DNA from: a virus
Lineage: Duplodnaviria; Caudoviricetes
Virus record (IMG/VR): IMGVR_UViG_3300023199_000094
Span: 1-52,173 of that record
Length of the DNA stretch: 52,173 bases
Reading direction: 5' to 3' (one strand)
How positions within the stretch are numbered: the first letter of the stretch is position 1; each line of letters begins with the position of its first letter. The position numbers were made by a program, and so were the translations under genes. Positions 1 to 52,173 of this stretch are shown here, one piece after another. The notes beneath the pieces were generated by a model. It was not told where the DNA came from. It saw only the letters and a program-made list of their open reading frames with translations, and did no database searches.

Positions 1-3000
1 CAACACATTTAGCTGATCAATACTACCGCTTACTTCACGAATATTTTCTAATTCTTGAAGCACGCTTCTAAGTCGTGCTTCTTGGACTCCAATAACTTGA
101 TTCAAAAACTGCAGGTCGGCAACTTGCTGATCTGACGCAAACTGAAAACCACCTGCCTCAGCAATTTCTAGTTCAAGAATCTGCCGATCACGAATAAAGC
201 GCAGCTGCGCTTGACCTAATTTTATAACCGATTGTTCAAGTTCTTTAAAGGCGGTCTCACGAGTACGAGCGATATCCGCAATATCTAGCGTTTCTATACC
301 GCTCAACTCACTACTAAGCTTTCCTCTAATTTCGTTAACTTGGTTATCAAAATCTTTAATAAGAGCTAAGTTACGTCGACGAGCAGTCTGGAGACTGGAT
401 TCTACAGCTTCAGCAGCCCTTAATAGTTCATCTGACACGCCTTCGGTGGTCTTGATCTGACCCACCAAACCGCCAATCTCACTAAGTATAGCTTCAGCTT
501 TTGTGACTTCGTCCGCAAGGCCGAGATCACCCGCTAGATTGCTAAGACCGGCACCAATAGTCGACCCAACATCTCCAAGAGTTTCAAAAGCAACCTTACC
601 TAAAGCTTCAACTTCCGGAGCAATATTTTTAATGGTTTTGGAAGCTTCCTCGCCTAATTCAGCCCCTAACTCATCAGCACGCTTCGCTAAATCTCTAGCG
701 CTCTGTTCTCGCTGACGTTTAATATTAGCGTCAATCCTGTCTACTACAGCAGAACCGGAAGTCAGGGCTTTTTGTTGAGCTTCTTCAAGTACGGGTAAAA
801 GACGTTCATATTCCTCTTGTTGTTGTTCTAAAAGCTCTTTTTCTTGTTCCAGTGCGCGTTGGGCAATACGCTGATCTCTTTCTGAATCTGACACACTCCG
901 CTGAATAAGCTCAAGATTATCTATTGCATCAAGTCTAATTAGAGATAGCTCTCTGACTCTCTCAATGGGAGCACTCGATCGTATAGCGTCGGAAATAGCT
1001 TCCTCAGCTTCAGCGACAGCTTCTTGCGCAGCTTGTAGTTCATTGGCAAGTTGCTCACTTTGTAAATTACTTTCGAATCTTGCAATTTCCGACTCAGTCG
1101 AACGTATCCTGTCTTGGGTTCTCTTAATACGTTGTTCAACATCTAAAACGTCGGAAAGGCTCGCCTGAAGGTTAGCCTGTGCTTGGGCTTGCGCTTGCTC
1201 TTGTGCTTCTGCTAAACCGAATTTTGCAAAATCAGGCAACGCTTTGTCCAGGTTTATTAAGAATTGGGTAATACTTCTTTGGATATTGTTTAATAAATCA
1301 TTAGAAATGGAATTAATTATTGACTCAATTGCAAGTCTAACCTGCCCTATGACAAAAGGTATAACTACTTCACCTACGAACTGAGCTACTTTAAACAGTA
1401 AAGGTTGAAGCTTAGAAATCAGCGTAAACACAATAGGAAGAGCTTCTTGTGCTTTTTGAACAAGAACTCTAAATAGATTTGAACCCGTTACAAAAATAAA
1501 CTCCGCTAGTCCGCTAAACACTCGTGGTGCGTCAGTGGAAATTAAAGTAAGCAACTTACCTGCTATACGAAGCGCCACTCCGAACAGTCTACCAATAGCG
1601 TCAATAGTTCCTAAAACGAGGTCTCTATTTTTGGCAAAGAAACCAACCACTGAATCAAGTAGCGACTGTAACTGCGGTGCAATAGCAGTGAACAAACGGC
1701 TCTGAAGACCTTCTAAAGCTACGTCCAGATTCACCATCTGGTTATTAAAATCTTTCGCCACAGCGATATCATCTTCCGTAAACAGATTCGCTACGGCAGA
1801 CGTTTCTTCGATAGCCTGTCTAATTTCATCTCCACCAGCCAGTACAAGGTTACGAAGATTACCAAACTGCGCGGCTGTCAAATCAAAAGCTTGTTGCACA
1901 TCTTCCGGCTGTATGAAACCACTGGCAGTTGCGTCAGAAACTCTTAAAAAGACATCAATAATATCTTCAGTCCCATCAGCAAAACTTCGAATATCAACGC
2001 CCAGCTTCTCAAAGTTAGCCGCCGCATCGCTAACAGGGTCCGCTACAGCATCTCTAAGCTGTCGGTCCAGCGTTAAGAAAATCGTCTCTAGACGAGTTGA
2101 GTCAACGCGAAATTTACGTACTGCCGTACCAAACGCATTAAACTTCTTTACAAAGTCTTCCGAGGTTTCGTCCGATGGGGCAAAACGTTCAGCGGCCAGA
2201 CCAAGGTCAACAATCTGCTCACCTAACTTCTTTAAACTTTCCAGACCAGAAGCTCTGGCCAGACTCTGAACGGTATTCTTTAGGTTTACGACACCACTAA
2301 TTAAACTCTTGATACCCTGAAAGACCAAACTTGCAGGGCCGAATATAGGTAGAAATGCAGCAGTGAGGGTAAAAGAAACCGCCCTAGATAAAGGGTTTTT
2401 CTCAGAAAGGATCCCTAACGAAATAAACTTTATCATCTTTCGGCCGGCATCCGAAAGGAAATTACCGGCTAAAGGACCGGAAAGCGGAGGCGATGCTGGC
2501 AGTTGGTTTTTAACGGAAGTCGTTAAAACTCCCGTCATAGACTTGAAAAGATCTTTATTACCTGCAATAATACCTTTACCTACCGTGCTGGTAATATTAC
2601 GACCGGCCTTGTTAAGGAAATTACCGGCTAAAGGACCAGTCTTCGGCGGGGAGTTAGGTACTTTATTAGCGACGCCTTCTTCAACCGCTTTATCCGTCGC
2701 TTTAGAGATATCAGGTATACCTTTTCGGATACCTCTAGCTAGACTATCAGCGGTAATCTTACCCGATCTCTCGAACAGTTTTTTACGATTCTCTAGGGAT
2801 TTCTGCTGTGCGGCGTCAATATCCTTATTAATCGAAGATAAATCCTTCTGCACAGACTTACCTGAAAACAGACGCTTAACACCTGAAAACAGACGCTTAA
2901 CACCTGAAAACAGACCTTTAGTACCGGAAAATAGACCTTTAAACACGGACGACACACCGCTAGATAATGTACGGGCTGCAGCCTGTACAACATCAAATGC

Positions 3001-6000
3001 ATTTTTAATTAACAGCGCCGAACGAGAGACGATTGTAAACACACCCGAAAGAGCTTTAAAAGTACCAGAAACGATTTTTAAAGCTTTGTCTAAACGCAAA
3101 GTTAAAACACCGACCACGCCTTCGATGATGTCGTTTGCGCCGGAGAAAACCTTAAATACGCCTTTAGCCACACCGAACAAGTCTTTAAAAGCGCCGATGA
3201 CAGGATCAAGTGTGCCTAGTTTTTGCAAGACGTCTCTAACTTTATTAAAACTAAAAACCAAACCTATAAGAATTGGCGAGCGTTTTCCAATGTCTTTAAA
3301 TAGATTACCTATAAACTTACTAGTCTCTTCAAAAGCTTCTCTAAGTTTACCTTGTGCTAGTTTAGCGCCAAAATTCTCAATAACTTGAGATGCAGAAATC
3401 GTACTTTGTCTGACGCCTTCCGTTACACGGGAGTCGAAACCAGCGCGAATCGTATCAGCCAGTAGTTCAAGCGATGCGGAAACAGGCTTAACAAGCAGTG
3501 TGGTATACGCCTGCTTAACTAGCGGTTGGTTTTGTTCAGAGCTTGCTATAAGGCGATTTGTAATCTTGCTACCGATCTGTGCTACGTTTTTATCTACGGC
3601 TGTAGCTACAGCGGATACCGCCTTTCCCAAACCAGAAGAAGATGCGCCCCTAAGACCTTTTGTAAGAAGGCTATAAAAACCTTGACCAAATCTTACACCA
3701 GCGCCACGCAACGGCGAGCGTGGGTTTTTTGGCTCGGATTGCGGAATAAAATCAACGACCGATTCCTGTAATAGATCTATAAAGGCGCTCTGTAGCCGAA
3801 CTTTGTCCGCTTTTGCTGCACCTTCTGCCGCTACTTTAATAAAGTTTGGTATTAACTTTCTAGCGGCGTCTTCACCCTGTTGCGCTAAAACAACACCAAT
3901 ACGGCCGACAAAACTTTGAAACTCTTTTTGACCGGGTAGCTTAACGTTTTTAACGCCTCTAAACTGCTCTTCCAGTCGTTGCCTAATCTTTGGGGATGTC
4001 TCATTTAATTTAAGTAGAAAGCCTTCTAAAGCATTGGCGAAATCAGTAAACTTTTTACGAGCTTCAGGGACGTCTCTCGACAGTGAATTAACACCAGACC
4101 GTACCGCACTAAAATCCTTCGTAATAGTACTTGCAGCCTTTCCGAAAAACTTTGAAGCGGTCTTCTGTTGCGCGACTCTAGTTTTTAAGAAAGCTGCTAA
4201 ATCACCACTCGCAAAAGCGGTGATAACATCCTGAGAAGACTTACCACCACCAAGAGCCGACCGGCCTGTAGCTCCAAGCAGTGCCTCAGCGCGCGCGCGT
4301 ATAATATCTCTGCCTATTTCAAAAACAGATTTTGAAATTACTTGCGCGCCTTGGGTAGATTGCTGCACGGTCTGCTGCACCGTGCCTTGTACAGCAGCTT
4401 CAACTTTACCTCTGGTTCCAGCAACAGCAGCTTCAATTTTCGCACCACTGTTTTCTATACTCTTCGTTAAAACGTCGCCCGGAGCACGGAACGTCGCCGC
4501 CTCGCGAGCCTTTCTTTCTAAAGACTCACTAAACGGATCGCGAGACCTAGCAGTAGGAGTACCGCGTGCGGATAGCTGTAAAGCGCGTTCTCTAATCAGG
4601 GCTTGTTCAACAGACTCTAACGCCTTTAATCGCTGTCTGTTAAAATCAATATCCTTTTGAGCTTTTTTCTCAATAATCTTGATTGAATCAGCAATTGCAT
4701 CATTTTCTTCTCGAATCTGTTGCTGAATCTTCAAACGATTCTTAAGAATATCTTGATTGGTGTCTATCACCAACTTCAGGCGAGCCTTTTCGCGCTCTAT
4801 CGTCTGATTTAACTCTTCCTGCTCACGATCAATAGCCGCAATAACCTGCTTTTGTGTGTCTAAAGCAACTTTAGAGGTATTTTTCTCTACTCTTGCCTTT
4901 TCAACAGTAGTTTTAATACTCTCTTGTTCGGCTTGGATAAACGCCTGTATTTTACCTAAATCAAAAGATTGATTAAAAGCTTCTCTAGCGACTCGAACAG
5001 CTTTCTCCTGCTCTCTCGTAGCTTTAGAAGCACTTTTTTGCTTCGCAATGATTTTAGATGTCGTATCGATTTCTCGTTCAATCGCTTCGACTTTTTCTTT
5101 CTGTTGACGGATACGTACCGAAGCAGCCGCTTTGTTTTTTGATTCAATCTCTAGAAGAGCCTTAGCAACTTTAATAGAATTTTGGGCCTTAACCTGATTT
5201 TCCCTATCTATAACCCCTTTCTCTTTTAGAGCGAGGATAGCCTTTTTGTCCTCCTTTATCCGTTTCGACAGAGCGACAGCAGCTTTCTTTGCTGCTTCTG
5301 CACTACCTTCCTGAGCTTTAGTCGTAGCTTTTAGCAAATCTTGTAGTGACGAGACGCTTTTAGCGTGGTCCTCGGCCGCAGTCGTGAGTCTAGCTAAACG
5401 CTGTCTCTCTTTGTCCGCAATAACAATGCTTTGTTTACGCTGCTCCTCAGCTCGCTTCGCTAAGGCTACACCAGCATCAAGTTTCTCTCGTAGGATATTG
5501 CGTTTCTTAATCTCTTGGTCGACAGCTTTCGCTTTTTCCTGAAGTGTTTTTATTTCTTCGTTATCGGTCTCTATCACCGCAATCGACGCACGTACCTCGT
5601 TTCGTAAACGCTGTATCTTTTTTTCGTCTTCAGAACCCGAAGACCTACTGACCTTTAAGAGAGCAGCTTCCGCGGCTTTAAGATCCTCAAACGCTTTAAC
5701 ATTAGCAGCAAGTTGTTTTTCAACGTCTTTTAAACGCGCCTCTTCCTCTTTGCGAGAACGATCAATTTGTGATTGGGCTCTTACAACATCCTTAGCAGTC
5801 CGCTGACGCAGTTCTCTAACACGGGTTTGAGCATTTTCTAACCTCTTTTGCGCCTCCGCGACACCATCCGTAGTCTTAATCTGACTACGTAATCTATTAA
5901 TTTCCTTATCGCGCGCCTCGCGAGACTTATTTATGGTTTTAACAACATCGTTTTGCTCTTTCTTAACCTCTTGGAAATCTTGAGAAATCCGACGCGTGGA

Positions 6001-7947
6001 CGGTGTAAAAATCTCACGAATACGCTTACCTAAACCAGACAGGGGTGTCGTAACGACTGCGCCAATCGTTTGACCAATACGCTTCAAGAATCCAAGGCCT
6101 GACCGAACAGACTTCGGCAATATCTTCTCGAATAGACTCTTAACCTGCCCGCCTATAATCTTCTGTACATTAATGGCGCGTTGTAAAATAAGAACGCTAG
6201 TCCTACGTACAAAACCCCGCACAACATTACCGAAAAATATGAAAGGTAGGGAAATTGTATTTACAGGGATTCTTAACAGCGTCGGCCAAAAGTTCGACAC
6301 GATCTTACTGAACCGTGTCGCCAGACGCTCAGTAATGATCTCATTTTGCTCAAGGTTAACACCCCACGCTTTAGATGCAGCGGTGTTGCTTATTAGACTT
6401 TTAGTCGTACGTTCAAGCTCGCCGGCAATACCAAAAACATCAACACGTAAATTAGCAACGTTATTGACCGTGGTTAAAAGAATCTTTGTAATCGTATTTA
6501 AAGACTGAACAATCGAGCTGATCGTGCTTCTAATAACGTTAAAAATCTTGATAATACCCACTCCCTTCGGAAGTTGTTTCCGAAGATCGTTTATAGCTTT
6601 GAACACAAAACTCAAAGCGTCGCGCGCTTGACCAAAGAATATAATAAATCTTGACCGACCGTCACCAAGCGCAGCTGAAATACGTAAGAAACCAGCCCTC
6701 GCCTTTGAGACAAAGTTACTTACTAATGGAGTAAGAATAGAAAAGACACCGATAATACCTGATAATCCTGCGGACAGGGTCGTGACGTTGAACACCACAC
6801 TGATTAAAACCGACGACGTTAAAGACACCAACCCTAAAATAGAAGCCACTCTATTAGCTAATATTGTGATAGGCGAGATAAGATTATTAATCGAGATGAA
6901 TAAAGTGTTGATTAAGGCTGCTAGTCGACCGAGTACCGATTCTGGCCGCTGCGATGCAAAAATACGAACCTGCCCAACGATACCTTTAAAGATCGCGTTA
7001 AACCCTAATAAAGTCACCGACACTAGACCGAGTGTCGAAATTTTCGTAACTAAAAAGCCTAGAATACCATCAATCTTAAACAGACTAGATCCGATTGCGT
7101 CAACTCGAGGGACAAGCGGACCAATAAAACTTTGAACCGTAGTGCCTATACCTTTAACAACCGAACCAATACCTTCCACTAAACTAAATATAGCGAAAAA
7201 AGTGTTTTCTAAAACAGAAAAAGTCGTTGAGAAAACACCTTCAATAAAAGAAGCAACGCCCGCAAAACCGGAAGTCAAATTAACAGCTACTTGCTGAATA
7301 TTGTCCGATAGAGTCGTGAGTGAAAAACCAAATCCAGACACGCTAGCCGTAGCCGCGCCGGTCGCTGCCGTAGCCGCGCCGGTCGCTGCCGTAGCCGACT
7401 GAATTGACGCCTCAGCGGTTGCGACAGACGCCGAAACAGTCTGTACAGCTTGTGCCGTCGCTTCCGTAGTGGTGGTAGCTGTCGTCATTGACGACACAAA
7501 ACCTGGTATGGACGTAAAACCAATAAACGAAATAACCGCCGCCCACTGACTGAAAGACTCAAAAGCTCTATTCACAAATCGAGTAAGAGTATTCGTCGTC
7601 TCGGACGCTTGTCGGCCAACTTCTTCTAGTGATCGATTAGTCTCTGCCCGAGTACGTCCGATAGCCCCGCCAACTGTCGACGTAGCTCTTACAATCGCAT
7701 CAGACGACGCGCCTGCAACAGCCGAAAAAGCTGCCCCTATCCGATCCAACGTAACTCTAATCTTAGATAGATTAAAATCAATACGCTGAATCGACGATGT
7801 CAGTTTAGTGTCGTCTGCCGCAATAGAAACGTTAAATCTCTGCTTTGACAGATTAGCAAGCCTATTGTCTAGTTTGCTAATCTGTTCAAAAACATTATCT
7901 AATTTCGCGACAAAATTAGTTACGACGTCGCCGACGAGTAAGGCCAT
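1..7947 (-). CDS. Tail tape measure protein (3' end beyond window; >2649 aa)
   Basis: ATG at 7947 overlaps the upstream TAA (TAATG) and begins MALLVGDVVTNFVAKLD. The frame was open where I translated it (7947 region, 6661-6780, 1-60). It is absent from the ORF track, consistent with no stop before the window edge. Ala/Gly/hydrophobic and charged coiled-coil segments; directly follows the tail chaperones. Confidence 0.9.
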   Translation of the reverse strand, partial: MALLVGDVVTNFVAKLDNVFEQISKLDNRLANLSKQRFNVSIAADDTKLTSSIQRIDFNLSKIRVTLDRIGAAFSAVAGASSDAIVRATSTVGGAIGRTRAETNRSLEEVGRQASETTNTLTRFVNRAFESFSQWAAVISFIGFTSIPGFVSSMTTATTTTEATAQAVQTVSASVATAEASIQSATAATGAATAATGAATASVSGFGFSLTTLSDNIQQVAVNLTSGFAGVASFIEGVFSTTFSVLENTFFAIFSLVEGIGSVVKGIGTTVQSFIGPLVPRVDAIGSSLFKIDGILGFLVTKISTLGLVSVTLLGFNAIFKGIVGQVRIFASQRPESVLGRLAALINTLFISINNLISPITILANRVASILGLVSLTSSVLISVVFNVTTLSAGLSGIIGVFSILTPLVSNFVSKARAGFLRISAALGDGRSRFIIFFGQARDALSFVFKAINDLRKQLPKGVGIIKIFNVIRSTISSIVQSLNTITKILLTTVNNVANLRVDVFGIAGELERTTKSLISNTAASKAWGVNLEQNEIITERLATRFSKIVSNFWPTLLRIPVNTISLPFIFFGNVVRGFVRRTSVLILQRAINVQKIIGGQVKSLFEKILPKSVRSGLGFLKRIGQTIGAVVTTPLSGLGKRIREIFTPSTRRISQDFQEVKKEQNDVVKTINKSREARDKEINRLRSQIKTTDGVAEAQKRLENAQTRVRELRQRTAKDVVRAQSQIDRSRKEEEARLKDVEKQLAANVKAFEDLKAAEAALLKVSRSSGSEDEKKIQRLRNEVRASIAVIETDNEEIKTLQEKAKAVDQEIKKRNILREKLDAGVALAKRAEEQRKQSIVIADKERQRLARLTTAAEDHAKSVSSLQDLLKATTKAQEGSAEAAKKAAVALSKRIKEDKKAILALKEKGVIDRENQVKAQNSIKVAKALLEIESKNKAAASVRIRQQKEKVEAIEREIDTTSKIIAKQKSASKATREQEKAVRVAREAFNQSFDLGKIQAFIQAEQESIKTTVEKARVEKNTSKVALDTQKQVIAAIDREQEELNQTIEREKARLKLVIDTNQDILKNRLKIQQQIREENDAIADSIKIIEKKAQKDIDFNRQRLKALESVEQALIRERALQLSARGTPTARSRDPFSESLERKAREAATFRAPGDVLTKSIENSGAKIEAAVAGTRGKVEAAVQGTVQQTVQQSTQGAQVISKSVFEIGRDIIRARAEALLGATGRSALGGGKSSQDVITAFASGDLAAFLKTRVAQQKTASKFFGKAASTITKDFSAVRSGVNSLSRDVPEARKKFTDFANALEGFLLKLNETSPKIRQRLEEQFRGVKNVKLPGQKEFQSFVGRIGVVLAQQGEDAARKLIPNFIKVAAEGAAKADKVRLQSAFIDLLQESVVDFIPQSEPKNPRSPLRGAGVRFGQGFYSLLTKGLRGASSSGLGKAVSAVATAVDKNVAQIGSKITNRLIASSEQNQPLVKQAYTTLLVKPVSASLELLADTIRAGFDSRVTEGVRQSTISASQVIENFGAKLAQGKLREAFEETSKFIGNLFKDIGKRSPILIGLVFSFNKVRDVLQKLGTLDPVIGAFKDLFGVAKGVFKVFSGANDIIEGVVGVLTLRLDKALKIVSGTFKALSGVFTIVSRSALLIKNAFDVVQAAARTLSSGVSSVFKGLFSGTKGLFSGVKRLFSGVKRLFSGKSVQKDLSSINKDIDAAQQKSLENRKKLFERSGKITADSLARGIRKGIPDISKATDKAVEEGVANKVPNSPPKTGPLAGNFLNKAGRNITSTVGKGIIAGNKDLFKSMTGVLTTSVKNQLPASPPLSGPLAGNFLSDAGRKMIKFISLGILSEKNPLSRAVSFTLTAAFLPIFGPASLVFQGIKSLISGVVNLKNTVQSLARASGLESLKKLGEQIVDLGLAAERFAPSDETSEDFVKKFNAFGTAVRKFRVDSTRLETIFLTLDRQLRDAVADPVSDAAANFEKLGVDIRSFADGTEDIIDVFLRVSDATASGFIQPEDVQQAFDLTAAQFGNLRNLVLAGGDEIRQAIEETSAVANLFTEDDIAVAKDFNNQMVNLDVALEGLQSRLFTAIAPQLQSLLDSVVGFFAKNRDLVLGTIDAIGRLFGVALRIAGKLLTLISTDAPRVFSGLAEFIFVTGSNLFRVLVQKAQEALPIVFTLISKLQPLLFKVAQFVGEVVIPFVIGQVRLAIESIINSISNDLLNNIQRSITQFLINLDKALPDFAKFGLAEAQEQAQAQAQANLQASLSDVLDVEQRIKRTQDRIRSTESEIARFESNLQSEQLANELQAAQEAVAEAEEAISDAIRSSAPIERVRELSLIRLDAIDNLELIQRSVSDSERDQRIAQRALEQEKELLEQQQEEYERLLPVLEEAQQKALTSGSAVVDRIDANIKRQREQSARDLAKRADELGAELGEEASKTIKNIAPEVEALGKVAFETLGDVGSTIGAGLSNLAGDLGLADEVTKAEAILSEIGGLVGQIKTTEGVSDELLRAAEAVESSLQTARRRNLALIKDFDNQVNEIRGKLSSELSGIETLDIADIARTRETAFKELEQSVIKLGQAQLRFIRDRQILELEIAEAGGFQFASDQQVADLQFLNQVIGVQEARLRSVLQELENIREVSGSIDQLNVL
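2861..2940. repeat. 21-bp tandem repeat in TMP (7-aa unit LFSGVKR-like)
   Basis: cctgaaaacagacgcttaaca twice, followed by degenerate copies. Confidence 0.85.
7349..7396. repeat. 21-bp tandem repeat in TMP (ATAATGA unit)
   Basis: gtagccgcgccggtcgctgcc twice plus a partial copy. Confidence 0.85.
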
Positions 7948-8570
7948 TATTCCCCTCTTGTCTTCTTCAGTTGGGCGAGCTTAGCTTCATACTTTAAGGT
8001 TTGTGTTTCAACAATACTATCTAAAGAAGGCACTAAGACGCCTGTATTAGACCGCAGCCAACGTCGGAAATTATCATGAAAAGCGCGGAACATCTGTTCC
8101 TTCTTTTTCTGAGACATTTTTTTAGATTTATGGCGTCGTTTCGTACGCACAGGCAGCTCGTATTCTTCGTCTTCCTCGTCATCTTCGTCTTCATCACCGA
8201 TGTCACGAAGAAAACCGTCTACCTCTTCAATCTTGTCTCCTAACTCATCAAATGCGGATCTCTGACCTTTTTTCGTAAACATAGTTGCGGCGGCAGCCAT
8301 AATCGTCATAGTTAAATAACGTTGTTGCTCTAGTGTTTGCTTACTTACCACCAAAACGACTTCTTGAAACACATCAATAGGCAACTCTACGACGTATTCA
8401 GCGTCCCAGCCCGCTCGCACCAAAGCGGCCACGGCTTCCACAATGTTGATTCTATTGTTGTTTTCATCGCGAAAATCCGTGGCCGCTTTTAGTGCTTCGG
8501 TGGAGCCTTTTAGGCTAGCGCGCCGCTTAGTGCGTTTTTTAGGCCGCCATGCTCCCAATTGACGACCCAA
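7947..8570 (-). CDS. Tail assembly chaperone, frameshift-extension part (gpT-like)
   Basis: Overlaps the end of the 178-aa gene in the -1 frame, has no convincing own start, and lies immediately before the TMP. Confidence 0.8.
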   Translation of the reverse strand: MGRQLGAWRPKKRTKRRASLKGSTEALKAATDFRDENNNRINIVEAVAALVRAGWDAEYVVELPIDVFQEVVLVVSKQTLEQQRYLTMTIMAAAATMFTKKGQRSAFDELGDKIEEVDGFLRDIGDEDEDDEEDEEYELPVRTKRRHKSKKMSQKKKEQMFRAFHDNFRRWLRSNTGVLVPSLDSIVETQTLKYEAKLAQLKKTRGE

Positions 8571-9046
8571 ACGCCTCTGAGGACCGACACAAGGTCGGCA
8601 ATACCCACTTCATCAATAAACGACGAATCTACATGCTTCTTGCATGTTTCATCACTATACACCGACCTAATCACAATCTCTTCAATATCGTTTTCAGACT
8701 CTGCAAGCAGGGTCATAATACCCTGCATGACTTTGGCGTTCCTCTGGCCGGTGGTCTCGCCTTCTTTCGTAGATTCAAAAATACCAATAGGTTCTAACTT
8801 AGACATAAGGGTCTGAACCTTCTTAATCATACCGAATAGATCACGAGCGCCCCACTCTTTGACGTAAACGTCATCCTCCGACGACGTCAACGTTACTTTC
8901 ATAATAGTCCGCTTACGGAGCGGCTGGCTCACCACAGTATAAGTATTAGATTCGTCCTTTTTAACTTGGTCTTCGGAAACATCTTCCGTCGTCTTAATAG
9001 GCGGCGGCGGGGGAGGTGTAGGACTCTTCGTTTCGGTGGTCGTCAT
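8510..9046 (-). CDS. Tail assembly chaperone (gpG-like)
   Basis: Lies between major tail protein and TMP; slippery heptamer near its 3' end. Confidence 0.8.
   Translation of the reverse strand: MTTTETKSPTPPPPPPIKTTEDVSEDQVKKDESNTYTVVSQPLRKRTIMKVTLTSSEDDVYVKEWGARDLFGMIKKVQTLMSKLEPIGIFESTKEGETTGQRNAKVMQGIMTLLAESENDIEEIVIRSVYSDETCKKHVDSSFIDEVGIADLVSVLRGVWVVNWEHGGLKNALSGALA
8534..8540 (-). promoter_or_regulatory. -1 programmed ribosomal frameshift site A AAA AAC
   Basis: Minus strand reads GGC CTA AAA AAC GCA (GLKNA); a -1 slip enters the frame KKRTKRRASLKGST of ORF 7947-8570. Confidence 0.85.
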
Positions 9047-9081
9047 TGCAATTCCTTATTATATAATCCCTAACTACACGT

Positions 9082-9121
9082 AAAATAGGCCGAGAGGGGT
9101 GCCCGCACCCCTCTCGGCCTA
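9082..9121 (-). terminator. Intrinsic terminator after major tail protein
   Basis: Perfect inverted repeat TAGGCCGAGAGGGGTG/CACCCCTCTCGGCCTA followed by TTTT on the minus strand. Confidence 0.8.
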
Positions 9122-9154
9122 CCAATTCAATCCCACCGAACTATATAACTACGA

Positions 9155-10027
9155 TTAGCACTCGATACCAGTCGAGACCTTTTCGAAGTTATCGAACAGG
9201 TGGAACGAACCACGGTTACCGGTACCGTCAGCCAGAATCTTGCAACTAAATGACTGCGACATGAACGCCGCCGGATCAATAGTGGTATCGCCTTCGATAC
9301 CGATGCTGACGAACGGGAACTGGTAGGCGAACAGCGGACCAATGCGGTTAAGCGCCTGAATCTTCATAGCGCCTTCCAACACCGCGCCCGTCTGGATACG
9401 ATATTCAGTTGTTTCGCGGACGTAATTATACGTGATGATAACCTCGGCGCCGTCCACAATAGCACCAGACGACATACGAGCAGTTGTAGCCGGGGTACGA
9501 CCCGTGCCTGTGCCTGCAGCCTGAGTAAAGGTGTAATCCACACCCTCCACGTAGGTCACAGAGCCGTCCGTCGAACGGACGAGCACATCATCGACGGTAT
9601 CATCCTCCCAATACAGATCGACATAGTCTAGCGAGCCGTCTTCAATCGCTAGCGCATCAATGATCTCGGCCGTTGTACCCACAAGACGAATACGCTTCTG
9701 CTCAAGCACTTCATACGTCGACGCAGCATCCGGTGCAATATTCGGACGGAAAAGAAGCACAAGGTTATTACCGACAAGCTCATCAAGCGTGAACTTGATA
9801 TCGCCAGTAACCTTGTTGACGACGTGTTTATCCTCAGTCAGAAGACCGTTACGCGCGCTTTCGTGCGTAAGGTACTCGTCCGTGAGCGTCAGGGCAATCG
9901 ACGCTGCGTTGCCAAGATCAAACCACGGGCAAAGCGTGCCGTCATCATCGAATGGCGCAAACCAAATCGACAATGCCGACGGCATCATGTAGTTATCGGG
10001 ATTGTTAGGTAATTTTACAAGAGCCAT
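9155..10027 (-). CDS. Major tail (tube) protein
   Basis: 290 aa, beta-rich with DLGNA and EGVDYT motifs typical of siphovirus tube proteins; precedes terminator and chaperones. Confidence 0.8.
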   Translation of the reverse strand: MALVKLPNNPDNYMMPSALSIWFAPFDDDGTLCPWFDLGNAASIALTLTDEYLTHESARNGLLTEDKHVVNKVTGDIKFTLDELVGNNLVLLFRPNIAPDAASTYEVLEQKRIRLVGTTAEIIDALAIEDGSLDYVDLYWEDDTVDDVLVRSTDGSVTYVEGVDYTFTQAAGTGTGRTPATTARMSSGAIVDGAEVIITYNYVRETTEYRIQTGAVLEGAMKIQALNRIGPLFAYQFPFVSIGIEGDTTIDPAAFMSQSFSCKILADGTGNRGSFHLFDNFEKVSTGIEC

Positions 10028-10043
10028 TATGGTGTCTCCGGGA

Positions 10044-10547
10044 TTAGGTTAGGTCTTTTCGGACCGACGTTAACTCTAACCTGAACTGATACACCGCTAG
10101 GCCGTTATCCTCAATCCCGACAAGAATTGGTTCATTAAGTGGGTTAACGCTATGTACACAGAGACAGCCCACTTGAAACTGAACATTTATCCGTCGTTTA
10201 AAGAATAAGAATAACCTCGCTGCATCGTTTTGTGCTTTATCTCGGTGTCCACCGTAGATGTTGAAACTAACCGCTCCTCTGGTCTTAGCGGGGCGAGTTT
10301 GAGACCCAAAAGGGTCTAAAATAATCTCATTACGTATGACGACTACAATGTCGTCTCTAGCCGACTGACTAGCGCCGTCTTGATCGTAATATTCTTTCGG
10401 TAACAAATCCACGAAAAGGTTTTCCGAAAAAGCCAACGTACGGCCGTTCGATAGCTCGATCCCCAAGCCACTGAGGTAGATAGCCACCGCGCGGTCGTGA
10501 GTGACGACCGGGGGCAAAATCTCTGGGAACTCGGGGTTATACGCCAT
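10044..10547 (-). CDS. Tail completion/terminator protein
   Basis: 167 aa immediately before the tail tube gene; C-terminal P-I-L-V-G-I-E-D-N-G..Y-Q-F pattern resembles tail terminator proteins. Confidence 0.6.
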   Translation of the reverse strand: MAYNPEFPEILPPVVTHDRAVAIYLSGLGIELSNGRTLAFSENLFVDLLPKEYYDQDGASQSARDDIVVVIRNEIILDPFGSQTRPAKTRGAVSFNIYGGHRDKAQNDAARLFLFFKRRINVQFQVGCLCVHSVNPLNEPILVGIEDNGLAVYQFRLELTSVRKDLT

Positions 10548-10999
10548 TATACTTCTGGTTTACTCGACCGTTTTAATAGATACCGCTGGTGTATGTTCGT
10601 GTTGAATATACCTGCGTCGTGTTTGTCAGTGCTAATTATGAACCACGTCGAAAACGAATCAAACAACACCATATCGCCTGTGGTGAAATCTCGGTCAATG
10701 TCAGGGTGTTCTAACAGGCGTTCTTGTATCCATTTACTCATCTCCCAAACAGCGTCGACGTCTTCAGCCAGTACAGTCAATTCCTGACGGCGCTGCCGGT
10801 CCACGTCAACCCAAGTCTGCAGTATCCACGGGGCGATGTCTACGACTAAGTCTATCTCCTCGTACGACGGCTCTCCGGCCGGTGTGCGAGCGCCGTAGAG
10901 GTCCCTATATGGAGACGCTGCGGTCTGTCCCGTCTCATCAGCGCGTTTCTTTAACGCAACTTTTATAAGACGTGCGTTCGTAGTCGAATTATAAGTCAT
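10547..10999 (-). CDS. Head closure/stopper protein (putative)
   Basis: 150 aa, beta-rich, follows the head-tail adaptor; position-based call. Confidence 0.5.
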   Translation of the reverse strand: MTYNSTTNARLIKVALKKRADETGQTAASPYRDLYGARTPAGEPSYEEIDLVVDIAPWILQTWVDVDRQRRQELTVLAEDVDAVWEMSKWIQERLLEHPDIDRDFTTGDMVLFDSFSTWFIISTDKHDAGIFNTNIHQRYLLKRSSKPEV

Positions 11000-11565
11000 G
11001 ATTGCACTGATCTAAAAACGCGGTCAAGGTTACCAGTCTTAGCTAATAAAGGCCGGACTAGATTGTAAGCTTCCGGACAGAGTTTATGCGTACGCGCATG
11101 TCTTGGATCCGCTGACTCTGTTCCACCTGCTCGCGTCACACTAAAAATACCTTGCGCTTGATGATCTAGTCTCTCATCCAACTGAACACCGCGAAGTGTA
11201 TTATTTAATATGTACCAAGCCTGCTCACAACAGCCCTGAGCAATAATAACAGGTATCGACTGTTCAAGATAGAAAATATCACCATAACTACCAATACCAA
11301 GGTATCTCGGCCATTCGCGAATTTGTTGAATAATCAGTTTATGACCGACCCAATACTGTTGGTCTAGTTGCAAAGTCGCTTCGCGCAAAGCGCTTATACG
11401 GTCTAGGGGAGCCGACGGATCTTGTTCAGGAACAGAGAACCACGCGGCTTTACGCGTTAGCGTATCGCTAAAATAATCGTTAGAATAGTTCACTGTTGCG
11501 TACGGCAACACGGGCTGGTGAAAATCTAACTGCGTTTGATAACCATTATCCGTATTGGCAGGCAT
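10996..11565 (-). CDS. Head-tail connector/adaptor
   Basis: YATV..S.DYF...W...ALREAT..LD...W.G.K....Q.REWPR...IP..I...CCEQA pattern of phage head-tail adaptors. Confidence 0.7.
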   Translation of the reverse strand: MPANTDNGYQTQLDFHQPVLPYATVNYSNDYFSDTLTRKAAWFSVPEQDPSAPLDRISALREATLQLDQQYWVGHKLIIQQIREWPRYLGIGSYGDIFYLEQSIPVIIAQGCCEQAWYILNNTLRGVQLDERLDHQAQGIFSVTRAGGTESADPRHARTHKLCPEAYNLVRPLLAKTGNLDRVFRSVQS

Positions 11566-11578
11566 TTTACATCCTTTA

Positions 11579-12127
11579 CTATAACAGTCGTCCCAATACG
11601 GTCACAGAACCTATAACAGCGGCCAACATACCGACCAAACGTCCGGCGGTAGAGGCAAAAGCTCTCTTCTCTTTAGAGGCATCGGCTTTGGTTTGAAGAG
11701 CTTCTATCACTGCTTTCTGATCTCGTTTAAGTACTTGAATATTTGCGCGGGTGTCGTCTAGAGAAGTAGAAAAGATTTTAACACTACGCGATAATTTACT
11801 AAACGCGCCTTCCACTTTTTCCCAAATATCAGGATCGCGCTTGGCTTTTGATTCGGCTGAGGAGACTTCTCTTTTCACACTCCGTAGGCGATCAGAAATA
11901 TCCTCTAAGATGTCTTCTAGGTCTTCCGTGCGACGGCTGTTGATATCGCGCTCGTTCCTTGCCGAAATTATCTCTCGCTTCAGCGATTCAATAACTCGTT
12001 TAGCCGTGCTTAAACGTTTCTCTAAATCACGCGCCTCTCTGTCTATAAAATCAAAAAAGTCATCAACGTCGTCTAAGACACCAAAGCGATCTAATATAGT
12101 ATCTTTAAGAGAAGATAAAACACTCAC
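11579..12127 (-). CDS. Coiled-coil protein with C-terminal hydrophobic anchor
   Basis: 182 aa of charged heptads ending LVGMLAAVIGSVTVLGRLL; GGAG RBS upstream of GTG start. Confidence 0.7.
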   Translation of the reverse strand: MSVLSSLKDTILDRFGVLDDVDDFFDFIDREARDLEKRLSTAKRVIESLKREIISARNERDINSRRTEDLEDILEDISDRLRSVKREVSSAESKAKRDPDIWEKVEGAFSKLSRSVKIFSTSLDDTRANIQVLKRDQKAVIEALQTKADASKEKRAFASTAGRLVGMLAAVIGSVTVLGRLL

Positions 12128-12203
12128 TGCACCACTCCTTAGTACTTAGACAATAAGAATAACTCATATTCCGTGGCTAAAAGAACTTGATAAAACTCTC
12201 CAT
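12097..12203. repeat. 107-bp perfect direct repeat, copy 1
   Basis: tagtatctttaagagaag...gataaaactctccat identical to 14133-14239; flanking bases differ on both sides. Confidence 0.95.
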
Positions 12204-14132
12204 CCGCGGATGGCCGCGGGATGCGGGCCACGGGCGGCTCAGCGGCGGCCGACCGAGGGCCAGCGCGCCACCGACTCGCGCACACGGGCAAACTCGCCGG
12301 CCGGCACGCGGTACAGCTCGCGCAGCAGCCGGTCCGCCTCGTCCTCCACGTCGCGCACGTCCGCGTCGGCGTCGGCTGAGAGACGCCCCGCCAGCTCGCG
12401 GGCCATCGCCGCCAGCCGGTCGCGGGCATCCACCGCCAGCGGCGGGCAGGGCAACGTGCGCAGGTGCTTCACCTTCACCTGCGGCGACGTCTTCTGCCGC
12501 GCGTCCGGCCAGGTCACCCGGTGGAACCACGCCAGCAACGCGCTGTTGAGCAGCACCGCAAGCGCCTCCACCAGCTCGTCGGGCGCCTCGCACGCCAGCA
12601 CGCTGTTGCGGAAGTACGTCGGCCGGCCCGTCCCGTGCAACGCCGCCAGCGGACGGTCGGCCGTCTGCCGCAACAGCAGCGGAACCGCCTGGTAGCGCTC
12701 CAGCTGCCCGATCCGTGGTGGCGTCACACCGGGCGGCACCGCGGCCGGCGGCGCGACCCGCAGCCACTCCGACGGCTCGCCGACGACAAACGGCCGCACG
12801 TCGCGTCCGCGTCGGCACGGCAGCCAGAACGCCCCGTCCACTCCCTCGACGCCGGACCGGCTGGCCTCCCCCGCCGGCCGCTCGCGCGCGATCAGCTGCG
12901 CGGCCACGCCGCCGGTGTGCACGCCGGGGTCGGCAAACGACACGCCCGGCAGGTCGACCAGCTTCGGCAGCAACGTCAGCCGCGCCAGCAGCGACTCGTG
13001 CCCCGTTGGCGTGGCATGCCCGACCACCGCCCCCTCGCTGGCCGTGGCGGCCGCCAGCCAGCCATCCACCGCCGGCGGCGAGTCGTCGGCGCGCGGCGGG
13101 CCGAGCACCAGGATCACCGCCGGCCCGGTCACGCCGTCGAACGCCGACTCGCCGACACGCTCGATGTGCCGCAGCCGGTGGCGGCGCAGCAGCGCCCGGC
13201 GCACGCCGCGGTAGCCGTCGAGGTGTGCGACCTGCTCGGGCACAATCGCGCCGATCACGCCGTCGTCGGCGACGAGGTCGGACGCCAGCTCGAGAAACGC
13301 GCCGTGCGCGGAGGGGAAGCCGGCCATCCCGAGCGGAAACGCCTCGCGCAGTGCCGCGCGCCGCTCGTCGGAGAGGGCGTGCGCCTGGCGGTTGCCCCAC
13401 GAGATCCAGGGCGGGTTGAGCAGCACCACGTCGAACGGCTCGACGCCGGCCCACGTCGCGCGGTCGAGTGCGTCAGCGGTGCGCAGGTTGGCGCCCGGCA
13501 ACGCGGCGCGCGCGGCTGCCACTGCATCGGGGTCCACGTCCACGCCGTGCAGCTTGAGCGCTGCAACCGGCTGCTGCGCGGCCGCCAGCAGGAAGACGCC
13601 GTGACCGACCGCCGGATCGAGCACGCGCACACCGCGCGTGCGCCGCAGCTGCGCGAAGGCAAGCTGCGTGATGTGCCCGGCCAGCTCACGCGAGGTGGCG
13701 TGCGCGCCGAACGGATGCTGCCGGGACGGGCGCGGCACGGCTACGCCACCCGCGTGCCGGGCGGCACGTCTGCGTCGGGCGCCAGCAGGATTACGTCAAG
13801 CGGCGTCCCCGCGTCCGCGTCCGGCACCGCGCCGAGCACGAGCACCTCGCTGCGAACGGACGCCACCTGCCGCGGCGGCAGGTTGACCACCGCGCAGACC
13901 TGCCGGCCGACAAGGCCGCGCCGTTCGCGCGGATCACCCGGATCACCCGCGCAGTCCGCTTCGCCAGCCGCCACACCACCCGCGCGGCCCGCCTTGCCGG
14001 GAAGATAGCGCCGCGTGATCTGTGCACTGCTGCGCTTCACGCCCAGCGGGCCGAAGTCGATCCACAGCTGCAGCGCCGGCTTGCGCGCCTGCGGGAACGG
14101 CTCGGCGCGCACCACCGTGCCGACGCGCAGCT
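12204..14132. mobile_element. 1929-bp GC-rich foreign insert (csaA + DNA methyltransferase); genuine capture or assembly chimera
   Basis: Abrupt composition switch (line 12241-12300 is 47/60 G+C; line 12001-12060 is 23/60) exactly bounded by the 107-bp repeats; no transposase or integrase inside. Confidence 0.6.
12239..13738 (-). CDS. N6-adenine DNA methyltransferase (TaqI/Eco57I-like, gamma class)
   Basis: Motif I VLDPAVGHGVFL, GVDVDP, motif IV FDVVLLNPPW, and a C-terminal LAVLLNS...P.VKV..L..LP TaqI_C-like region. Confidence 0.9.
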   Translation of the reverse strand: MPRPSRQHPFGAHATSRELAGHITQLAFAQLRRTRGVRVLDPAVGHGVFLLAAAQQPVAALKLHGVDVDPDAVAAARAALPGANLRTADALDRATWAGVEPFDVVLLNPPWISWGNRQAHALSDERRAALREAFPLGMAGFPSAHGAFLELASDLVADDGVIGAIVPEQVAHLDGYRGVRRALLRRHRLRHIERVGESAFDGVTGPAVILVLGPPRADDSPPAVDGWLAAATASEGAVVGHATPTGHESLLARLTLLPKLVDLPGVSFADPGVHTGGVAAQLIARERPAGEASRSGVEGVDGAFWLPCRRGRDVRPFVVGEPSEWLRVAPPAAVPPGVTPPRIGQLERYQAVPLLLRQTADRPLAALHGTGRPTYFRNSVLACEAPDELVEALAVLLNSALLAWFHRVTWPDARQKTSPQVKVKHLRTLPCPPLAVDARDRLAAMARELAGRLSADADADVRDVEDEADRLLRELYRVPAGEFARVRESVARWPSVGRR

Positions 14133-14163
14133 TAGTATCTTTAAGAGAAGATAAAACACTCAC
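13741..14163 (-). CDS. csaA: CsaA/tRNA-binding OB-fold protein fused to 10 phage-derived N-terminal residues
   Basis: LRVGTVVRAEPFPQARKPA..L.IDFG..G.KRSSAQIT..Y and LVGRQV.AVVNLPPRQVA...SEVLVLG are CsaA signatures; MSVLSSLKDT comes from the repeat. Confidence 0.85.
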   Translation of the reverse strand: MSVLSSLKDTKLRVGTVVRAEPFPQARKPALQLWIDFGPLGVKRSSAQITRRYLPGKAGRAGGVAAGEADCAGDPGDPRERRGLVGRQVCAVVNLPPRQVASVRSEVLVLGAVPDADAGTPLDVILLAPDADVPPGTRVA

Positions 14164-14239
14164 TGCACCACTCCTTAGTACTTAGACAATAAGAATAACT
14201 CATATTCCGTGGCTAAAAGAACTTGATAAAACTCTCCAT
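14133..14239. repeat. 107-bp perfect direct repeat, copy 2
   Basis: Identical to 12097-12203; contains the 3' end of the neck gene, an RBS and the first 10 codons of the next gene. Confidence 0.95.
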
Positions 14240-14591
14240 TGTCTACTAACGGTTTTTCCAAAAACTTAGCAGGGCCGAAGAAACCTAGGCTGGGGTGATT
14301 AAAGGGTTTTTCGTGTTGTATTTTGGCGTACACAACATTGGCACTACCGTAAACGACACGCGCTACTTTTACAGCATCCTCCAGACTAGGCAGTTCTTCG
14401 ACCCTGCCTGATTTCAGTAACTCACCTGTCAAAACCGGGACGTACAGCCGTGAGTCTTTTAGTAACTCTTTAGCCACGACCCTAATCGCATGGTTCGCGG
14501 CTTCCGGCACCGTCTGAGCGTACCGCACCAGACCTTGCACAAGAGAGCTACTAGAAAACGAAACGTCAATAGTCCCGATGACTTTAGGCAT
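14175..14591 (-). CDS. Neck protein (HK97 gp10-like)
   Basis: VPVLTGELLKSG...YA..QHE......AKFLEKPL motif of gp10-like neck proteins. Confidence 0.8.
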   Translation of the reverse strand: MPKVIGTIDVSFSSSSLVQGLVRYAQTVPEAANHAIRVVAKELLKDSRLYVPVLTGELLKSGRVEELPSLEDAVKVARVVYGSANVVYAKIQHEKPFNHPSLGFFGPAKFLEKPLVDNGEFYQVLLATEYELFLLSKY

Positions 14592-15349
14592 TACTCTTTA
14601 ACAGCGGGGGGTACCACCGGCTTTTTATTACTGTCTTCTGTTACAGGAGGGGCCGGCGGTATCTTCATAGCGGCCTTAACCTCTTCAGGAGGTAGTACCG
14701 AAGTCGCCTTTGCTGCCGAATAACCAGTAGTGACCGACTTGCTCCTCTGTTCGTAACGCTCGCCTGTTTCCGGCGAGTCAGCAATAAGATTACTTACGCG
14801 GAAGATATCCTTAACGTTCGGTCGTTCGTCCTTATTCTGAACAACCGAAACAGCGTTAGAACGCTGAATGTTATAGACCTTACGCCAAATTTCTCCTTTC
14901 ATAACCGAACGGATGTTATCATCGTTCGTGTCGAAATTATCCCAATATAGAAGATGGACATGTTCTCTCATGTCATCGCCAGCCGACCACTGCGTACGCG
15001 TCAACGCCTTATTCTGGTTGTTCACGTAGTCAATAATCTGTCTCGCCACAGGAAGCGTGTACGAGTTGGCTTTGGGACCTATGTAATAGCGACGTCGATT
15101 CCACAAAACACTAAACTTGTGCGACGACGAAATCCTAAACGTATTTTCTTTAATCTCTGCCTGTAGTCGCGAGCAGACAGGTTCGTGCTGGCGTGTTATT
15201 TCCTTCAAAATCTCGATAGGGGGTACTTCTTCCCCAATCTCACCTGCAGTATAACCCTGATTAATAAGCTTACGATAAGTGTGGGTCGTTATGTCTCGAA
15301 GCAGTTCTAGAGCGTTTGCACTTGAAATTTGAGCAGCGATCTTGTCCAT
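14591..15349 (-). CDS. Hypothetical protein (head module)
   Basis: 252-aa ORF with GGAAGG RBS, TAATG-coupled to the next gene; Pro-rich C-terminus. Confidence 0.7.
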   Translation of the reverse strand: MDKIAAQISSANALELLRDITTHTYRKLINQGYTAGEIGEEVPPIEILKEITRQHEPVCSRLQAEIKENTFRISSSHKFSVLWNRRRYYIGPKANSYTLPVARQIIDYVNNQNKALTRTQWSAGDDMREHVHLLYWDNFDTNDDNIRSVMKGEIWRKVYNIQRSNAVSVVQNKDERPNVKDIFRVSNLIADSPETGERYEQRSKSVTTGYSAAKATSVLPPEEVKAAMKIPPAPPVTEDSNKKPVVPPAVKE

Positions 15350-15373
15350 TTAAACCTTCCTTGTAGTAAAACG

Positions 15374-15419
15374 AAAAAGGGGGTGAGGTTGCGAACAATA
15401 ACACAAACCCTCACCCCCT
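15374..15419 (-). terminator. Intrinsic terminator after major capsid gene
   Basis: AGGGGGTGAGG/CCTCACCCCCT stem with a T5 tract on the minus strand. Confidence 0.75.
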
Positions 15420-15434
15420 AATTCGACTTATGTA

Positions 15435-16391
15435 TTAAGCAGCAAGGTCGCGAATCGAAGCCGCGTGCCACGGATTCTCATAGGCGAACTGGCTGTAGTG
15501 TTTAACAAAGAACTGCGAAGCGTCAAAGGAACCCGGATCACGAGGCTCCACAGCAAAGTCCTGTAGAAGCTTCCACTTGATCTGGCTCATGTCGATAAAG
15601 TCCATGCGCCCCGGCTCGTAATCCGGCACCGCAACCACAGGAATGCCCGTGAATAGAAGGGTATCAAAACCACCCTCCATGCGTTGCGATTCTTGACGAC
15701 GGCGCCGCTCCTCAAGCAACGTACCATAAGACGTCCAAAGATCATAATTACAGAGAATATGCGAGACGGTAGCGCCGCGCGTTCTCATTTCATTATAAGC
15801 TTGGAACATCAAGGTTTCGGTAAGCGGGCGAGGGACACCGCCGTTGCTGAGAACGAACGATCTCCACCACGCATTTACCGACCGATCAATACCGGCATAG
15901 GTCGTAACAAGTGAACCATCGTCGATAGCCGCCTGAATACCGGTAATATTAGCGCCATCAGAACGCAGAACCGGATTGGCACCGTTAAGGTTACCAACAC
16001 CATCCGCCAGAAGCTGGAACTCAATCTGACGCTTCAGGTCACGCATGGCCTGAGACGTCTCAGTAGCAATCGCATTAATAATCGAGTTCTGCGATTCCGA
16101 CTGAGCCTGAGCCAGACCAGTCACACGAATAACAGCTTTATTTAGCTTCCAATCAAGCTTTGCCGTTTCGTATGCCTGCTCACCGGCGCTACCGAAATTT
16201 TCAGTCTCGAAGTACGAACCAACCGAGCTGTTGCCCGCGTAGTTCACCTTCCACTGAATATCCTTCTCTTTATAAGTCTCAACCTTCGGCGCAACAATAT
16301 TACCAAAAACCGTATCGCGACGAAGAGTTTCTCTGAACGCAGGGCCAAACTGTTCACGGATTAGTTTGGCCACTTCAGAAGCTTCGAACAT
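15435..16391 (-). CDS. Major capsid protein (HK97 fold)
   Basis: 318 aa after the scaffold, followed by a terminator; DG.G...I.G..A.IDDG....TYAGIDRS...WW and GGFD.L.F.GIPVV motifs. Confidence 0.9.
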   Translation of the reverse strand: MFEASEVAKLIREQFGPAFRETLRRDTVFGNIVAPKVETYKEKDIQWKVNYAGNSSVGSYFETENFGSAGEQAYETAKLDWKLNKAVIRVTGLAQAQSESQNSIINAIATETSQAMRDLKRQIEFQLLADGVGNLNGANPVLRSDGANITGIQAAIDDGSLVTTYAGIDRSVNAWWRSFVLSNGGVPRPLTETLMFQAYNEMRTRGATVSHILCNYDLWTSYGTLLEERRRRQESQRMEGGFDTLLFTGIPVVAVPDYEPGRMDFIDMSQIKWKLLQDFAVEPRDPGSFDASQFFVKHYSQFAYENPWHAASIRDLAA

Positions 16392-16499
16392 TTTCGTTCC
16401 TCTTTACAGAAGTGCCATTGTTATTTTCCATGGTCCCTGCGTCCACAGGCGTACCCTCTCTGTGTACCGTGTGTAGGATAGAGTATCTAGGCGTAGATG

Positions 16500-17681
16500 T
16501 CAACCTTTGTTTTGCATCGCTTTCATGCGTGCTATAAAGCTTTGCTGTGCTGACTCTAACGTCACCGGGGTGGTTTTCTTAGAGGTTGGTGCCGTCGACT
16601 CAGCTAGTCTCGTTCCCACACTGGTCTTTTTACTGGACTCTGTAACGTTTTCGGACGGAGTTTCATTCCCGGTTTCGGCGGCTCTATGGTTCTGGGCGGC
16701 AACTTCCTTCTCCGCTCGTCTAATAAGACCTTTATGCTTCGAAGAAATATCTTTAATAACAGATGTCCATGGTTGCTTCTTACCATTCAGGTGTAAAGCC
16801 TTTCTCGCTTTATCGAACAGTAGCATAGCATCTTCATTAACCTCGTAACCGCTTTCCTTGAGAGCGTTAGAATACTCTAGACGTAGTTGGTTCGTACGGG
16901 CTTCGTCTCTCTTTTGAAACGCTTTCTTAGCTTCCCTGTTAAGGAAATTACGGTCCGAAACATTTTTATTATGGTCGGAAATCAGTTCAGAAATAATATT
17001 AGCAAACTGCTCCGGCACTGCGTTCGGATCTAACCCAAACCGACGTTTAAAATTACTTTCTGTAATATACTCACTATCCTTAACTTCACCAGATTCAATT
17101 TGCTTAGCTTTAAAACTCTGCCACATAGAGGCTTTATCAAAAGAAACAGGCTTCAGGCGCGACTGGTCTTCAAGAGCCTGTTTCTGCTCTTCGGTGAGAT
17201 CAGTACGAGCATTAGCTAAATTCGAATCCGATTCGGCTTTAGATAAGCGTTCTTTGCGGGCTTCTGCTTGGTTCATAAACCACTGCAGGGTGTTCGGCTC
17301 TACCGTCTCGGACCAAAGCTGAAGAGTTTCTAATACTCGATCTTTTTCGTCAATATTAACAACTGCTTCGTCAATCAGAGCTTGATCTTCAGGAGATATT
17401 TCCGCTTCAGTCTCCGTAGGCTCTTCAGCATCTTCTTCAGGCTCTTGGTCCGTCGCGACCGCTGGGGCATCGTCCGGCGTCGCGGCATCAACGTCCTGTT
17501 GAGGCTCCTCAGCGGGCGTCTCGCCGTCTTTCGGCTGCTCCGATGGCTGAGTACCCGTGGACGAGATCTCCGAGGCTTGAGAAGCTTCTGTAGCGCGCGG
17601 TAGACTCGGCGCCTTCTGAACAAAATTAGCAACTGCCTTTTCTAACGAGGGTGTGTTGTCCGCAGTGTTTTCTTTACTCAT
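16500..17681 (-). CDS. Capsid scaffolding protein (putative)
   Basis: 393 aa, acidic low-complexity N-terminus, helical core, directly upstream of the capsid gene. Confidence 0.7.
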   Translation of the reverse strand: MSKENTADNTPSLEKAVANFVQKAPSLPRATEASQASEISSTGTQPSEQPKDGETPAEEPQQDVDAATPDDAPAVATDQEPEEDAEEPTETEAEISPEDQALIDEAVVNIDEKDRVLETLQLWSETVEPNTLQWFMNQAEARKERLSKAESDSNLANARTDLTEEQKQALEDQSRLKPVSFDKASMWQSFKAKQIESGEVKDSEYITESNFKRRFGLDPNAVPEQFANIISELISDHNKNVSDRNFLNREAKKAFQKRDEARTNQLRLEYSNALKESGYEVNEDAMLLFDKARKALHLNGKKQPWTSVIKDISSKHKGLIRRAEKEVAAQNHRAAETGNETPSENVTESSKKTSVGTRLAESTAPTSKKTTPVTLESAQQSFIARMKAMQNKG

Positions 17682-17692
17682 CAGGTCATATC

Positions 17693-18535
17693 CTATTTAT
17701 TGAAACCCGCAAAATGCTTGTTTACTATTGTGGGTAAGTCTTTTATTCCAAAAACCTTACCTGAAAAATTGTCCGAAACAGGTACTATTCTATGTCTACA
17801 GTTCGGGTGGAACAGGTGTACTGACAGTTCTTTAGACTCTGTCACAAACTCCAACGCTTCTAAATCTATCACCTTTTCGTTACACCATCTGCAAGTAGAA
17901 GCTGAATTATGAACAATACCTCCCACAACCTTAAACACCTTGTTTTTTATATAAAACCTAACAAAAAATTTGGTTAGGTCACGTTCAAGATTATCAGGTA
18001 TTGTTTTGAATAAGAGTTTCACGTACGGCACCAAACCTAAATTTACTTTACGTCCCTGTCTCTTAGGCTTGTTTAAACCAAATATATTAAGTATAAAACC
18101 TAGAATACCGCCCTGTGGTTTAGGTTCGGGTCGTCCTCGTTTGATAGCCAACAACCGACGCCGCTCATTTTCTTTACGTATTTGTCTTTTAATCTCCGCG
18201 GTCAGCTTTTCAACATGTTTCTGACCTATACGAGCCGCGACAACAAACCCTTTATTTAAAGATTGTTCCCAAGAGTTAATCGACCTATCTTTCAACAGCT
18301 TAAAAATAGAAGGTACAGGGTCGTTGCCTATGCGCGGGCGTATGCGATTTTGTACGTAGTTCTCAAATAGCTTGTTGGTCTCGGAGATGGCATAAGACAT
18401 CAACACATCTTTAATTTTAATCAGCTCGCCTTCGTCAAATCGTGTGATATCAGCTTCTACGGTCTTGACATAATTTCTCAAAGTGCGAAGATGCGAATTA
18501 ATATCCGCGGCAAAGAACGCTCCGAATATAGCCAT
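17693..18535 (-). CDS. Minor head/head morphogenesis protein (MuF/gp7-like)
   Basis: Basic 280-aa protein after the portal with C..C and HPNCRH motifs. Confidence 0.8.
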   Translation of the reverse strand: MAIFGAFFAADINSHLRTLRNYVKTVEADITRFDEGELIKIKDVLMSYAISETNKLFENYVQNRIRPRIGNDPVPSIFKLLKDRSINSWEQSLNKGFVVAARIGQKHVEKLTAEIKRQIRKENERRRLLAIKRGRPEPKPQGGILGFILNIFGLNKPKRQGRKVNLGLVPYVKLLFKTIPDNLERDLTKFFVRFYIKNKVFKVVGGIVHNSASTCRWCNEKVIDLEALEFVTESKELSVHLFHPNCRHRIVPVSDNFSGKVFGIKDLPTIVNKHFAGFNK

Positions 18536-20355
18536 TACATTATGTTATTAGAGTTAAATGTATCCGTTAGAGTCTCTTGGCCGGGAGTTAAACCCGTACC
18601 GCCGGCCGTATCCAAAGGACTGTTAGCCTCCATACCAAAGTTTTCTTCCTGCTTAATCGCCATACCAAACGCCTCATCCGCCCCTGTCATATCTTCTTTA
18701 ATACGATCCATCTCTACGCTAATTTCATGATCGGATAAACCATCCACATCACGAAGCACGCGCTCAACAGAAATAGACTGCTGCCCTTGCAGTCTCTCCA
18801 GCAACATACGCTCATCCTGCGGTAGCGTTGGCTTAAATTTGATTTCAATATTCTTAGCTTTAAAAGCATCAAGGTTCAGAGACCCAGGTAGCACATCTCC
18901 CACTTCACGTTGGGAAGTAAGTACTTCATCTTCATCCTTGGTCGGGTCGTCAAGAACCTCCGAATCCGAATACCGCAACTCACCTGAAGCATGCAGCTGC
19001 ATAACATACACCCAAAGCAACCGTCTTAAAGCTGTTTTAAAATCTTTTTCTTTGCGGCGGACACGATTCAAAGTAGGTGTGAGGCGCATTTTATAAGCCA
19101 CACCTGACTCTGGTACCACTTGTTCGTGGTTAATAATCAAAGAACCGCTGATTTCTGCTAAAGTACAAAACATATTGACGTCATTTTTAAACTCGTCCGT
19201 AGCTTCCTGAAGCTGAGCATCCCACGTCAGGTATTCCGGTTTAAAATCAGCGTTCTCTGGAGATATGAATAGTACCTCGTCTCTGAAAGCACGGACCAGA
19301 ACTTCCCCAGTAAAGGGGTCTTTCTGTTGCATGTCCTCAGGGACGAGTAATTTAGGGTCGGCGTGGATGTTTAAGATACGAGAGCGTTGCGTACCCCTAA
19401 CGTTAATAGATAGCTGAAGTTCGGTCAGATCATCATAATCAGTAATAAATTGTTTCATAAATATCTGATTAGGGATGATCTGTAACAGAAAATCGTCAAT
19501 ACCCGTCTCTTGATGCGAAATGCCTTCCTCGTCAACAGGAGGCAGGTTATCGTCTAGCCACCGAGGATCTAAAACCAACAAAATAAAGTCATCTTTAACC
19601 GTATAGAGATAGTACTCAATGCGACCTCGATAGTGCCTCTCCTCAAAGATTATGCCGTCTGGCTGGTCTCCTTCATCGGGTTTATTAAACCCTAAATCCT
19701 CTAGTGTGTAGCCTTCCGGAAGACGAAGTTGGGACGGGTCAATATTTATCTTCTTGGCGACCCACTCAAACCTATCGTTGCTTCCAGATTTCCACTTATA
19801 GTAGAGCTCTTTTGGGTGGATAACAACAATATCGACACCGTCGTCATCCGTAACCACCTGCAAGCCTAACAGGCCCATTACGGACACTGCGGTGGCCCAG
19901 TCAGAAAAGTAGTCTGGTAAGCCTGCCTCATCGCGAATATAATCATCAATCTCCGAGATGCCGGTTAAAATCTCAACGCCGCCTCCCATCATAAGATCGA
20001 CATACGTCTTCGTAGCAAAACGTAAAAGATTATATTTCTTATAAAAGCTTTTACCAGTCTTCATCCACTCAGGGCGTAAGTGCTCTTCGTGCTCGCCCAT
20101 ATAATACGCAAAGTTCTTCTCATAGACAGACGCCCGTATCTTATCTGCGTCTGTGCGCCAGCGTATTTTATTCGCCTCGTCCTCATTGACATCGTCTTTT
20201 AGGAACTGACGGGCATATAAATCTCGCTCAGCTAGCCTATCTATGACATTCTGTGTGTACCGGCTTTTACTGATAGCGGTCTTAATCTGCGCTTCAAATA
20301 TATTGACAACGCCCGGCACGCCATACTGCGAAAACCCATTAGGACTTAGTGGCAT
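18535..20355 (-). CDS. Portal protein (SPP1 gp6-like)
   Basis: 606 aa; YYMGEH, YN..R.....Y.D, TDYDDL..LQ..IN, EYLTWDAQ and SGVA.K motifs; position between terminase and minor head gene. Confidence 0.9.
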   Translation of the reverse strand: MPLSPNGFSQYGVPGVVNIFEAQIKTAISKSRYTQNVIDRLAERDLYARQFLKDDVNEDEANKIRWRTDADKIRASVYEKNFAYYMGEHEEHLRPEWMKTGKSFYKKYNLLRFATKTYVDLMMGGGVEILTGISEIDDYIRDEAGLPDYFSDWATAVSVMGLLGLQVVTDDDGVDIVVIHPKELYYKWKSGSNDRFEWVAKKINIDPSQLRLPEGYTLEDLGFNKPDEGDQPDGIIFEERHYRGRIEYYLYTVKDDFILLVLDPRWLDDNLPPVDEEGISHQETGIDDFLLQIIPNQIFMKQFITDYDDLTELQLSINVRGTQRSRILNIHADPKLLVPEDMQQKDPFTGEVLVRAFRDEVLFISPENADFKPEYLTWDAQLQEATDEFKNDVNMFCTLAEISGSLIINHEQVVPESGVAYKMRLTPTLNRVRRKEKDFKTALRRLLWVYVMQLHASGELRYSDSEVLDDPTKDEDEVLTSQREVGDVLPGSLNLDAFKAKNIEIKFKPTLPQDERMLLERLQGQQSISVERVLRDVDGLSDHEISVEMDRIKEDMTGADEAFGMAIKQEENFGMEANSPLDTAGGTGLTPGQETLTDTFNSNNIM

Positions 20356-20372
20356 TTTATTCTCCTATGGCA

Positions 20373-20410
20373 CTTGGCTGGGGCGGGGCGAAAACCCCGC
20401 CCCAGCCAAG
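20373..20410 (-). promoter_or_regulatory. 16-bp perfect hairpin just upstream of the portal RBS
   Basis: CTTGGCTGGGGCGGGG-TTTTCG-CCCCGCCCCAGCCAAG; no U tract follows on the minus strand. Confidence 0.7.
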
Positions 20411-20436
20411 ACACCGTGCGTTTTAAACTAAAACTA

Positions 20437-20700
20437 TTACTCCGCTGGTTGAGGCGCTTGAGGCGCCGCTGGCGTTGATGGTCCCATATTGTCGGGGTTA
20501 ACGGCTTGACTTTGCTGAGCTTCTGTCAACTCCATCATCGCCCCGACACAACCAGAAATCTCATCCACACAAGTCATAATCTGGTTGAGCTCATCACCGG
20601 CGTACTCTTCTTGTGCTTTTTCACGCAAGGCGACAGTAATGTTACCAATCAAACGCATTAAATCTACCGTCCCTAGTTGTTGAATATCAAAACTTGGCAT
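20437..20700 (-). CDS. Hypothetical protein
   Basis: 87 aa, GGAGGA RBS. Confidence 0.75.
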   Translation of the reverse strand: MPSFDIQQLGTVDLMRLIGNITVALREKAQEEYAGDELNQIMTCVDEISGCVGAMMELTEAQQSQAVNPDNMGPSTPAAPQAPQPAE

Positions 20701-20708
20701 GTGTCCTC

Positions 20709-21869
20709 CTACTGATAGATGGGCGAATTGGACGGATCACCATTTAAGTCAAACGGTAAAATCAGCCACGGGTCAGGAGCAAACCCTGCCAGTGAATCGT
20801 CTTCTATAACATCGGCGCTAGTGACCAAGAGCACAGCGAACTCCCACCAATCAGAGGGATTTAGCGCCTCTTGGCTCAATCCAGACGGATCGCCGGCAGA
20901 GGGATCCACACCCGACGGGTCGTACTCTTTACCCACCACTTGCGTAACACCGACAGGCAATGTCACTGTGGCGCCATTGGCGAGCGACACACGCTGTATC
21001 GTCACACTCGGATTATCAGTGTCCTGTGTCTCCAACACGTCGACAACGGTATACGGCGAAGCCCCTTGTCGGATAGCCCGCTCATTATGCTGAGGGTCAT
21101 CCGAAAGGTTCTCAACAATATAAGCGTTGCGGCGCGGATACGCCACGGCCTGATCGACGTGAGTATCAAGCACTTGGTGGTTAAACCGCGTACTCTCAAC
21201 ATCTAGCGGCCAAGGCGACCCCACAGCAGGTTGGTCTGCCAACACATTGACGTCTACCAACGCCGAAGCACCGTTAGCAAACGTCAAAGTGTAGGTATTG
21301 ACAGCGCTCGGATCCGACGGGTCACCCGTCTCAACCGTATCGACATACACCACAATATACGGCCGCAGATACGACGCACCAACCGGAGCAGCAGCATCTT
21401 TATCAGCTATAAAGTCATAAGCACCGCCCCACCGTGTCGACGTCGGGATCACATTTCGATCCTCTAACGACCCCGGTACAGTACCCGGCCAATCGCCGGG
21501 GCTATCGACATAAAGAAGGTACATCGAAACGGTATCGCGCGAACGAATAGCAAAAATAGGACGCACAATACGCGAATCGCTCGGGTCAGGATCAGGGTTG
21601 CTCGGGTCGATGACATCTACCGAAAACGGGTGGGCATAAGCACCTACAATAGCACGACCCGTAAGATTCGGAATCTTAATGTCTTCAAACAACGGAATAG
21701 TCGCCGCCGAAGGATCCGGCGGCGATACGCGCACGCGCATCCGAAGAAGGCTGACCTGTAGCTTACCTAAAAAAGGTAAAAACTCTCTAATGTATAAGTC
21801 ATCACTATACTTTAGAGGAAAGTCACGATGGATTGCGCCGTCATGATCTAGAGGTAAAGGAGCTGGCAT
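20709..21869 (-). CDS. Acidic beta-rich protein with nine DPS motifs (putative virion protein)
   Basis: 386 aa, AGGAG RBS, between terminase and portal; 9 DPS and 2 NPS; internal repeat LTFANGA/VSLANGA. Confidence 0.75.
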   Translation of the reverse strand: MPAPLPLDHDGAIHRDFPLKYSDDLYIREFLPFLGKLQVSLLRMRVRVSPPDPSAATIPLFEDIKIPNLTGRAIVGAYAHPFSVDVIDPSNPDPDPSDSRIVRPIFAIRSRDTVSMYLLYVDSPGDWPGTVPGSLEDRNVIPTSTRWGGAYDFIADKDAAAPVGASYLRPYIVVYVDTVETGDPSDPSAVNTYTLTFANGASALVDVNVLADQPAVGSPWPLDVESTRFNHQVLDTHVDQAVAYPRRNAYIVENLSDDPQHNERAIRQGASPYTVVDVLETQDTDNPSVTIQRVSLANGATVTLPVGVTQVVGKEYDPSGVDPSAGDPSGLSQEALNPSDWWEFAVLLVTSADVIEDDSLAGFAPDPWLILPFDLNGDPSNSPIYQ

Positions 21870-21915
21870 ATCTTTTCTCCTGTGTTTTCGCGGACTAGTA
21901 CTTTACTTTATTAAA

Positions 21916-22245
21916 CTATCTGCCTTCGTCAACACCAACGTCAACTATACTTTCGCGTCCGCGAAATTGTAGTGGTGTATAGCCGTCTTTAGCACGAGCG
22001 CGATCTACTAAAGAAATAAGCTCATTTTCCCAATCTTTTACATCTTCGGCTAAAGACTTACGCACAACACCTAAAACACCCCATTTAAAAGCAAAACCAT
22101 AAAACTTAAGGCGTAGCGGAGTACCTTCTTCCGATTTACCGGGAGAATAATACTCATTAGAAAAACCTGCCGTAGTTCCCCAAACGACTCTTGGAAGCAC
22201 GTTTAAATATAACCAAACCAAAACTTTCATCACTTTAGCTTTCAT
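21916..22245 (-). CDS. Hypothetical protein
   Basis: 109 aa overlapping the terminase stop. Confidence 0.6.
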   Translation of the reverse strand: MKAKVMKVLVWLYLNVLPRVVWGTTAGFSNEYYSPGKSEEGTPLRLKFYGFAFKWGVLGVVRKSLAEDVKDWENELISLVDRARAKDGYTPLQFRGRESIVDVGVDEGR

Positions 22246-24079
22246 AAACCACCTGTTTTCTTGACTTTAAGTAATTTTCGACCGCAGGAAACGACTTCAA
22301 GTACTGTTCGTGAGCTTCTTGAACCGCGGGACCGTAATGGCCTTGATACGTATATCTTCTCTCTTCGCGTATTAACACAGAGTATGCGCGTTGAAGAGCG
22401 TCACAACCGTCATCGTACGATCCTTTAGGAAAGTCATTTAACTCGTCCATCAACCATTGTAAACGATTGTCCTGTGCAATAGACTGGTCTATTTTGTTAA
22501 TACGGCTACCTGCCGGAAAGAACAGCCGCCTCTGTTCCACCATAGGGGAGACACTGGCTAGACGCTGCTGTTTATCGACGGAAGTCTCTTCCCTAGGGTA
22601 GTACCTGAGATCAGTAATGCCAAACTGGTTAGCGAATTTTTTCAACCAGTACTGTATCGTGTGCTGGTAGGCCACGGTCTCGATCACAAACCCGAGATGC
22701 AGCCAACCGCCGTCCCCGTCCCTGAACTGCTGTCCCCACTTCAGCGCTTGGTTAATCATCATCATCACTTGTCGTTCAGGGGACGGTCTATCCCGCTCCG
22801 CGTCGAGTACGTAGTAACACCGTGTCGTAGGAGAGAAACCCATAGTCAATACGACAGTGTAGTCCGCGCTGTCTTTCTCACGGGTGTTCGGGTCTATAGA
22901 GGTAACCAACAATAAGTCTTTTGGCGGCGGTCGTAAACCTTGATGAAACATCTGCGTAGCGTGAGTCTGTGTAGCGGTATGGTCAATATACAGTTTAAAC
23001 CAGTCGTGTCGGAAGTACGACGCGTCATCATCACGAGGATTCAGTAAAAACTCACGCGCAAAAGCTAAAGACCCAATATTGTTTCGGCGTTGTAACAGCT
23101 TCTCAGCAGGCCATCTGTCAGGCCACAAAACCTCCGTTGGGTATCCTTTTTCATTAAGGATACAAGCGGGAGTTTTTCGTTTTACCCAACCATCAGTTTT
23201 ATCTTTGTTTTTCCACGTCCTCTCAAGTAAATCATCAAAATGAAGCACCGTACCTACAACTATGAGATCCCCTTTCTCAGAGTCCATCGCATTGAAGACG
23301 GTAGAAAACAACCATTCTTCCATTTCATCGCGAAGGTCTTTATTCTTAACATTTTTGTCATTAATTATGTCGTCTAGTACAACAAGATCAGGACGTTGCA
23401 GCCTGTTCAGTATGGTTATCTCGCCTTCCTCTGTCTCTACTTTTTCGGGTCTGTTGAAATTTAGTCCTCGAATCTGAGAGCCGGGCGAAAACACCTTAAT
23501 CTGCACACCATTAGCGGTAACAACATGCTCCTCGTCCCATTTCCCGCCAACTTCCCCACCCGCTGTGAACTTCTTAGGTTTACCTTGAAGCTCTCCAAAG
23601 TCTTTAATTATACGACTGTTACTAGAGAGCTCCGTCTTAATATTCCGCAAGAACTCCTTAGCCTGCTTCTGGGTATCTGAACAAATAACAATGTTTGATT
23701 TCTTGTTATAGCAGATGCACCACAGGGTGTGGGCAAAAGTGATAATAGTTGTTTTAGCGTGTTCGCGAGGAAACAGCCAAAGTATGCGTTTTCTAGTCTT
23801 CGAAGTCTGTAGTTCTTGACAGAGCTGGTAATGCGCCGGAGCAAACTTATTAGATAAATGAGCTTCGAGATAATGCCTAATGAAGTATATTAAAGAATTC
23901 TCGCCGAGTTCTTTATCGCTAACAGGCACCGCTTCTAACAGTGCTAATTGCCAAGCTTCTTCAGACCAACCCGCAGGTTTATCAAATTCTTCAAGACGTA
24001 AAATGTCCGCAAACTGCTCCGCAGAGTTTATCTCCGTTTCCTTGTCGTACTGTAGTGGGTCGTTCCAATAGTAAGTCAT
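22235..24079 (-). CDS. terL: Terminase large subunit
   Basis: Walker A PREHAKTT, Walker B RPDLVVLDD, VVGT coupling motif, nuclease SIDP...DYT and FPKGSYDDGCDA. Confidence 0.95.
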   Translation of the reverse strand: MTYYWNDPLQYDKETEINSAEQFADILRLEEFDKPAGWSEEAWQLALLEAVPVSDKELGENSLIYFIRHYLEAHLSNKFAPAHYQLCQELQTSKTRKRILWLFPREHAKTTIITFAHTLWCICYNKKSNIVICSDTQKQAKEFLRNIKTELSSNSRIIKDFGELQGKPKKFTAGGEVGGKWDEEHVVTANGVQIKVFSPGSQIRGLNFNRPEKVETEEGEITILNRLQRPDLVVLDDIINDKNVKNKDLRDEMEEWLFSTVFNAMDSEKGDLIVVGTVLHFDDLLERTWKNKDKTDGWVKRKTPACILNEKGYPTEVLWPDRWPAEKLLQRRNNIGSLAFAREFLLNPRDDDASYFRHDWFKLYIDHTATQTHATQMFHQGLRPPPKDLLLVTSIDPNTREKDSADYTVVLTMGFSPTTRCYYVLDAERDRPSPERQVMMMINQALKWGQQFRDGDGGWLHLGFVIETVAYQHTIQYWLKKFANQFGITDLRYYPREETSVDKQQRLASVSPMVEQRRLFFPAGSRINKIDQSIAQDNRLQWLMDELNDFPKGSYDDGCDALQRAYSVLIREERRYTYQGHYGPAVQEAHEQYLKSFPAVENYLKSRKQVVYES

Positions 24080-24083
24080 TAGA

Positions 24084-24746
24084 TCAATACATATCCATAC
24101 GGATACCTAAAAGATGTACATTTATAGACGCTGAAGGATTAGACGGATTAGAAGGATCTATATGCTGGATGTCTAAAACAGACATTAAAATAGCGGCTTG
24201 TTTAGTGTCCACAACATTTTGCAACTCTGTTGTCACATCCAAAAACATAAGAGTATCTTTAAGTAAATAAACATTTTCTATAATGATTTCGTCCGGTGTA
24301 AGAGCTAATTCATGAGTGTCGGCTACTTTATGGCAAAAATGTATATCTACTAGACACTCTTGGTCAGCTTGTAGACCTATAAAAGACGCTCTCATAAAGT
24401 CGTACTGCTGTAAATTCTCAATCGCTAAAAAGCCTTTACCTCCGTTGTTAATAATCGTAGTGGGCATACACCCTATGTTTGACGTCACAGGGTGAGATTG
24501 AAATGATATAAACTCTGCGTCATCGGGGTGAGTGTGGTGTTTTACTATTCGATCTAAATGTAAAATATCCGCTTCCGATAGCTCGTTAAGCATCGTGATT
24601 ATAACCTGCTTATTAGCTACGTCCCAAAACGGCAGTGCTATAATGTTTCGATCGCTTAGACAGGCATCGCGTGTGACTAAAAGGTAGAGAGACAGAGGGT
24701 CTATTCGTTTATCTTCAATTAAATTAAACGTATAGTTGACTGGCAT
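24084..24746 (-). CDS. Hypothetical protein with DPSNPSNPS motif
   Basis: 220 aa TGATG-coupled to the fibre gene. Confidence 0.7.
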   Translation of the reverse strand: MPVNYTFNLIEDKRIDPLSLYLLVTRDACLSDRNIIALPFWDVANKQVIITMLNELSEADILHLDRIVKHHTHPDDAEFISFQSHPVTSNIGCMPTTIINNGGKGFLAIENLQQYDFMRASFIGLQADQECLVDIHFCHKVADTHELALTPDEIIIENVYLLKDTLMFLDVTTELQNVVDTKQAAILMSVLDIQHIDPSNPSNPSASINVHLLGIRMDMY

Positions 24747-26929
24747 CAGACCGCCTCCGTTATGCGCTCGATAATAAACACTATATTAGAAGTAAACTGA
24801 TTACCCGAACCCGAAATACGACCCGCCAACAAGTCCATGGACATAGTACCAGAGGACGACGTTGACACTATGTAAGATATGGTGAAAGGTGTTTGGTCGT
24901 TTTTATCTTCAAACTCAATACCAACATAGTTATTTGGTGTGCCTTCAGGTAAAAGGTTAGGTGATGGTGTTGAGGTGCCTCCTAAATCCAATTGCCAGCC
25001 GTTACTAGACGCCACAGACGATGAGCGGGCCACAAAATGGCACGTAACGAGATAGTCACCCGCTTCAGGAATATCAGTGAATGTGTAAGAATACACTGTA
25101 GCCGGAGATGTCGCAACCGCATTAGACGTAAACTCACCTGGCTCAGCATGGACTCGTTTATAAGGTTCGTTGATAGTGACCTCATTCGTATCTTCCGTGA
25201 TACGCATGTTTTCACTAGTCGTAATACTCCTAAACTGTAAATCCGTACCGGTCTTTTGTTTAAAGACCCCAGCACCTGCACCTACACTCGACGCCGTCTG
25301 GACGGCCGTCCCATTATAAGCAATAGTCAAATCATTAGAATTGGTAGTGATGGATATATCACTACCACCAACTAAAGACCTAAACTCTAAATCTACCCCA
25401 GACTTCTGTTTAAAGACTTCGTTACCAACACCAATATTACTAGCGGTATTCGCTTCACCCGCACCGGCCGCAGAAGAAATCGTAATATCATCTGAGTTTT
25501 GTACCACAGTGATATTCGTACCTGCTAAAATAGTACGAAGTTCAAAATCTACCCCAGACTTCTGCTTAAAGACACCAGCACCAACGCCAACATTGGACAT
25601 GGTGTTGGTTTCGCCGAGCGTGCCGTTAAAAGCGATAATGACGTCGTCAGTATTCTCAGTAACAGAAATATCTGACCCCGCAACAATAGATCTAAACTCT
25701 AAATCGGCACCGACCTTTTGCTTAAACACATCAACACCAGCACCAACGTTGCTGGCAGTATTTGCCTCACCTGCCGCGGACGCATCAATAGTGATGTTGT
25801 TAGAGTTTTGCGTCAGGGTAATGTTCGACCCGCCGACTAGTGTCCTAAACTCTAAATCTACGCCAGTCTTTTGTTTAAAGACGTCAACACCCGCACCAAC
25901 ATTGCTGGCGGTGTTAGTCTCGCCGGAAGCCGAAGCTGAAATAGTAATTTCATCGGCGCCAAGAGCTAAACTAATATTCGTACCGGCAATTAATGTCCTA
26001 AACTGTAAATCCGTACCGGTCTTTTGTTTAAAGATAGGCTCACCTACACCTACACTCGACGCTGAGTTAGCCTCTGCAAGAGTGCTTATAACTAAGGTAT
26101 CTGGGGGTGTTGCAGACTCTGTTATTGTAATTAAACCAGTATTGAGAATGCTCTTAAATTGTAAATCAGAGCCGATTTTCTGTTCGAACAGTCCAAATCC
26201 TATACCTAGATTGCTGGCAGTGTTAATCTCACCTGCCGCGGACGCATCAATAGTAATATTGTCTACATTCTGCGTCAGGGTAATATTCGTACCGGCAATT
26301 AATGTCCTAAACTCTAAATCTACGCCAGTCTTTTGTTTAAAGACGTCAACACCCGCACCAACATTGCTGGCGGTGTTAGTCTCGCCGGAAGCCGAAGCTG
26401 AAATAGTAATATTGTCTACATTCTGCGTCAAAGAAATATTCGTACCGGCAATTAATGTCCTAAACTCTAAATTAGCAGCGGTTTTCTGCCTGAATACGTC
26501 AGCACCAGTACCGACGTTACTGGCAGTATTGATTTCGCCAGAAGCCGCGACCACATCAATAGAAACTGTGTCCGCATTTTGAGTAACAATAGCGTCATTC
26601 AGGCCAACCAGTGTCCTAAACTCTAAATCGGCACCAGTCTTTTGCTTAAAAACCTGACTCCCACCGCCAGTGTTACTGGCGGTGTTCGCCTCACCTGTAG
26701 ACCCTGTCGTCACATCAATTGTAATCGTATCGCCAACCTGAGTGACTATAGCATCATTCAAACCAACGATTGTTCGAAATTGAAAAGACGATCCAGATTT
26801 ATTTTTAAACAGCGGACTCCCACCGCCAATATTCACAGCACCGTCGACTAAAGGCAGACTAGCTGCTAACACTGCCCCTATAGCTGAGTCTATTTGAGGA
26901 CCTGTGTAAGGTCCTTGATATGTTGCCAT
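24746..26929 (-). CDS. Long repeat fibre protein (11 x ~51-aa repeats + C-terminal domain)
   Basis: Repeat consensus GE.NTASNVG.G.DVFKQK.G.DLEFRTL.AG.NI..TQN...ITI; ATG 26929 preferred because MATYQG..TG..IDSAI aligns with the paralog's N-terminus. Confidence 0.8.
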   Translation of the reverse strand: MATYQGPYTGPQIDSAIGAVLAASLPLVDGAVNIGGGSPLFKNKSGSSFQFRTIVGLNDAIVTQVGDTITIDVTTGSTGEANTASNTGGGSQVFKQKTGADLEFRTLVGLNDAIVTQNADTVSIDVVAASGEINTASNVGTGADVFRQKTAANLEFRTLIAGTNISLTQNVDNITISASASGETNTASNVGAGVDVFKQKTGVDLEFRTLIAGTNITLTQNVDNITIDASAAGEINTASNLGIGFGLFEQKIGSDLQFKSILNTGLITITESATPPDTLVISTLAEANSASSVGVGEPIFKQKTGTDLQFRTLIAGTNISLALGADEITISASASGETNTASNVGAGVDVFKQKTGVDLEFRTLVGGSNITLTQNSNNITIDASAAGEANTASNVGAGVDVFKQKVGADLEFRSIVAGSDISVTENTDDVIIAFNGTLGETNTMSNVGVGAGVFKQKSGVDFELRTILAGTNITVVQNSDDITISSAAGAGEANTASNIGVGNEVFKQKSGVDLEFRSLVGGSDISITTNSNDLTIAYNGTAVQTASSVGAGAGVFKQKTGTDLQFRSITTSENMRITEDTNEVTINEPYKRVHAEPGEFTSNAVATSPATVYSYTFTDIPEAGDYLVTCHFVARSSSVASSNGWQLDLGGTSTPSPNLLPEGTPNNYVGIEFEDKNDQTPFTISYIVSTSSSGTMSMDLLAGRISGSGNQFTSNIVFIIERITEAV

Positions 26930-26931
26930 GG

Positions 26932-27327
26932 TTAGCTCACCACAAGGTAGTAACAACCGTCCGTAAGAAGATAAGCCTCATTGCTCACGGTGCAGTATGT
27001 ATTATTTAGGGTACTCACGGGTACGACGTCTTCAATTGGCGGCGATACCCAACCTTTACGAGGCGCGCTGTCAGAGAGAAGCACAAACTCCACCATACCT
27101 GTCGAAATACGATGATATAAAAATACAATATCAGAAGCATCAAACTCTGGAGGTAGTTCTACATTATCTCGAAGAGCGCGCGCCCACGCATTGCGGTCTA
27201 CAACTCTAGTGTATCCATAAAGACGATAACCCGGGAGTGCTGCAATCGTTCTGGCAGGAAGTAATAGCCGATACACCGGCTGACTCTCGAAAAAATCTCC
27301 TGTTGGTCGGTAATCGAAGACAGTCAT
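26932..27327 (-). CDS. 131-aa fibre-associated protein (paralog A)
   Basis: Shares PTG..FE...VYR, FL.HRIS.GM.E.VLL.D.APR.GWVSPP with 28112-28507. Confidence 0.8.
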   Translation of the reverse strand: MTVFDYRPTGDFFESQPVYRLLLPARTIAALPGYRLYGYTRVVDRNAWARALRDNVELPPEFDASDIVFLYHRISTGMVEFVLLSDSAPRKGWVSPPIEDVVPVSTLNNTYCTVSNEAYLLTDGCYYLVVS

Positions 27328-27336
27328 CGTTTCCTC

Positions 27337-28110
27337 TTAATTGACTTTCTCAACAGTAATGATGATATCCTCCATGGTGTTTGTGTCACCGGCGTCAGTG
27401 TTAAATTTTAGGTCTAGCGTCACGTTGCCGGCAGATGACACCGTAAACAAGCCAATCAAAGAAACAGGCTGTATATCTATTGAGCTTGTCAGAACGTTAA
27501 GACCCGATGCTGGGGTCTGGGGCAGCGACGTAGGAGAGGGGTTGCTTGGGCCTGAGAGTGAAAGCAAATAGTTCTGACGCGAGTTGGTTGGCGAAGACGA
27601 CGCCAACCACCAAACAGTCACTAAATAATCACCAGACTCAGGTAAATTAAAAACTTCAGACACTGCAATGTCTGTAGGCGGATTATTCACATTCGTAGTA
27701 GAAGCTACTGCGTTATACCTTACCTCCTTAAAAAAACTGGTGGTGTTCGTGACTTCAATCGTATTAACGGTCGTGTTAAGAACTATTCCAGTGCCTGCGG
27801 TCAGTGTTCGAAAGTTTAACGTATCTCCAGTCTTATCTTTATAGATATTCGCTCCACCACCTACGTTGGCGCCAACTACGTCAGGGTAAGCTGGGGCGCT
27901 TATCGTAATTGTATCAGCGTTTTGCGTGACGGTTATAGGACCAGTAGATGTTAAGGTTCTAAACTCAAATAAATTGGAGTTTTTTTGCTTAAATAAAGCT
28001 TCTCCACCACCAACATTACTTCCGTTATTGACTAAAGGAGAGCCAGCTGTATTTACAGCTGTTACTGCTGAATCAATAACAGCGCCTTCGTGTATGCTTG
28101 CGTAAGCCAT
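27337..28110 (-). CDS. Short repeat fibre protein (2 repeats), paralog of 24746-26929
   Basis: NVGGG...FKQK....FEFRTL repeats; C-domain PESGDYLVT matches PEAGDYLVT. Confidence 0.8.
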   Translation of the reverse strand: MAYASIHEGAVIDSAVTAVNTAGSPLVNNGSNVGGGEALFKQKNSNLFEFRTLTSTGPITVTQNADTITISAPAYPDVVGANVGGGANIYKDKTGDTLNFRTLTAGTGIVLNTTVNTIEVTNTTSFFKEVRYNAVASTTNVNNPPTDIAVSEVFNLPESGDYLVTVWWLASSSPTNSRQNYLLSLSGPSNPSPTSLPQTPASGLNVLTSSIDIQPVSLIGLFTVSSAGNVTLDLKFNTDAGDTNTMEDIIITVEKVN

Positions 28111-28111
28111 T

Positions 28112-28507
28112 TTAGTCTGCGGTTAAGAATACTTCGCCTGATGCTGTTTCAAAAAACTGACCAGACGAAGTGACTAGTTGATTAACAGGAAACAACTCTC
28201 CTACCGCTTCGTTTGCCGGCGGTGAAACCCACCCTTCGCGCGGAGCGTCATCAAACAACAAAACATACTCCAACATTCCCGATGAAATCCTATGAAACAG
28301 AAATTTCAGTGGGGTGGGAGAGAAGTCAGGAATAAAGATGTATTTATTGATGTGAGTAGCCCAATTCGGTCCGTTTACAAACCGCGGCGCACCAAAGAGA
28401 CCGTAACACAGCTTCTCAAGGTCTTTGAGAGGGCATTTTACACGATATACCAACTCACCTTCAAAAACTTCGCCTGTTGGTGCGCTCTCAAAGTTATAAC
28501 CAGCCAT
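28112..28507 (-). CDS. 131-aa fibre-associated protein (paralog B)
   Basis: Clear paralog of 26932-27327, same length. Confidence 0.8.
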   Translation of the reverse strand: MAGYNFESAPTGEVFEGELVYRVKCPLKDLEKLCYGLFGAPRFVNGPNWATHINKYIFIPDFSPTPLKFLFHRISSGMLEYVLLFDDAPREGWVSPPANEAVGELFPVNQLVTSSGQFFETASGEVFLTAD

Positions 28508-28510
28508 TGT

Positions 28511-28783
28511 TTATCCCCTTTTATGGCTCGACAAGTACACGCAATCGTCAACCACCTCAAACAGCCAGATCGCATCAGCGTCGAGGTACCGCATCACAAC
28601 TGCTCCATCGTTGCCGATGCCGAATTCGTGCGGTGCGGGGGTCCCTCGCTCCCTTAGCCATTTCACCAGTCTCAACGACAAGGAAAGGTCACCTGGCTGC
28701 GGGTCGTCCTGATCCGCATTTGTGACCCACGCCCCGCCACGCCAGCCCTCAATCTGCGCAATCACGCGCTGCCAACTGGCCAT
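28511..28783 (-). CDS. Hypothetical protein
   Basis: 90 aa, GAGGGG RBS, visibly more GC-rich than neighbours. Confidence 0.65.
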   Translation of the reverse strand: MASWQRVIAQIEGWRGGAWVTNADQDDPQPGDLSLSLRLVKWLRERGTPAPHEFGIGNDGAVVMRYLDADAIWLFEVVDDCVYLSSHKRG

Positions 28784-28800
28784 TGTTTATTCCCCTCGTC

Positions 28801-28846
28801 AAAAGGGGAGAGGTCTCGCGTCACTGGCTGCACGAGACCTCTCCCC
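28801..28846 (-). terminator. Intrinsic terminator
   Basis: GGGGAGAGGTCTCG/CGAGACCTCTCCCC 14-bp stem followed by TTTT on the minus strand. Confidence 0.75.
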
Positions 28847-28862
28847 AGACACGCGCTCTCGC

Positions 28863-29783
28863 TTAATGGCGCTTTCTACGACGCGCCTTGGCGCCTGCTG
28901 CGCGCCTACCTGCACGGTTCAGCTGCTTGGCCATGCTCATAGCGGCATCTGCACTGACTTGACCACCTTCACCAGCCACTATGAGATTGCTTTCTTTCGT
29001 CTGTGTGTCAATCTCTCGTTGCTTCTCTTCTCTAAGCTCTTCCAACTTACGTTGCGCTAGCGAGTCACCGGACTTTGCCTTTTCCACTAATCGGCGAAGT
29101 TCATACTGACCATGAGCCTGTCCATATTGCGAACGTAACTCAACAGCACGTTGCACAATATACTTCTTGAAATTAGGGATAAAAACATCTGTATAAAGAC
29201 CCAACAACCACTTCTGCTCCTCGTCAGCCGTGTTATGAGTATTAAAAGTGTCATAAGGTTCTTTGAGCTCGTCAGCTGGTACACTGAAAACAAGAGGATG
29301 TCGGCGATCTTCGTAAAGAAGATTACCTTCTTCATCTTCTTTCCAAAGCTCTGAGCTCTCCAACACAGGAGCAGGAAACATAAACTCCTGCTTGAAGACG
29401 ATCATTTTAACTGTCTGCGAGTCATATTTGTATTGGACCGAAATAGTCAAAGGTAGTTCATCGTCCGTCTCGTACGTGTGAGTCTCTACGATCTCAAATG
29501 AGCGATCTTCACGTTCTTCAGGTATCTTGACGCTAAACTTATCTCGGGTCTTTTCGTCTTCTTCGGTTTTAGGAACCGCTGTCGACTCTTCTAAAAGACG
29601 TCCACGCAGGTTCTCTATAGCTTCTTCCTCCGCAGACCCGTACGCCCTACACGACACAAAAGAAACACTAGAAAAATGAGTAGTGTCGGCTTCCGCACAC
29701 CAAACGCCTTCCGGCTCTTCTCGAACAGTCACTTCCACAGTCCCAAGACCTTCAACGTCAATCATTACTGTAGACATAGTCAT
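28863..29783 (-). CDS. Hypothetical acidic protein with basic C-terminal tail
   Basis: 306 aa, GAGGAG RBS; ends LNRAGRRAAGAKARRRKRH. Confidence 0.75.
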   Translation of the reverse strand: MTMSTVMIDVEGLGTVEVTVREEPEGVWCAEADTTHFSSVSFVSCRAYGSAEEEAIENLRGRLLEESTAVPKTEEDEKTRDKFSVKIPEEREDRSFEIVETHTYETDDELPLTISVQYKYDSQTVKMIVFKQEFMFPAPVLESSELWKEDEEGNLLYEDRRHPLVFSVPADELKEPYDTFNTHNTADEEQKWLLGLYTDVFIPNFKKYIVQRAVELRSQYGQAHGQYELRRLVEKAKSGDSLAQRKLEELREEKQREIDTQTKESNLIVAGEGGQVSADAAMSMAKQLNRAGRRAAGAKARRRKRH

Positions 29784-30010
29784 TCAAAACTCCTCATTGT
29801 CAGTATTAGCACTCCCCATATAACAGAGAGCAGTAAACACAAAAAACTTGTCATCATCAACAAACCATCAAGGTAGTCGTGACGGTGAAAATGAACCACA
29901 ACAGCTCCTGCCGCAGTGCACAAACCACCTAAAAATAAAGCATACCACACCGCTACGACAAGGTGTTTAATGCGCTGTCTCACACGAACAATTCCGTCAT
30001 CTGTGCCCAA
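29780..30010 (-). CDS. Small two-TM membrane protein
   Basis: Two hydrophobic segments; stop overlaps the next ATG (ATGA). Confidence 0.55.
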   Translation of the reverse strand: MGTDDGIVRVRQRIKHLVVAVWYALFLGGLCTAAGAVVVHFHRHDYLDGLLMMTSFLCLLLSVIWGVLILTMRSFE

Positions 30011-30882
30011 GCGTCAAAACAAATCTTCTCAAAATGTACTCCAGACTCACGAAACATTTCAAGAGCAATCTCGCAATGCTTCACCCACGTGTCATCCGTG
30101 CGGCCAAGAAAGTTGTGTACTTCAGGTATATACACGGCTTTAATACCTACTTGGATCAAACCTCTAGCACAATCCGAACAGGGTGGGCCTGTGACGTAGG
30201 CTTCACAACCTTCAAGACTCTGTGAGGCGTTGTAAATAGCGTTGCGTTCGGCGTGCTCCGTAAAAAAGTACTTCTCAGGTCGCTTTTTCCTTTCTGCTCT
30301 CTCCTGTACTTTTCGAGGAAACCCATTATAACCCATCGCCACTTGACGATGTGTTTTCGGATCTACAATAACACAGCCACACTTCGTACTGTCATCTGTG
30401 CTGCGACTCGCCGCCACATGAGCTAACAACATAAAATATTGACGCCAAGGCATACGGGGTCGGCGTGTCGGTAGTTGATTCTGCGCGTTTTTAAGACTGG
30501 CCCATGGTTGAAAGTCTTCTATAACGTCCAAAGAAGGGAAGACACCTCGAAAAAGCAACGCTCTGTCACTAATGGTCAAAAAAGCCGAAGGTTTAGATGT
30601 TGGCCATCTAAGATCATCCACAATTCGCTTTGCTTCGTCGGTATCACTAAAATGCACAGAAAGATGATAAATCAACCACCGTCTCATGTCATCTATAGCC
30701 GCCATTTGCCAACTACGTCTGTCGTCATAGATAGCTACGATATAACCGACTTGCTGAAGTCGGGCTATAAAATCAAAAGCACCAGCAACCGGTTTACCGG
30801 CAACAACTCTTACATCACTGACTTCAGTCTGGTCGGCCGTGTTGTGGATAACACCATCAAAACTCAGACAGATAAGTCTCAT
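29980..30882 (-). CDS. HAD-like domain fused to dCMP deaminase
   Basis: C-terminal GYNGFP, HAERNAI and PCSDC zinc-deaminase motifs; N-terminal ICLSFDGVIH...KP.A...I.DRA HAD-like domain. Confidence 0.85.
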   Translation of the reverse strand: MRLICLSFDGVIHNTADQTEVSDVRVVAGKPVAGAFDFIARLQQVGYIVAIYDDRRSWQMAAIDDMRRWLIYHLSVHFSDTDEAKRIVDDLRWPTSKPSAFLTISDRALLFRGVFPSLDVIEDFQPWASLKNAQNQLPTRRPRMPWRQYFMLLAHVAASRSTDDSTKCGCVIVDPKTHRQVAMGYNGFPRKVQERAERKKRPEKYFFTEHAERNAIYNASQSLEGCEAYVTGPPCSDCARGLIQVGIKAVYIPEVHNFLGRTDDTWVKHCEIALEMFRESGVHFEKICFDAWAQMTELFV

Positions 30883-31028
30883 CGCTTATCTTTCTTAGTA
30901 TCCTTAACAACGCGGACTTCCCCGGATGCCAACTCTTTACGAAGTTTCTCTTTCTCTTCTTCCGAAAGCGGCGAACCTTTAGAAAGAAGAAACTTCACCT
31001 GCGACTCAGTCTTGACTTTACCAGCCAT
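30879..31028 (-). CDS. 49-aa small protein (not in ORF track)
   Basis: MAGKVKTESQVKFLLSKGSPLSEEEKEKLRKELASGEVRVVKDTKKDKR; GAGG RBS, ATGA coupling to the next gene, fills the gap exactly. Confidence 0.7.
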   Translation of the reverse strand: MAGKVKTESQVKFLLSKGSPLSEEEKEKLRKELASGEVRVVKDTKKDKR

Positions 31029-31030
31029 GT

Positions 31031-32068
31031 TTATACCTCTTCCAGGATAATCGGAGCTACGAACGTACGCCCCCGTCTACTATCGAGCAAGAAAAAAGTC
31101 TGACGCGGAGGTTCAAAAGTACCTTTTATAGACAGAGCATATGCGTTGTATCCTGCTAAACTGCCGTTACACATAAAATGACCGCCGTCCACCTGTTGGT
31201 GGAAGTGGCCAAAACAATCTACCGATGCTTTTCGAGCTTTGTTCCACTGAGCAATTGCTTTATTGACAGGTATGTAAATACCGCCAACCCCACCGTAATA
31301 ACGTATATGATGACCGTGATGAAACCGTACCGTATAGCCATAAATATCTAAGTAACTGTGGTAGCTGTCGGAAATTTGAAACGTGACTCTTTCGTCGTTT
31401 TCAAAGAACTTCGCCAAATTGTGATACATGAAAAACTCTAAAGAGTGTGCGTGTTCCTTGGCGTGGCGGTTCTTCTTCGTAATACGAGCGTGATTTCCAC
31501 TGTGGCAGGGGATAGTAAGAGATACACCGTCGAGCTCATTCAGTAAATACTTTATACCCCCTGCAATAAGCCCTTGCACCCATATGCACGCCTCTACTGG
31601 ACCCATTGCTGTGTTCTCCATGAGCTCTTCATGGATATGACCCGAAAAGAAATCTCCCAGCAAGGCTAACACAACATGGTTTATTTCAACATCTTTACGT
31701 AAGAGTTGGACTAAACGCGCCCCGTTCTGAAAGAACCTATTGATACGGGCTTCTGCAATCTCAGGGTTGAACTTGTTAAGGTTGTTGACTGATTTTGGAG
31801 AAATAATCTCTTCAGCGTGCCAGTCTGACGCCAAAAGGAAAGCTGTAGCCTCTGAGTGTTTAGACGATTTGCTACGCTTCTTAATGGCAATAGGTTTAAC
31901 ACCCTTAACCGCCTGTACCTGAGACAGGTAGTTCTGGTCAGTTCGATGTCTCTTAATAAGCTCTTTCTTCTCTCGTTCGAGCTGCTTAACCTTATCCTTA
32001 AGATGCGTGTTAGCTAATGCCTGATCTATCGACAAGGCTACGTCATTCTTTTTGGATTTGGGTCTCAT
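31031..32068 (-). CDS. Calcineurin-like metallophosphoesterase
   Basis: SDWH, LGDF, GNH, HHGH and GHFH motifs in canonical order. Confidence 0.85.
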   Translation of the reverse strand: MRPKSKKNDVALSIDQALANTHLKDKVKQLEREKKELIKRHRTDQNYLSQVQAVKGVKPIAIKKRSKSSKHSEATAFLLASDWHAEEIISPKSVNNLNKFNPEIAEARINRFFQNGARLVQLLRKDVEINHVVLALLGDFFSGHIHEELMENTAMGPVEACIWVQGLIAGGIKYLLNELDGVSLTIPCHSGNHARITKKNRHAKEHAHSLEFFMYHNLAKFFENDERVTFQISDSYHSYLDIYGYTVRFHHGHHIRYYGGVGGIYIPVNKAIAQWNKARKASVDCFGHFHQQVDGGHFMCNGSLAGYNAYALSIKGTFEPPRQTFFLLDSRRGRTFVAPIILEEV

Positions 32069-32125
32069 AGTTACCTCTAGTTATAGGTGCTTTTTGTGGA
32101 TCTAAAGTCATATTAGTTCTCCTAT

Positions 32126-32806
32126 TCAAGAAAACAGCTCTTCTTTACTCCACCAGACAGGTACAAACTCTCGATACACACTGCGGTATGAAAGAGTGAA
32201 CAAATACCGACCGTCCCGCTCACAAGACGCCATCACAGTACGTAAAAATTTCAGTACTTTGTTATCATGGTGCAAGTTATTAAAGACTTGACGACCATCA
32301 AAATGTGAAGGGCCTTGGACGCTATAACCATCAATACCAAGTAAGAAAATGTACTTAAAGCCCATCATCCAAGCGATATTCAGGGCTACCATACCGACTG
32401 TACCGCAGTGATAAATCTTTTCGTAATTCGGTGAGCCAACAGTATCTGCTAGACGATAATAAATGACTTTATATCTCGTGTCTTTATACGCACTTGACCA
32501 CGTCTTCTTTGGTATGTGATTACCCACCAAGAAAAGAGACTTTTTAGAAGACTTCTTTATCGAGGGTGCGTACCTCTGCGCAGCAACAGCATCCGTAATC
32601 ACATAATAAGTAGGGGTAAACACCTTTCCAATGTTGTTGACTCCGATTGTCACGTTCTGGGTGAAAAAAGGATCCGTCAGGTCATAGTCTAGCAGCGAAC
32701 TACCGTTGCCCATCACAATGCAAACTTCGTCTTTGTGCTTACACTTCAAATATTCAGGTATAGCACTGAAACTTCTCTTATTTGACTTTCTCTCAGTCTT
32801 TCTCAT
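32126..32806 (-). CDS. Maf/DUF115/GT42(CstII)-fold putative nonulosonate transferase
   Basis: CIVMGNGSSL, TIGVN, PTYYVITD, GTVG..AL.IA..MGFK.IFLLGIDGY....SHF. Confidence 0.75.
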   Translation of the reverse strand: MRKTERKSNKRSFSAIPEYLKCKHKDEVCIVMGNGSSLLDYDLTDPFFTQNVTIGVNNIGKVFTPTYYVITDAVAAQRYAPSIKKSSKKSLFLVGNHIPKKTWSSAYKDTRYKVIYYRLADTVGSPNYEKIYHCGTVGMVALNIAWMMGFKYIFLLGIDGYSVQGPSHFDGRQVFNNLHHDNKVLKFLRTVMASCERDGRYLFTLSYRSVYREFVPVWWSKEELFS

Positions 32807-33044
32807 GTTTCATGCTTGCGTGTATCTCTTCCACAGTATCCATCATTACCTCAAACTTAGCGTTGGCGTCTTGGAACACTCTTTTTTCGAGTTTATATAA
32901 GTAGTCTCTAGTGTGCTCGTGCTGCTGGTGTATATGCACCCGCAAAGCTTCAAGCTTAGCGTGTCTTCTCGCTCTTATATCTAATATCCACCAAAGCAGA
33001 AACAACGCAAGCGACACACCTCCAACTATATAAACGCTATCCAT
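32793..33044 (-). CDS. Small membrane-anchored protein
   Basis: 83 aa, N-terminal TM segment followed by coiled coil; GAGG RBS. Confidence 0.65.
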   Translation of the reverse strand: MDSVYIVGGVSLALFLLWWILDIRARRHAKLEALRVHIHQQHEHTRDYLYKLEKRVFQDANAKFEVMMDTVEEIHASMKHEKD

Positions 33045-33070
33045 TTTACATACCTCGTAGTTTCTATCTC

Positions 33071-33105
33071 AGTGTCATCTTTGAGTGTCATCTTTGAGTG
33101 TCATC
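33071..33105. repeat. 13-bp tandem repeat (2.7 copies)
   Basis: agtgtcatctttg x2 + agtgtcatc, spanning the stop of 33088-33330. Confidence 0.85.
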
Positions 33106-33330
33106 CTCACAGTCAAAATCAGTCACAGCGCTAAGGTCAATACACTTCAGACCTGTCTCCGAATTGAAGACACCATCTCTAAGGATCTGCTCAGCCACCA
33201 TATACTGCCTTTTAGTCAAGTCAAAGATCTCCTCTCCCGCCTCGTAGTCTCCGCTCTTCAAAATAAGCTGTTTACGCATCTTATCTAGGATCAGAAGGTC
33301 TAGTGATTCCACCGAAATCCAAATAATCAT
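33088..33330 (-). CDS. Hypothetical protein
   Basis: 80 aa, ATGA-coupled to the upstream gene. Confidence 0.6.
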   Translation of the reverse strand: MIIWISVESLDLLILDKMRKQLILKSGDYEAGEEIFDLTKRQYMVAEQILRDGVFNSETGLKCIDLSAVTDFDCEDDTQR

Positions 33331-34007
33331 TTTTTGCCTTTCTTTCTCTTCTGGATGGCTGTCTTCAGGTTCTTCTTCCGCACATGAGAGATAGCCTTTT
33401 TAACTGTGCTTATCTCTTCTGCAGGTAGTACCTGTACCGCAACAGGATCCGAAATATCAGTGGCAAACGTAAGGATAGGCGGGGACGTTGAGTCTTTATT
33501 GTACTCCGTCGCTATATCTCGGACTATACTCGTCAATGATGGGTGGTAGCTCAAGGCTGGGATCTGATTGTGCTTCAGGATGTACTTTTCAATCTCCTCA
33601 ATCACAGACATAATCTGCTGTTTCTTATCCTTGAGCCGACTCACTTTCTTAGTCTGTGTCTCTACCGCCGCTTGTCTAGACTCGCTCTGAGCCGTCTCAG
33701 ACCCATCACCGCGGCAACAACCCTCATCCTCAGATTCGGCCGGTCCTAGATTGCTCTGAGCTTCTGTATCGGGCTGCTGTGTGTTGCGAGTGGCCGGGTA
33801 ACGATCAAGCGTGCCATACCCACCACATTTCGGACACCTACACCAGCCTACATTAGCGCTAAACTTTTTAGCATCAGCTAGACCGCGACCGTCACAAAAC
33901 TCGCAGTTACCCTTATGGTCAAAGACAGGATCCCCTAGCTCGGCAAACATATCCAGATCCACCATGTTAAATCCTCTCTTGATTACGCCTCTTGGGCCAC
34001 TCATCAA
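33327..34007 (-). CDS. Protein with DnaJ-type zinc-finger motifs
   Basis: CEFCDGRG and CPKCGGYG (CxxCxGxG x2); start position uncertain. Confidence 0.65.
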   Translation of the reverse strand: MMSGPRGVIKRGFNMVDLDMFAELGDPVFDHKGNCEFCDGRGLADAKKFSANVGWCRCPKCGGYGTLDRYPATRNTQQPDTEAQSNLGPAESEDEGCCRGDGSETAQSESRQAAVETQTKKVSRLKDKKQQIMSVIEEIEKYILKHNQIPALSYHPSLTSIVRDIATEYNKDSTSPPILTFATDISDPVAVQVLPAEEISTVKKAISHVRKKNLKTAIQKRKKGKK

Positions 34008-34332
34008 TCAACTCTTGAAGGTCTTTATCTCTTGGCTTATCTCTTAAAACGCTACTAGACAGTGCTTCTAGCACGATATCTTGCAACAACTCAGCAGCGT
34101 CATCAGCCCAAACCACAATAACAGGCGTCATATTACATTCACAAAACTCAAACTCATAACAATCACAGCTACCTCCTGACTCAATGTAAAAAGGCGCGTT
34201 TTCCACCAAAGCCTCTAAGACGTACTGACCGAGCTCATAATTATGCGGCTTCACGGCTTCACTCGCTTTCTTTTGACTTCTTCTTCCGCTTATCAAACAA
34301 CCTCTTCGGTCCTTCTTTATCAAACAGCTCAA
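33967..34332 (-). CDS. Hypothetical Cys-containing protein (true start probably downstream)
   Basis: Fills the operon gap; CDC....CEC cluster. Confidence 0.5.
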   Translation of the reverse strand: MSCLIKKDRRGCLISGRRSQKKASEAVKPHNYELGQYVLEALVENAPFYIESGGSCDCYEFEFCECNMTPVIVVWADDAAELLQDIVLEALSSSVLRDKPRDKDLQELIDEWPKRRNQERI

Positions 34333-34519
34333 GCAGGTAACGTATCATCGACCGATGCTCCATATTGCAAAAGTTAGGTACCTCATCGTTGAACAGGGGG
34401 TTAGGATATGTGCAGAAAGCTTCAAAATGCTCCGTGTTGATAAAATGCCTACGTACCAGTCTCTCTAACGAGTCACCCGGCAGATCTTTCATAATACACC
34501 TAACTTTCACGCCTTTCAC
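34259..34519 (-). CDS. Hypothetical protein
   Basis: 86 aa, fits operon tiling. Confidence 0.55.
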   Translation of the reverse strand: MKGVKVRCIMKDLPGDSLERLVRRHFINTEHFEAFCTYPNPLFNDEVPNFCNMEHRSMIRYLLELFDKEGPKRLFDKRKKKSKESE

Positions 34520-34532
34520 GTTGTGTCTTTAG

Positions 34533-35513
34533 TTACGCATCTGTGGGCTTATCTGTAGCGAAAAAAGACTCCAGTAAAGCAGAAATCACACTCTCATGGC
34601 CCGGCTCCATAGCGACACGTCCGTATTGACGATCTCCATAAAGCGTGACGCGCTTCGAGTCTGCTCCAGCAGGGCCAATATCATGTACAAAACTGCTGCT
34701 GTTACCTGCAATCCAATCGGCTTCACGCAATACACGAAGGTAAATCTCTCTCGGTATGGTATTCGGATAGTAAATGACGAGACGCTTAAAGCTACCAGCA
34801 AAAGCCCTCCAAGCTTTCAGGATACGATCACTACCCGGCTCACCATTAGGGTTCATCACAATAAGATCTAAACCCATCTCTTCAGCCTGAGTATAAATGT
34901 CCTGAACGTACTCCTCATAAGGCTCATCTTTAGCCGTGTTCGGATGTAACCTCACTAAGGCATAAGGCCGCAACCAACCCTCAAAACCCTCCAAGCTTTC
35001 ATCAGGCTTATTAAACTCAGGAGGATACGACACCTGACGGCACGTAGTCGTCCAATTACAAGCAGCTGTAAGAAGACTTACCGCCACCTTTGCTGATTCA
35101 GTAGAGAAAGCATAAAGATGATGGGCCAGAAGACTCAAAGCATGTCTATACCGATCATCTAAACCTCCACTGCAATCACCAGCGTAAAGATGGTGTATCT
35201 GAGCACCTGTAAAGCGCCAACTGATCTCTAAAGCTGCCCGAAGATCAACATATCTATCTCCGAGTATCACAACATGGTCAGGAGGACACCTTTCTGCGAT
35301 AAAGTCAATATACTTCGGAAACTCCAAGACTGTAGACTCCCACCCCTTATCCTCCACAAGCTCAATAAGATTGGATGCTCGTGCACTATCACCTAGACAA
35401 TAAAAGTCCACAAACAAGTTAGGGTGCCCCTGTAACGCCGTAACTATAGGCTCCAGTAACCCCCAATCAGCCTGATCATAAGTCGTAAACGTGAAAGCTA
35501 CCGTCTTACTCAT
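34533..35513 (-). CDS. NeuC-like UDP-GlcNAc 2-epimerase (divergent)
   Basis: AD.GLL.PI, VILGDRY, DDRYRHALS.LAHH, YALVRLHP, AGNSSS and GDRQYGR follow the NeuC pattern; ATG 35513 (MSKTVAF) has a GGAG RBS and ATGA coupling. Confidence 0.8.
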   Translation of the reverse strand: MSKTVAFTFTTYDQADWGLLEPIVTALQGHPNLFVDFYCLGDSARASNLIELVEDKGWESTVLEFPKYIDFIAERCPPDHVVILGDRYVDLRAALEISWRFTGAQIHHLYAGDCSGGLDDRYRHALSLLAHHLYAFSTESAKVAVSLLTAACNWTTTCRQVSYPPEFNKPDESLEGFEGWLRPYALVRLHPNTAKDEPYEEYVQDIYTQAEEMGLDLIVMNPNGEPGSDRILKAWRAFAGSFKRLVIYYPNTIPREIYLRVLREADWIAGNSSSFVHDIGPAGADSKRVTLYGDRQYGRVAMEPGHESVISALLESFFATDKPTDA

Positions 35514-35632
35514 GGTATACAAGCTCCACACGATCCAATGATAATTAACGTCGCCACAGCTCCTATACCAGCTAACACACAAGCTCTAAAAAACCCATAC
35601 CAGTCGAATACATCGTCATCAGGGTCAAACAT
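35510..35632 (-). CDS. 40-aa single-TM peptide (not in ORF track)
   Basis: MFDPDDDVFDWYGFFRACVLAGIGAVATLIIIGSCGACIP; GAGGAG RBS; stop overlaps the NeuC-like start. Confidence 0.65.
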   Translation of the reverse strand: MFDPDDDVFDWYGFFRACVLAGIGAVATLIIIGSCGACIP

Positions 35633-35634
35633 GA

Positions 35635-36390
35635 CTACTCCTCTGTATCAGTGACTTCTTCGTATTTATAGTGTCTCGGTCTTGACCTAAAGTTCTGCAT
35701 AGTAACCCCATCCTGCACATCATGACAAACGTTAGAGCCCATCTGAATGAAAGCTCTTTCACCGATAGAAAATGCAGGAGCAACCTTACTGCCAGCGCCT
35801 ATAAAGACGTCTTTACCAACCGTCACAGACCCACACAGAATAGTACCGGGACCAATAAAAGCATTCTCGCCGACTGTACAATCATGTTCCACTATAGCAT
35901 GCGTGTTTACCAAAGCGCCACAGTGTATATTAGCACGGGCACCAATATGTACGCCGGGATGTATCACAGATCCATTATTAATCAGGACGTGTGCTGAAGG
36001 ATCAACATATGCCGCTGGATGTATAAAAGTGTGGTAAGGGATACCGTGAAATTCAGCCATCTTACGAGCTAAACGCCACAAAGCATTGCGTCCAATAGCT
36101 CTCGTCATAGTTACACAAGTCTCTTTTGATAATTTCTCAAGTACTTTTTCACTATTCAAAGCTGTCCATAAGTCCCCTACATACCTCACTCTCTCCGAAT
36201 ACTGCTGCATTAAAGCCTGTAAAGCAGGGTGTAATTTAGGTTCAGGAGCTCCCTTATGCCGTAATGCACCTATCCAAATATGATCCTCTGCACCATAAGA
36301 TAGAAGAGAGTCAATCTTACCTATATCAATCATCCACTGTGCAATAAGACTCGCTTCGCTGCCGCACCCCGCAAGTAAATAGATATTCAT
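35635..36390 (-). CDS. NeuD/PglD-family sugar acetyltransferase (hexapeptide repeat)
   Basis: N-terminal Rossmann-like LLAGCG, AIG.N..., then IHPAAYV and NTHAIVEHDCTVG with left-handed beta-helix repeats. Confidence 0.88.
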   Translation of the reverse strand: MNIYLLAGCGSEASLIAQWMIDIGKIDSLLSYGAEDHIWIGALRHKGAPEPKLHPALQALMQQYSERVRYVGDLWTALNSEKVLEKLSKETCVTMTRAIGRNALWRLARKMAEFHGIPYHTFIHPAAYVDPSAHVLINNGSVIHPGVHIGARANIHCGALVNTHAIVEHDCTVGENAFIGPGTILCGSVTVGKDVFIGAGSKVAPAFSIGERAFIQMGSNVCHDVQDGVTMQNFRSRPRHYKYEEVTDTEE

Positions 36391-36770
36391 ACATCTTCCT
36401 CGTTTCTAATCTCCGGCGGTTTACGAAGTATCTCATTATGATCCTCTTCTAAACACACGAAAAACGGACGCAAACACCCTTTTTCTTGTTTATTCTCTTT
36501 ATCGAGTAATACTGACGGAAATACAGGCTCCGTTTCGAGTTTGGATTGAAAACTGGGCGCTGGTCTCCAATCTTTAGGCTCGGCATTTGAAACTTCGTAA
36601 TCTTGTAGGGCTAAAGAGATAGGAAGCTCTGAATAGTTCGTCATCAAAATAGATAACACAGTATGACACTCATTACACAAACCTATATCTTTTCCATCTA
36701 TGTCATGCATCTGTGTTATCGGCCTAGAACAAGGGCACTGTCCTTTAAACATCAGACTCACATTTTCCAA
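36387..36770 (-). CDS. Hypothetical Cys-rich protein
   Basis: 127 aa with CPC and CNEC; ATGA-coupled to the NeuD-like gene; start uncertain. Confidence 0.55.
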   Translation of the reverse strand: MENVSLMFKGQCPCSRPITQMHDIDGKDIGLCNECHTVLSILMTNYSELPISLALQDYEVSNAEPKDWRPAPSFQSKLETEPVFPSVLLDKENKQEKGCLRPFFVCLEEDHNEILRKPPEIRNEEDV

Positions 36771-36868
36771 TCCTCCGTAGTATTTGTCTCTGGTATAGAG
36801 TCCGAGACAATCTCAACGCACGGAGTGCAGACTAATTTCTTTAAAGAGTGCAAATAAACATTTCCATA

Positions 36869-37372
36869 TCACTTTTTTAATTCTTTTGAACTGTCTTTAC
36901 GAGCCTGTTGAGACGGTGACTTGTCCTCTTTCATACTTGCAACAAGTTTTGTTTTCTCTGTATCAGATGTTTCTTTCGCTCTCAGGGAGGCGGTTAAGAT
37001 ATCTACTTGTCTTTCTTTAATGTGGTGTAAATCACTCTGGATATCTTTAACTATAAGCTCTTGTCTTTCGTCTGCCGCTGCAATCGCCGCCAAAAGCTCA
37101 TTCTGCGCTTTCGCAGTAAGAGTACCGTCTTTTAAAATCAAAATCAACTCAGTGTTTTGTTTCACAAGATCATAAATATTCTTTTCGAGGCTCTCTATTC
37201 GGGTGGCGAGCTCTGCTACACTGCTGCTTACAACCTTGTACATAAGGTAAAGACCAAACCCGCCTATACCTAACTGAGCGATAGCGTCAAGAGCCGTGCT
37301 CCCTGTGTTGACGGCTAAAATAGAGCACGAAGACAATGCCCCAATGACTGACATTTCTGCTATTTGCCACAT
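36869..37372 (-). CDS. Membrane protein, holin-like (TM + coiled coil)
   Basis: IAQLGIGGFGLYLMY TM segment followed by heptad repeats. Confidence 0.5.
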   Translation of the reverse strand: MWQIAEMSVIGALSSCSILAVNTGSTALDAIAQLGIGGFGLYLMYKVVSSSVAELATRIESLEKNIYDLVKQNTELILILKDGTLTAKAQNELLAAIAAADERQELIVKDIQSDLHHIKERQVDILTASLRAKETSDTEKTKLVASMKEDKSPSQQARKDSSKELKK

Positions 37373-37394
37373 GTTTATAACCTAGTTGTTTGTC

Positions 37395-39650
37395 TTAAGG
37401 ACCGAGCCAAGGGGCCATATCAGCTGAAATACCTTTGACAGCTACAATGGCATCTCTATTTAATTTTTGATTAGCTACATTGTACGGACCGTGCCAGGCA
37501 GCAGAAAAATGCGCTATGTCCCAATCTACATTTACATTACCGATAGAAGTCGGAGCGGACCCACTTGTAAAACTATTAGTGTTACTTGTATTAACTTTTA
37601 CGCCGTTTAGCCAAAACTCTTGAGGACTGCCGTTGGAAGTTAAAGCAACATACTGCCACTCTCCAGTACCTATGATACTTTTACCAAGATCATAGTCTAA
37701 ACCGCTAGTTGAACCCCAGCAACTTAGGACAGTATTACCTGCGCCCGAAACGTAAAACCCAAGTCTATAATAAGGCTGTCCGCCAGAATTTGGTCTTATT
37801 AACTCTTCAATAGTGGCGTCGGGGGAGTCTTTATCGTTGAGTCTAAAAACAAACTCATAAATTACCCTGTTGCCCGACACAGGACAGTTAATATTTTGCG
37901 TCCATTTCGGAGGCGATGCCGTCGGATGTGTTACCTCATAAGGCTGCACACGATCCATACTGTACCAATTACCTTTTTTAACTGGTTTAGACGGTCCGGG
38001 AAACTCTGTAAATAGAAAACTAAAATCTAAAGAGTCTCCGTTAGGCGCACCAAGTAAAGGATCACGTCCCCAATAATCTATCACAAACTGTTCTGTCAAG
38101 TCTTCATCAAAACCATAAAGCCAACCTGCACGGCAAGTATTACTTTCAAAATCCCCAAATTCAGGGGTGGAGTACCCTTCAACGGCAAGAGACTCGTGAT
38201 ACGTTGGTTCTGCAAAAACATCAAAAGGGTCTGACAAAGCTGTCGTGATATCCGGGTCGTCCGCTACCGCCAACAGACGTACATCTATCAAATCATTTTC
38301 GATATCTGAAACAGATAATTCGTCAAAGGTCACAACACCCGCGACAGCTTGTTTCGTAATAACACCAGATACCTCGCCTTCGGCCGGTGAAGCACCTGTA
38401 TTAGTCCTTATACCAACAGTCACTTTAGTAATGTAGTCGTTGAGCTCAATGCTCGTATCGGCTTTACGTAAAGTAATCTGCGGAGACGGTGAAATAAGAT
38501 CATCTTCGATAGCGTCCGTCGGTTGGACTTCCCATTGTAAATAATCACTTTCAATCTCAACCGACTGAGGATTCGTCTCGGAGACTACGCGGATAATCCA
38601 CACACACTTAGCATACACCGGCACAGTCTCTGACGCCCCCGAAGCGTCGAGATACTGCGGAGACGAGGGATCAGACGGGTCGTAGTCAGGATTCACGACC
38701 TGCGGGCCTGTGAAGCCATCCACAGGAAACGGCCCACTGTCATAGTTGCCGCTGGGTACAGTGGACGTACGCCCACCACCCATAAGAGCAATATCAGTGT
38801 CGGCACCCGCTGTCACGTCAAATAGACCTTCTAAATGCTCCGTACCGTCATAAGGCGGGTTCGGGTAATGGTTGTGGTCCCTAATCTGGTCTTCAAAAAT
38901 CTGCCCTAATTCGCCCGTAGAGGCGTTATCATCTGAACCTCTCAGGAAGACGCCACCATCTGCTCGATCCAACACACCAGTGGCATTATTCAAGTCAGGA
39001 AGCTGTACGCCAAACAAAGGTGAAAACGGGTTGTCTACAAACTGACCGTCACAGCGAAGATAACCATTGGGTAGTTCAATCGAGCGGCCAGCTTCGGCTA
39101 AAAGATTAGGGAACCAAGCGATAACCGCTCCAATAGGCGTAACGTTTCGATCATCAAAAAGATCACCTATTTCGCCTTTAGGACCTTCATAGCGGTATCC
39201 AGACCACTTAAAAGGCGTAGCGTAACCAGAAACATTACCATTAATTGTCAAGATGCCGGTTTTATAGTCAAAAAACCAATCTAGAGCATCCGTTGGGAAA
39301 ATCTGGTTATCGTTGTTATCAAATAACATGCCTTCAAAATCGGCACCAAACTTATCACTAATCCAATCAACTAAACGGGCCGCGCCAGCGGACCCTGTTT
39401 CAGATAAATACCACGATTGTGAATCCGAAACCGAACTATCTTCAATAAAAGTTATTTTGTCATAAAATACGGCATTACCTAAAACTTCAGTAACACCGGG
39501 GTCATTCTGAACAATGGTACCTGTCCACATTTCACTGAAACTGATATTTACAGTCTCCGCGCCAACCTCTTCATAAATAGCCTTATCTTCACTCGTAACC
39601 CTCTTGTTTAAGAGAATCTTCTGAGACCTGTCAATAGGATCAGTACTCAT
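37395..39650 (-). CDS. Tail fibre-like protein with collar domain and C-terminal LamG/ConA-like domain
   Basis: PIGAVIAW...LPNGYLRCDGQ...LPDL...FLRG...HNH...ETVP..A...WIIRV collar motif; C-terminal GEWQYVALT......FWLNG. Confidence 0.8.
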   Translation of the reverse strand: MSTDPIDRSQKILLNKRVTSEDKAIYEEVGAETVNISFSEMWTGTIVQNDPGVTEVLGNAVFYDKITFIEDSSVSDSQSWYLSETGSAGAARLVDWISDKFGADFEGMLFDNNDNQIFPTDALDWFFDYKTGILTINGNVSGYATPFKWSGYRYEGPKGEIGDLFDDRNVTPIGAVIAWFPNLLAEAGRSIELPNGYLRCDGQFVDNPFSPLFGVQLPDLNNATGVLDRADGGVFLRGSDDNASTGELGQIFEDQIRDHNHYPNPPYDGTEHLEGLFDVTAGADTDIALMGGGRTSTVPSGNYDSGPFPVDGFTGPQVVNPDYDPSDPSSPQYLDASGASETVPVYAKCVWIIRVVSETNPQSVEIESDYLQWEVQPTDAIEDDLISPSPQITLRKADTSIELNDYITKVTVGIRTNTGASPAEGEVSGVITKQAVAGVVTFDELSVSDIENDLIDVRLLAVADDPDITTALSDPFDVFAEPTYHESLAVEGYSTPEFGDFESNTCRAGWLYGFDEDLTEQFVIDYWGRDPLLGAPNGDSLDFSFLFTEFPGPSKPVKKGNWYSMDRVQPYEVTHPTASPPKWTQNINCPVSGNRVIYEFVFRLNDKDSPDATIEELIRPNSGGQPYYRLGFYVSGAGNTVLSCWGSTSGLDYDLGKSIIGTGEWQYVALTSNGSPQEFWLNGVKVNTSNTNSFTSGSAPTSIGNVNVDWDIAHFSAAWHGPYNVANQKLNRDAIVAVKGISADMAPWLGP

Positions 39651-39657
39651 AAACTCC

Positions 39658-41217
39658 TCACGAACTAGTGATATTAGTGATACTATCGTTATTATTACGG
39701 AAAATGATAATCACTCGATATTCATTACCGTTGTCACCGGTGCTAGCGGTTCCAAAAGAAAAGTTTACAGTTCCCGCTGACCCACTAGTGCGGGCACCTT
39801 GGCTATTAGCTCGAGAACTTCCCGAACCATCCCCATTGTCATCGCCAAACACACGACCAAGGTCAAAATACAAATCGTCATCATCTAGTTGCAACAAAAC
39901 ATTTAAATCACCAGTACCATAAGGGTCTATATCAATAAATGAAATACCAGAAAACGTCAGAGCGCCATTACTAGCGGATGCTTTAGTGAATTTGCGCTGA
40001 TACTCCTGATCTCCTGTCTTTGCAGGGTAGTCAGTATCACCGTACACAAGCGTACCATTTCTAACCTGAGCATCGCCATTATCCAACGAAGTGGTCGAGT
40101 CAAACGAAGTATCAGTATCGTTTTCTAGTCGTTTATCCTCATCTAGGAAAGCGTCCGTGGTGTTTGTAGACACAACACCATAAGTATTGATACGTCGAGA
40201 AAGAGCCGACGCCGAATCTGAGACTTGCTGTCCATCCGGTTTGTTAAGATCAACGGACAATACGGCATCGTTAGCTCCCGAAGAGCCATCCGCCCCTAAA
40301 GTAACTAATTCATTAGAAATAGCAAAAGTGTCATTTACACTAGGGACAGAACCAGGATTAACCGCTTTATTAACGGTGCCTGCGTTATCTGTAATTCTCG
40401 AAACCGCCGATGGGTGGTACGTCTTACGGAATATACCGGACGCCGCGGTATAGGATACGTCAAACGTTGAGCCAACTCCATAGTGGTTAATACCGGATAA
40501 CCACTTATCTACCGGAGTGTTTTCAGCCGACGTAGGCGACACATCGAACGCCGGCGCAGAAGCAACATCATCATGATAAACAGTTGTGACGTTAGTGTCA
40601 CCTGCTTCATCGTGTTTAATTACGATCTGCTTACGACCTTCTGTCAAGGTAAGATTGGCTTGGGCATTTGCTTTTTGCCAAATGTCGTTATAAACATCTA
40701 ACGCTGTAACTTCTAAATCAACTCCAACACCCACCCCATTATCGGCGATAGAGTAAACTTCTTGGTCAACGCCGTCGCACTCTAATGTAAGCACACCAGC
40801 CGAAGACTGGTTATTAGCCTGTCCAGCACGAAAACGATCGGCTGTATTAGGCGTCGAGGCGACTATAGTAGAGTCGTTGGTTACATTTTGTACAGTAGTA
40901 CCGGCCGTGGTAACCCAATCACCAGAAAGACCGTTGGGTAAAACACCTGTGTAAAAAGAAGCACCGCTTAAAACCAAACTCTGACCAGTCAACAAGCCAG
41001 CTTGAGGATCTGCTAAAGCCAACAAAAGCTTATTGACAGAATCAAACGTATTGGCAACGGTATCCGTACTGGCCATAGGTAAAACACCATCAGTATAATC
41101 ACCGTCTGACGGAATGCCTATAGTACCAGTAGTGCCGTCCCCGCCACCACCGCCTATACCCGACCCTTCAAAAACACTACCTCCTACAGGAAAACTATAG
41201 TTAATATCTTTAGCCAT
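39658..41217 (-). CDS. Putative virion structural protein
   Basis: 519 aa rich in G/S/T/D/N, beta-propensity, upstream of the collar fibre gene. Confidence 0.65.
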   Translation of the reverse strand: MAKDINYSFPVGGSVFEGSGIGGGGGDGTTGTIGIPSDGDYTDGVLPMASTDTVANTFDSVNKLLLALADPQAGLLTGQSLVLSGASFYTGVLPNGLSGDWVTTAGTTVQNVTNDSTIVASTPNTADRFRAGQANNQSSAGVLTLECDGVDQEVYSIADNGVGVGVDLEVTALDVYNDIWQKANAQANLTLTEGRKQIVIKHDEAGDTNVTTVYHDDVASAPAFDVSPTSAENTPVDKWLSGINHYGVGSTFDVSYTAASGIFRKTYHPSAVSRITDNAGTVNKAVNPGSVPSVNDTFAISNELVTLGADGSSGANDAVLSVDLNKPDGQQVSDSASALSRRINTYGVVSTNTTDAFLDEDKRLENDTDTSFDSTTSLDNGDAQVRNGTLVYGDTDYPAKTGDQEYQRKFTKASASNGALTFSGISFIDIDPYGTGDLNVLLQLDDDDLYFDLGRVFGDDNGDGSGSSRANSQGARTSGSAGTVNFSFGTASTGDNGNEYRVIIIFRNNNDSITNITSS

Positions 41218-41226
41218 AACAGACTC

Positions 41227-41676
41227 CTATCGAATGTTTTTACCCATTAGACAAAGCGCTAAAGATACATCCAGTCCTGAATCTTGATAGATATAAACGG
41301 TTTCTGGGTCAATGTTAAACGTCGAAATGCCTGGAGTAGCGCATGTGCCGGCACCCGTACCGTCAACGGTAGCGGCAGGGATAGGTACACCAAAATCTCT
41401 GGTGACTTGATCATCCCCCCACCACACACACGTTGCGCTAAAGTTAAGCACCATCCAGCCAATTAACTCTAAAGTTTTAATAGGTAATTCAGAGGCGGAA
41501 GGATCGCCAGAAGGGTCTCCGTCAATAGCGTCAAACACTCGTATAGGCGTATCGTTAGGTATAGTCAGCTCAAACCATCTATTATCACCCCAGTCACCGG
41601 GGATTACGGCCCCAACGGGAACGTTATCCGCTCTTGGAAAAGAGTCGGGAATTTGCCGCATGTTTTCGCCGCTCAT
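41227..41676 (-). CDS. Putative small virion protein with GDPSGDPS motif
   Basis: 149 aa, beta-rich, co-transcribed with two structural genes. Confidence 0.6.
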   Translation of the reverse strand: MSGENMRQIPDSFPRADNVPVGAVIPGDWGDNRWFELTIPNDTPIRVFDAIDGDPSGDPSASELPIKTLELIGWMVLNFSATCVWWGDDQVTRDFGVPIPAATVDGTGAGTCATPGISTFNIDPETVYIYQDSGLDVSLALCLMGKNIR

Positions 41677-42266
41677 TTTTTACTTTCCTTGTCTTTTACA
41701 ATAGCTTCACCTAAAACGCCTAGGCGTTTACGCAACTCTTCTTGCAAGCTAGGGGGAAGGGCTGTAGATGTATTTTTAGCAATTGATTGCGAAGCTTCCG
41801 AAACACCCATTGCAGCCGTCGCCTGCATAACCTCGGCAATCTGAAGACCAAATTTTTGTCTATCCGTTGACAGTCTTTGCGATAGACTCATCAATAACTC
41901 TATCGGCATAGGAGCAGTAACGATCTTTTGAAACAGTGTGCTCAACACCGCAGAGATACACTTATCATAGTCAACAATCCGAGCTTCGGCACTCTCAATC
42001 CAATTAATTAAGACAGTCGGATCTTTCTTTAAAGATTCTCTAGCGGTGAACAGGTCTCTCTGTGTGAACGCTTTATGAAAAGATTTATAATTTAAGCCGT
42101 GAACACTGCAGAATACCGAAAATTTATCATGCGGACCGGTTAACCACTCCTGTATTATATGGTTCTGACCGTGCGCTTTTAAATCAGACCATTTAACTAA
42201 AATGTCAACTTCCGCATCGCCATCAAGTAACGATGGAGGCTTGATAGGTTTGTTTGGCATGTTCAT
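41673..42266 (-). CDS. Hypothetical helical protein (terminase small subunit candidate)
   Basis: 197 aa; possible HTH (FSVFCSVHGLNYKSFHK) then helices; function is a guess. Confidence 0.45.
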   Translation of the reverse strand: MNMPNKPIKPPSLLDGDAEVDILVKWSDLKAHGQNHIIQEWLTGPHDKFSVFCSVHGLNYKSFHKAFTQRDLFTARESLKKDPTVLINWIESAEARIVDYDKCISAVLSTLFQKIVTAPMPIELLMSLSQRLSTDRQKFGLQIAEVMQATAAMGVSEASQSIAKNTSTALPPSLQEELRKRLGVLGEAIVKDKESKK

Positions 42267-42268
42267 AG

Positions 42269-42727
42269 TTACTCATTATCCCATACGCCCCTCTTCGGTT
42301 TCGGAACAGGCGGTCCCGGTAAGGACGGGCGTTCGTCTTCAGAGAGGGTCAGAGTGTTCTTGGGTTCGATCGGTACGGGTCTTTTGCTCTCATATCTTCG
42401 ACGAACTTTTGACGCTTTAGGTTCTTTACTAACCGGAATACGCCTTCTTGAAGGTCGTGGAGCTACACGTTTTGGCTTCTCGACTCCAGTGACGTCGTGG
42501 TCGATCTCAATCGATTCTAGCGTCTCTGGTTGTTTCACTTCAAAAGCAGCAAAAGTTTGAGCACTCCTGTAGCTTACAACGCGCCCATCGTCAAGTCGAA
42601 CCTCAACTGTCCGACGACCTGCCCGACCGCCTTCTAAGATGCGCGACACCACCCCTCGCATCGATTTATTCGATAGGTAAATACGGTGACCTGCCTTAAC
42701 AGTGAAAAAATTCGCTCTTTTATGCAC
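42269..42727 (-). CDS. Basic protein with SH3/KOW-like N-terminus
   Basis: 152 aa; VKAGHRI......RGVV..I.....VEVRLDDG then R/K/P-rich tail. Confidence 0.55.
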   Translation of the reverse strand: MHKRANFFTVKAGHRIYLSNKSMRGVVSRILEGGRAGRRTVEVRLDDGRVVSYRSAQTFAAFEVKQPETLESIEIDHDVTGVEKPKRVAPRPSRRRIPVSKEPKASKVRRRYESKRPVPIEPKNTLTLSEDERPSLPGPPVPKPKRGVWDNE

Positions 42728-42740
42728 AGTAACCCCCTAT

Positions 42741-42768
42741 AAAAACAGCCCCGTTAGGGGCTATTTTT
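42741..42768. terminator. Bidirectional-type intrinsic terminator
   Basis: AAAAACAGCCCC-GTTA-GGGGCTATTTTT after the ParB-like gene. Confidence 0.75.
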
Positions 42769-42781
42769 ACAAATACTTATT

Positions 42782-43873
42782 TCACTTTTGTGGTATGTTT
42801 ATAAGTTTTTTGCCGGTTGCTCCTGCAGCAGTCGGTTTATCTGTCAGGATAGGAGCTCCTTCTAGATCGACAGAAAAACTGTCAAATACCTCTTCTACTT
42901 CTTTAACTGGTTTCTCTTCATCGACGTCAGTATAAACTATACCGCTGTCTTGGTAAGTAAGCGCTGCCAAGAAACCATCCAAAAACCCTTTATCATACAC
43001 CGATAACTGATCGCTTTTCTGGGCTAGAAACTCCTGTATATTCTGTTTAATATACTTCCTAGAAGCCCCCTTCATCGAAGAAGGTTTCTCTGACGTTGTT
43101 TTCTTCTCTTCCGGAGCCGTCAAGTACGTCTTATCGACGTAGTCTTTAATCTTGTTTAAAGACCATTTTTCCTTAATGGCTTTAGCGCGCTCTTCACCAG
43201 AGAGATAACCGCACTTAAAAAGCTGAGTAATACGGGATTTCGAATTTTTAGTGCGGTGTGCTAATTGAGTCTGGTTCCACCCAAAACGGTCTTTAAGCAA
43301 TTTTAAGTTTTCGTAATAATCAATAGGGCTTAAAGGACGCTGAGACGTATTGGCAATAAGACCAATCCAACGGCCGATATACTCATCCGAGGTATTAATG
43401 ACTTTAAAAGAAATTTGATGAGTGTCGGGGTTTTCAGCGTTAGAAAGCTCCTCTTCAAAGCGCCCAAAACCGTCAATAATGATATAAAAAGGGACGAATT
43501 TTAGTTTGTCCTCATCTGGAATATTAGAAAACCAAGACTCATGCTTGTGCAGCTCTAGCCACCTTTTTCGCTCTTTTGGAGTAGCGAATCTAACCAAAGG
43601 GTTATAAAAAGCTTCACGAGTCGGCGCGCCATCGCCCATGATTCCGGATAGAGAGCTAGCGGCGTTACTGTCTTCATCTGTCGTGTAGTACGATCCCGCA
43701 GCAGTGGTTCTGATATAATTAAACTCAGGGTCGTGTATTACTTGGTGTCGTGTGAGATTAACCCAAGGCTGATCGGGGTGGTACTCAATATTGAAATCGT
43801 CCGGTAAGACGGAAGGTTCTACTACAGGAGCTAACAGTACATCCAACTCCGAGCTATCTAAATTATCAAACAT
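42782..43873 (-). CDS. ParB/Spo0J-like protein
   Basis: IIIDGFGRF, ANTSQRPLSPID, and HTH GWNQTQLAHRTKNSKSRITQL. Confidence 0.7.
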   Translation of the reverse strand: MFDNLDSSELDVLLAPVVEPSVLPDDFNIEYHPDQPWVNLTRHQVIHDPEFNYIRTTAAGSYYTTDEDSNAASSLSGIMGDGAPTREAFYNPLVRFATPKERKRWLELHKHESWFSNIPDEDKLKFVPFYIIIDGFGRFEEELSNAENPDTHQISFKVINTSDEYIGRWIGLIANTSQRPLSPIDYYENLKLLKDRFGWNQTQLAHRTKNSKSRITQLFKCGYLSGEERAKAIKEKWSLNKIKDYVDKTYLTAPEEKKTTSEKPSSMKGASRKYIKQNIQEFLAQKSDQLSVYDKGFLDGFLAALTYQDSGIVYTDVDEEKPVKEVEEVFDSFSVDLEGAPILTDKPTAAGATGKKLINIPQK

Positions 43874-43901
43874 TTAAACACCTCCACAGTTTGCCTTTGA
43901 A

Positions 43902-44138
43902 TCAAAAGATCTTAGAAAGGCTTTTTAACACATTAATCACACCTGAAATATCACCAATATACTTCTTAACTTTAGCCAGCTCGGACTTATTTAGCTTATT
44001 AGCAAGCTTCAGGTCAGTCAGCACCTTTTGAAGGTCGTCTTCATCCAGACGCATCAAAGACGTCAAAGTCTTTTTATCTAAAGAAAGAAGCTCGGAAAAT
44101 TTATCTACAATAAGCCGTCGTAGCGTATCAGGGCTCAT
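43902..44138 (-). CDS. Hypothetical protein
   Basis: 78 aa, GGAGGAGG RBS, ATGA coupling. Confidence 0.7.
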   Translation of the reverse strand: MSPDTLRRLIVDKFSELLSLDKKTLTSLMRLDEDDLQKVLTDLKLANKLNKSELAKVKKYIGDISGVINVLKSLSKIF

Positions 44139-44542
44139 TTATCCTCCTCCGTTTTTAGATCATTAAGGACGGACTCAACCTCTTTCAAGCCTTCGCCGTC
44201 ATAAAGACCTAAAGATGCCGTCAAAACGCTGATAGAGAGTGACCGCACCCTTACATAATCCTCGTCACCGCGGCGTTTATAAATATCAAGCAAGGCGTCC
44301 TTAATTCGCTCAAACTTTTCTTGATCTAAGTCAGAAAGATCCATATCCGACAGCACCATAAAACGATTAATAGCTAGCGCTGTATACCGCTGAACTAAGG
44401 TGTGATCGTCCGCATGTCGATGAACCTCGTCAAGGGCGTCAACCGTGTCGTAGACAGCGGATCGAACCTCAAAATCAGCTACACCTATTGCTTTGCAGCC
44501 GGTCGCAACAAACAAGGCTAAGAATAGAATCAGGAGTCTCAT
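44135..44542 (-). CDS. Putative lipoprotein
   Basis: MRLLILFLALFVATGC: basic n-region, hydrophobic h-region, lipobox-like Cys16. Confidence 0.7.
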   Translation of the reverse strand: MRLLILFLALFVATGCKAIGVADFEVRSAVYDTVDALDEVHRHADDHTLVQRYTALAINRFMVLSDMDLSDLDQEKFERIKDALLDIYKRRGDEDYVRVRSLSISVLTASLGLYDGEGLKEVESVLNDLKTEEDK

Positions 44543-45438
44543 TTGAAAAGGCTTTCGATATAGGTTTCGTAGGACTCTACCACGGCGTTACAATCCGTGA
44601 ATAAAGCCGGAGTGACACGCATGGCCTGCTCAAACATAGTCTTTTTGATGTAAAAAGACTCTAAAGACTGGCTCTCGGACATGATGAAGTTACGCCAGTT
44701 GGATATAGGTTTACTAACTGTCGTTTGGATGATGCTACAGAGTGGTAATAAAGATAGAGGTAATTCGGTATGGTGTTTTTTCTCAAGGATGGAGAAAATA
44801 CCGGCTTGGCAAATCTCTAAAAAGTCTTTAGTGTCTTCGACAGCCTGCTGATCTGTGAAATAAAGAACATTTGTAAAGGCGATCTTATTATTGTTCGTCT
44901 GAAGGTAAAGATCGCCTTTAAAATCTACAACCCCACCAGTCTCAAAACCGTGTATATCTGGCCATTGGATTGCCGTCGCCCCGAGCTCCAAAGCTGTCTG
45001 AATGCTGACGGTAAAATCACACTCTACATAAATATGATCTAAAATCTGCGGTGTGAAGCCAGACTTTATTGATTCACAGACAGATTGGTAAGCTAAAGAC
45101 CCGTAAAAACCTTCCACCTTTGCTAGCCGCCAACGAACACCTGAAGAAGACGTTCTGTCAGGAAACCCAACTGGCGTCTTTTCGAGATCTGTGACGTTGT
45201 CAGGTCTAACGCCATTAGGCCAGTAATTTTTTAAGTCAAACGTATTTCCATAAGACGTTTTTACTTGAGGGGCTAGAAATTGTTCTATAGTAACCGGCGA
45301 ACCCACTTCATCAAGAGGTTTTTTAAAAGTTTTTTCTACAGTTTTTTGGAAGTGTTTGGGAGAAAGTGCCCAACGAAAAGATGGTGTTACAAACCGTAGA
45401 TTATTACTGACTTTTAAACTAATCGGTAGATTCGACAT
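44539..45438 (-). CDS. Possible degenerate ThyX-fold protein
   Basis: IKSG....ILDH.....F.VS, LLP......T....I.NWRNF and P.LF.D resemble ThyX flanking motifs; the RHRxxSxxxxSxR motif is absent. Confidence 0.4.
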   Translation of the reverse strand: MSNLPISLKVSNNLRFVTPSFRWALSPKHFQKTVEKTFKKPLDEVGSPVTIEQFLAPQVKTSYGNTFDLKNYWPNGVRPDNVTDLEKTPVGFPDRTSSSGVRWRLAKVEGFYGSLAYQSVCESIKSGFTPQILDHIYVECDFTVSIQTALELGATAIQWPDIHGFETGGVVDFKGDLYLQTNNNKIAFTNVLYFTDQQAVEDTKDFLEICQAGIFSILEKKHHTELPLSLLPLCSIIQTTVSKPISNWRNFIMSESQSLESFYIKKTMFEQAMRVTPALFTDCNAVVESYETYIESLFK

Positions 45439-45883
45439 TTTGTAACTCTATATCTAGATGATTAATAAAATGAATCATAAATATGAAAACATCCGGCTCT
45501 AATTTAACATGAAAACGAGTAGATACCCTAAGCATATGCGCTGGTTTATCTAAAGTCAAGTTTGGGTTAGAAATTTGGTGTTCTGGGTCTACAAACTCCA
45601 CCCCCGGAACTAAAGATGTAATTAAAATAGATTCCCTGACAAGCGGCGAAAACCTCCTGTCAGGGAACAATAAAACCTCTTGCTTATACTTTAAATCTAA
45701 CTCTGTCTTAGTTCTAAAAGCTAAAAAAGGACCATACGGTCGTGGTTGAATGTTACTAACCACACAATGTTTATAAAACTGAGCAACTTCATCTAAATCA
45801 GCAATATAACACAGCTCAAGATCAACCTGCCCATGTTCAGCTTCTACGTAATGTATTAGCTTAGCGTCTCGTCTATTCTCCAC
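45419..45883 (-). CDS. Hypothetical protein
   Basis: 154 aa, tiles the operon. Confidence 0.6.
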   Translation of the reverse strand: MENRRDAKLIHYVEAEHGQVDLELCYIADLDEVAQFYKHCVVSNIQPRPYGPFLAFRTKTELDLKYKQEVLLFPDRRFSPLVRESILITSLVPGVEFVDPEHQISNPNLTLDKPAHMLRVSTRFHVKLEPDVFIFMIHFINHLDIELQNVESTD

Positions 45884-46119
45884 CGGTACAGCTCCATTTG
45901 ACCATCTTCCCCGTGCTTCTCAATTATACCAAGATTAAACATTTCACGGAAGATGTCAAGCGGAATATGGCGGATAGGCTGGCGCATAAGACGAGGATCA
46001 GGGTTGTACATATACGCCTTGTCCTTATTCGGGCGATGGCGGGATGGAAAGACCTTGATGTACCAACCGTCTCTCATGCGATTAAACACGTCCTGCAGGA
46101 TGTGGACTGTCGCGTTCAT
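45856..46119 (-). CDS. Hypothetical protein
   Basis: 87 aa, GAGGAG RBS, ATGA coupling to the helicase. Confidence 0.65.
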   Translation of the reverse strand: MNATVHILQDVFNRMRDGWYIKVFPSRHRPNKDKAYMYNPDPRLMRQPIRHIPLDIFREMFNLGIIEKHGEDGQMELYRWRIDETLS

Positions 46120-47612
46120 TGGAGCTCCTCTTGATCGAAAATGGTCACTGGTTCGTTCGGGTCTAAGTGGTGGATATCAAACCCATGCTCTCTAGCATCG
46201 GATTCTCTAATACTACCATGACGCCGTAACTTTAGCAACCCATAGTCCATAAAATCTAAATACCAACACACACCTAACTTAGACTTACGAAGCACTCTTC
46301 CAAACTCTTGATCGCGAAGGTGCTTCGACTTCTTTCCACAAGCTTGAATCAGCACATCCACTCCCGGCACACTGACACCAAGGCGCCACGCGCTGGTGCA
46401 GATCACACAGACCGCCTCTCCGCTTTCTAGCGCTTTACGTACGCGGCGATTCTCGTCTCTCTGGCCCCCTAGTACCAGCGAGGACTCAGGCAGCCTCTGG
46501 TGGAGTCTCCGGGCGTGATCTTTGTGCTCAACGAAGATCATAACCGTTAAACCACGAGACATCGCTTCTTCCGCATACGTTTGAATAAGACCGTTACGCT
46601 GTGGACACAGTTTTAAGCATTTATATTGCTCGTGAAAATCATCACTATTAGTCACGCCGTTTGGTGTAATGCGATTTTTAATAAATGCTATGACAGGGCG
46701 GCTCGAATACCCCGCTTCGACCATTTGGCGGTTACTAACGCGAGCAATAAGCGGACCCGCTAAAGCAGTCAAAGAAAACTCATGAAAATTATCGTCTTTT
46801 TTATATGCGGTACCGCTCATCCAAAATCTATAATAAGCGTCACAAACCTGTGCGATTTCTTGGTATCTTAAACTAGTCCCAATATGACCTTCGTCAATAA
46901 TCAAAGCGGAAAAACTATAAGGTAAAGATCGGTGAGTTTTTACACAATCAGCGACGCTATTTACGACGCCCACAGTACACGACTTCCATGACTCGTAAGA
47001 TGCTCCCACCCGACCGATTTCATCTTCTTTAAGTCCGAAAAGATTAGCTATATCTCGACTAGTTTGATCGAGCAAAGCTTGAGTAGGGACAAGCACTAAC
47101 ATACTTAAGTAATTTACTCTATGCCAAAAACGAGCAATAAGATATGTTTTTCCATAATTTGTTGCTAAATCACAAACACCCCGCGTCGATTTTAACATAC
47201 GGTCGCAAATGATTTCTTGGTCAGGGCGCGGAATAAATTGTGGTTTGGCATGAGGGTAATGATTAGTGGCGTCGGGCTTGCGTCTGTCACATTCATACTG
47301 AAAAGACACTCCCTGAGCCGACAAAGACGAAAAAAGATAAGGCAACAAACCCGACGGTACATAAAACCACTTTTCATCTGCGGGTGAACAATACTGCCGT
47401 ACTTCAAACTCACCTGTGAGATAATTTATTTGGTTGCTTTTTATGCGAGTTGCCCAAATTAACAACTCTGTTTCTTTAAAATTATCGCAACCAACTAACG
47501 AAAGAGCGTTTCGTTCGATAACACGCATAGGTTTGTATGCCGTAACAAAATACTTCACTAAATTCTTCTTTTTAGCTACTGCGATCCTACGTCGCAGGGA
47601 GAGCCTCGTCAA
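46116..47612 (-). CDS. SF2 DExH helicase (UvsW-like)
   Basis: ATNYGKT, IIDEGH, MSGT, GVSVP and QEFGRVLR motifs. Confidence 0.9.
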   Translation of the reverse strand: MTRLSLRRRIAVAKKKNLVKYFVTAYKPMRVIERNALSLVGCDNFKETELLIWATRIKSNQINYLTGEFEVRQYCSPADEKWFYVPSGLLPYLFSSLSAQGVSFQYECDRRKPDATNHYPHAKPQFIPRPDQEIICDRMLKSTRGVCDLATNYGKTYLIARFWHRVNYLSMLVLVPTQALLDQTSRDIANLFGLKEDEIGRVGASYESWKSCTVGVVNSVADCVKTHRSLPYSFSALIIDEGHIGTSLRYQEIAQVCDAYYRFWMSGTAYKKDDNFHEFSLTALAGPLIARVSNRQMVEAGYSSRPVIAFIKNRITPNGVTNSDDFHEQYKCLKLCPQRNGLIQTYAEEAMSRGLTVMIFVEHKDHARRLHQRLPESSLVLGGQRDENRRVRKALESGEAVCVICTSAWRLGVSVPGVDVLIQACGKKSKHLRDQEFGRVLRKSKLGVCWYLDFMDYGLLKLRRHGSIRESDAREHGFDIHHLDPNEPVTIFDQEELQ

Positions 47613-47640
47613 GTCTTGGGTCTCGAATCAATTTATAAAT

Positions 47641-47960
47641 AACTAGATAACGACGCGGCCGTCAGGCCGCGTCTAGCTTTCATAAACTAGCTCTTTCTCT
47701 CCATTTCCCGAAACACCCCCGAAGGGGGTGAGGGGAATAGAGAAAATGTTAATTTATGTAAACTAGTAAATAAATAAACTTTCTCCCAGACAATATATCG
47801 CCTGTCTATATTAGTTTTCCACAAGTTTTCCACATCTCCACAAGTTTTCCACAAGTTTTCCACAAGTTTTCCACAGAGTAAAATAAATAAATAGCATCTC
47901 GGAACCTCCCGACTCTCTATCTCCCCCCTATTAGGGGGGGAGAGAGAGGCGGGGCTCCAG
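47641..47960. promoter_or_regulatory. Candidate replication origin
   Basis: Non-coding divergence point with an 11-bp repeat array, TAAATAAATA tracts on both sides and three hairpins, upstream of helicase and primase. Confidence 0.65.
47813..47875 (+). repeat. Five copies of AGTTTTCCACA (DnaA-box-like iterons)
   Basis: Perfect copies start at 47813, 47824, 47843, 47854, 47865; partial TCTCCACA at 47835; core TTTTCCACA fits TTWTNCACA. Confidence 0.9.
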
Positions 47961-48032
47961 CTAGCTATTATTCATTCTGTAATTAGAGAGGGTTATCGGA
48001 CTGACCAAACACCCCAAATCCGCTCGGATAAT

Positions 48033-48062
48033 TTGACGTAGAGGCTGAAATCGGCGTATGGT
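48033..48062 (+). promoter_or_regulatory. Candidate sigma70-type promoter
   Basis: TTGACG-N18-TATGGT. Confidence 0.45.
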
Positions 48063-48121
48063 GGAAAACCGTCGCAGTCGATATACCCCTGACACGAACG
48101 AGATTTATTCTCGTATCAACC

Positions 48122-48162
48122 AAGCCTGCGGGACGCACAGCCTCGTAGGCTTTTTTGTTTTA
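48122..48162 (+). terminator. Intrinsic terminator upstream of the replication operon
   Basis: AAGCCTGCGGG/CTCGTAGGCTT stem with two G-U pairs, then TTTTGTTTTT. Confidence 0.7.
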
Positions 48163-48213
48163 TTATAACTCTCAACTCAACCCCGCCAGTACTCAACTTA
48201 ATCCCGCCAATAA

Positions 48214-49116
48214 ATGAATGGTATAAACCAGCCTTTGACTCTACGGGATTTTGAAAAACGACACATAGGTAAGCCTTTGCTCGTGATTGGAACAGGTCCG
48301 AGCGTTTGGTCTGCACCGCCCCACCTAAAACAACTTATCGAAAAATACAAACCTCCGACTATAGCAATCAACAGAGCTTTTGACATATGGTCTGACTTAC
48401 CGCCTACCTATCAAATCAGCACGGATAAAATCTGGAAAGCTCTAATAGGCCCAACGAGTTATAAGGGACAGGCAAAACAGGTATACACGCTCCTGCAAGG
48501 TTATTTCAAAAACTGGAAACGTAATAATCCTCATGAAGCGGAGAATTGGAGTTTTGAAGACTTTGTAGGTGCTTATAGAGACGTGTTGCTGCCTAAAAGA
48601 CATGACCATTTATTCGCACAGCAGGAAGTGTGGCGGTACTTTCGGTTATGTTCTCCCCATGCGCCTTTTATTCGTTTTTCGTGGGATGGAAACTCCCAGT
48701 CGTGCCCTTACCAGTCAATACGGTTCCGCCAACAGAAAAACCAAAAAGATATTCAATATGGCCAATCCAAAGACGGCGCTCTCATGGTCAAAGGAAATAC
48801 TGCGCAATCGGCTATACACCTTGCAGCAGTAATGATGGCTCAGCCTATTTTTATGATAGGTGTTGACCTTACAAAAAGAGACGATAAAAACAGACCTTGG
48901 GAAAACCGAGCACATTATTTATCTGATAAACGTACTTGCTCTATTAGCCAAGGTTTTAGAAGACTCTCGTCTTGTCTCAGACAAAAAGTACATATTGTAA
49001 ATCTTAACCCCAATACGCGTTGTAATTTCTTTGAAGTTGTACCTACACAGGAGGCGGGTCTTGAATACTTTGAAAGAGAACTTAAACGAGCATCCCACAT
49101 CATTGACCGAGTCTGA
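48214..49116 (+). CDS. Second Maf/DUF115/GT42-fold protein
   Basis: LLVIGTGPSV, TIAIN, PTYQISTD, GNTAQSAIHLA..M.AQPIFMIGVDL, IVNLN. Confidence 0.75.
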   Translation: MNGINQPLTLRDFEKRHIGKPLLVIGTGPSVWSAPPHLKQLIEKYKPPTIAINRAFDIWSDLPPTYQISTDKIWKALIGPTSYKGQAKQVYTLLQGYFKNWKRNNPHEAENWSFEDFVGAYRDVLLPKRHDHLFAQQEVWRYFRLCSPHAPFIRFSWDGNSQSCPYQSIRFRQQKNQKDIQYGQSKDGALMVKGNTAQSAIHLAAVMMAQPIFMIGVDLTKRDDKNRPWENRAHYLSDKRTCSISQGFRRLSSCLRQKVHIVNLNPNTRCNFFEVVPTQEAGLEYFERELKRASHIIDRV

Positions 49117-49714
49117 GCTTAATCAGATTGTGTCAGATTTTGAACAGTTGCATTTACAAGAGTTAAAATATCGCCCTAAAGTTAGAAACGCCCAAGGTCG
49201 AGTTAGCCATATCGCTACGTGGAATAAGATATCTGATTTCTGTAAAGAACAAGGCATTTCTTATAACACTTATTTCTCGTTTATTTTGGATTGGCGGAAC
49301 CGTCAGGGCGTGAAACGTATAGGCGCTAATTGGTACGGTACTGCCCGAGCGTTTGACATTTATAAAATGCATTCTTCTCGGCATCAAAGAAAGTATAAAT
49401 TTCACGTCGGATTGGCAAGCGAAATTGATATAATGAAAGAGAAGGTGCGCGTCGGTATAAGACTCATAGCCGAGCATTTTCCAAAGTACCAAGACGGTAT
49501 TCTGACACGTAAAGCTCTGTCTGGGTCTATCCCTGCCGTGTTCTTTGCTATAGATTCGTACTGGCCCCAAGTGTGTGATTCTGTGTCGGCGAGCGTTCGC
49601 AAAGCGGTGGACACTGAACGTTTAAAGATCATTAAAAAACCTACATACTATCTGCAGCTTATGGAGGTTTATAGTGACTGGAAGCGCGTCGCCTTCTCCA
49701 GAAATAACGTTTGA
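49031..49714 (+). CDS. Hypothetical basic protein (replication module)
   Basis: 227 aa directly upstream of the helicase; start uncertain. Confidence 0.6.
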   Translation: MKLYLHRRRVLNTLKENLNEHPTSLTESELNQIVSDFEQLHLQELKYRPKVRNAQGRVSHIATWNKISDFCKEQGISYNTYFSFILDWRNRQGVKRIGANWYGTARAFDIYKMHSSRHQRKYKFHVGLASEIDIMKEKVRVGIRLIAEHFPKYQDGILTRKALSGSIPAVFFAIDSYWPQVCDSVSASVRKAVDTERLKIIKKPTYYLQLMEVYSDWKRVAFSRNNV

Positions 49715-49937
49715 GTTTGATAAAGACTTCCAGTGGGCTATATTATCTTTATTTCTTAAACACCCTAATGCTCTTACTAAATATCGCCATCTTATAAAAT
49801 CGAATTATTTTACCGACACAGTTACTCGAAATCTTTGCGAATGGTGTTTAAACTATTACGATCACTATAATCTCTTATCGCATTGCTTATCAAAACCATT
49901 TACAAGGTCAAGAAACTTATTACAGCAGTTGTGCTGA
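49674..49937 (+). CDS. N-terminal fragment of DnaB-family helicase
   Basis: GGAGG RBS; F...FQ..IL..........Y...IK..YF........ resembles phage helicase N-domains; continues in the +1 frame. Confidence 0.6.
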   Translation: MTGSASPSPEITFEFDKDFQWAILSLFLKHPNALTKYRHLIKSNYFTDTVTRNLCEWCLNYYDHYNLLSHCLSKPFTRSRNLLQQLC

Positions 49938-49941
49938 CTTC

Positions 49942-51072
49942 TTGTATCAGTGTGACTTAAGCGGTAGTGCCGATTATATTGAAGACAGGATCAAAAGCTT
50001 CGTTGAAGAAAAAGAATATGCGTTAGCTTATAAGCGTACTCTTCCTTGGTTAAACGATCCTGAAAAGCGGCATTTAATTGCGGCTGAAATGCAAAAAGTG
50101 CGTCTAAGTTTAGCTCGCACGTCAGGAAGTCTCGGTCTCTTTGGTTTGGGTCTTGATCCAAAATCAATGGCCGATCAGTTTAAAGAGGAGGTACGGATTT
50201 GCGTGCCTAGTCTTTGGCCCGGCATGAATGCTTGTTCTGGCGGTTTTGCCAAACGTGAGTTAACTGTTTTTGCTGGCGTAGCTAACGTGGGTAAATCATG
50301 GATGCTTGCCCACGCTGCCGCATCAGGTGTTGCGGCTGGAGACAAAGTGATTGTTTACACCTGTGAAATGGAAGAGTCTTTAGTACTACTTCGTATACTT
50401 TCTATACTAACTGGCAGAAGTACTGAAGACGTGAGACATGCTTTAGAATTTCAAGACCCGGCTATTTATGCCCAGCTAAACAGTTACTATCAAGCAGGGG
50501 CCCAGATTGTCGTTAAAGAGTTGATCAGCGAAGGGGTCGATGCGATACGAAATAACCTCATGTCCATCAAAGCTACCACTGAGTGGTCCCCTGATCTTGT
50601 GGTGATTGACTACGCAGACCTTTTACTTAAAGATAGTAATAACGACAGTAAAGAAACACGTCACCAACTAGCAGCGATTTATCGAGATTTAAGATCACTT
50701 GGCCCCGAGTATGAAACGGCAGTGGTGACCGCCAGCCAGCTGAATAGACAGGCCGCGAATAAAGAAAGACCTACGATGTACGAGTTGGCGGAGTGTTGGG
50801 AAAAAGCCGCTATCTCAGATGTCATTTGGGTTATAGGTCAAACAGACGATGAAGAGAAAGCAGGCCGACTACGTCTTTTCAATGCTAAAAACCGAAACAA
50901 AAAACGAGGCAGTATTATATCGCTTCAAGTGAATTATAGCATTGGGCAGATGGAACAAATAAGCTTAGACCAAGATCAATTTGCTAACACAGGATTTTTA
51001 CAGTCGCAAAATCTTATCAACAATCACCTACCTACTGACGTGCCCTTTAATCCTTATGGACAGTCGCTATGA
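49942..51072 (+). CDS. dnaB: Replicative helicase, DnaB/gp41 family (C-terminal part)
   Basis: GVANVGKS, YTCEM, VVIDYADLL, TASQLNR and KNR motifs; frame open from 49852. Confidence 0.9.
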   Translation: MYQCDLSGSADYIEDRIKSFVEEKEYALAYKRTLPWLNDPEKRHLIAAEMQKVRLSLARTSGSLGLFGLGLDPKSMADQFKEEVRICVPSLWPGMNACSGGFAKRELTVFAGVANVGKSWMLAHAAASGVAAGDKVIVYTCEMEESLVLLRILSILTGRSTEDVRHALEFQDPAIYAQLNSYYQAGAQIVVKELISEGVDAIRNNLMSIKATTEWSPDLVVIDYADLLLKDSNNDSKETRHQLAAIYRDLRSLGPEYETAVVTASQLNRQAANKERPTMYELAECWEKAAISDVIWVIGQTDDEEKAGRLRLFNAKNRNKKRGSIISLQVNYSIGQMEQISLDQDQFANTGFLQSQNLINNHLPTDVPFNPYGQSL

Positions 51073-52100
51073 CCGACAACGTAGTGTTTGATGATTTTAT
51101 TTACTCTCGTTATTCAAACGTACGGCAAGTGCACCAAGATGAACTTTTGATGGATTGTCCAAAATGTCAGGCGGTGCAACGCTTCTGTATGAACCCTGTC
51201 AAAAAGAAATACAACTGCTATCGCTGTGGAGGCGGACAGTTAGTAACATTTTTGCAGGAGGAGTGTGGTCTGTCGCGAGTAGAAGCGTTTAAATTGCTGA
51301 AGGGTTATGAAGTTGAGACGTTAGACGATTTTGCAACTCAAATCAATAAGCACCTTTATAATCCGCAACGTGTGGATTTACACACGGTGACGGTGCGAGA
51401 CGGAACCACGATCCAAGCCTACCTGAGAGCGTTTCTACCCCTCGACACGAGTGATAGTGCGCGTTTGCTGACTTCGCCGTTCCTAGAAAGACGTGGGTTT
51501 ACTGCTGAGTACGCCAGTAGGTGGGGGTTGCTCTACGCCGGGCAGGGGAAGTTTGCGGGCCGTATCATCATACCCGTCTGGTATGGCGGTAGGATTGTGT
51601 ATTTTCAGGGACGGTCTATAGTCGGAAATGAGCCAAAATATTATAATCCGTCTCTCAAGGATTCGGTGACTAAAGATGATTTCTTGTTTAACATTGAAAA
51701 CGCCGCGAAAGCTTCACTACAAACTGGAGTTGTTTACATATGTGAAGGCGCTTTTAATGCTATGTCTATCGGTGCTCATGCTGTCTGTATTTTTGGTAAA
51801 CACCTTTCTCACCAACAAGAACATTTAATTCGTAAACACATTCCAACATCTGTTCGTCTTGTATTCGCTCTAGACTACGGAGCGGAAGACAAGGCGTATG
51901 AAGGCGCCTCTCGGCTTTCAGGGACGTACTCGGGCCGGTCTTGTTTGTGGATGGATATTAAGGACGACATCAATGATGTTTTTGTAAAAGGTGGTTATAC
52001 TTCTGTACAGCGTTTATTACGTGAGAATGAAAGACACCCGATTTGGGTGTATCAACAAGCCTTGCAAGAGGGTCGCGTTAAGATCCGCCACCGTCGTTAA
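51069..52100 (+). CDS. DNA primase (zinc finger + TOPRIM)
   Basis: CPKC...YNCYRC, GRIIIP, FQGR, PKYYN, YICEGAFNA, ALD and KDDIND motifs. Confidence 0.9.
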   Translation: MTDNVVFDDFIYSRYSNVRQVHQDELLMDCPKCQAVQRFCMNPVKKKYNCYRCGGGQLVTFLQEECGLSRVEAFKLLKGYEVETLDDFATQINKHLYNPQRVDLHTVTVRDGTTIQAYLRAFLPLDTSDSARLLTSPFLERRGFTAEYASRWGLLYAGQGKFAGRIIIPVWYGGRIVYFQGRSIVGNEPKYYNPSLKDSVTKDDFLFNIENAAKASLQTGVVYICEGAFNAMSIGAHAVCIFGKHLSHQQEHLIRKHIPTSVRLVFALDYGAEDKAYEGASRLSGTYSGRSCLWMDIKDDINDVFVKGGYTSVQRLLRENERHPIWVYQQALQEGRVKIRHRR

Positions 52101-52173
52101 AATCCCCAATTTGCGGATTTTGTAAAAATGAGTACGTGAACCTTTTACCCTGTGACCGGCGCGGCGACGTCCG

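Follow-up and report, generated by a model that had tools for sequence, protein, structure and literature searches.

A GC-rich insert of probable bacterial origin with a solitary adenine methyltransferase gene between 107-bp direct repeats in an uncultivated tailed phage

The locus and its genes

The window, i.e., the whole stretch of DNA analysed here, comprises 52,173 nt of a metagenome-derived virus record that represents an uncultivated, siphovirus-like tailed phage; CheckV estimates its completeness at 52%. Its minus strand carries a single open frame of 2660 aa from position 7980 to 1 under the standard code, presumed to encode the tape measure protein. Stop-codon recoding, considered for the absence of long ORFs at 1-9155, was rejected, as this frame is open under the standard code. 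The window also codes for enzymes of recombination and repair, among them an exonuclease and helicases. Homologues of the TerL protein reach at most 58% identity; among the clusters of 7 TerL matches, only distant ones carry names. A TerL profile search against genome contigs retrieved 213 relatives, the best 80 of which are all at most 27% identical and belong to many phyla. The window carries no tRNA genes, and neither the tRNA search nor the TerL relatives yielded a host signal.

Between two genes of this phage, termed A and B here, lies a segment of strongly deviating composition flanked by the two copies of an exact direct repeat, R, at a spacing of 2036 nt (Table 1). Only two exact repeats longer than 100 nt exist in the window, R and one of 108 nt; the latter (25841/26303) sits within a 153-nt tandem-repeat ORF. 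The GC content steps sharply at both insert edges, from 0.449 in the rest of the window to 0.757 inside, and the GC content at third codon positions is 0.86-0.92 in the insert ORFs vs 0.38-0.52 in phage genes. R is one contiguous 107-nt piece that holds the end of gene A, a ribosome site and the start of gene B, and the insert is thus placed between otherwise adjacent genes.

Table 1. Features of the insert region, with coordinates in the window
Feature	Position	Strand	Description
Phage gene B	11579..12127	-	182 aa; coiled-coil-like; no family; intact; own AAGGAG site in left repeat copy
Left copy of R	12097..12203		dangling duplicate of the gene-A tail (12139-12203), AAGGAG, functional gene-B start
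Palindrome CCATCCGCGGATGG	12200..12213		perfect, 14 nt; straddles the insert/repeat junction (10 nt insert + 4 nt R)
Foreign insert	12204..14132		1929 bp, GC 0.757; 5'-truncated csaA, methylase, 35 nt downstream spacer
N6-adenine DNA methyltransferase	12239..13738	-	499 aa, complete, gamma class; GTG start 2 nt past the csaA' stop
Chimeric ORF	13741..14163	-	140 aa; duplicated gene-B start fused in frame to a csaA/tRNA-binding gene
Right copy of R	14133..14239		on the minus strand: gene-A end, stop, AAGGAG, GTG start and first 10 codons of gene B
Phage gene A	14175..14591	-	138 aa; head-completion/minor head-like protein; intact; last 20 codons and stop inside right repeat copy

An earlier note on this DNA had described perfect repeats around a GC-rich insert, intact flanking phage genes, captured genes that run with the phage genes, and the lack of a transposase, an integrase or terminal inverted repeats. 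All of this is confirmed. Genes A and B are both uninterrupted despite the insert, and they share the minus strand with both insert ORFs. Gene A matches the minor head protein family phrog_556 (E 5.2e-08) and, weakly and under the cut-off, Minor_capsid_2 of Pfam. Neither of the two insert ORFs contains a transposase or integrase domain according to Pfam, and the repeat scan found no terminal inverted repeats of the insert, only imperfect GC-rich pairs. Without these hallmarks and with a duplication of 107 bp, the segment does not resemble a transposon or insertion sequence; with one end inside csaA, it does not resemble an integrase-driven element either. The note had spoken of captured genes in the plural, which holds for the complete methylase gene, whereas the other gene is a 5'-truncated csaA fused to the start of gene B.

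In this fusion ORF, the N-terminus MSVLSSLKDT derives from gene B and is joined to csaA' through an AAG codon that spans the junction. An alignment with 7 CsaA homologues shows phage-derived residues in place of approximately 11 missing native N-terminal codons, as well as a 26-aa internal insertion. The ORF scores 38.8 bits for tRNA_bind of Pfam (cut-off 27), while the NCBIfam scores lie slightly above the cut-off for NF007495 (118.8 vs 117) and below it for TIGR02222 (115.8 vs 119.65) and NF007496 (121.8 vs 171); homologues are at most 58% identical to it. An in-frame fusion is expected in one of three cases by chance. Since a headless csaA is included, the insert appears as an unselected cut.

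The methylase is recognised by N6_Mtase (PF02384; 37.9 vs a cut-off of 20.4) and Eco57I (PF07669; 28.5 vs 25.3), and PADLOC calls it as MTase_II and mad2. Motif I, DPAVGHG (D41-G47), and the NPPW motif (N108-P109-P110-W111) are located in conserved columns, and all 50 invariant columns of a 15-member alignment, in which the protein itself is one row, are kept. Its TaqI-like C-terminal region reaches 20.5 bits for PF12950 (cut-off 26.5), a domain present in most of its relatives according to precomputed annotation. Matches in the PDB (2ibs, 7qw5) are M.BseCI (2.1e-12) and M.TaqI (3.6e-10). With its motifs intact, the protein may be an active methylase. No cognate nuclease is found in the insert, which therefore does not represent a restriction-modification system.

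With respect to expression, the fusion ORF is preceded by AAGGAG-N7-GTG, while no comparable site lies ahead of the methylase gene. A consensus scan for sigma-70-type sites lists no promoter inside 12204-14132. On the minus strand, palindrome CCATCCGCGGATGG is followed by AGAGTTTTAT, and both together form a weak terminator-like hairpin of 5 pairs at the junction, the sole hairpin of the insert; a promoter and terminator of its own, as in a moron, are thus not seen. As the phage ribosome site and start are fused in frame to csaA' and only 2 nt separate its stop from the next start, the methylase gene would most likely share the transcript of the late operon and depend on translational coupling. 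Perfect palindromes of at least 14 nt occur only 6 times in the 52,173 nt, and that one of them spans the junction has a chance of approximately 0.003 by a rough estimate. This palindrome gives a hint of a putative microhomology at the joint, as it would be expected if the hairpin was native to the donor and if ATGG was common to donor and phage.

Read support for the junctions

A repeat about as long as a read or k-mer, with zero divergence between its copies, in a metagenome-derived record of 52% estimated completeness, raises the question of whether the insert is part of any phage molecule, or whether a chimeric assembly or a chimeric library has joined a GC-rich bacterium to the phage. Read evidence was taken from k=31 Logan contigs of four runs of one study, X1-X4, rather than from raw reads; each contig has a single depth value, which is not the depth at the junctions themselves.

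In X1, a contig of 1989 nt and depth 8.4 maps to 12174-14162, i.e., 30 nt of R, the whole insert and again 30 nt of R, in line with k-1 = 30. On the phage side, the contigs at 11259-12126 and 14210-14810, of depth 9.1 and 7.16, respectively, both end after 30 nt of R. An arrangement X-R-insert-R-Y without a third branch should give just such a graph, and no bacterial continuation of the insert branches off in the X1 contigs. In X2, another sample of the same study, a contig of 888 nt and depth 5.34 covers 11771-12658 with 0 differences and comprises 326 nt unique to the phage, R in full length and 455 nt of the insert. The right-hand junction (14132/14133) is covered in X1 only, X2 having no cover at 14040-14393. 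As X1 may be the source sample of the record's assembly, only X2 counts as independent.

All contig pieces listed for the insert in X1-X4 have 0 differences. The insert also occurs at 100% identity in X3 and X4, with only few phage pieces listed for these runs, and a 216-nt contig of X4 is exact to 13952-14132 while its last 35 nt differ from the repeat; this contig, the only possible donor continuation in the four runs, may stem from the donor's own locus in the same study. Both observations could be read in favour of an artefact. X3 and X4, with shares of 0.20 and 0.15 and mostly 151-nt pieces, were left out of any inference on habitat or abundance, and loose contig ends from unrelated GC-rich contigs at 90% likeness were ignored.

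The earlier note had named a chimeric assembly as a serious alternative, a concern that the contigs largely remove. An assembler-independent k=31 assembly of X1 yields both junctions on one contig whose depth is that of the flanks and which does not branch, and the left junction recurs in X2 at a depth (5.3) far above barcode bleed. It is very improbable that two random joints 107 bp apart would spare both genes and recur in two libraries. Furthermore, the contig of the record also resolves the other exact repeat of 108 nt. Chimerism in assembly is thus very unlikely, and we assign only a very small probability to an artefact of either kind, assembly or library.

The depth sum of the bin 12093-12269 in X1 is 17.4, which gives a depth of approximately 18 for the repeat core, twice that of the flanks. 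This rough sum suggests that the filled form is dominant in X1. At k=31, a repeat of 107 nt would hide an empty site from the contigs, and a circle would look like an integrated form.

Affinity of the insert and the search for its donor

The methylase is closest, at 53-56% identity, to solitary genes on Planctomycetota chromosomes, and its best protein matches are Planctomycetota MAGs (54%). A profile search retrieved 103 genome loci with relatives of at most 53% identity, of which 80 were kept; 56 of these 80 carry Planctomycetota titles. The phylogeny places the methylase of the window next to a Planctomycetota MAG as its sister (SH-aLRT 100). The related loci have a median GC content of 0.65 and a maximum of 0.74. 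Taken together, these data make a Planctomycetota bacterium the probable donor. The GC content at third codon positions of the methylase gene (0.92) lies so far from that of the phage genes that no amelioration of the insert has taken place.

Inspection of 40 neighbouring ORFs at 13 related loci revealed genes for an epimerase, LpoB, DUF1425, MutS and PEPCK, and no restriction-enzyme domain; all 13 loci represent a housekeeping neighbourhood. A csaA gene was found beside none of the 80 relatives by tblastn, and its adjacency to the methylase gene therefore appears specific to the donor. The "methyltransferase cassette" of the earlier note is accordingly to be replaced by a random cut of a bacterial core chromosome which starts in the middle of a gene. 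The template-switch capture that the note had proposed, or another illegitimate recombination, fits this anatomy.

These neighbourhoods also bear on the idea of a non-autonomous element that was moved in trans by an integrase or transposase encoded elsewhere, with R as att site or target duplication. Direct repeats do flank the insert, and site-specific elements can leave long att repeats. Such an element would, however, hardly start inside a housekeeping gene and lack terminal inverted repeats; neither ORF has a domain of either enzyme, the methylase family resides among housekeeping genes at 13 of 13 loci, and the exact methylase protein occurs on one contig only in a collection of 5.8 billion clusters. 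We regard this idea as exceedingly improbable.

Neither the donor locus nor a close phage relative with an empty site was recovered in the searches. The methylase protein found 0 relatives among 391 pattern hits in genome contigs and 0 among 473 in metagenome contigs, and an exact 40-mer of the insert had 0 matches in metagenome contigs. With megablast, positions 10500-16000 matched none of 50,697 phage records. In IMG/VR, an exact 50-mer of R had 0 matches and the major capsid protein 0 relatives; gene A matched short stretches of two loci there, 36% and 50% identical, of no use for synteny.

Proposed origin and comparison with known systems

We consider it likely that a 1929-bp piece of a GC-rich bacterial chromosome was recently captured by illegitimate recombination, and this grading refers to the explanation as a whole, including expression and removal through the repeats. 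It starts from what is observed, namely the structure of the locus, its support by contigs from two samples, the identity of the genes, their affinity and their intact motifs; joining, expression, methylation, selection and excision would follow as outlined here. A donor fragment would have entered the head-tail joining module of the phage by template switch or by end-joining at a staggered break, with two joints 107 bp apart on the phage, so that this stretch was duplicated. The repeat would span a gene boundary because only a duplicating event keeps both essential flanking genes whole. The donor DNA would have been cut at random, starting approximately 11 codons into csaA and ending 35 nt past the solitary methylase gene. 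If expressed late, the methylase would modify progeny DNA before packaging, and the 107-bp repeats would make the insert removable by homologous recombination, from which the note had derived a possible on/off anti-restriction methylase. The lack of differences among the insert pieces of X1-X4, together with the lack of amelioration, points to a recent event.

An insert between identical direct repeats is also the exact product of a single crossover, and a circle of 2036 bp (the insert plus one R) could have been formed and then have integrated at R in the manner of a Campbell-type event, as the earlier note had suggested, for which the exonuclease and helicases of the window could be mentioned. 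The circle itself, however, would need two illegitimate joints, so that this route adds a step and leaves the joints unexplained. No replication or maintenance function is present in the insert, and no separate contig for a circular junction was reported, though k=31 contigs do not distinguish these forms. We judge this route to be unlikely.

As the filled form seems dominant although it would be removable, the event may be very young, or the methylase may be under selection. A genuine capture could also have brought in a functionless passenger, whose methylase is not usefully expressed or active, and which is neutral or slightly harmful and soon lost by recombination of the repeats. This would agree with the extreme codon composition, with the lack of a ribosome site or promoter of its own for the methylase, with the headless csaA as a sign of an unselected cut, and with the 100% identity in sister samples as a sign of youth. 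On the other hand, the filled form appears to prevail in X1 and is present in a second sample despite the 107-bp repeats, the methylase retains every family-invariant column, and the in-frame fusion with its 2-nt stop-start spacing suits translational coupling. A mere passenger is therefore rather doubtful in our view, and we retain the capture of a presumably expressed methylase gene as the preferred reading.

A further-reaching version of this capture is put forward tentatively, as less likely to hold than to fail. The phage (45% GC) may replicate in a Planctomycetota host of approximately 70-75% GC and may have stolen the host's own solitary methylase via the fusion, in a form that has already swept the population in at least two samples. 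The phage lies approximately 30 GC points below the insert, an unusual gap for a phage and its host. If true, host-gene capture would be seen here at a datable natural intermediate stage, its donor still present in the habitat, and Planctomycetota phages would gain one of their rare links to a host, over a gap of 25-30 GC points.

The usual explanation of phage mosaicism and of the gain of morons or AMGs is illegitimate recombination with subsequent selection. To our knowledge, the raw products of capture are almost never seen, because scars erode, as do passenger fragments. The scar of the present locus is still intact, with a 107-bp duplication, a headless passenger, unameliorated composition and a possible microhomology hairpin. 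Donor sequence seems to be present in sister samples as well, and the reads could therefore reveal directly how the joints were made. The locus moreover connects an unclassified phage lineage physically with a bacterium, and it offers a natural test of whether a phage profits from the "self-mark" methylase of a host.

Phage-borne solitary adenine methyltransferases serve against restriction. The protein described here resembles them as a solitary N6-adenine methyltransferase without cognate nuclease, and differs from them in being recent, Planctomycetota-like at 53-56% identity and of fully bacterial composition. With M.TaqI and M.BseCI (2ibs, 7qw5) it has in common the catalytic domain at the N-terminus, which contains NPPW, and a putative recognition domain may follow at the C-terminus as in these enzymes. 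The similarity is remote (E 2e-12 to 4e-10) and confined to the catalytic domain, and a partner nuclease is absent here. Microhomology-mediated template switching (MMBIR/FoSTeS) and filler-DNA capture at breaks, described mainly in cellular genomes, yield a templated foreign segment and a flanking target duplication with little or no homology at the joints. Foreign segment and target duplication are alike in our case, which concerns a phage and where the microhomology is putative.

In a limited literature search, we found no paper on a bacterial fragment within a duplication of approximately 100 bp in a phage. The nearest case is mycobacteriophage LRRHood, for which PMC3029335 describes approximately 1.35 kb of extra DNA between 29-bp direct repeats at genes 43-46, relatives having a single copy. 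As in LRRHood, the direct repeats lie at the end of one gene, ahead of the next, and flank extra DNA; in contrast to its 29-bp repeats and phage-like repressor DNA, the present repeats measure 107 bp and enclose a piece of a bacterial core chromosome that is 30 points richer in GC and carries a truncated gene at one end. The same source treats morons as extra DNA between formerly adjacent genes, with deviating composition and a possibly beneficial gene (PMC3029335), and in position, composition and possible benefit the insert is in good agreement with this picture. Unlike classical morons with their own promoter and terminator, it seems to rely on duplicated phage start signals, and it keeps the duplication and the truncated passenger as a scar. 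Deletion between direct repeats is described for the genomes of phages T7 and Sf6 in PMC5630979, which predicts that the insert would be precisely deletable through its 107-bp repeats; among the k=31 contigs, to which it would be invisible, no such deletion product was observed. The insert is thus a further case of phage moron or host-gene capture, with an acquisition scar that is unusually well preserved.

Anatomy of the repeat, the insert and the host phage genome

The segment between the two copies of R, an exact 107-nt direct repeat, is probably a genuine, contig-supported piece of Planctomycetota-like chromosome, captured very recently and carrying a solitary adenine methylase. The phage is unclassified, and the captured piece lies within its head-tail module, with the 107-bp duplication on both sides. 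The GC content of the insert is 0.757 versus 0.449 in the remaining window, and the GC step at each edge is completed within about 100 nt. Only one other exact repeat of more than 100 nt exists in the window, within a tandem array of a 736-aa ORF, and the observation of R is thus real and not a chance match.

Coordinates and composition of the repeat, the insert and the neighboring phage genes
Feature	Position	Strand	Remarks
R, left copy	12097-12203	-	begins 35 nt past the methylase stop; dangling duplicate of the gene A tail, then AAGGAG-GTG
R, right copy	14133-14239	-	contains the 3' end and stop of gene A
R, part after the gene A stop		-	AAGGAG, 7 nt, GTG, first 10 codons of gene B
Insert	12204-14132		1929 bp
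Methylase ORF	12239-13738	-	complete, 499 aa
Chimeric csaA' ORF	13741-14163	-	140 aa
Gene B	11579-12127	-	182 aa
Gene A, minor-head/head-completion-like	14175-14591	-	
Major tail protein	9155-10027		
Ad1 head-tail adaptor	10996-11565		
Major head protein	15435-16391		
Portal	18535-20355		
Large terminase	22235-24079		

In the right copy of R, the 10 gene B codons continue in frame into the insert via an AAG codon that spans the junction, while the intact gene B is now served by the AAGGAG-GTG of the left copy. The insert part of the resulting chimeric ORF (csaA', a 5'-truncated csaA) aligns to CsaA/tRNA-binding chaperones, which are up to 58% identical, only from their residue ~12 on, so the native N-terminus is absent. 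The earlier note had described both flanking phage genes as intact and the captured genes as co-oriented with the late operon; gene A and gene B are indeed whole, and both insert ORFs lie on the minus strand. Its term "cassette" is misleading, as the insert is a randomly cut fragment with one of its two genes beheaded.

Relative to all seven aligned CsaA homologues, the csaA' part (13744-14130) carries a Gly/Ala/Asp-rich insertion of 26 aa at ~13900-14000, and an imperfect direct repeat of 22 nt (13944-13965 and 13977-13998) overlaps this insertion.

The phage is a tailed, siphovirus-like virus with nearly all genes on the minus strand, represented by a linear IMG/VR record of 52173 bp with a CheckV completeness of 52%. 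An open frame of 2660 aa (7980-1, minus strand) continues beyond the window start. Presumably it encodes a tape measure protein of great length, which would imply a long tail and agrees with the CheckV value. Immediately upstream of the large terminase, the 736-aa ORF (24746-26956, minus strand) contains an in-frame tandem array (25228-26547; period 153 nt, i.e., 51 aa) of about 4 copies with 63-80% match, including an exact 108-nt repeat at 25841 and 26303. Apart from a sub-threshold NMB0315_dom_I hit, the protein has no family matches. In the nucleotide-metabolism module, a 300-aa protein (29980-30882, minus strand) shows an unusual fusion of an N-terminal phosphoheptose-isomerase-like part to a dCMP deaminase domain.

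Independent contigs and the assembly question

The earlier note considered a chimeric assembly a serious alternative. Four public sequencing runs of one study (X1-X4) contain parts of 10500-15800, and the Logan contigs of each run, assembled independently at k=31, were mapped onto this region. In X1, a contig of 1989 nt (depth 8.4) equals 12174-14162 with 0 differences and covers the insert from end to end, with exactly 30 nt (k-1) of R on either side. For the phage flanks, X1 gives one contig at 11259-12126 (depth 9.1) and another at 14210-14810 (depth 7.16), each of which ends 30 nt into R. This contig graph is the one expected if the sole paths run from unique phage sequence through R, the insert and R back to unique phage sequence, and the unbroken insert contig argues against a bacterial continuation of comparable depth, which would break it at the edges. 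X2, coded as a different sample, provides an 888-nt contig (11771-12658, depth 5.34, 0 differences) that runs from unique gene B sequence through the entire left copy of R into 455 nt of the insert.

With both junctions contained in an X1 contig at flank-like depth and the left one bridged in X2, the chimera concern loses most of its ground and an artefact appears very improbable, bearing in mind that the right junction comes from X1 alone, that X1 may be the source sample of the record, and that X1-X4 come from a single study. From the X1 bin 12093-12269 (mean 17.4), the repeat-core depth is about 18 in a crude sum, twice that of the flanks, as would be expected with the insert in nearly all phage genomes; contigs, as distinct from reads, display neither junction-specific depth nor empty-site molecules. 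A further X1 contig (depth 4 versus a total of 12.4) misses 2 nt at 13746, just ahead of the csaA' stop and methylase start, and could represent an insert variant or the locus of a related bacterium.

The methylase, its relatives and the donor

The methylase passes the Pfam cut-offs for N6_Mtase and Eco57I, with a match to TaqI_C below threshold. Its nearest solved structures are M.BseCI and M.TaqI, the match being limited to the catalytic domain, and PADLOC classes it as a type II methyltransferase that matches mad2 in part. All 50 invariant columns of a 15-sequence family alignment, in which the window protein counts as one row, are present, including NPPW and the motif-I glycines. The relatives are overwhelmingly Planctomycetota. 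The top protein matches are Planctomycetota MAGs (54% identity), and a profile scan that used a single genome for each species yielded 103 loci, of which 80 were kept, 56 with a Planctomycetota title. In a quick maximum-likelihood tree (81 rows), the window methylase has a Planctomycetota MAG as its sister (SH-aLRT 100) and falls within a set of 64 rows, 52 of them Planctomycetota. GC content of the kept loci has a median of 0.65 and a maximum of 0.74.

The 40 ORFs neighboring the relatives in 13 loci are housekeeping genes (NAD-dependent epimerase, LpoB, DUF1425, MutS, PEPCK and others), none with a restriction-enzyme domain. The best reading of the insert is therefore a stretch of bacterial core chromosome with a solitary methylase, and not a mobile restriction-modification module. 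A csaA gene is found near the methylase in none of the 80 loci. One neighborhood of this solitary TaqI-like methylase family recurs in Planctomycetota MAGs (loci L005, L006, L007, L017, L028 and others), with a divergent NAD-dependent epimerase upstream, LpoB or DUF1425 downstream and, in 2 loci, MutS nearby. This recurrence suggests that Planctomycetota have a lineage-wide housekeeping adenine methylase.

Exact insert pieces of 151-250 nt (depth 2-3) also occur in X3 and X4, where phage pieces are few. One 216-nt contig of X4 is exact over 13952-14132, its match ending at the last base of the insert, and its other 35 nt are unlike R. Such a tail would be expected of the 5' end of the donor's own csaA, a lead which, if correct, leaves no microhomology at the 14132/14133 joint. 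At the left joint, a perfect 14-nt palindrome, CCATCCGCGGATGG, spans 10 nt of the insert and 4 nt of R; with only 6 perfect palindromes of at least 14 nt in the window, the estimated chance of one crossing either joint is roughly 0.003. In the simplest reading, the donor had this hairpin 3' of the methylase, and ATGG, common with the phage, served as a 4-nt microhomology. Alternatively, filler synthesis may have produced the 24 nt beside this joint, which resemble a stuttered CCGCGG(G)ATG unit. One contig of X4 follows the insert from 12228 to the right and departs from the window in the letters before that position: if these letters are the native flank of the donor, 12204-12227 would be filler and not donor DNA, but the contig may equally be an unrelated GC-rich one.

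That the donor is the host of the phage is a real possibility, at best as likely as not. A core-chromosome fragment without mobility function is most easily encountered inside the donor cell; the 30-point GC gap between insert and phage argues against a simple identity, although phages can differ widely in GC content from GC-rich hosts. No independent host signal emerged: the window has no tRNA genes, and TerL relatives, their cluster names and genome matches gave none.

Acquisition, expression and comparison with known systems

In the proposed mechanism, each end of a single bacterial fragment was joined to the phage without homology, at two positions separated by 107 bp and in an order that duplicates the interval instead of deleting it. 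A nascent strand may have quit the phage template just past codon 10 of gene B, copied 1929 nt of bacterial DNA and re-entered the phage 107 nt upstream; or opposite-strand nicks 107 nt apart may have been filled in and the ends ligated to the fragment. Both routes would yield the observed product. Campbell-type integration of a circle of 2036 bp would end in the identical product but requires the same two joints beforehand. Placement was presumably set by selection: of random joints in an essential late operon, only those duplicating across the boundary of gene A and gene B would spare both genes and the translational start. The GC3 contrast (0.92 in the methylase versus 0.38-0.52 in phage genes) and the identity to sister-sample sequence show the event to be very young.

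Since a scan for sigma-70-type sites lists no promoter-like site inside the insert and the sole hairpin is a weak one at the junction, late transcription should read through. Gene B passes its strong start region on to the csaA' ORF. No comparable ribosome site precedes the methylase, whose GTG start lies 2 nt past the csaA' stop, which favors coupled translation; the in-frame fusion (prior 1 in 3) is what such coupling would need. If expressed late, a solitary adenine methylase would mark progeny DNA, and this mark would copy that of the host if donor and host are the same. The 107-bp repeats should permit precise loss of the insert, a behavior of direct repeats that PMC5630979 describes in T7 and Sf6; retention of the insert in two samples is therefore suggestive of selection, though no proof of it.

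Defining features of a transposon, of an integrase-driven element and of a restriction-modification module were sought and not found, and the insert is none of these. Functionally it is comparable to a moron or to host-gene capture, but a classical moron has its own promoter and terminator, which the insert does not show. No equivalent description came up in the literature searched. The nearest documented structure found is a segment of mycobacteriophage LRRHood (PMC3029335), 1.35 kb long and lying between direct repeats of 29 bp that occur only once in related phages. Compared with that account, the repeat here is longer (107 bp), the captured DNA comes from a bacterium, a passenger gene has been truncated and fused, and the study apparently still contains the sequence of the donor. 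The acquisition scar is unusually informative for a capture of a known kind.

Follow-up and report, generated by a model that had tools for sequence, protein, structure and literature searches.

Does a tripeptide that recurs in unrelated proteins of one phage mark serines for a modifying enzyme, or does it only shape the loops in which it lies? This question is raised by an uncultured, long-tailed phage in which a single protein, P0001, is studded with Asp-Pro-Ser (DPS). The stretch of DNA analysed here comprises 52,173 nucleotides of the record IMGVR_UViG_3300023199_000094 (called the window for simplicity), and an earlier note on it, made from the letters alone, had read DPS as a portable modification tag of virion proteins. 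To our knowledge, glycosylation of a phage's own particle has been demonstrated only for mycobacteriophages, and the literature that we searched contained neither a defined phage sequon nor a paper linking a 'DPS motif' to glycosylation.

Results

P0001 carries eleven motifs, most of them in predicted loops

P0001 (386 aa; 20709-21869, minus strand) is encoded between the large terminase and the portal, and the same position among assembly genes is found in L002. The protein contains nine DPS (residues 52, 88, 95, 183, 186, 317, 322, 327 and 378) and two NPS (residues 286 and 337), in full agreement with the coordinates, peptides and counts of the earlier note, and D or N precedes Pro-Ser in all 11 of its Pro-Ser dipeptides. 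P0001 had no match in Pfam, PHROG or NCBIfam. No signal peptide was seen by eye, and any modification of the protein would therefore need to be cytoplasmic. The AlphaFold model (mean pLDDT 73.9) is predominantly beta, and its assignment with DSSP placed 10 out of 11 motifs entirely in coil, while the remaining one (NPS 337) caps a short helix.

The motif is old in the family and multiplied in one clade

The P0001 family consists of rare phage proteins without a name; a search of 1.84 billion representatives retrieved 21 of them at E<=0.001. The tree unites the seven members that have 5-11 [DN]PS in one split (support 100/99), and its 14 remaining members carry 0-3 [DN]PS. The most widely retained site is NPS 286 (21006-21014, minus strand), which reads [DN]P[ST] in 15/22 family members and which the model places in a 7-residue hairpin loop preceding strand 290-296. 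Site 186 is likewise old ([DN]P[ST] in 13/22 members) and forms part of GDPSDPS (residues 183-188; 21306-21323, minus strand), modelled as the loop joining strands 172-180 and 190-197; the adjoining copy at 183 belongs mainly to the motif-rich clade, with [DN]PS in 6/22 members, namely five of that clade and P0020. The same arrangement of old and new copies is seen in DPSGVDPSAGDPS (residues 317-329; 20883-20921, minus strand), a long loop of low model confidence whose middle copy at 322 is old and whose flanking copies at 317 and 327 are additions of the motif-rich clade, the other members being gapped there in the alignment. The helix-capping NPS 337 (20853-20861, minus strand) has S, T, A or N at its third position across the family. 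DPSNPDPDPS (residues 88-97; 21579-21608, minus strand) occupies another modelled loop, DPS 52 (21708-21716, minus strand) is all-gap in 9/22 members and carries the insertion DPDDPSDPSA in close homologues, and DPS 378 (20730-20738, minus strand), in the C-terminal tail, is seen in P0001 alone.

Taken over the whole protein, two to four sites appear from the alignment to be ancestral [DN]-P-[ST] turn positions of the family and look structural, two of them directly preceding the hairpins of two internal repeat units. The remaining sites are clade-specific additions, several within insertions, and sites 52, 317, 327 and 378 coincide with gaps in distant members. The description of the motifs as loop insertions thus holds for their coil state and for several of the sites, but not for the two to four old turn positions. 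In the motif-rich clade the motif turned strictly Asp-Pro-Ser and multiplied to 5-11 [DN]PS (DPS itself 5-11), and the new copies, most of which adjoin existing copies and lie in loop insertions, were retained over long divergence.

This retention was quantified in the seven motif-rich members, where motif residues are 67% identical compared with 41.5% for other coil residues, a value attained by 2 of 10,000 random coil sets. The conservation score of serine in this clade is 0.68 within the motif and 0.27 elsewhere in coil, and the branches spanned by the conserved motif measure 0.15-0.72 changes per site. After [DN]P, S occurs 67 times and T 5 times in the motif-rich clade, compared with 19 times S, 18 times T and 15 times D elsewhere in the family; D, N or E precedes 71 out of 78 Pro-Ser dipeptides of the clade, and the motif serine is followed by A, G or D in 51 out of 67 copies. 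The aligned sequences thus indicate purifying selection on the motif and, in one clade, its specificity for Ser. Since the motif-rich members are one lineage, this Ser preference is effectively a single evolutionary event.

DPS exceeds chance in P0001 and recurs in tandem in three further proteins

Shuffling of the protein sequences was used to compare motif counts with composition. None of 20,000 shuffles of P0001 attained its 11 [DN]PS. Among the 55 proteins of the set, DPS is the tripeptide with the highest z-score (17 observed, 3.44 expected; 8 observed and 3.18 expected when P0001 is left out), bearing out the expectation that it surpasses composition, and by a wide margin. The total of [DN]PS without P0001 is 12, with a shuffle mean of 5.19, and was attained by 37 of 5000 shuffles.

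The copies outside P0001 are concentrated in three proteins with at least two [DN]PS within six residues. P0002, an orphan of 220 aa (24084-24746, minus strand) directly upstream of the large terminase gene, has DPSNPSNPS (24132-24158) close to its C-terminus; P0003, an orphan of 149 aa (41227-41676, minus strand), has DPSGDPS (41497-41517); and P0004, a fibre-like protein of 751 aa (37395-39650, minus strand), has DPSDPS (38664-38681). Homologue searches with P0002 and P0003 returned none. P0004 showed a weak match to a tail collar fibre (phrog_523, E 1.1e-5) and ends in a Laminin_G_3 domain. Taken singly, the observed counts were matched in 1, 131 and 2607 of 20,000 shuffles for P0002, P0003 and P0004, respectively. 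The claim of tandem copies in three unrelated proteins was substantiated at the genome level: without P0001, one clustered protein arose in 45 of 5000 shuffles and two or more in none, and out of 26 near-tandem tripeptides DPS alone recurs in three proteins. The enrichment is therefore genuine, and the motif is conserved.

Single copies are present, as had been noted, in the portal (19732-19740) and the adaptor (11413-11421), and also in the NeuD-like enzyme described below (DPSA, 35995-36003), and the 'short fibre' protein (27337-28110) has GPSNPS (27535-27543). The single-copy proteins reached their counts in 807 to 3828 of 20,000 shuffles, which is chance level, and these copies contribute nothing to the case for enrichment. 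Neither DPS nor NPS occurs in the capsid protein (15435-16391), in the major tail protein (9155-10027) or in the tape measure; the absence from capsid and tail tube, the main surface proteins, counts against a tag of the virion. Family matches support a virion role for the portal and the adaptor and, to a weak degree, for P0004, but the label 'virion proteins' did not extend to P0001, P0002, P0003 and the 'short fibre' protein, none of which matched a family. For P0001-P0003 the Pfam threshold was E<=0.01, and with no family matched at all, no calcium-binding Pfam family was matched either.

The codons of the motif vary between copies and include both serine codon families (TCN and AGY). Tandem Repeats Finder (minimum score 30) reported no array at the motif sites of P0001, P0003 and P0004, and for these three proteins the statement that DPS is not a DNA repeat stands. 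It does not stand for P0002, whose array is a short DNA repeat (9 bp, 2.8 copies, 87% match, 24133-24157), indicating that slippage is able to produce such arrays.

A small transferase-like gene adjoins two sugar genes

Genes of the Maf/GT42 and neuC/neuD kinds had been named as possible companions of the motif, and the window was indeed found to encode MptE/GT42-like, NeuC-like and NeuD-like proteins. The sole candidate transferase is a protein of 226 aa (32126-32806, minus strand) resembling MptE and sialyltransferases. It matched PF01973 over residues 64-159 (E 9.8e-7; 29.1 bits, under the cut-off of 34.6) and phrog_4603, 'alpha-2,3-sialyltransferase' (E 8.7e-5), and its comparison with CstII was not significant (E 0.18). 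In the Atlas, its feature score to viral MptE-like clusters was 0.95, and the structural comparison gave TM 0.79 to MptE-like clusters and 0.77 to WaaZ_KDO_III clusters. The Atlas proteins that resemble it and have a comparable size are viral proteins of 200-230 aa and WaaZ_KDO_III types. The PF01973, phrog_4603 and Atlas matches agree with each other, and none clears a curated threshold. The look-alikes that have a name, the WaaZ Kdo transferase and CstII (the latter without significance), attach their sugars to glycans, not to proteins.

The NeuC-like hydrolysing 2-epimerase (34533-35582, minus strand) matched PF02350 (E 5.7e-11) and TIGR03568 (101.2 bits, under the cut-off of 235.9), its best solved relative being the GDP/UDP-diNAc-bacillosamine 2-epimerase 5xvs (E 2.6e-10). 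The sugar acetyltransferase of the NeuD/PglB/VioB type (35635-36390, minus strand) matched Hexapep (E 8.3e-17) and TIGR03570 (118 bits, under the cut-off of 160.8). NeuB (PF03102) and a CMP-synthetase (CTP_transf_3, PF02348) were searched for in the window and not found, the record being about 52% complete; the host could supply both steps. The NeuC- and NeuD-like genes could equally serve modification of the host surface or of DNA.

Discussion

Two features of the data suggest that the motif is read in trans, namely the exact tripeptide in four unrelated proteins and the switch to serine in one clade. We propose, tentatively, that DPS is a tag for modification of serine, probably by glycosylation, a candidate reading that we consider a real possibility although short of an even one. 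Enrichment, loop location, selection, Ser specificity and the candidate enzyme and sugar genes of the window speak for the tag that the earlier note had proposed, while the lack of copies in capsid and tail tube, the old turn positions, the size of the transferase, at only 226 aa, and its score below the Pfam cut-off speak against it. DPS may serve in sugar attachment. As a mechanism, the older Asx-Pro-Ser/Thr turn would have given rise to a short surface-loop tag, whose likeliest reader would be a cytoplasmic enzyme modifying the serine hydroxyl and whose likeliest chemistry would be O-glycosylation. The 226-aa protein, which adjoins the NeuC- and NeuD-like genes, is the candidate enzyme, and P0001, produced alongside head-assembly genes, would have the dedicated role of a carrier with many sites. 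A fully specified version, in which DPS is the sequon of a small MptE/sialyltransferase-like cytoplasmic phage transferase that adds a sialic-acid-like or Kdo-like sugar to serine, with P0001 as a carrier of about ten sites, P0004 and the two small proteins as further substrates, and phage lineages each evolving their own short Ser sequon for selected virion parts, is in our view rather unlikely to be correct.

Known systems resemble the proposed one in part. The Maf flagellin O-glycosyltransferases (PF01973/MptE-like) work in the cytoplasm, on Ser/Thr of a substrate that is later assembled into an external structure; they have no defined sequon, accept Ser as well as Thr, and are large multi-domain enzymes whose acceptor-binding parts lie outside the catalytic domain. 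The putative MptE-like protein of the phage adjoins genes for sugars of the nonulosonic-acid type. It differs from Maf in having the size of the catalytic domain only, in scoring below the Pfam cut-off and in its look-alikes of the WaaZ Kdo transferase type, and the phage window contains no flagellin. In staphylococci, the cytoplasmic glycosyltransferases SdgA and SdgB act on the Ser-Asp repeats of adhesins, a minimal Asp/Ser context serving as sequon; this is akin to DPS in that a serine lies within a short acidic motif, but the substrates are SD arrays, the enzyme family is another one and the system is bacterial. The general O-glycosylation sequon of Bacteroidota, D-(S/T)-(A/I/L/V/M/T) with periplasmic transfer, was considered for DPS and rejected, as Pro separates Asp from Ser in every copy and no signal peptide was seen by eye in P0001. 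Mycobacteriophages are reported to glycosylate their own virions with phage-encoded glycosyltransferases (Freeman et al. 2023, cited in PMC12619734), and according to PMC12619734 the glycans are carried by the C-terminal ends of the capsid and tail-tube subunits. They offer a precedent for what is proposed here, a phage whose own enzymes sugar-coat its own particle, with the difference that the capsid and major tail proteins of our phage are devoid of [DN]PS and that the motif lies in internal loops of other proteins.

Arrays of a similar unit in other uncultured phages (L005, L007 and L013) bear on how DPS loops arise. There, a 366-aa protein contains about 17 Gly-Ile-Asp-Pro-Ser (GIDPS) units, and its gene lies two genes downstream of a 360-aa ORF that is capsid-like by eye and has no family match. 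The unit resembles DPSGV and DPSAG of P0001, but the proteins are unrelated, and the arrays are near-perfect 15-bp DNA repeats (94% match), identifying them as recent slippage products, whereas the copies of P0001 are dispersed, old and divergent in their codons. No MptE-like match was found in five other virus records with DPS repeat arrays, all of them fragments (7-71% complete) and the three GIDPS records among them.

The main competing explanation, which we regard as only slightly less likely, is that DPS is purely structural and acts in cis as a type I beta-turn (Asx-Pro) that closes hairpins and stiffens acidic loops, with nothing reading it; the loops may also bind Ca2+ or Mg2+, and extra copies would stem from local duplication in tolerant loops. 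When a small residue comes next, D-P-S makes a textbook type I turn, and by turn propensity the third position may be filled by S, T, D or N. In the model, the motif agrees with such a turn in its composition (Asx, Pro, Ser, small residue), in its coil or helix-cap state and in two copies at hairpin starts. Much of the family data fits as well: sites 186 and 286 are equivalently placed before the two hairpin units, members outside the motif-rich clade swap S, T, D and N in the manner expected from turn propensities, Ala is tolerated in the helix cap at 337, and A, G or D predominates after the serine. The additions next to old copies (183 by 186; 317 and 327 around 322), the DNA repeat in P0002 and the 15-bp GIDPS repeats indicate that DPS loops are easily made and tolerated, and the absence from capsid and tail tube is in line with a structural role. 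However, a plain turn does not account for the tandem recurrence of the exact tripeptide within one genome across three unrelated proteins, for its multiplication, for the loss of other third residues (Thr, Asp, Asn) in a clade that became nearly Ser-only, or for the better retention of motif serines than of other loop serines. The lack of any Pfam match, hence of a calcium-binding one, in P0001-P0003 speaks against a known calcium-binding motif, and a novel cation site may exist.

Genome-level recurrence and Ser/Asp/Pro specificity would fit equally well if the motif were read in trans by something other than a glycosyltransferase, through docking of an assembly partner or chaperone, Ser phosphorylation or Asp-Pro cleavage, and the place of P0001 among the assembly genes here and in L002 agrees with this. 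We judge it distinctly unlikely, as no kinase, protease or partner was identified within the window and no specific pointer singles out any of these chemistries. Highly improbable is the explanation that the copies outside P0001 are accidents of slippage in two orphan frames and one fibre, and those within P0001 functionless inherited filler. The P0002 array as a DNA repeat, the empty homologue searches for P0002 and P0003, the lack of significance of P0004 by itself and the chance level of all single copies are compatible with it; the failure of all 5000 shuffles to yield two clustered proteins, the persistence of motif residues beyond that of other coil residues and the unchanged residues behind diverged codons are not.

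If DPS is a tag, it would constitute a three-residue, Ser-specific site that is directly testable, would allow glycosylated phage proteins to be predicted from sequence and phage surfaces to be engineered, and would explain what the small MptE-like proteins of several viral clusters do. If DPS is only a turn, a rare and unnamed family of phage proteins encoded between terminase and portal is still defined, together with a clean case of a turn motif multiplying within one lineage.

Abundance of the DPS motif

The DPS coordinates and peptides listed in the earlier note were all correct on re-checking. In P0001, a 386-aa protein encoded between the large terminase and the portal (20709-21869, minus strand), 11 of 11 Pro-Ser dipeptides were preceded by Asp or Asn, giving 9 DPS and 2 NPS. 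The proposed enrichment beyond composition was borne out: a count of 11 [DN]PS was reached by none of 20000 shuffles. DPS was the top over-represented tripeptide across the 55 proteins (16694 aa), with 17 copies seen and 3.44 expected, and when P0001 was left out 8 copies were seen with 3.18 expected. The remaining 54 proteins (16308 aa) held 12 [DN]PS, where shuffles averaged 5.19, and 37 of 5000 shuffles reached 12. With P0001 excluded, three proteins contained two [DN]PS within six residues; of 5000 shuffles, 45 produced one such protein and none produced more. Of 26 tripeptides recurring within 3-6 residues in the protein set, DPS alone did so in three proteins. The lone copies of the portal, adaptor, NeuD-like enzyme, primase and a 257-aa protein were at chance level (807 to 3828 of 20000 shuffles), and the capsid, the major tail protein and the tape measure contained neither DPS nor NPS.

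The claim that the copies are not a DNA repeat held in part. Codons vary between copies and both serine codon families are used, but the DPSNPSNPS of P0002 (24084-24746, minus strand) is a DNA repeat, detected by Tandem Repeats Finder as a 9-bp unit in 2.8 copies with 87% match. The tandem and multi-copy carriers had also been taken for putative virion proteins, which has family support for the fibre-like P0004 (37395-39650, minus strand; tail-collar-fibre match at E 1.1e-5 plus a Laminin_G_3 domain) but not for P0001, P0002 or P0003 (41227-41676, minus strand), all three without a family match. A sequence search of the PDB with P0004 gave no significant match, and its residues 150-385, modelled without an alignment, reached a mean pLDDT of only 31.6. 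For P0002 and P0003, a search of 5.8 billion clustered proteins, within the length range covered, gave self-matches only.

Genome context

The record is linear, 52173 bases long and estimated to be about 52% complete, with nearly every gene up to about 47.6 kb on the minus strand. Family searches named a tape measure protein (1-7947, at least 2649 aa, continuing past the window edge), a major tail protein (9155-10027), a head-tail adaptor (10996-11565), a major capsid protein (15435-16391), a portal (18535-20355) and a large terminase (22235-24079), with exonuclease, dCMP deaminase, helicase and replication genes further upstream. The window therefore belongs to a long-tailed phage with a non-contractile tail. 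The length of the tape measure implies an exceptionally long tail; repeats of 21 bp occur in its gene at 2860-2949 and 7341-7397.

No close relative was found among deposited phages or in IMG/VR. Megablast of 18535-24079 against deposited phages gave no match, nor did tblastn with P0001, P0004, the MptE-like protein or the NeuC-like protein; the large terminase matched deposited phages at 26% identity or less, and the portal protein had no relative among IMG/VR viral contigs.

Several other features were observed. A 736-aa ORF (24746-26956) contains a 153-bp (51-aa) tandem repeat at 25841-26547 in about four copies with 63-80% match, its sole domain match being a sub-threshold NMB0315-like domain I. 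The 300-aa product of 29980-30882 has a dCMP/cytidine deaminase domain at residues 144-252 and a 140-residue N-terminal part without a match. At 47813-47875, in the gap separating the leftward and rightward gene blocks, an 11-bp unit is repeated six times (85% match) and could serve as an origin or as a binding array for a regulator.

Between the head genes and the connector genes lies an island of about 2 kb (12174-14162) with about 72-76% GC, compared with 42-50% in the rest of the phage. Encoded there are an N6 DNA methyltransferase whose specificity domain is TaqI-like (12239-13738) and, at 13741-14163, a 140-aa protein with a tRNA_bind domain. In the latter ORF, GDPGDP at 13930-13949 is encoded by a perfect 9-bp repeat in 2.2 copies, an unrelated case of slippage producing an Asp-Pro tandem. 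In run X1, which may be the source sample, the island was assembled on its own as a 1989-base contig with ends matching those of the island, and a 107-base junction contig was present at roughly double depth. One 888-base contig of run X2 spans the left junction (11771-12658), and runs X3 and X4 contained island pieces without phage flanks. Either the island was inserted very recently from a foreign source or it reflects an assembly join; a bridging contig was found for the left junction only.

The P0001 family and its predicted fold

A word-indexed search returned six P0001 relatives with 36-47% identity. A profile search of 1.84 billion representatives yielded only 21 proteins at E<=0.001, query included, so the family is rare; these matches included a 59-aa fragment and one unrelated repeat adhesin. 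The adhesin, P0026 (1959 aa, RTX-type, with repeats of about 100 aa), was matched by the family profile in nine stretches at its 'ITLSNGASVTIPVG' segment. This match covers the hairpin 'LSNGASVTIPVG' and does not extend to the DPS region.

Alignment searches with P0001 revealed no related locus among viral contigs or genome contigs, and neither did two sub-alignments among viral contigs. Metagenome contigs provided a single related locus, L002 (2441 b), which holds the C-terminal 81 residues of a P0001 homologue, two small ORFs and a portal-like ORF; as in the window, the P0001-type gene precedes the small ORFs and the portal-like gene.

The AlphaFold model of P0001 (22-row alignment) was mostly beta with a mean pLDDT of 73.9. 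Foldseek with this model gave no match at E<=0.001 in the PDB or BFVD, and an Atlas search no usable match. The best of 48161 chains compared by VIA-align scored Z 4.8, under the tool's stated noise level; the top chains, all at sub-noise Z of 3.1-4.8, were adenovirus, reovirus and phage fibre heads. Two similar hairpin units are present at residues 193-209 and 293-309. According to DSSP, ten of the 11 motifs were entirely coil and the NPS at 337 capped a short helix. Two motifs lie in the hairpin loops 181-189 and 283-289, and the loop with the triple copy at 317-329 was modelled at low confidence. Judged from loop position alone, the motifs are predicted to be exposed.

Evolution of and selection on the motif

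Seven family members carry 5-11 [DN]PS each and the other fifteen 0-3. A maximum-likelihood tree built from 21 rows, leaving out the 211-aa fragment P0025, placed the seven rich members in one split with support 100/99. [DN]P[ST] occurs at P0001 residue 186 in 13 of 22 members and at 286 in 15 of 22, each site directly preceding one of the two hairpin units (consensus x-Y-x-L-x-x-x-S-G), and sites 322 and 337 are also widespread. [DN]PS at sites 52, 88, 95, 317, 327 and 378 is nearly confined to the rich clade, and at site 183 it is found mainly there (five rich members and P0020). Sites 52, 317, 327 and 378 align with gaps in distant members, in agreement, for these copies, with the earlier suggestion that the motifs look like loop insertions. 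Newer copies adjoin older ones, 183 lying beside 186, and 317 and 327 flanking 322. This site-by-site distribution across aligned sequences shows local multiplication of an old turn motif within a single lineage.

Across the seven rich members, identity to P0001 was 67% for motif residues, 41.5% for other coil and 39.6% for strand or helix; two of 10000 random sets of coil residues reached the motif value. The conservation score of Ser was 0.68 in the motif versus 0.27 for other coil Ser, with smaller gaps for Asp (0.70 versus 0.54 elsewhere in coil) and Pro (0.70 versus 0.58). D, N or E preceded 71 of the 78 Pro-Ser dipeptides of the rich clade, in which the residue after [DN]P was Ser in 67 cases and Thr in 5, compared with 19 Ser, 18 Thr, 15 Asp and 8 Asn in the other members. 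Because the rich clade is a single lineage, the shift is to be counted once per site and not 67 times. Ala, Gly or Asp followed the Ser directly in 51 of the 67 copies.

DPS arrays in other phages

An IMG/VR scan with a degenerate DNA pattern for DPS-G-x-DPS-x-x-DPS detected 12 loci, translated as DPS in seven, DPC in four and DPR in one; none contained a P0001 relative. Loci L005 (1164-2264), L007 and L013 encode a 366-aa phage protein without a family match, built of about 17 tandem Gly-Ile-Asp-Pro-Ser units on a 15-bp DNA repeat (94% match). Two genes upstream of it is a 360-aa ORF, capsid-like by eye but without a family match. An MptE-like match was found in none of five array-bearing virus records, all fragments. 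The GIDPS arrays imply that DPS-centred loops are easily made and tolerated in phage proteins.

Candidate transferase and sugar genes

The MptE/GT42-like gene and the NeuC- and NeuD-like genes that had been linked to the motif are present in the window. The 226-aa product of 32126-32806 (minus strand) matched PF01973 (MptE-like) at E 9.8e-7, under the curated cut-off, and a PHROG annotated as alpha-2,3-sialyltransferase at E 8.7e-5; the comparison with CstII gave E 0.18 only. The Atlas grouped it with several viral clusters of MptE-like proteins of 200-230 aa (feature score 0.94-0.95), and its model had a TM of 0.75-0.79 to MptE-like and WaaZ_KDO_III clusters. The named relatives of this protein transfer ulosonic acids onto glycans; Maf enzymes act on flagellin and are far larger than 226 aa. 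Nearby are a NeuC-like 2-epimerase (34533-35582), with 5xvs of the legionaminic-acid pathway as its best relative of solved structure (E 2.6e-10), and a NeuD-like acetyltransferase (35635-36390). NeuB and CMP-synthetase families were not found in the window. The gene block may act on protein, on host surface glycan or on DNA. A perfect 13-bp tandem repeat in 2.7 copies occupies 33071-33105 in this region, between ORFs 32793-33044 and 33088-33330.

Discussion

It is almost certain that D-P-S adopts a turn when a small residue comes next, and the oldest motif sites of P0001 are likely to be structural. That DPS is a purely structural element throughout is quite conceivable, though less likely than not; such a role leaves unexplained why the clade that multiplied the motif turned strictly to Ser, the added conservation of the motif Ser and the tandem recurrence in three unrelated proteins of one genome. 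The same observations suggest that some factor reads the motif, and we tentatively, and by a small margin, prefer to regard DPS as a putative tag for serine modification, a reading drawn from sequence comparison. A trans-acting factor would recognize D-P-S and modify the Ser, most likely by O-glycosylation, which is the leading chemistry because sugar genes and a transferase-like gene are present. Several points weigh against such a tag: the candidate enzyme is small and glycan-type in look, the sugar pathway in the window is incomplete, the motif is absent from the capsid and the tail tube, P0001-P0003 are only putative virion proteins, and a scan that singles out coincidences carries a selection effect. 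Glycosylation of the DPS serines specifically by the MptE-like candidate is unlikely; some other trans-acting role for DPS is rather improbable, and an accidental origin of the copies very much so.

According to the accessible part of PMC12619734, mycobacteriophages glycosylate their own particles, on the C-termini of their capsid and tail-tube subunits. DPS, in contrast, is a short internal Ser motif on other phage proteins. The accessible part of PMC12014285 mentions glycosylation for animal viruses only. Our literature search (titles and abstracts listed) found no phage sequon and no phage nonulosonic-acid protein glycosylation, no paper pairing 'DPS motif' with glycosylation and none for 'Asx-Pro turn'. 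If the motif serines are indeed modified, DPS would represent a new variant of phage self-glycosylation; if they are not, it would be an ordinary if unusual turn motif of a rare and unnamed protein family.
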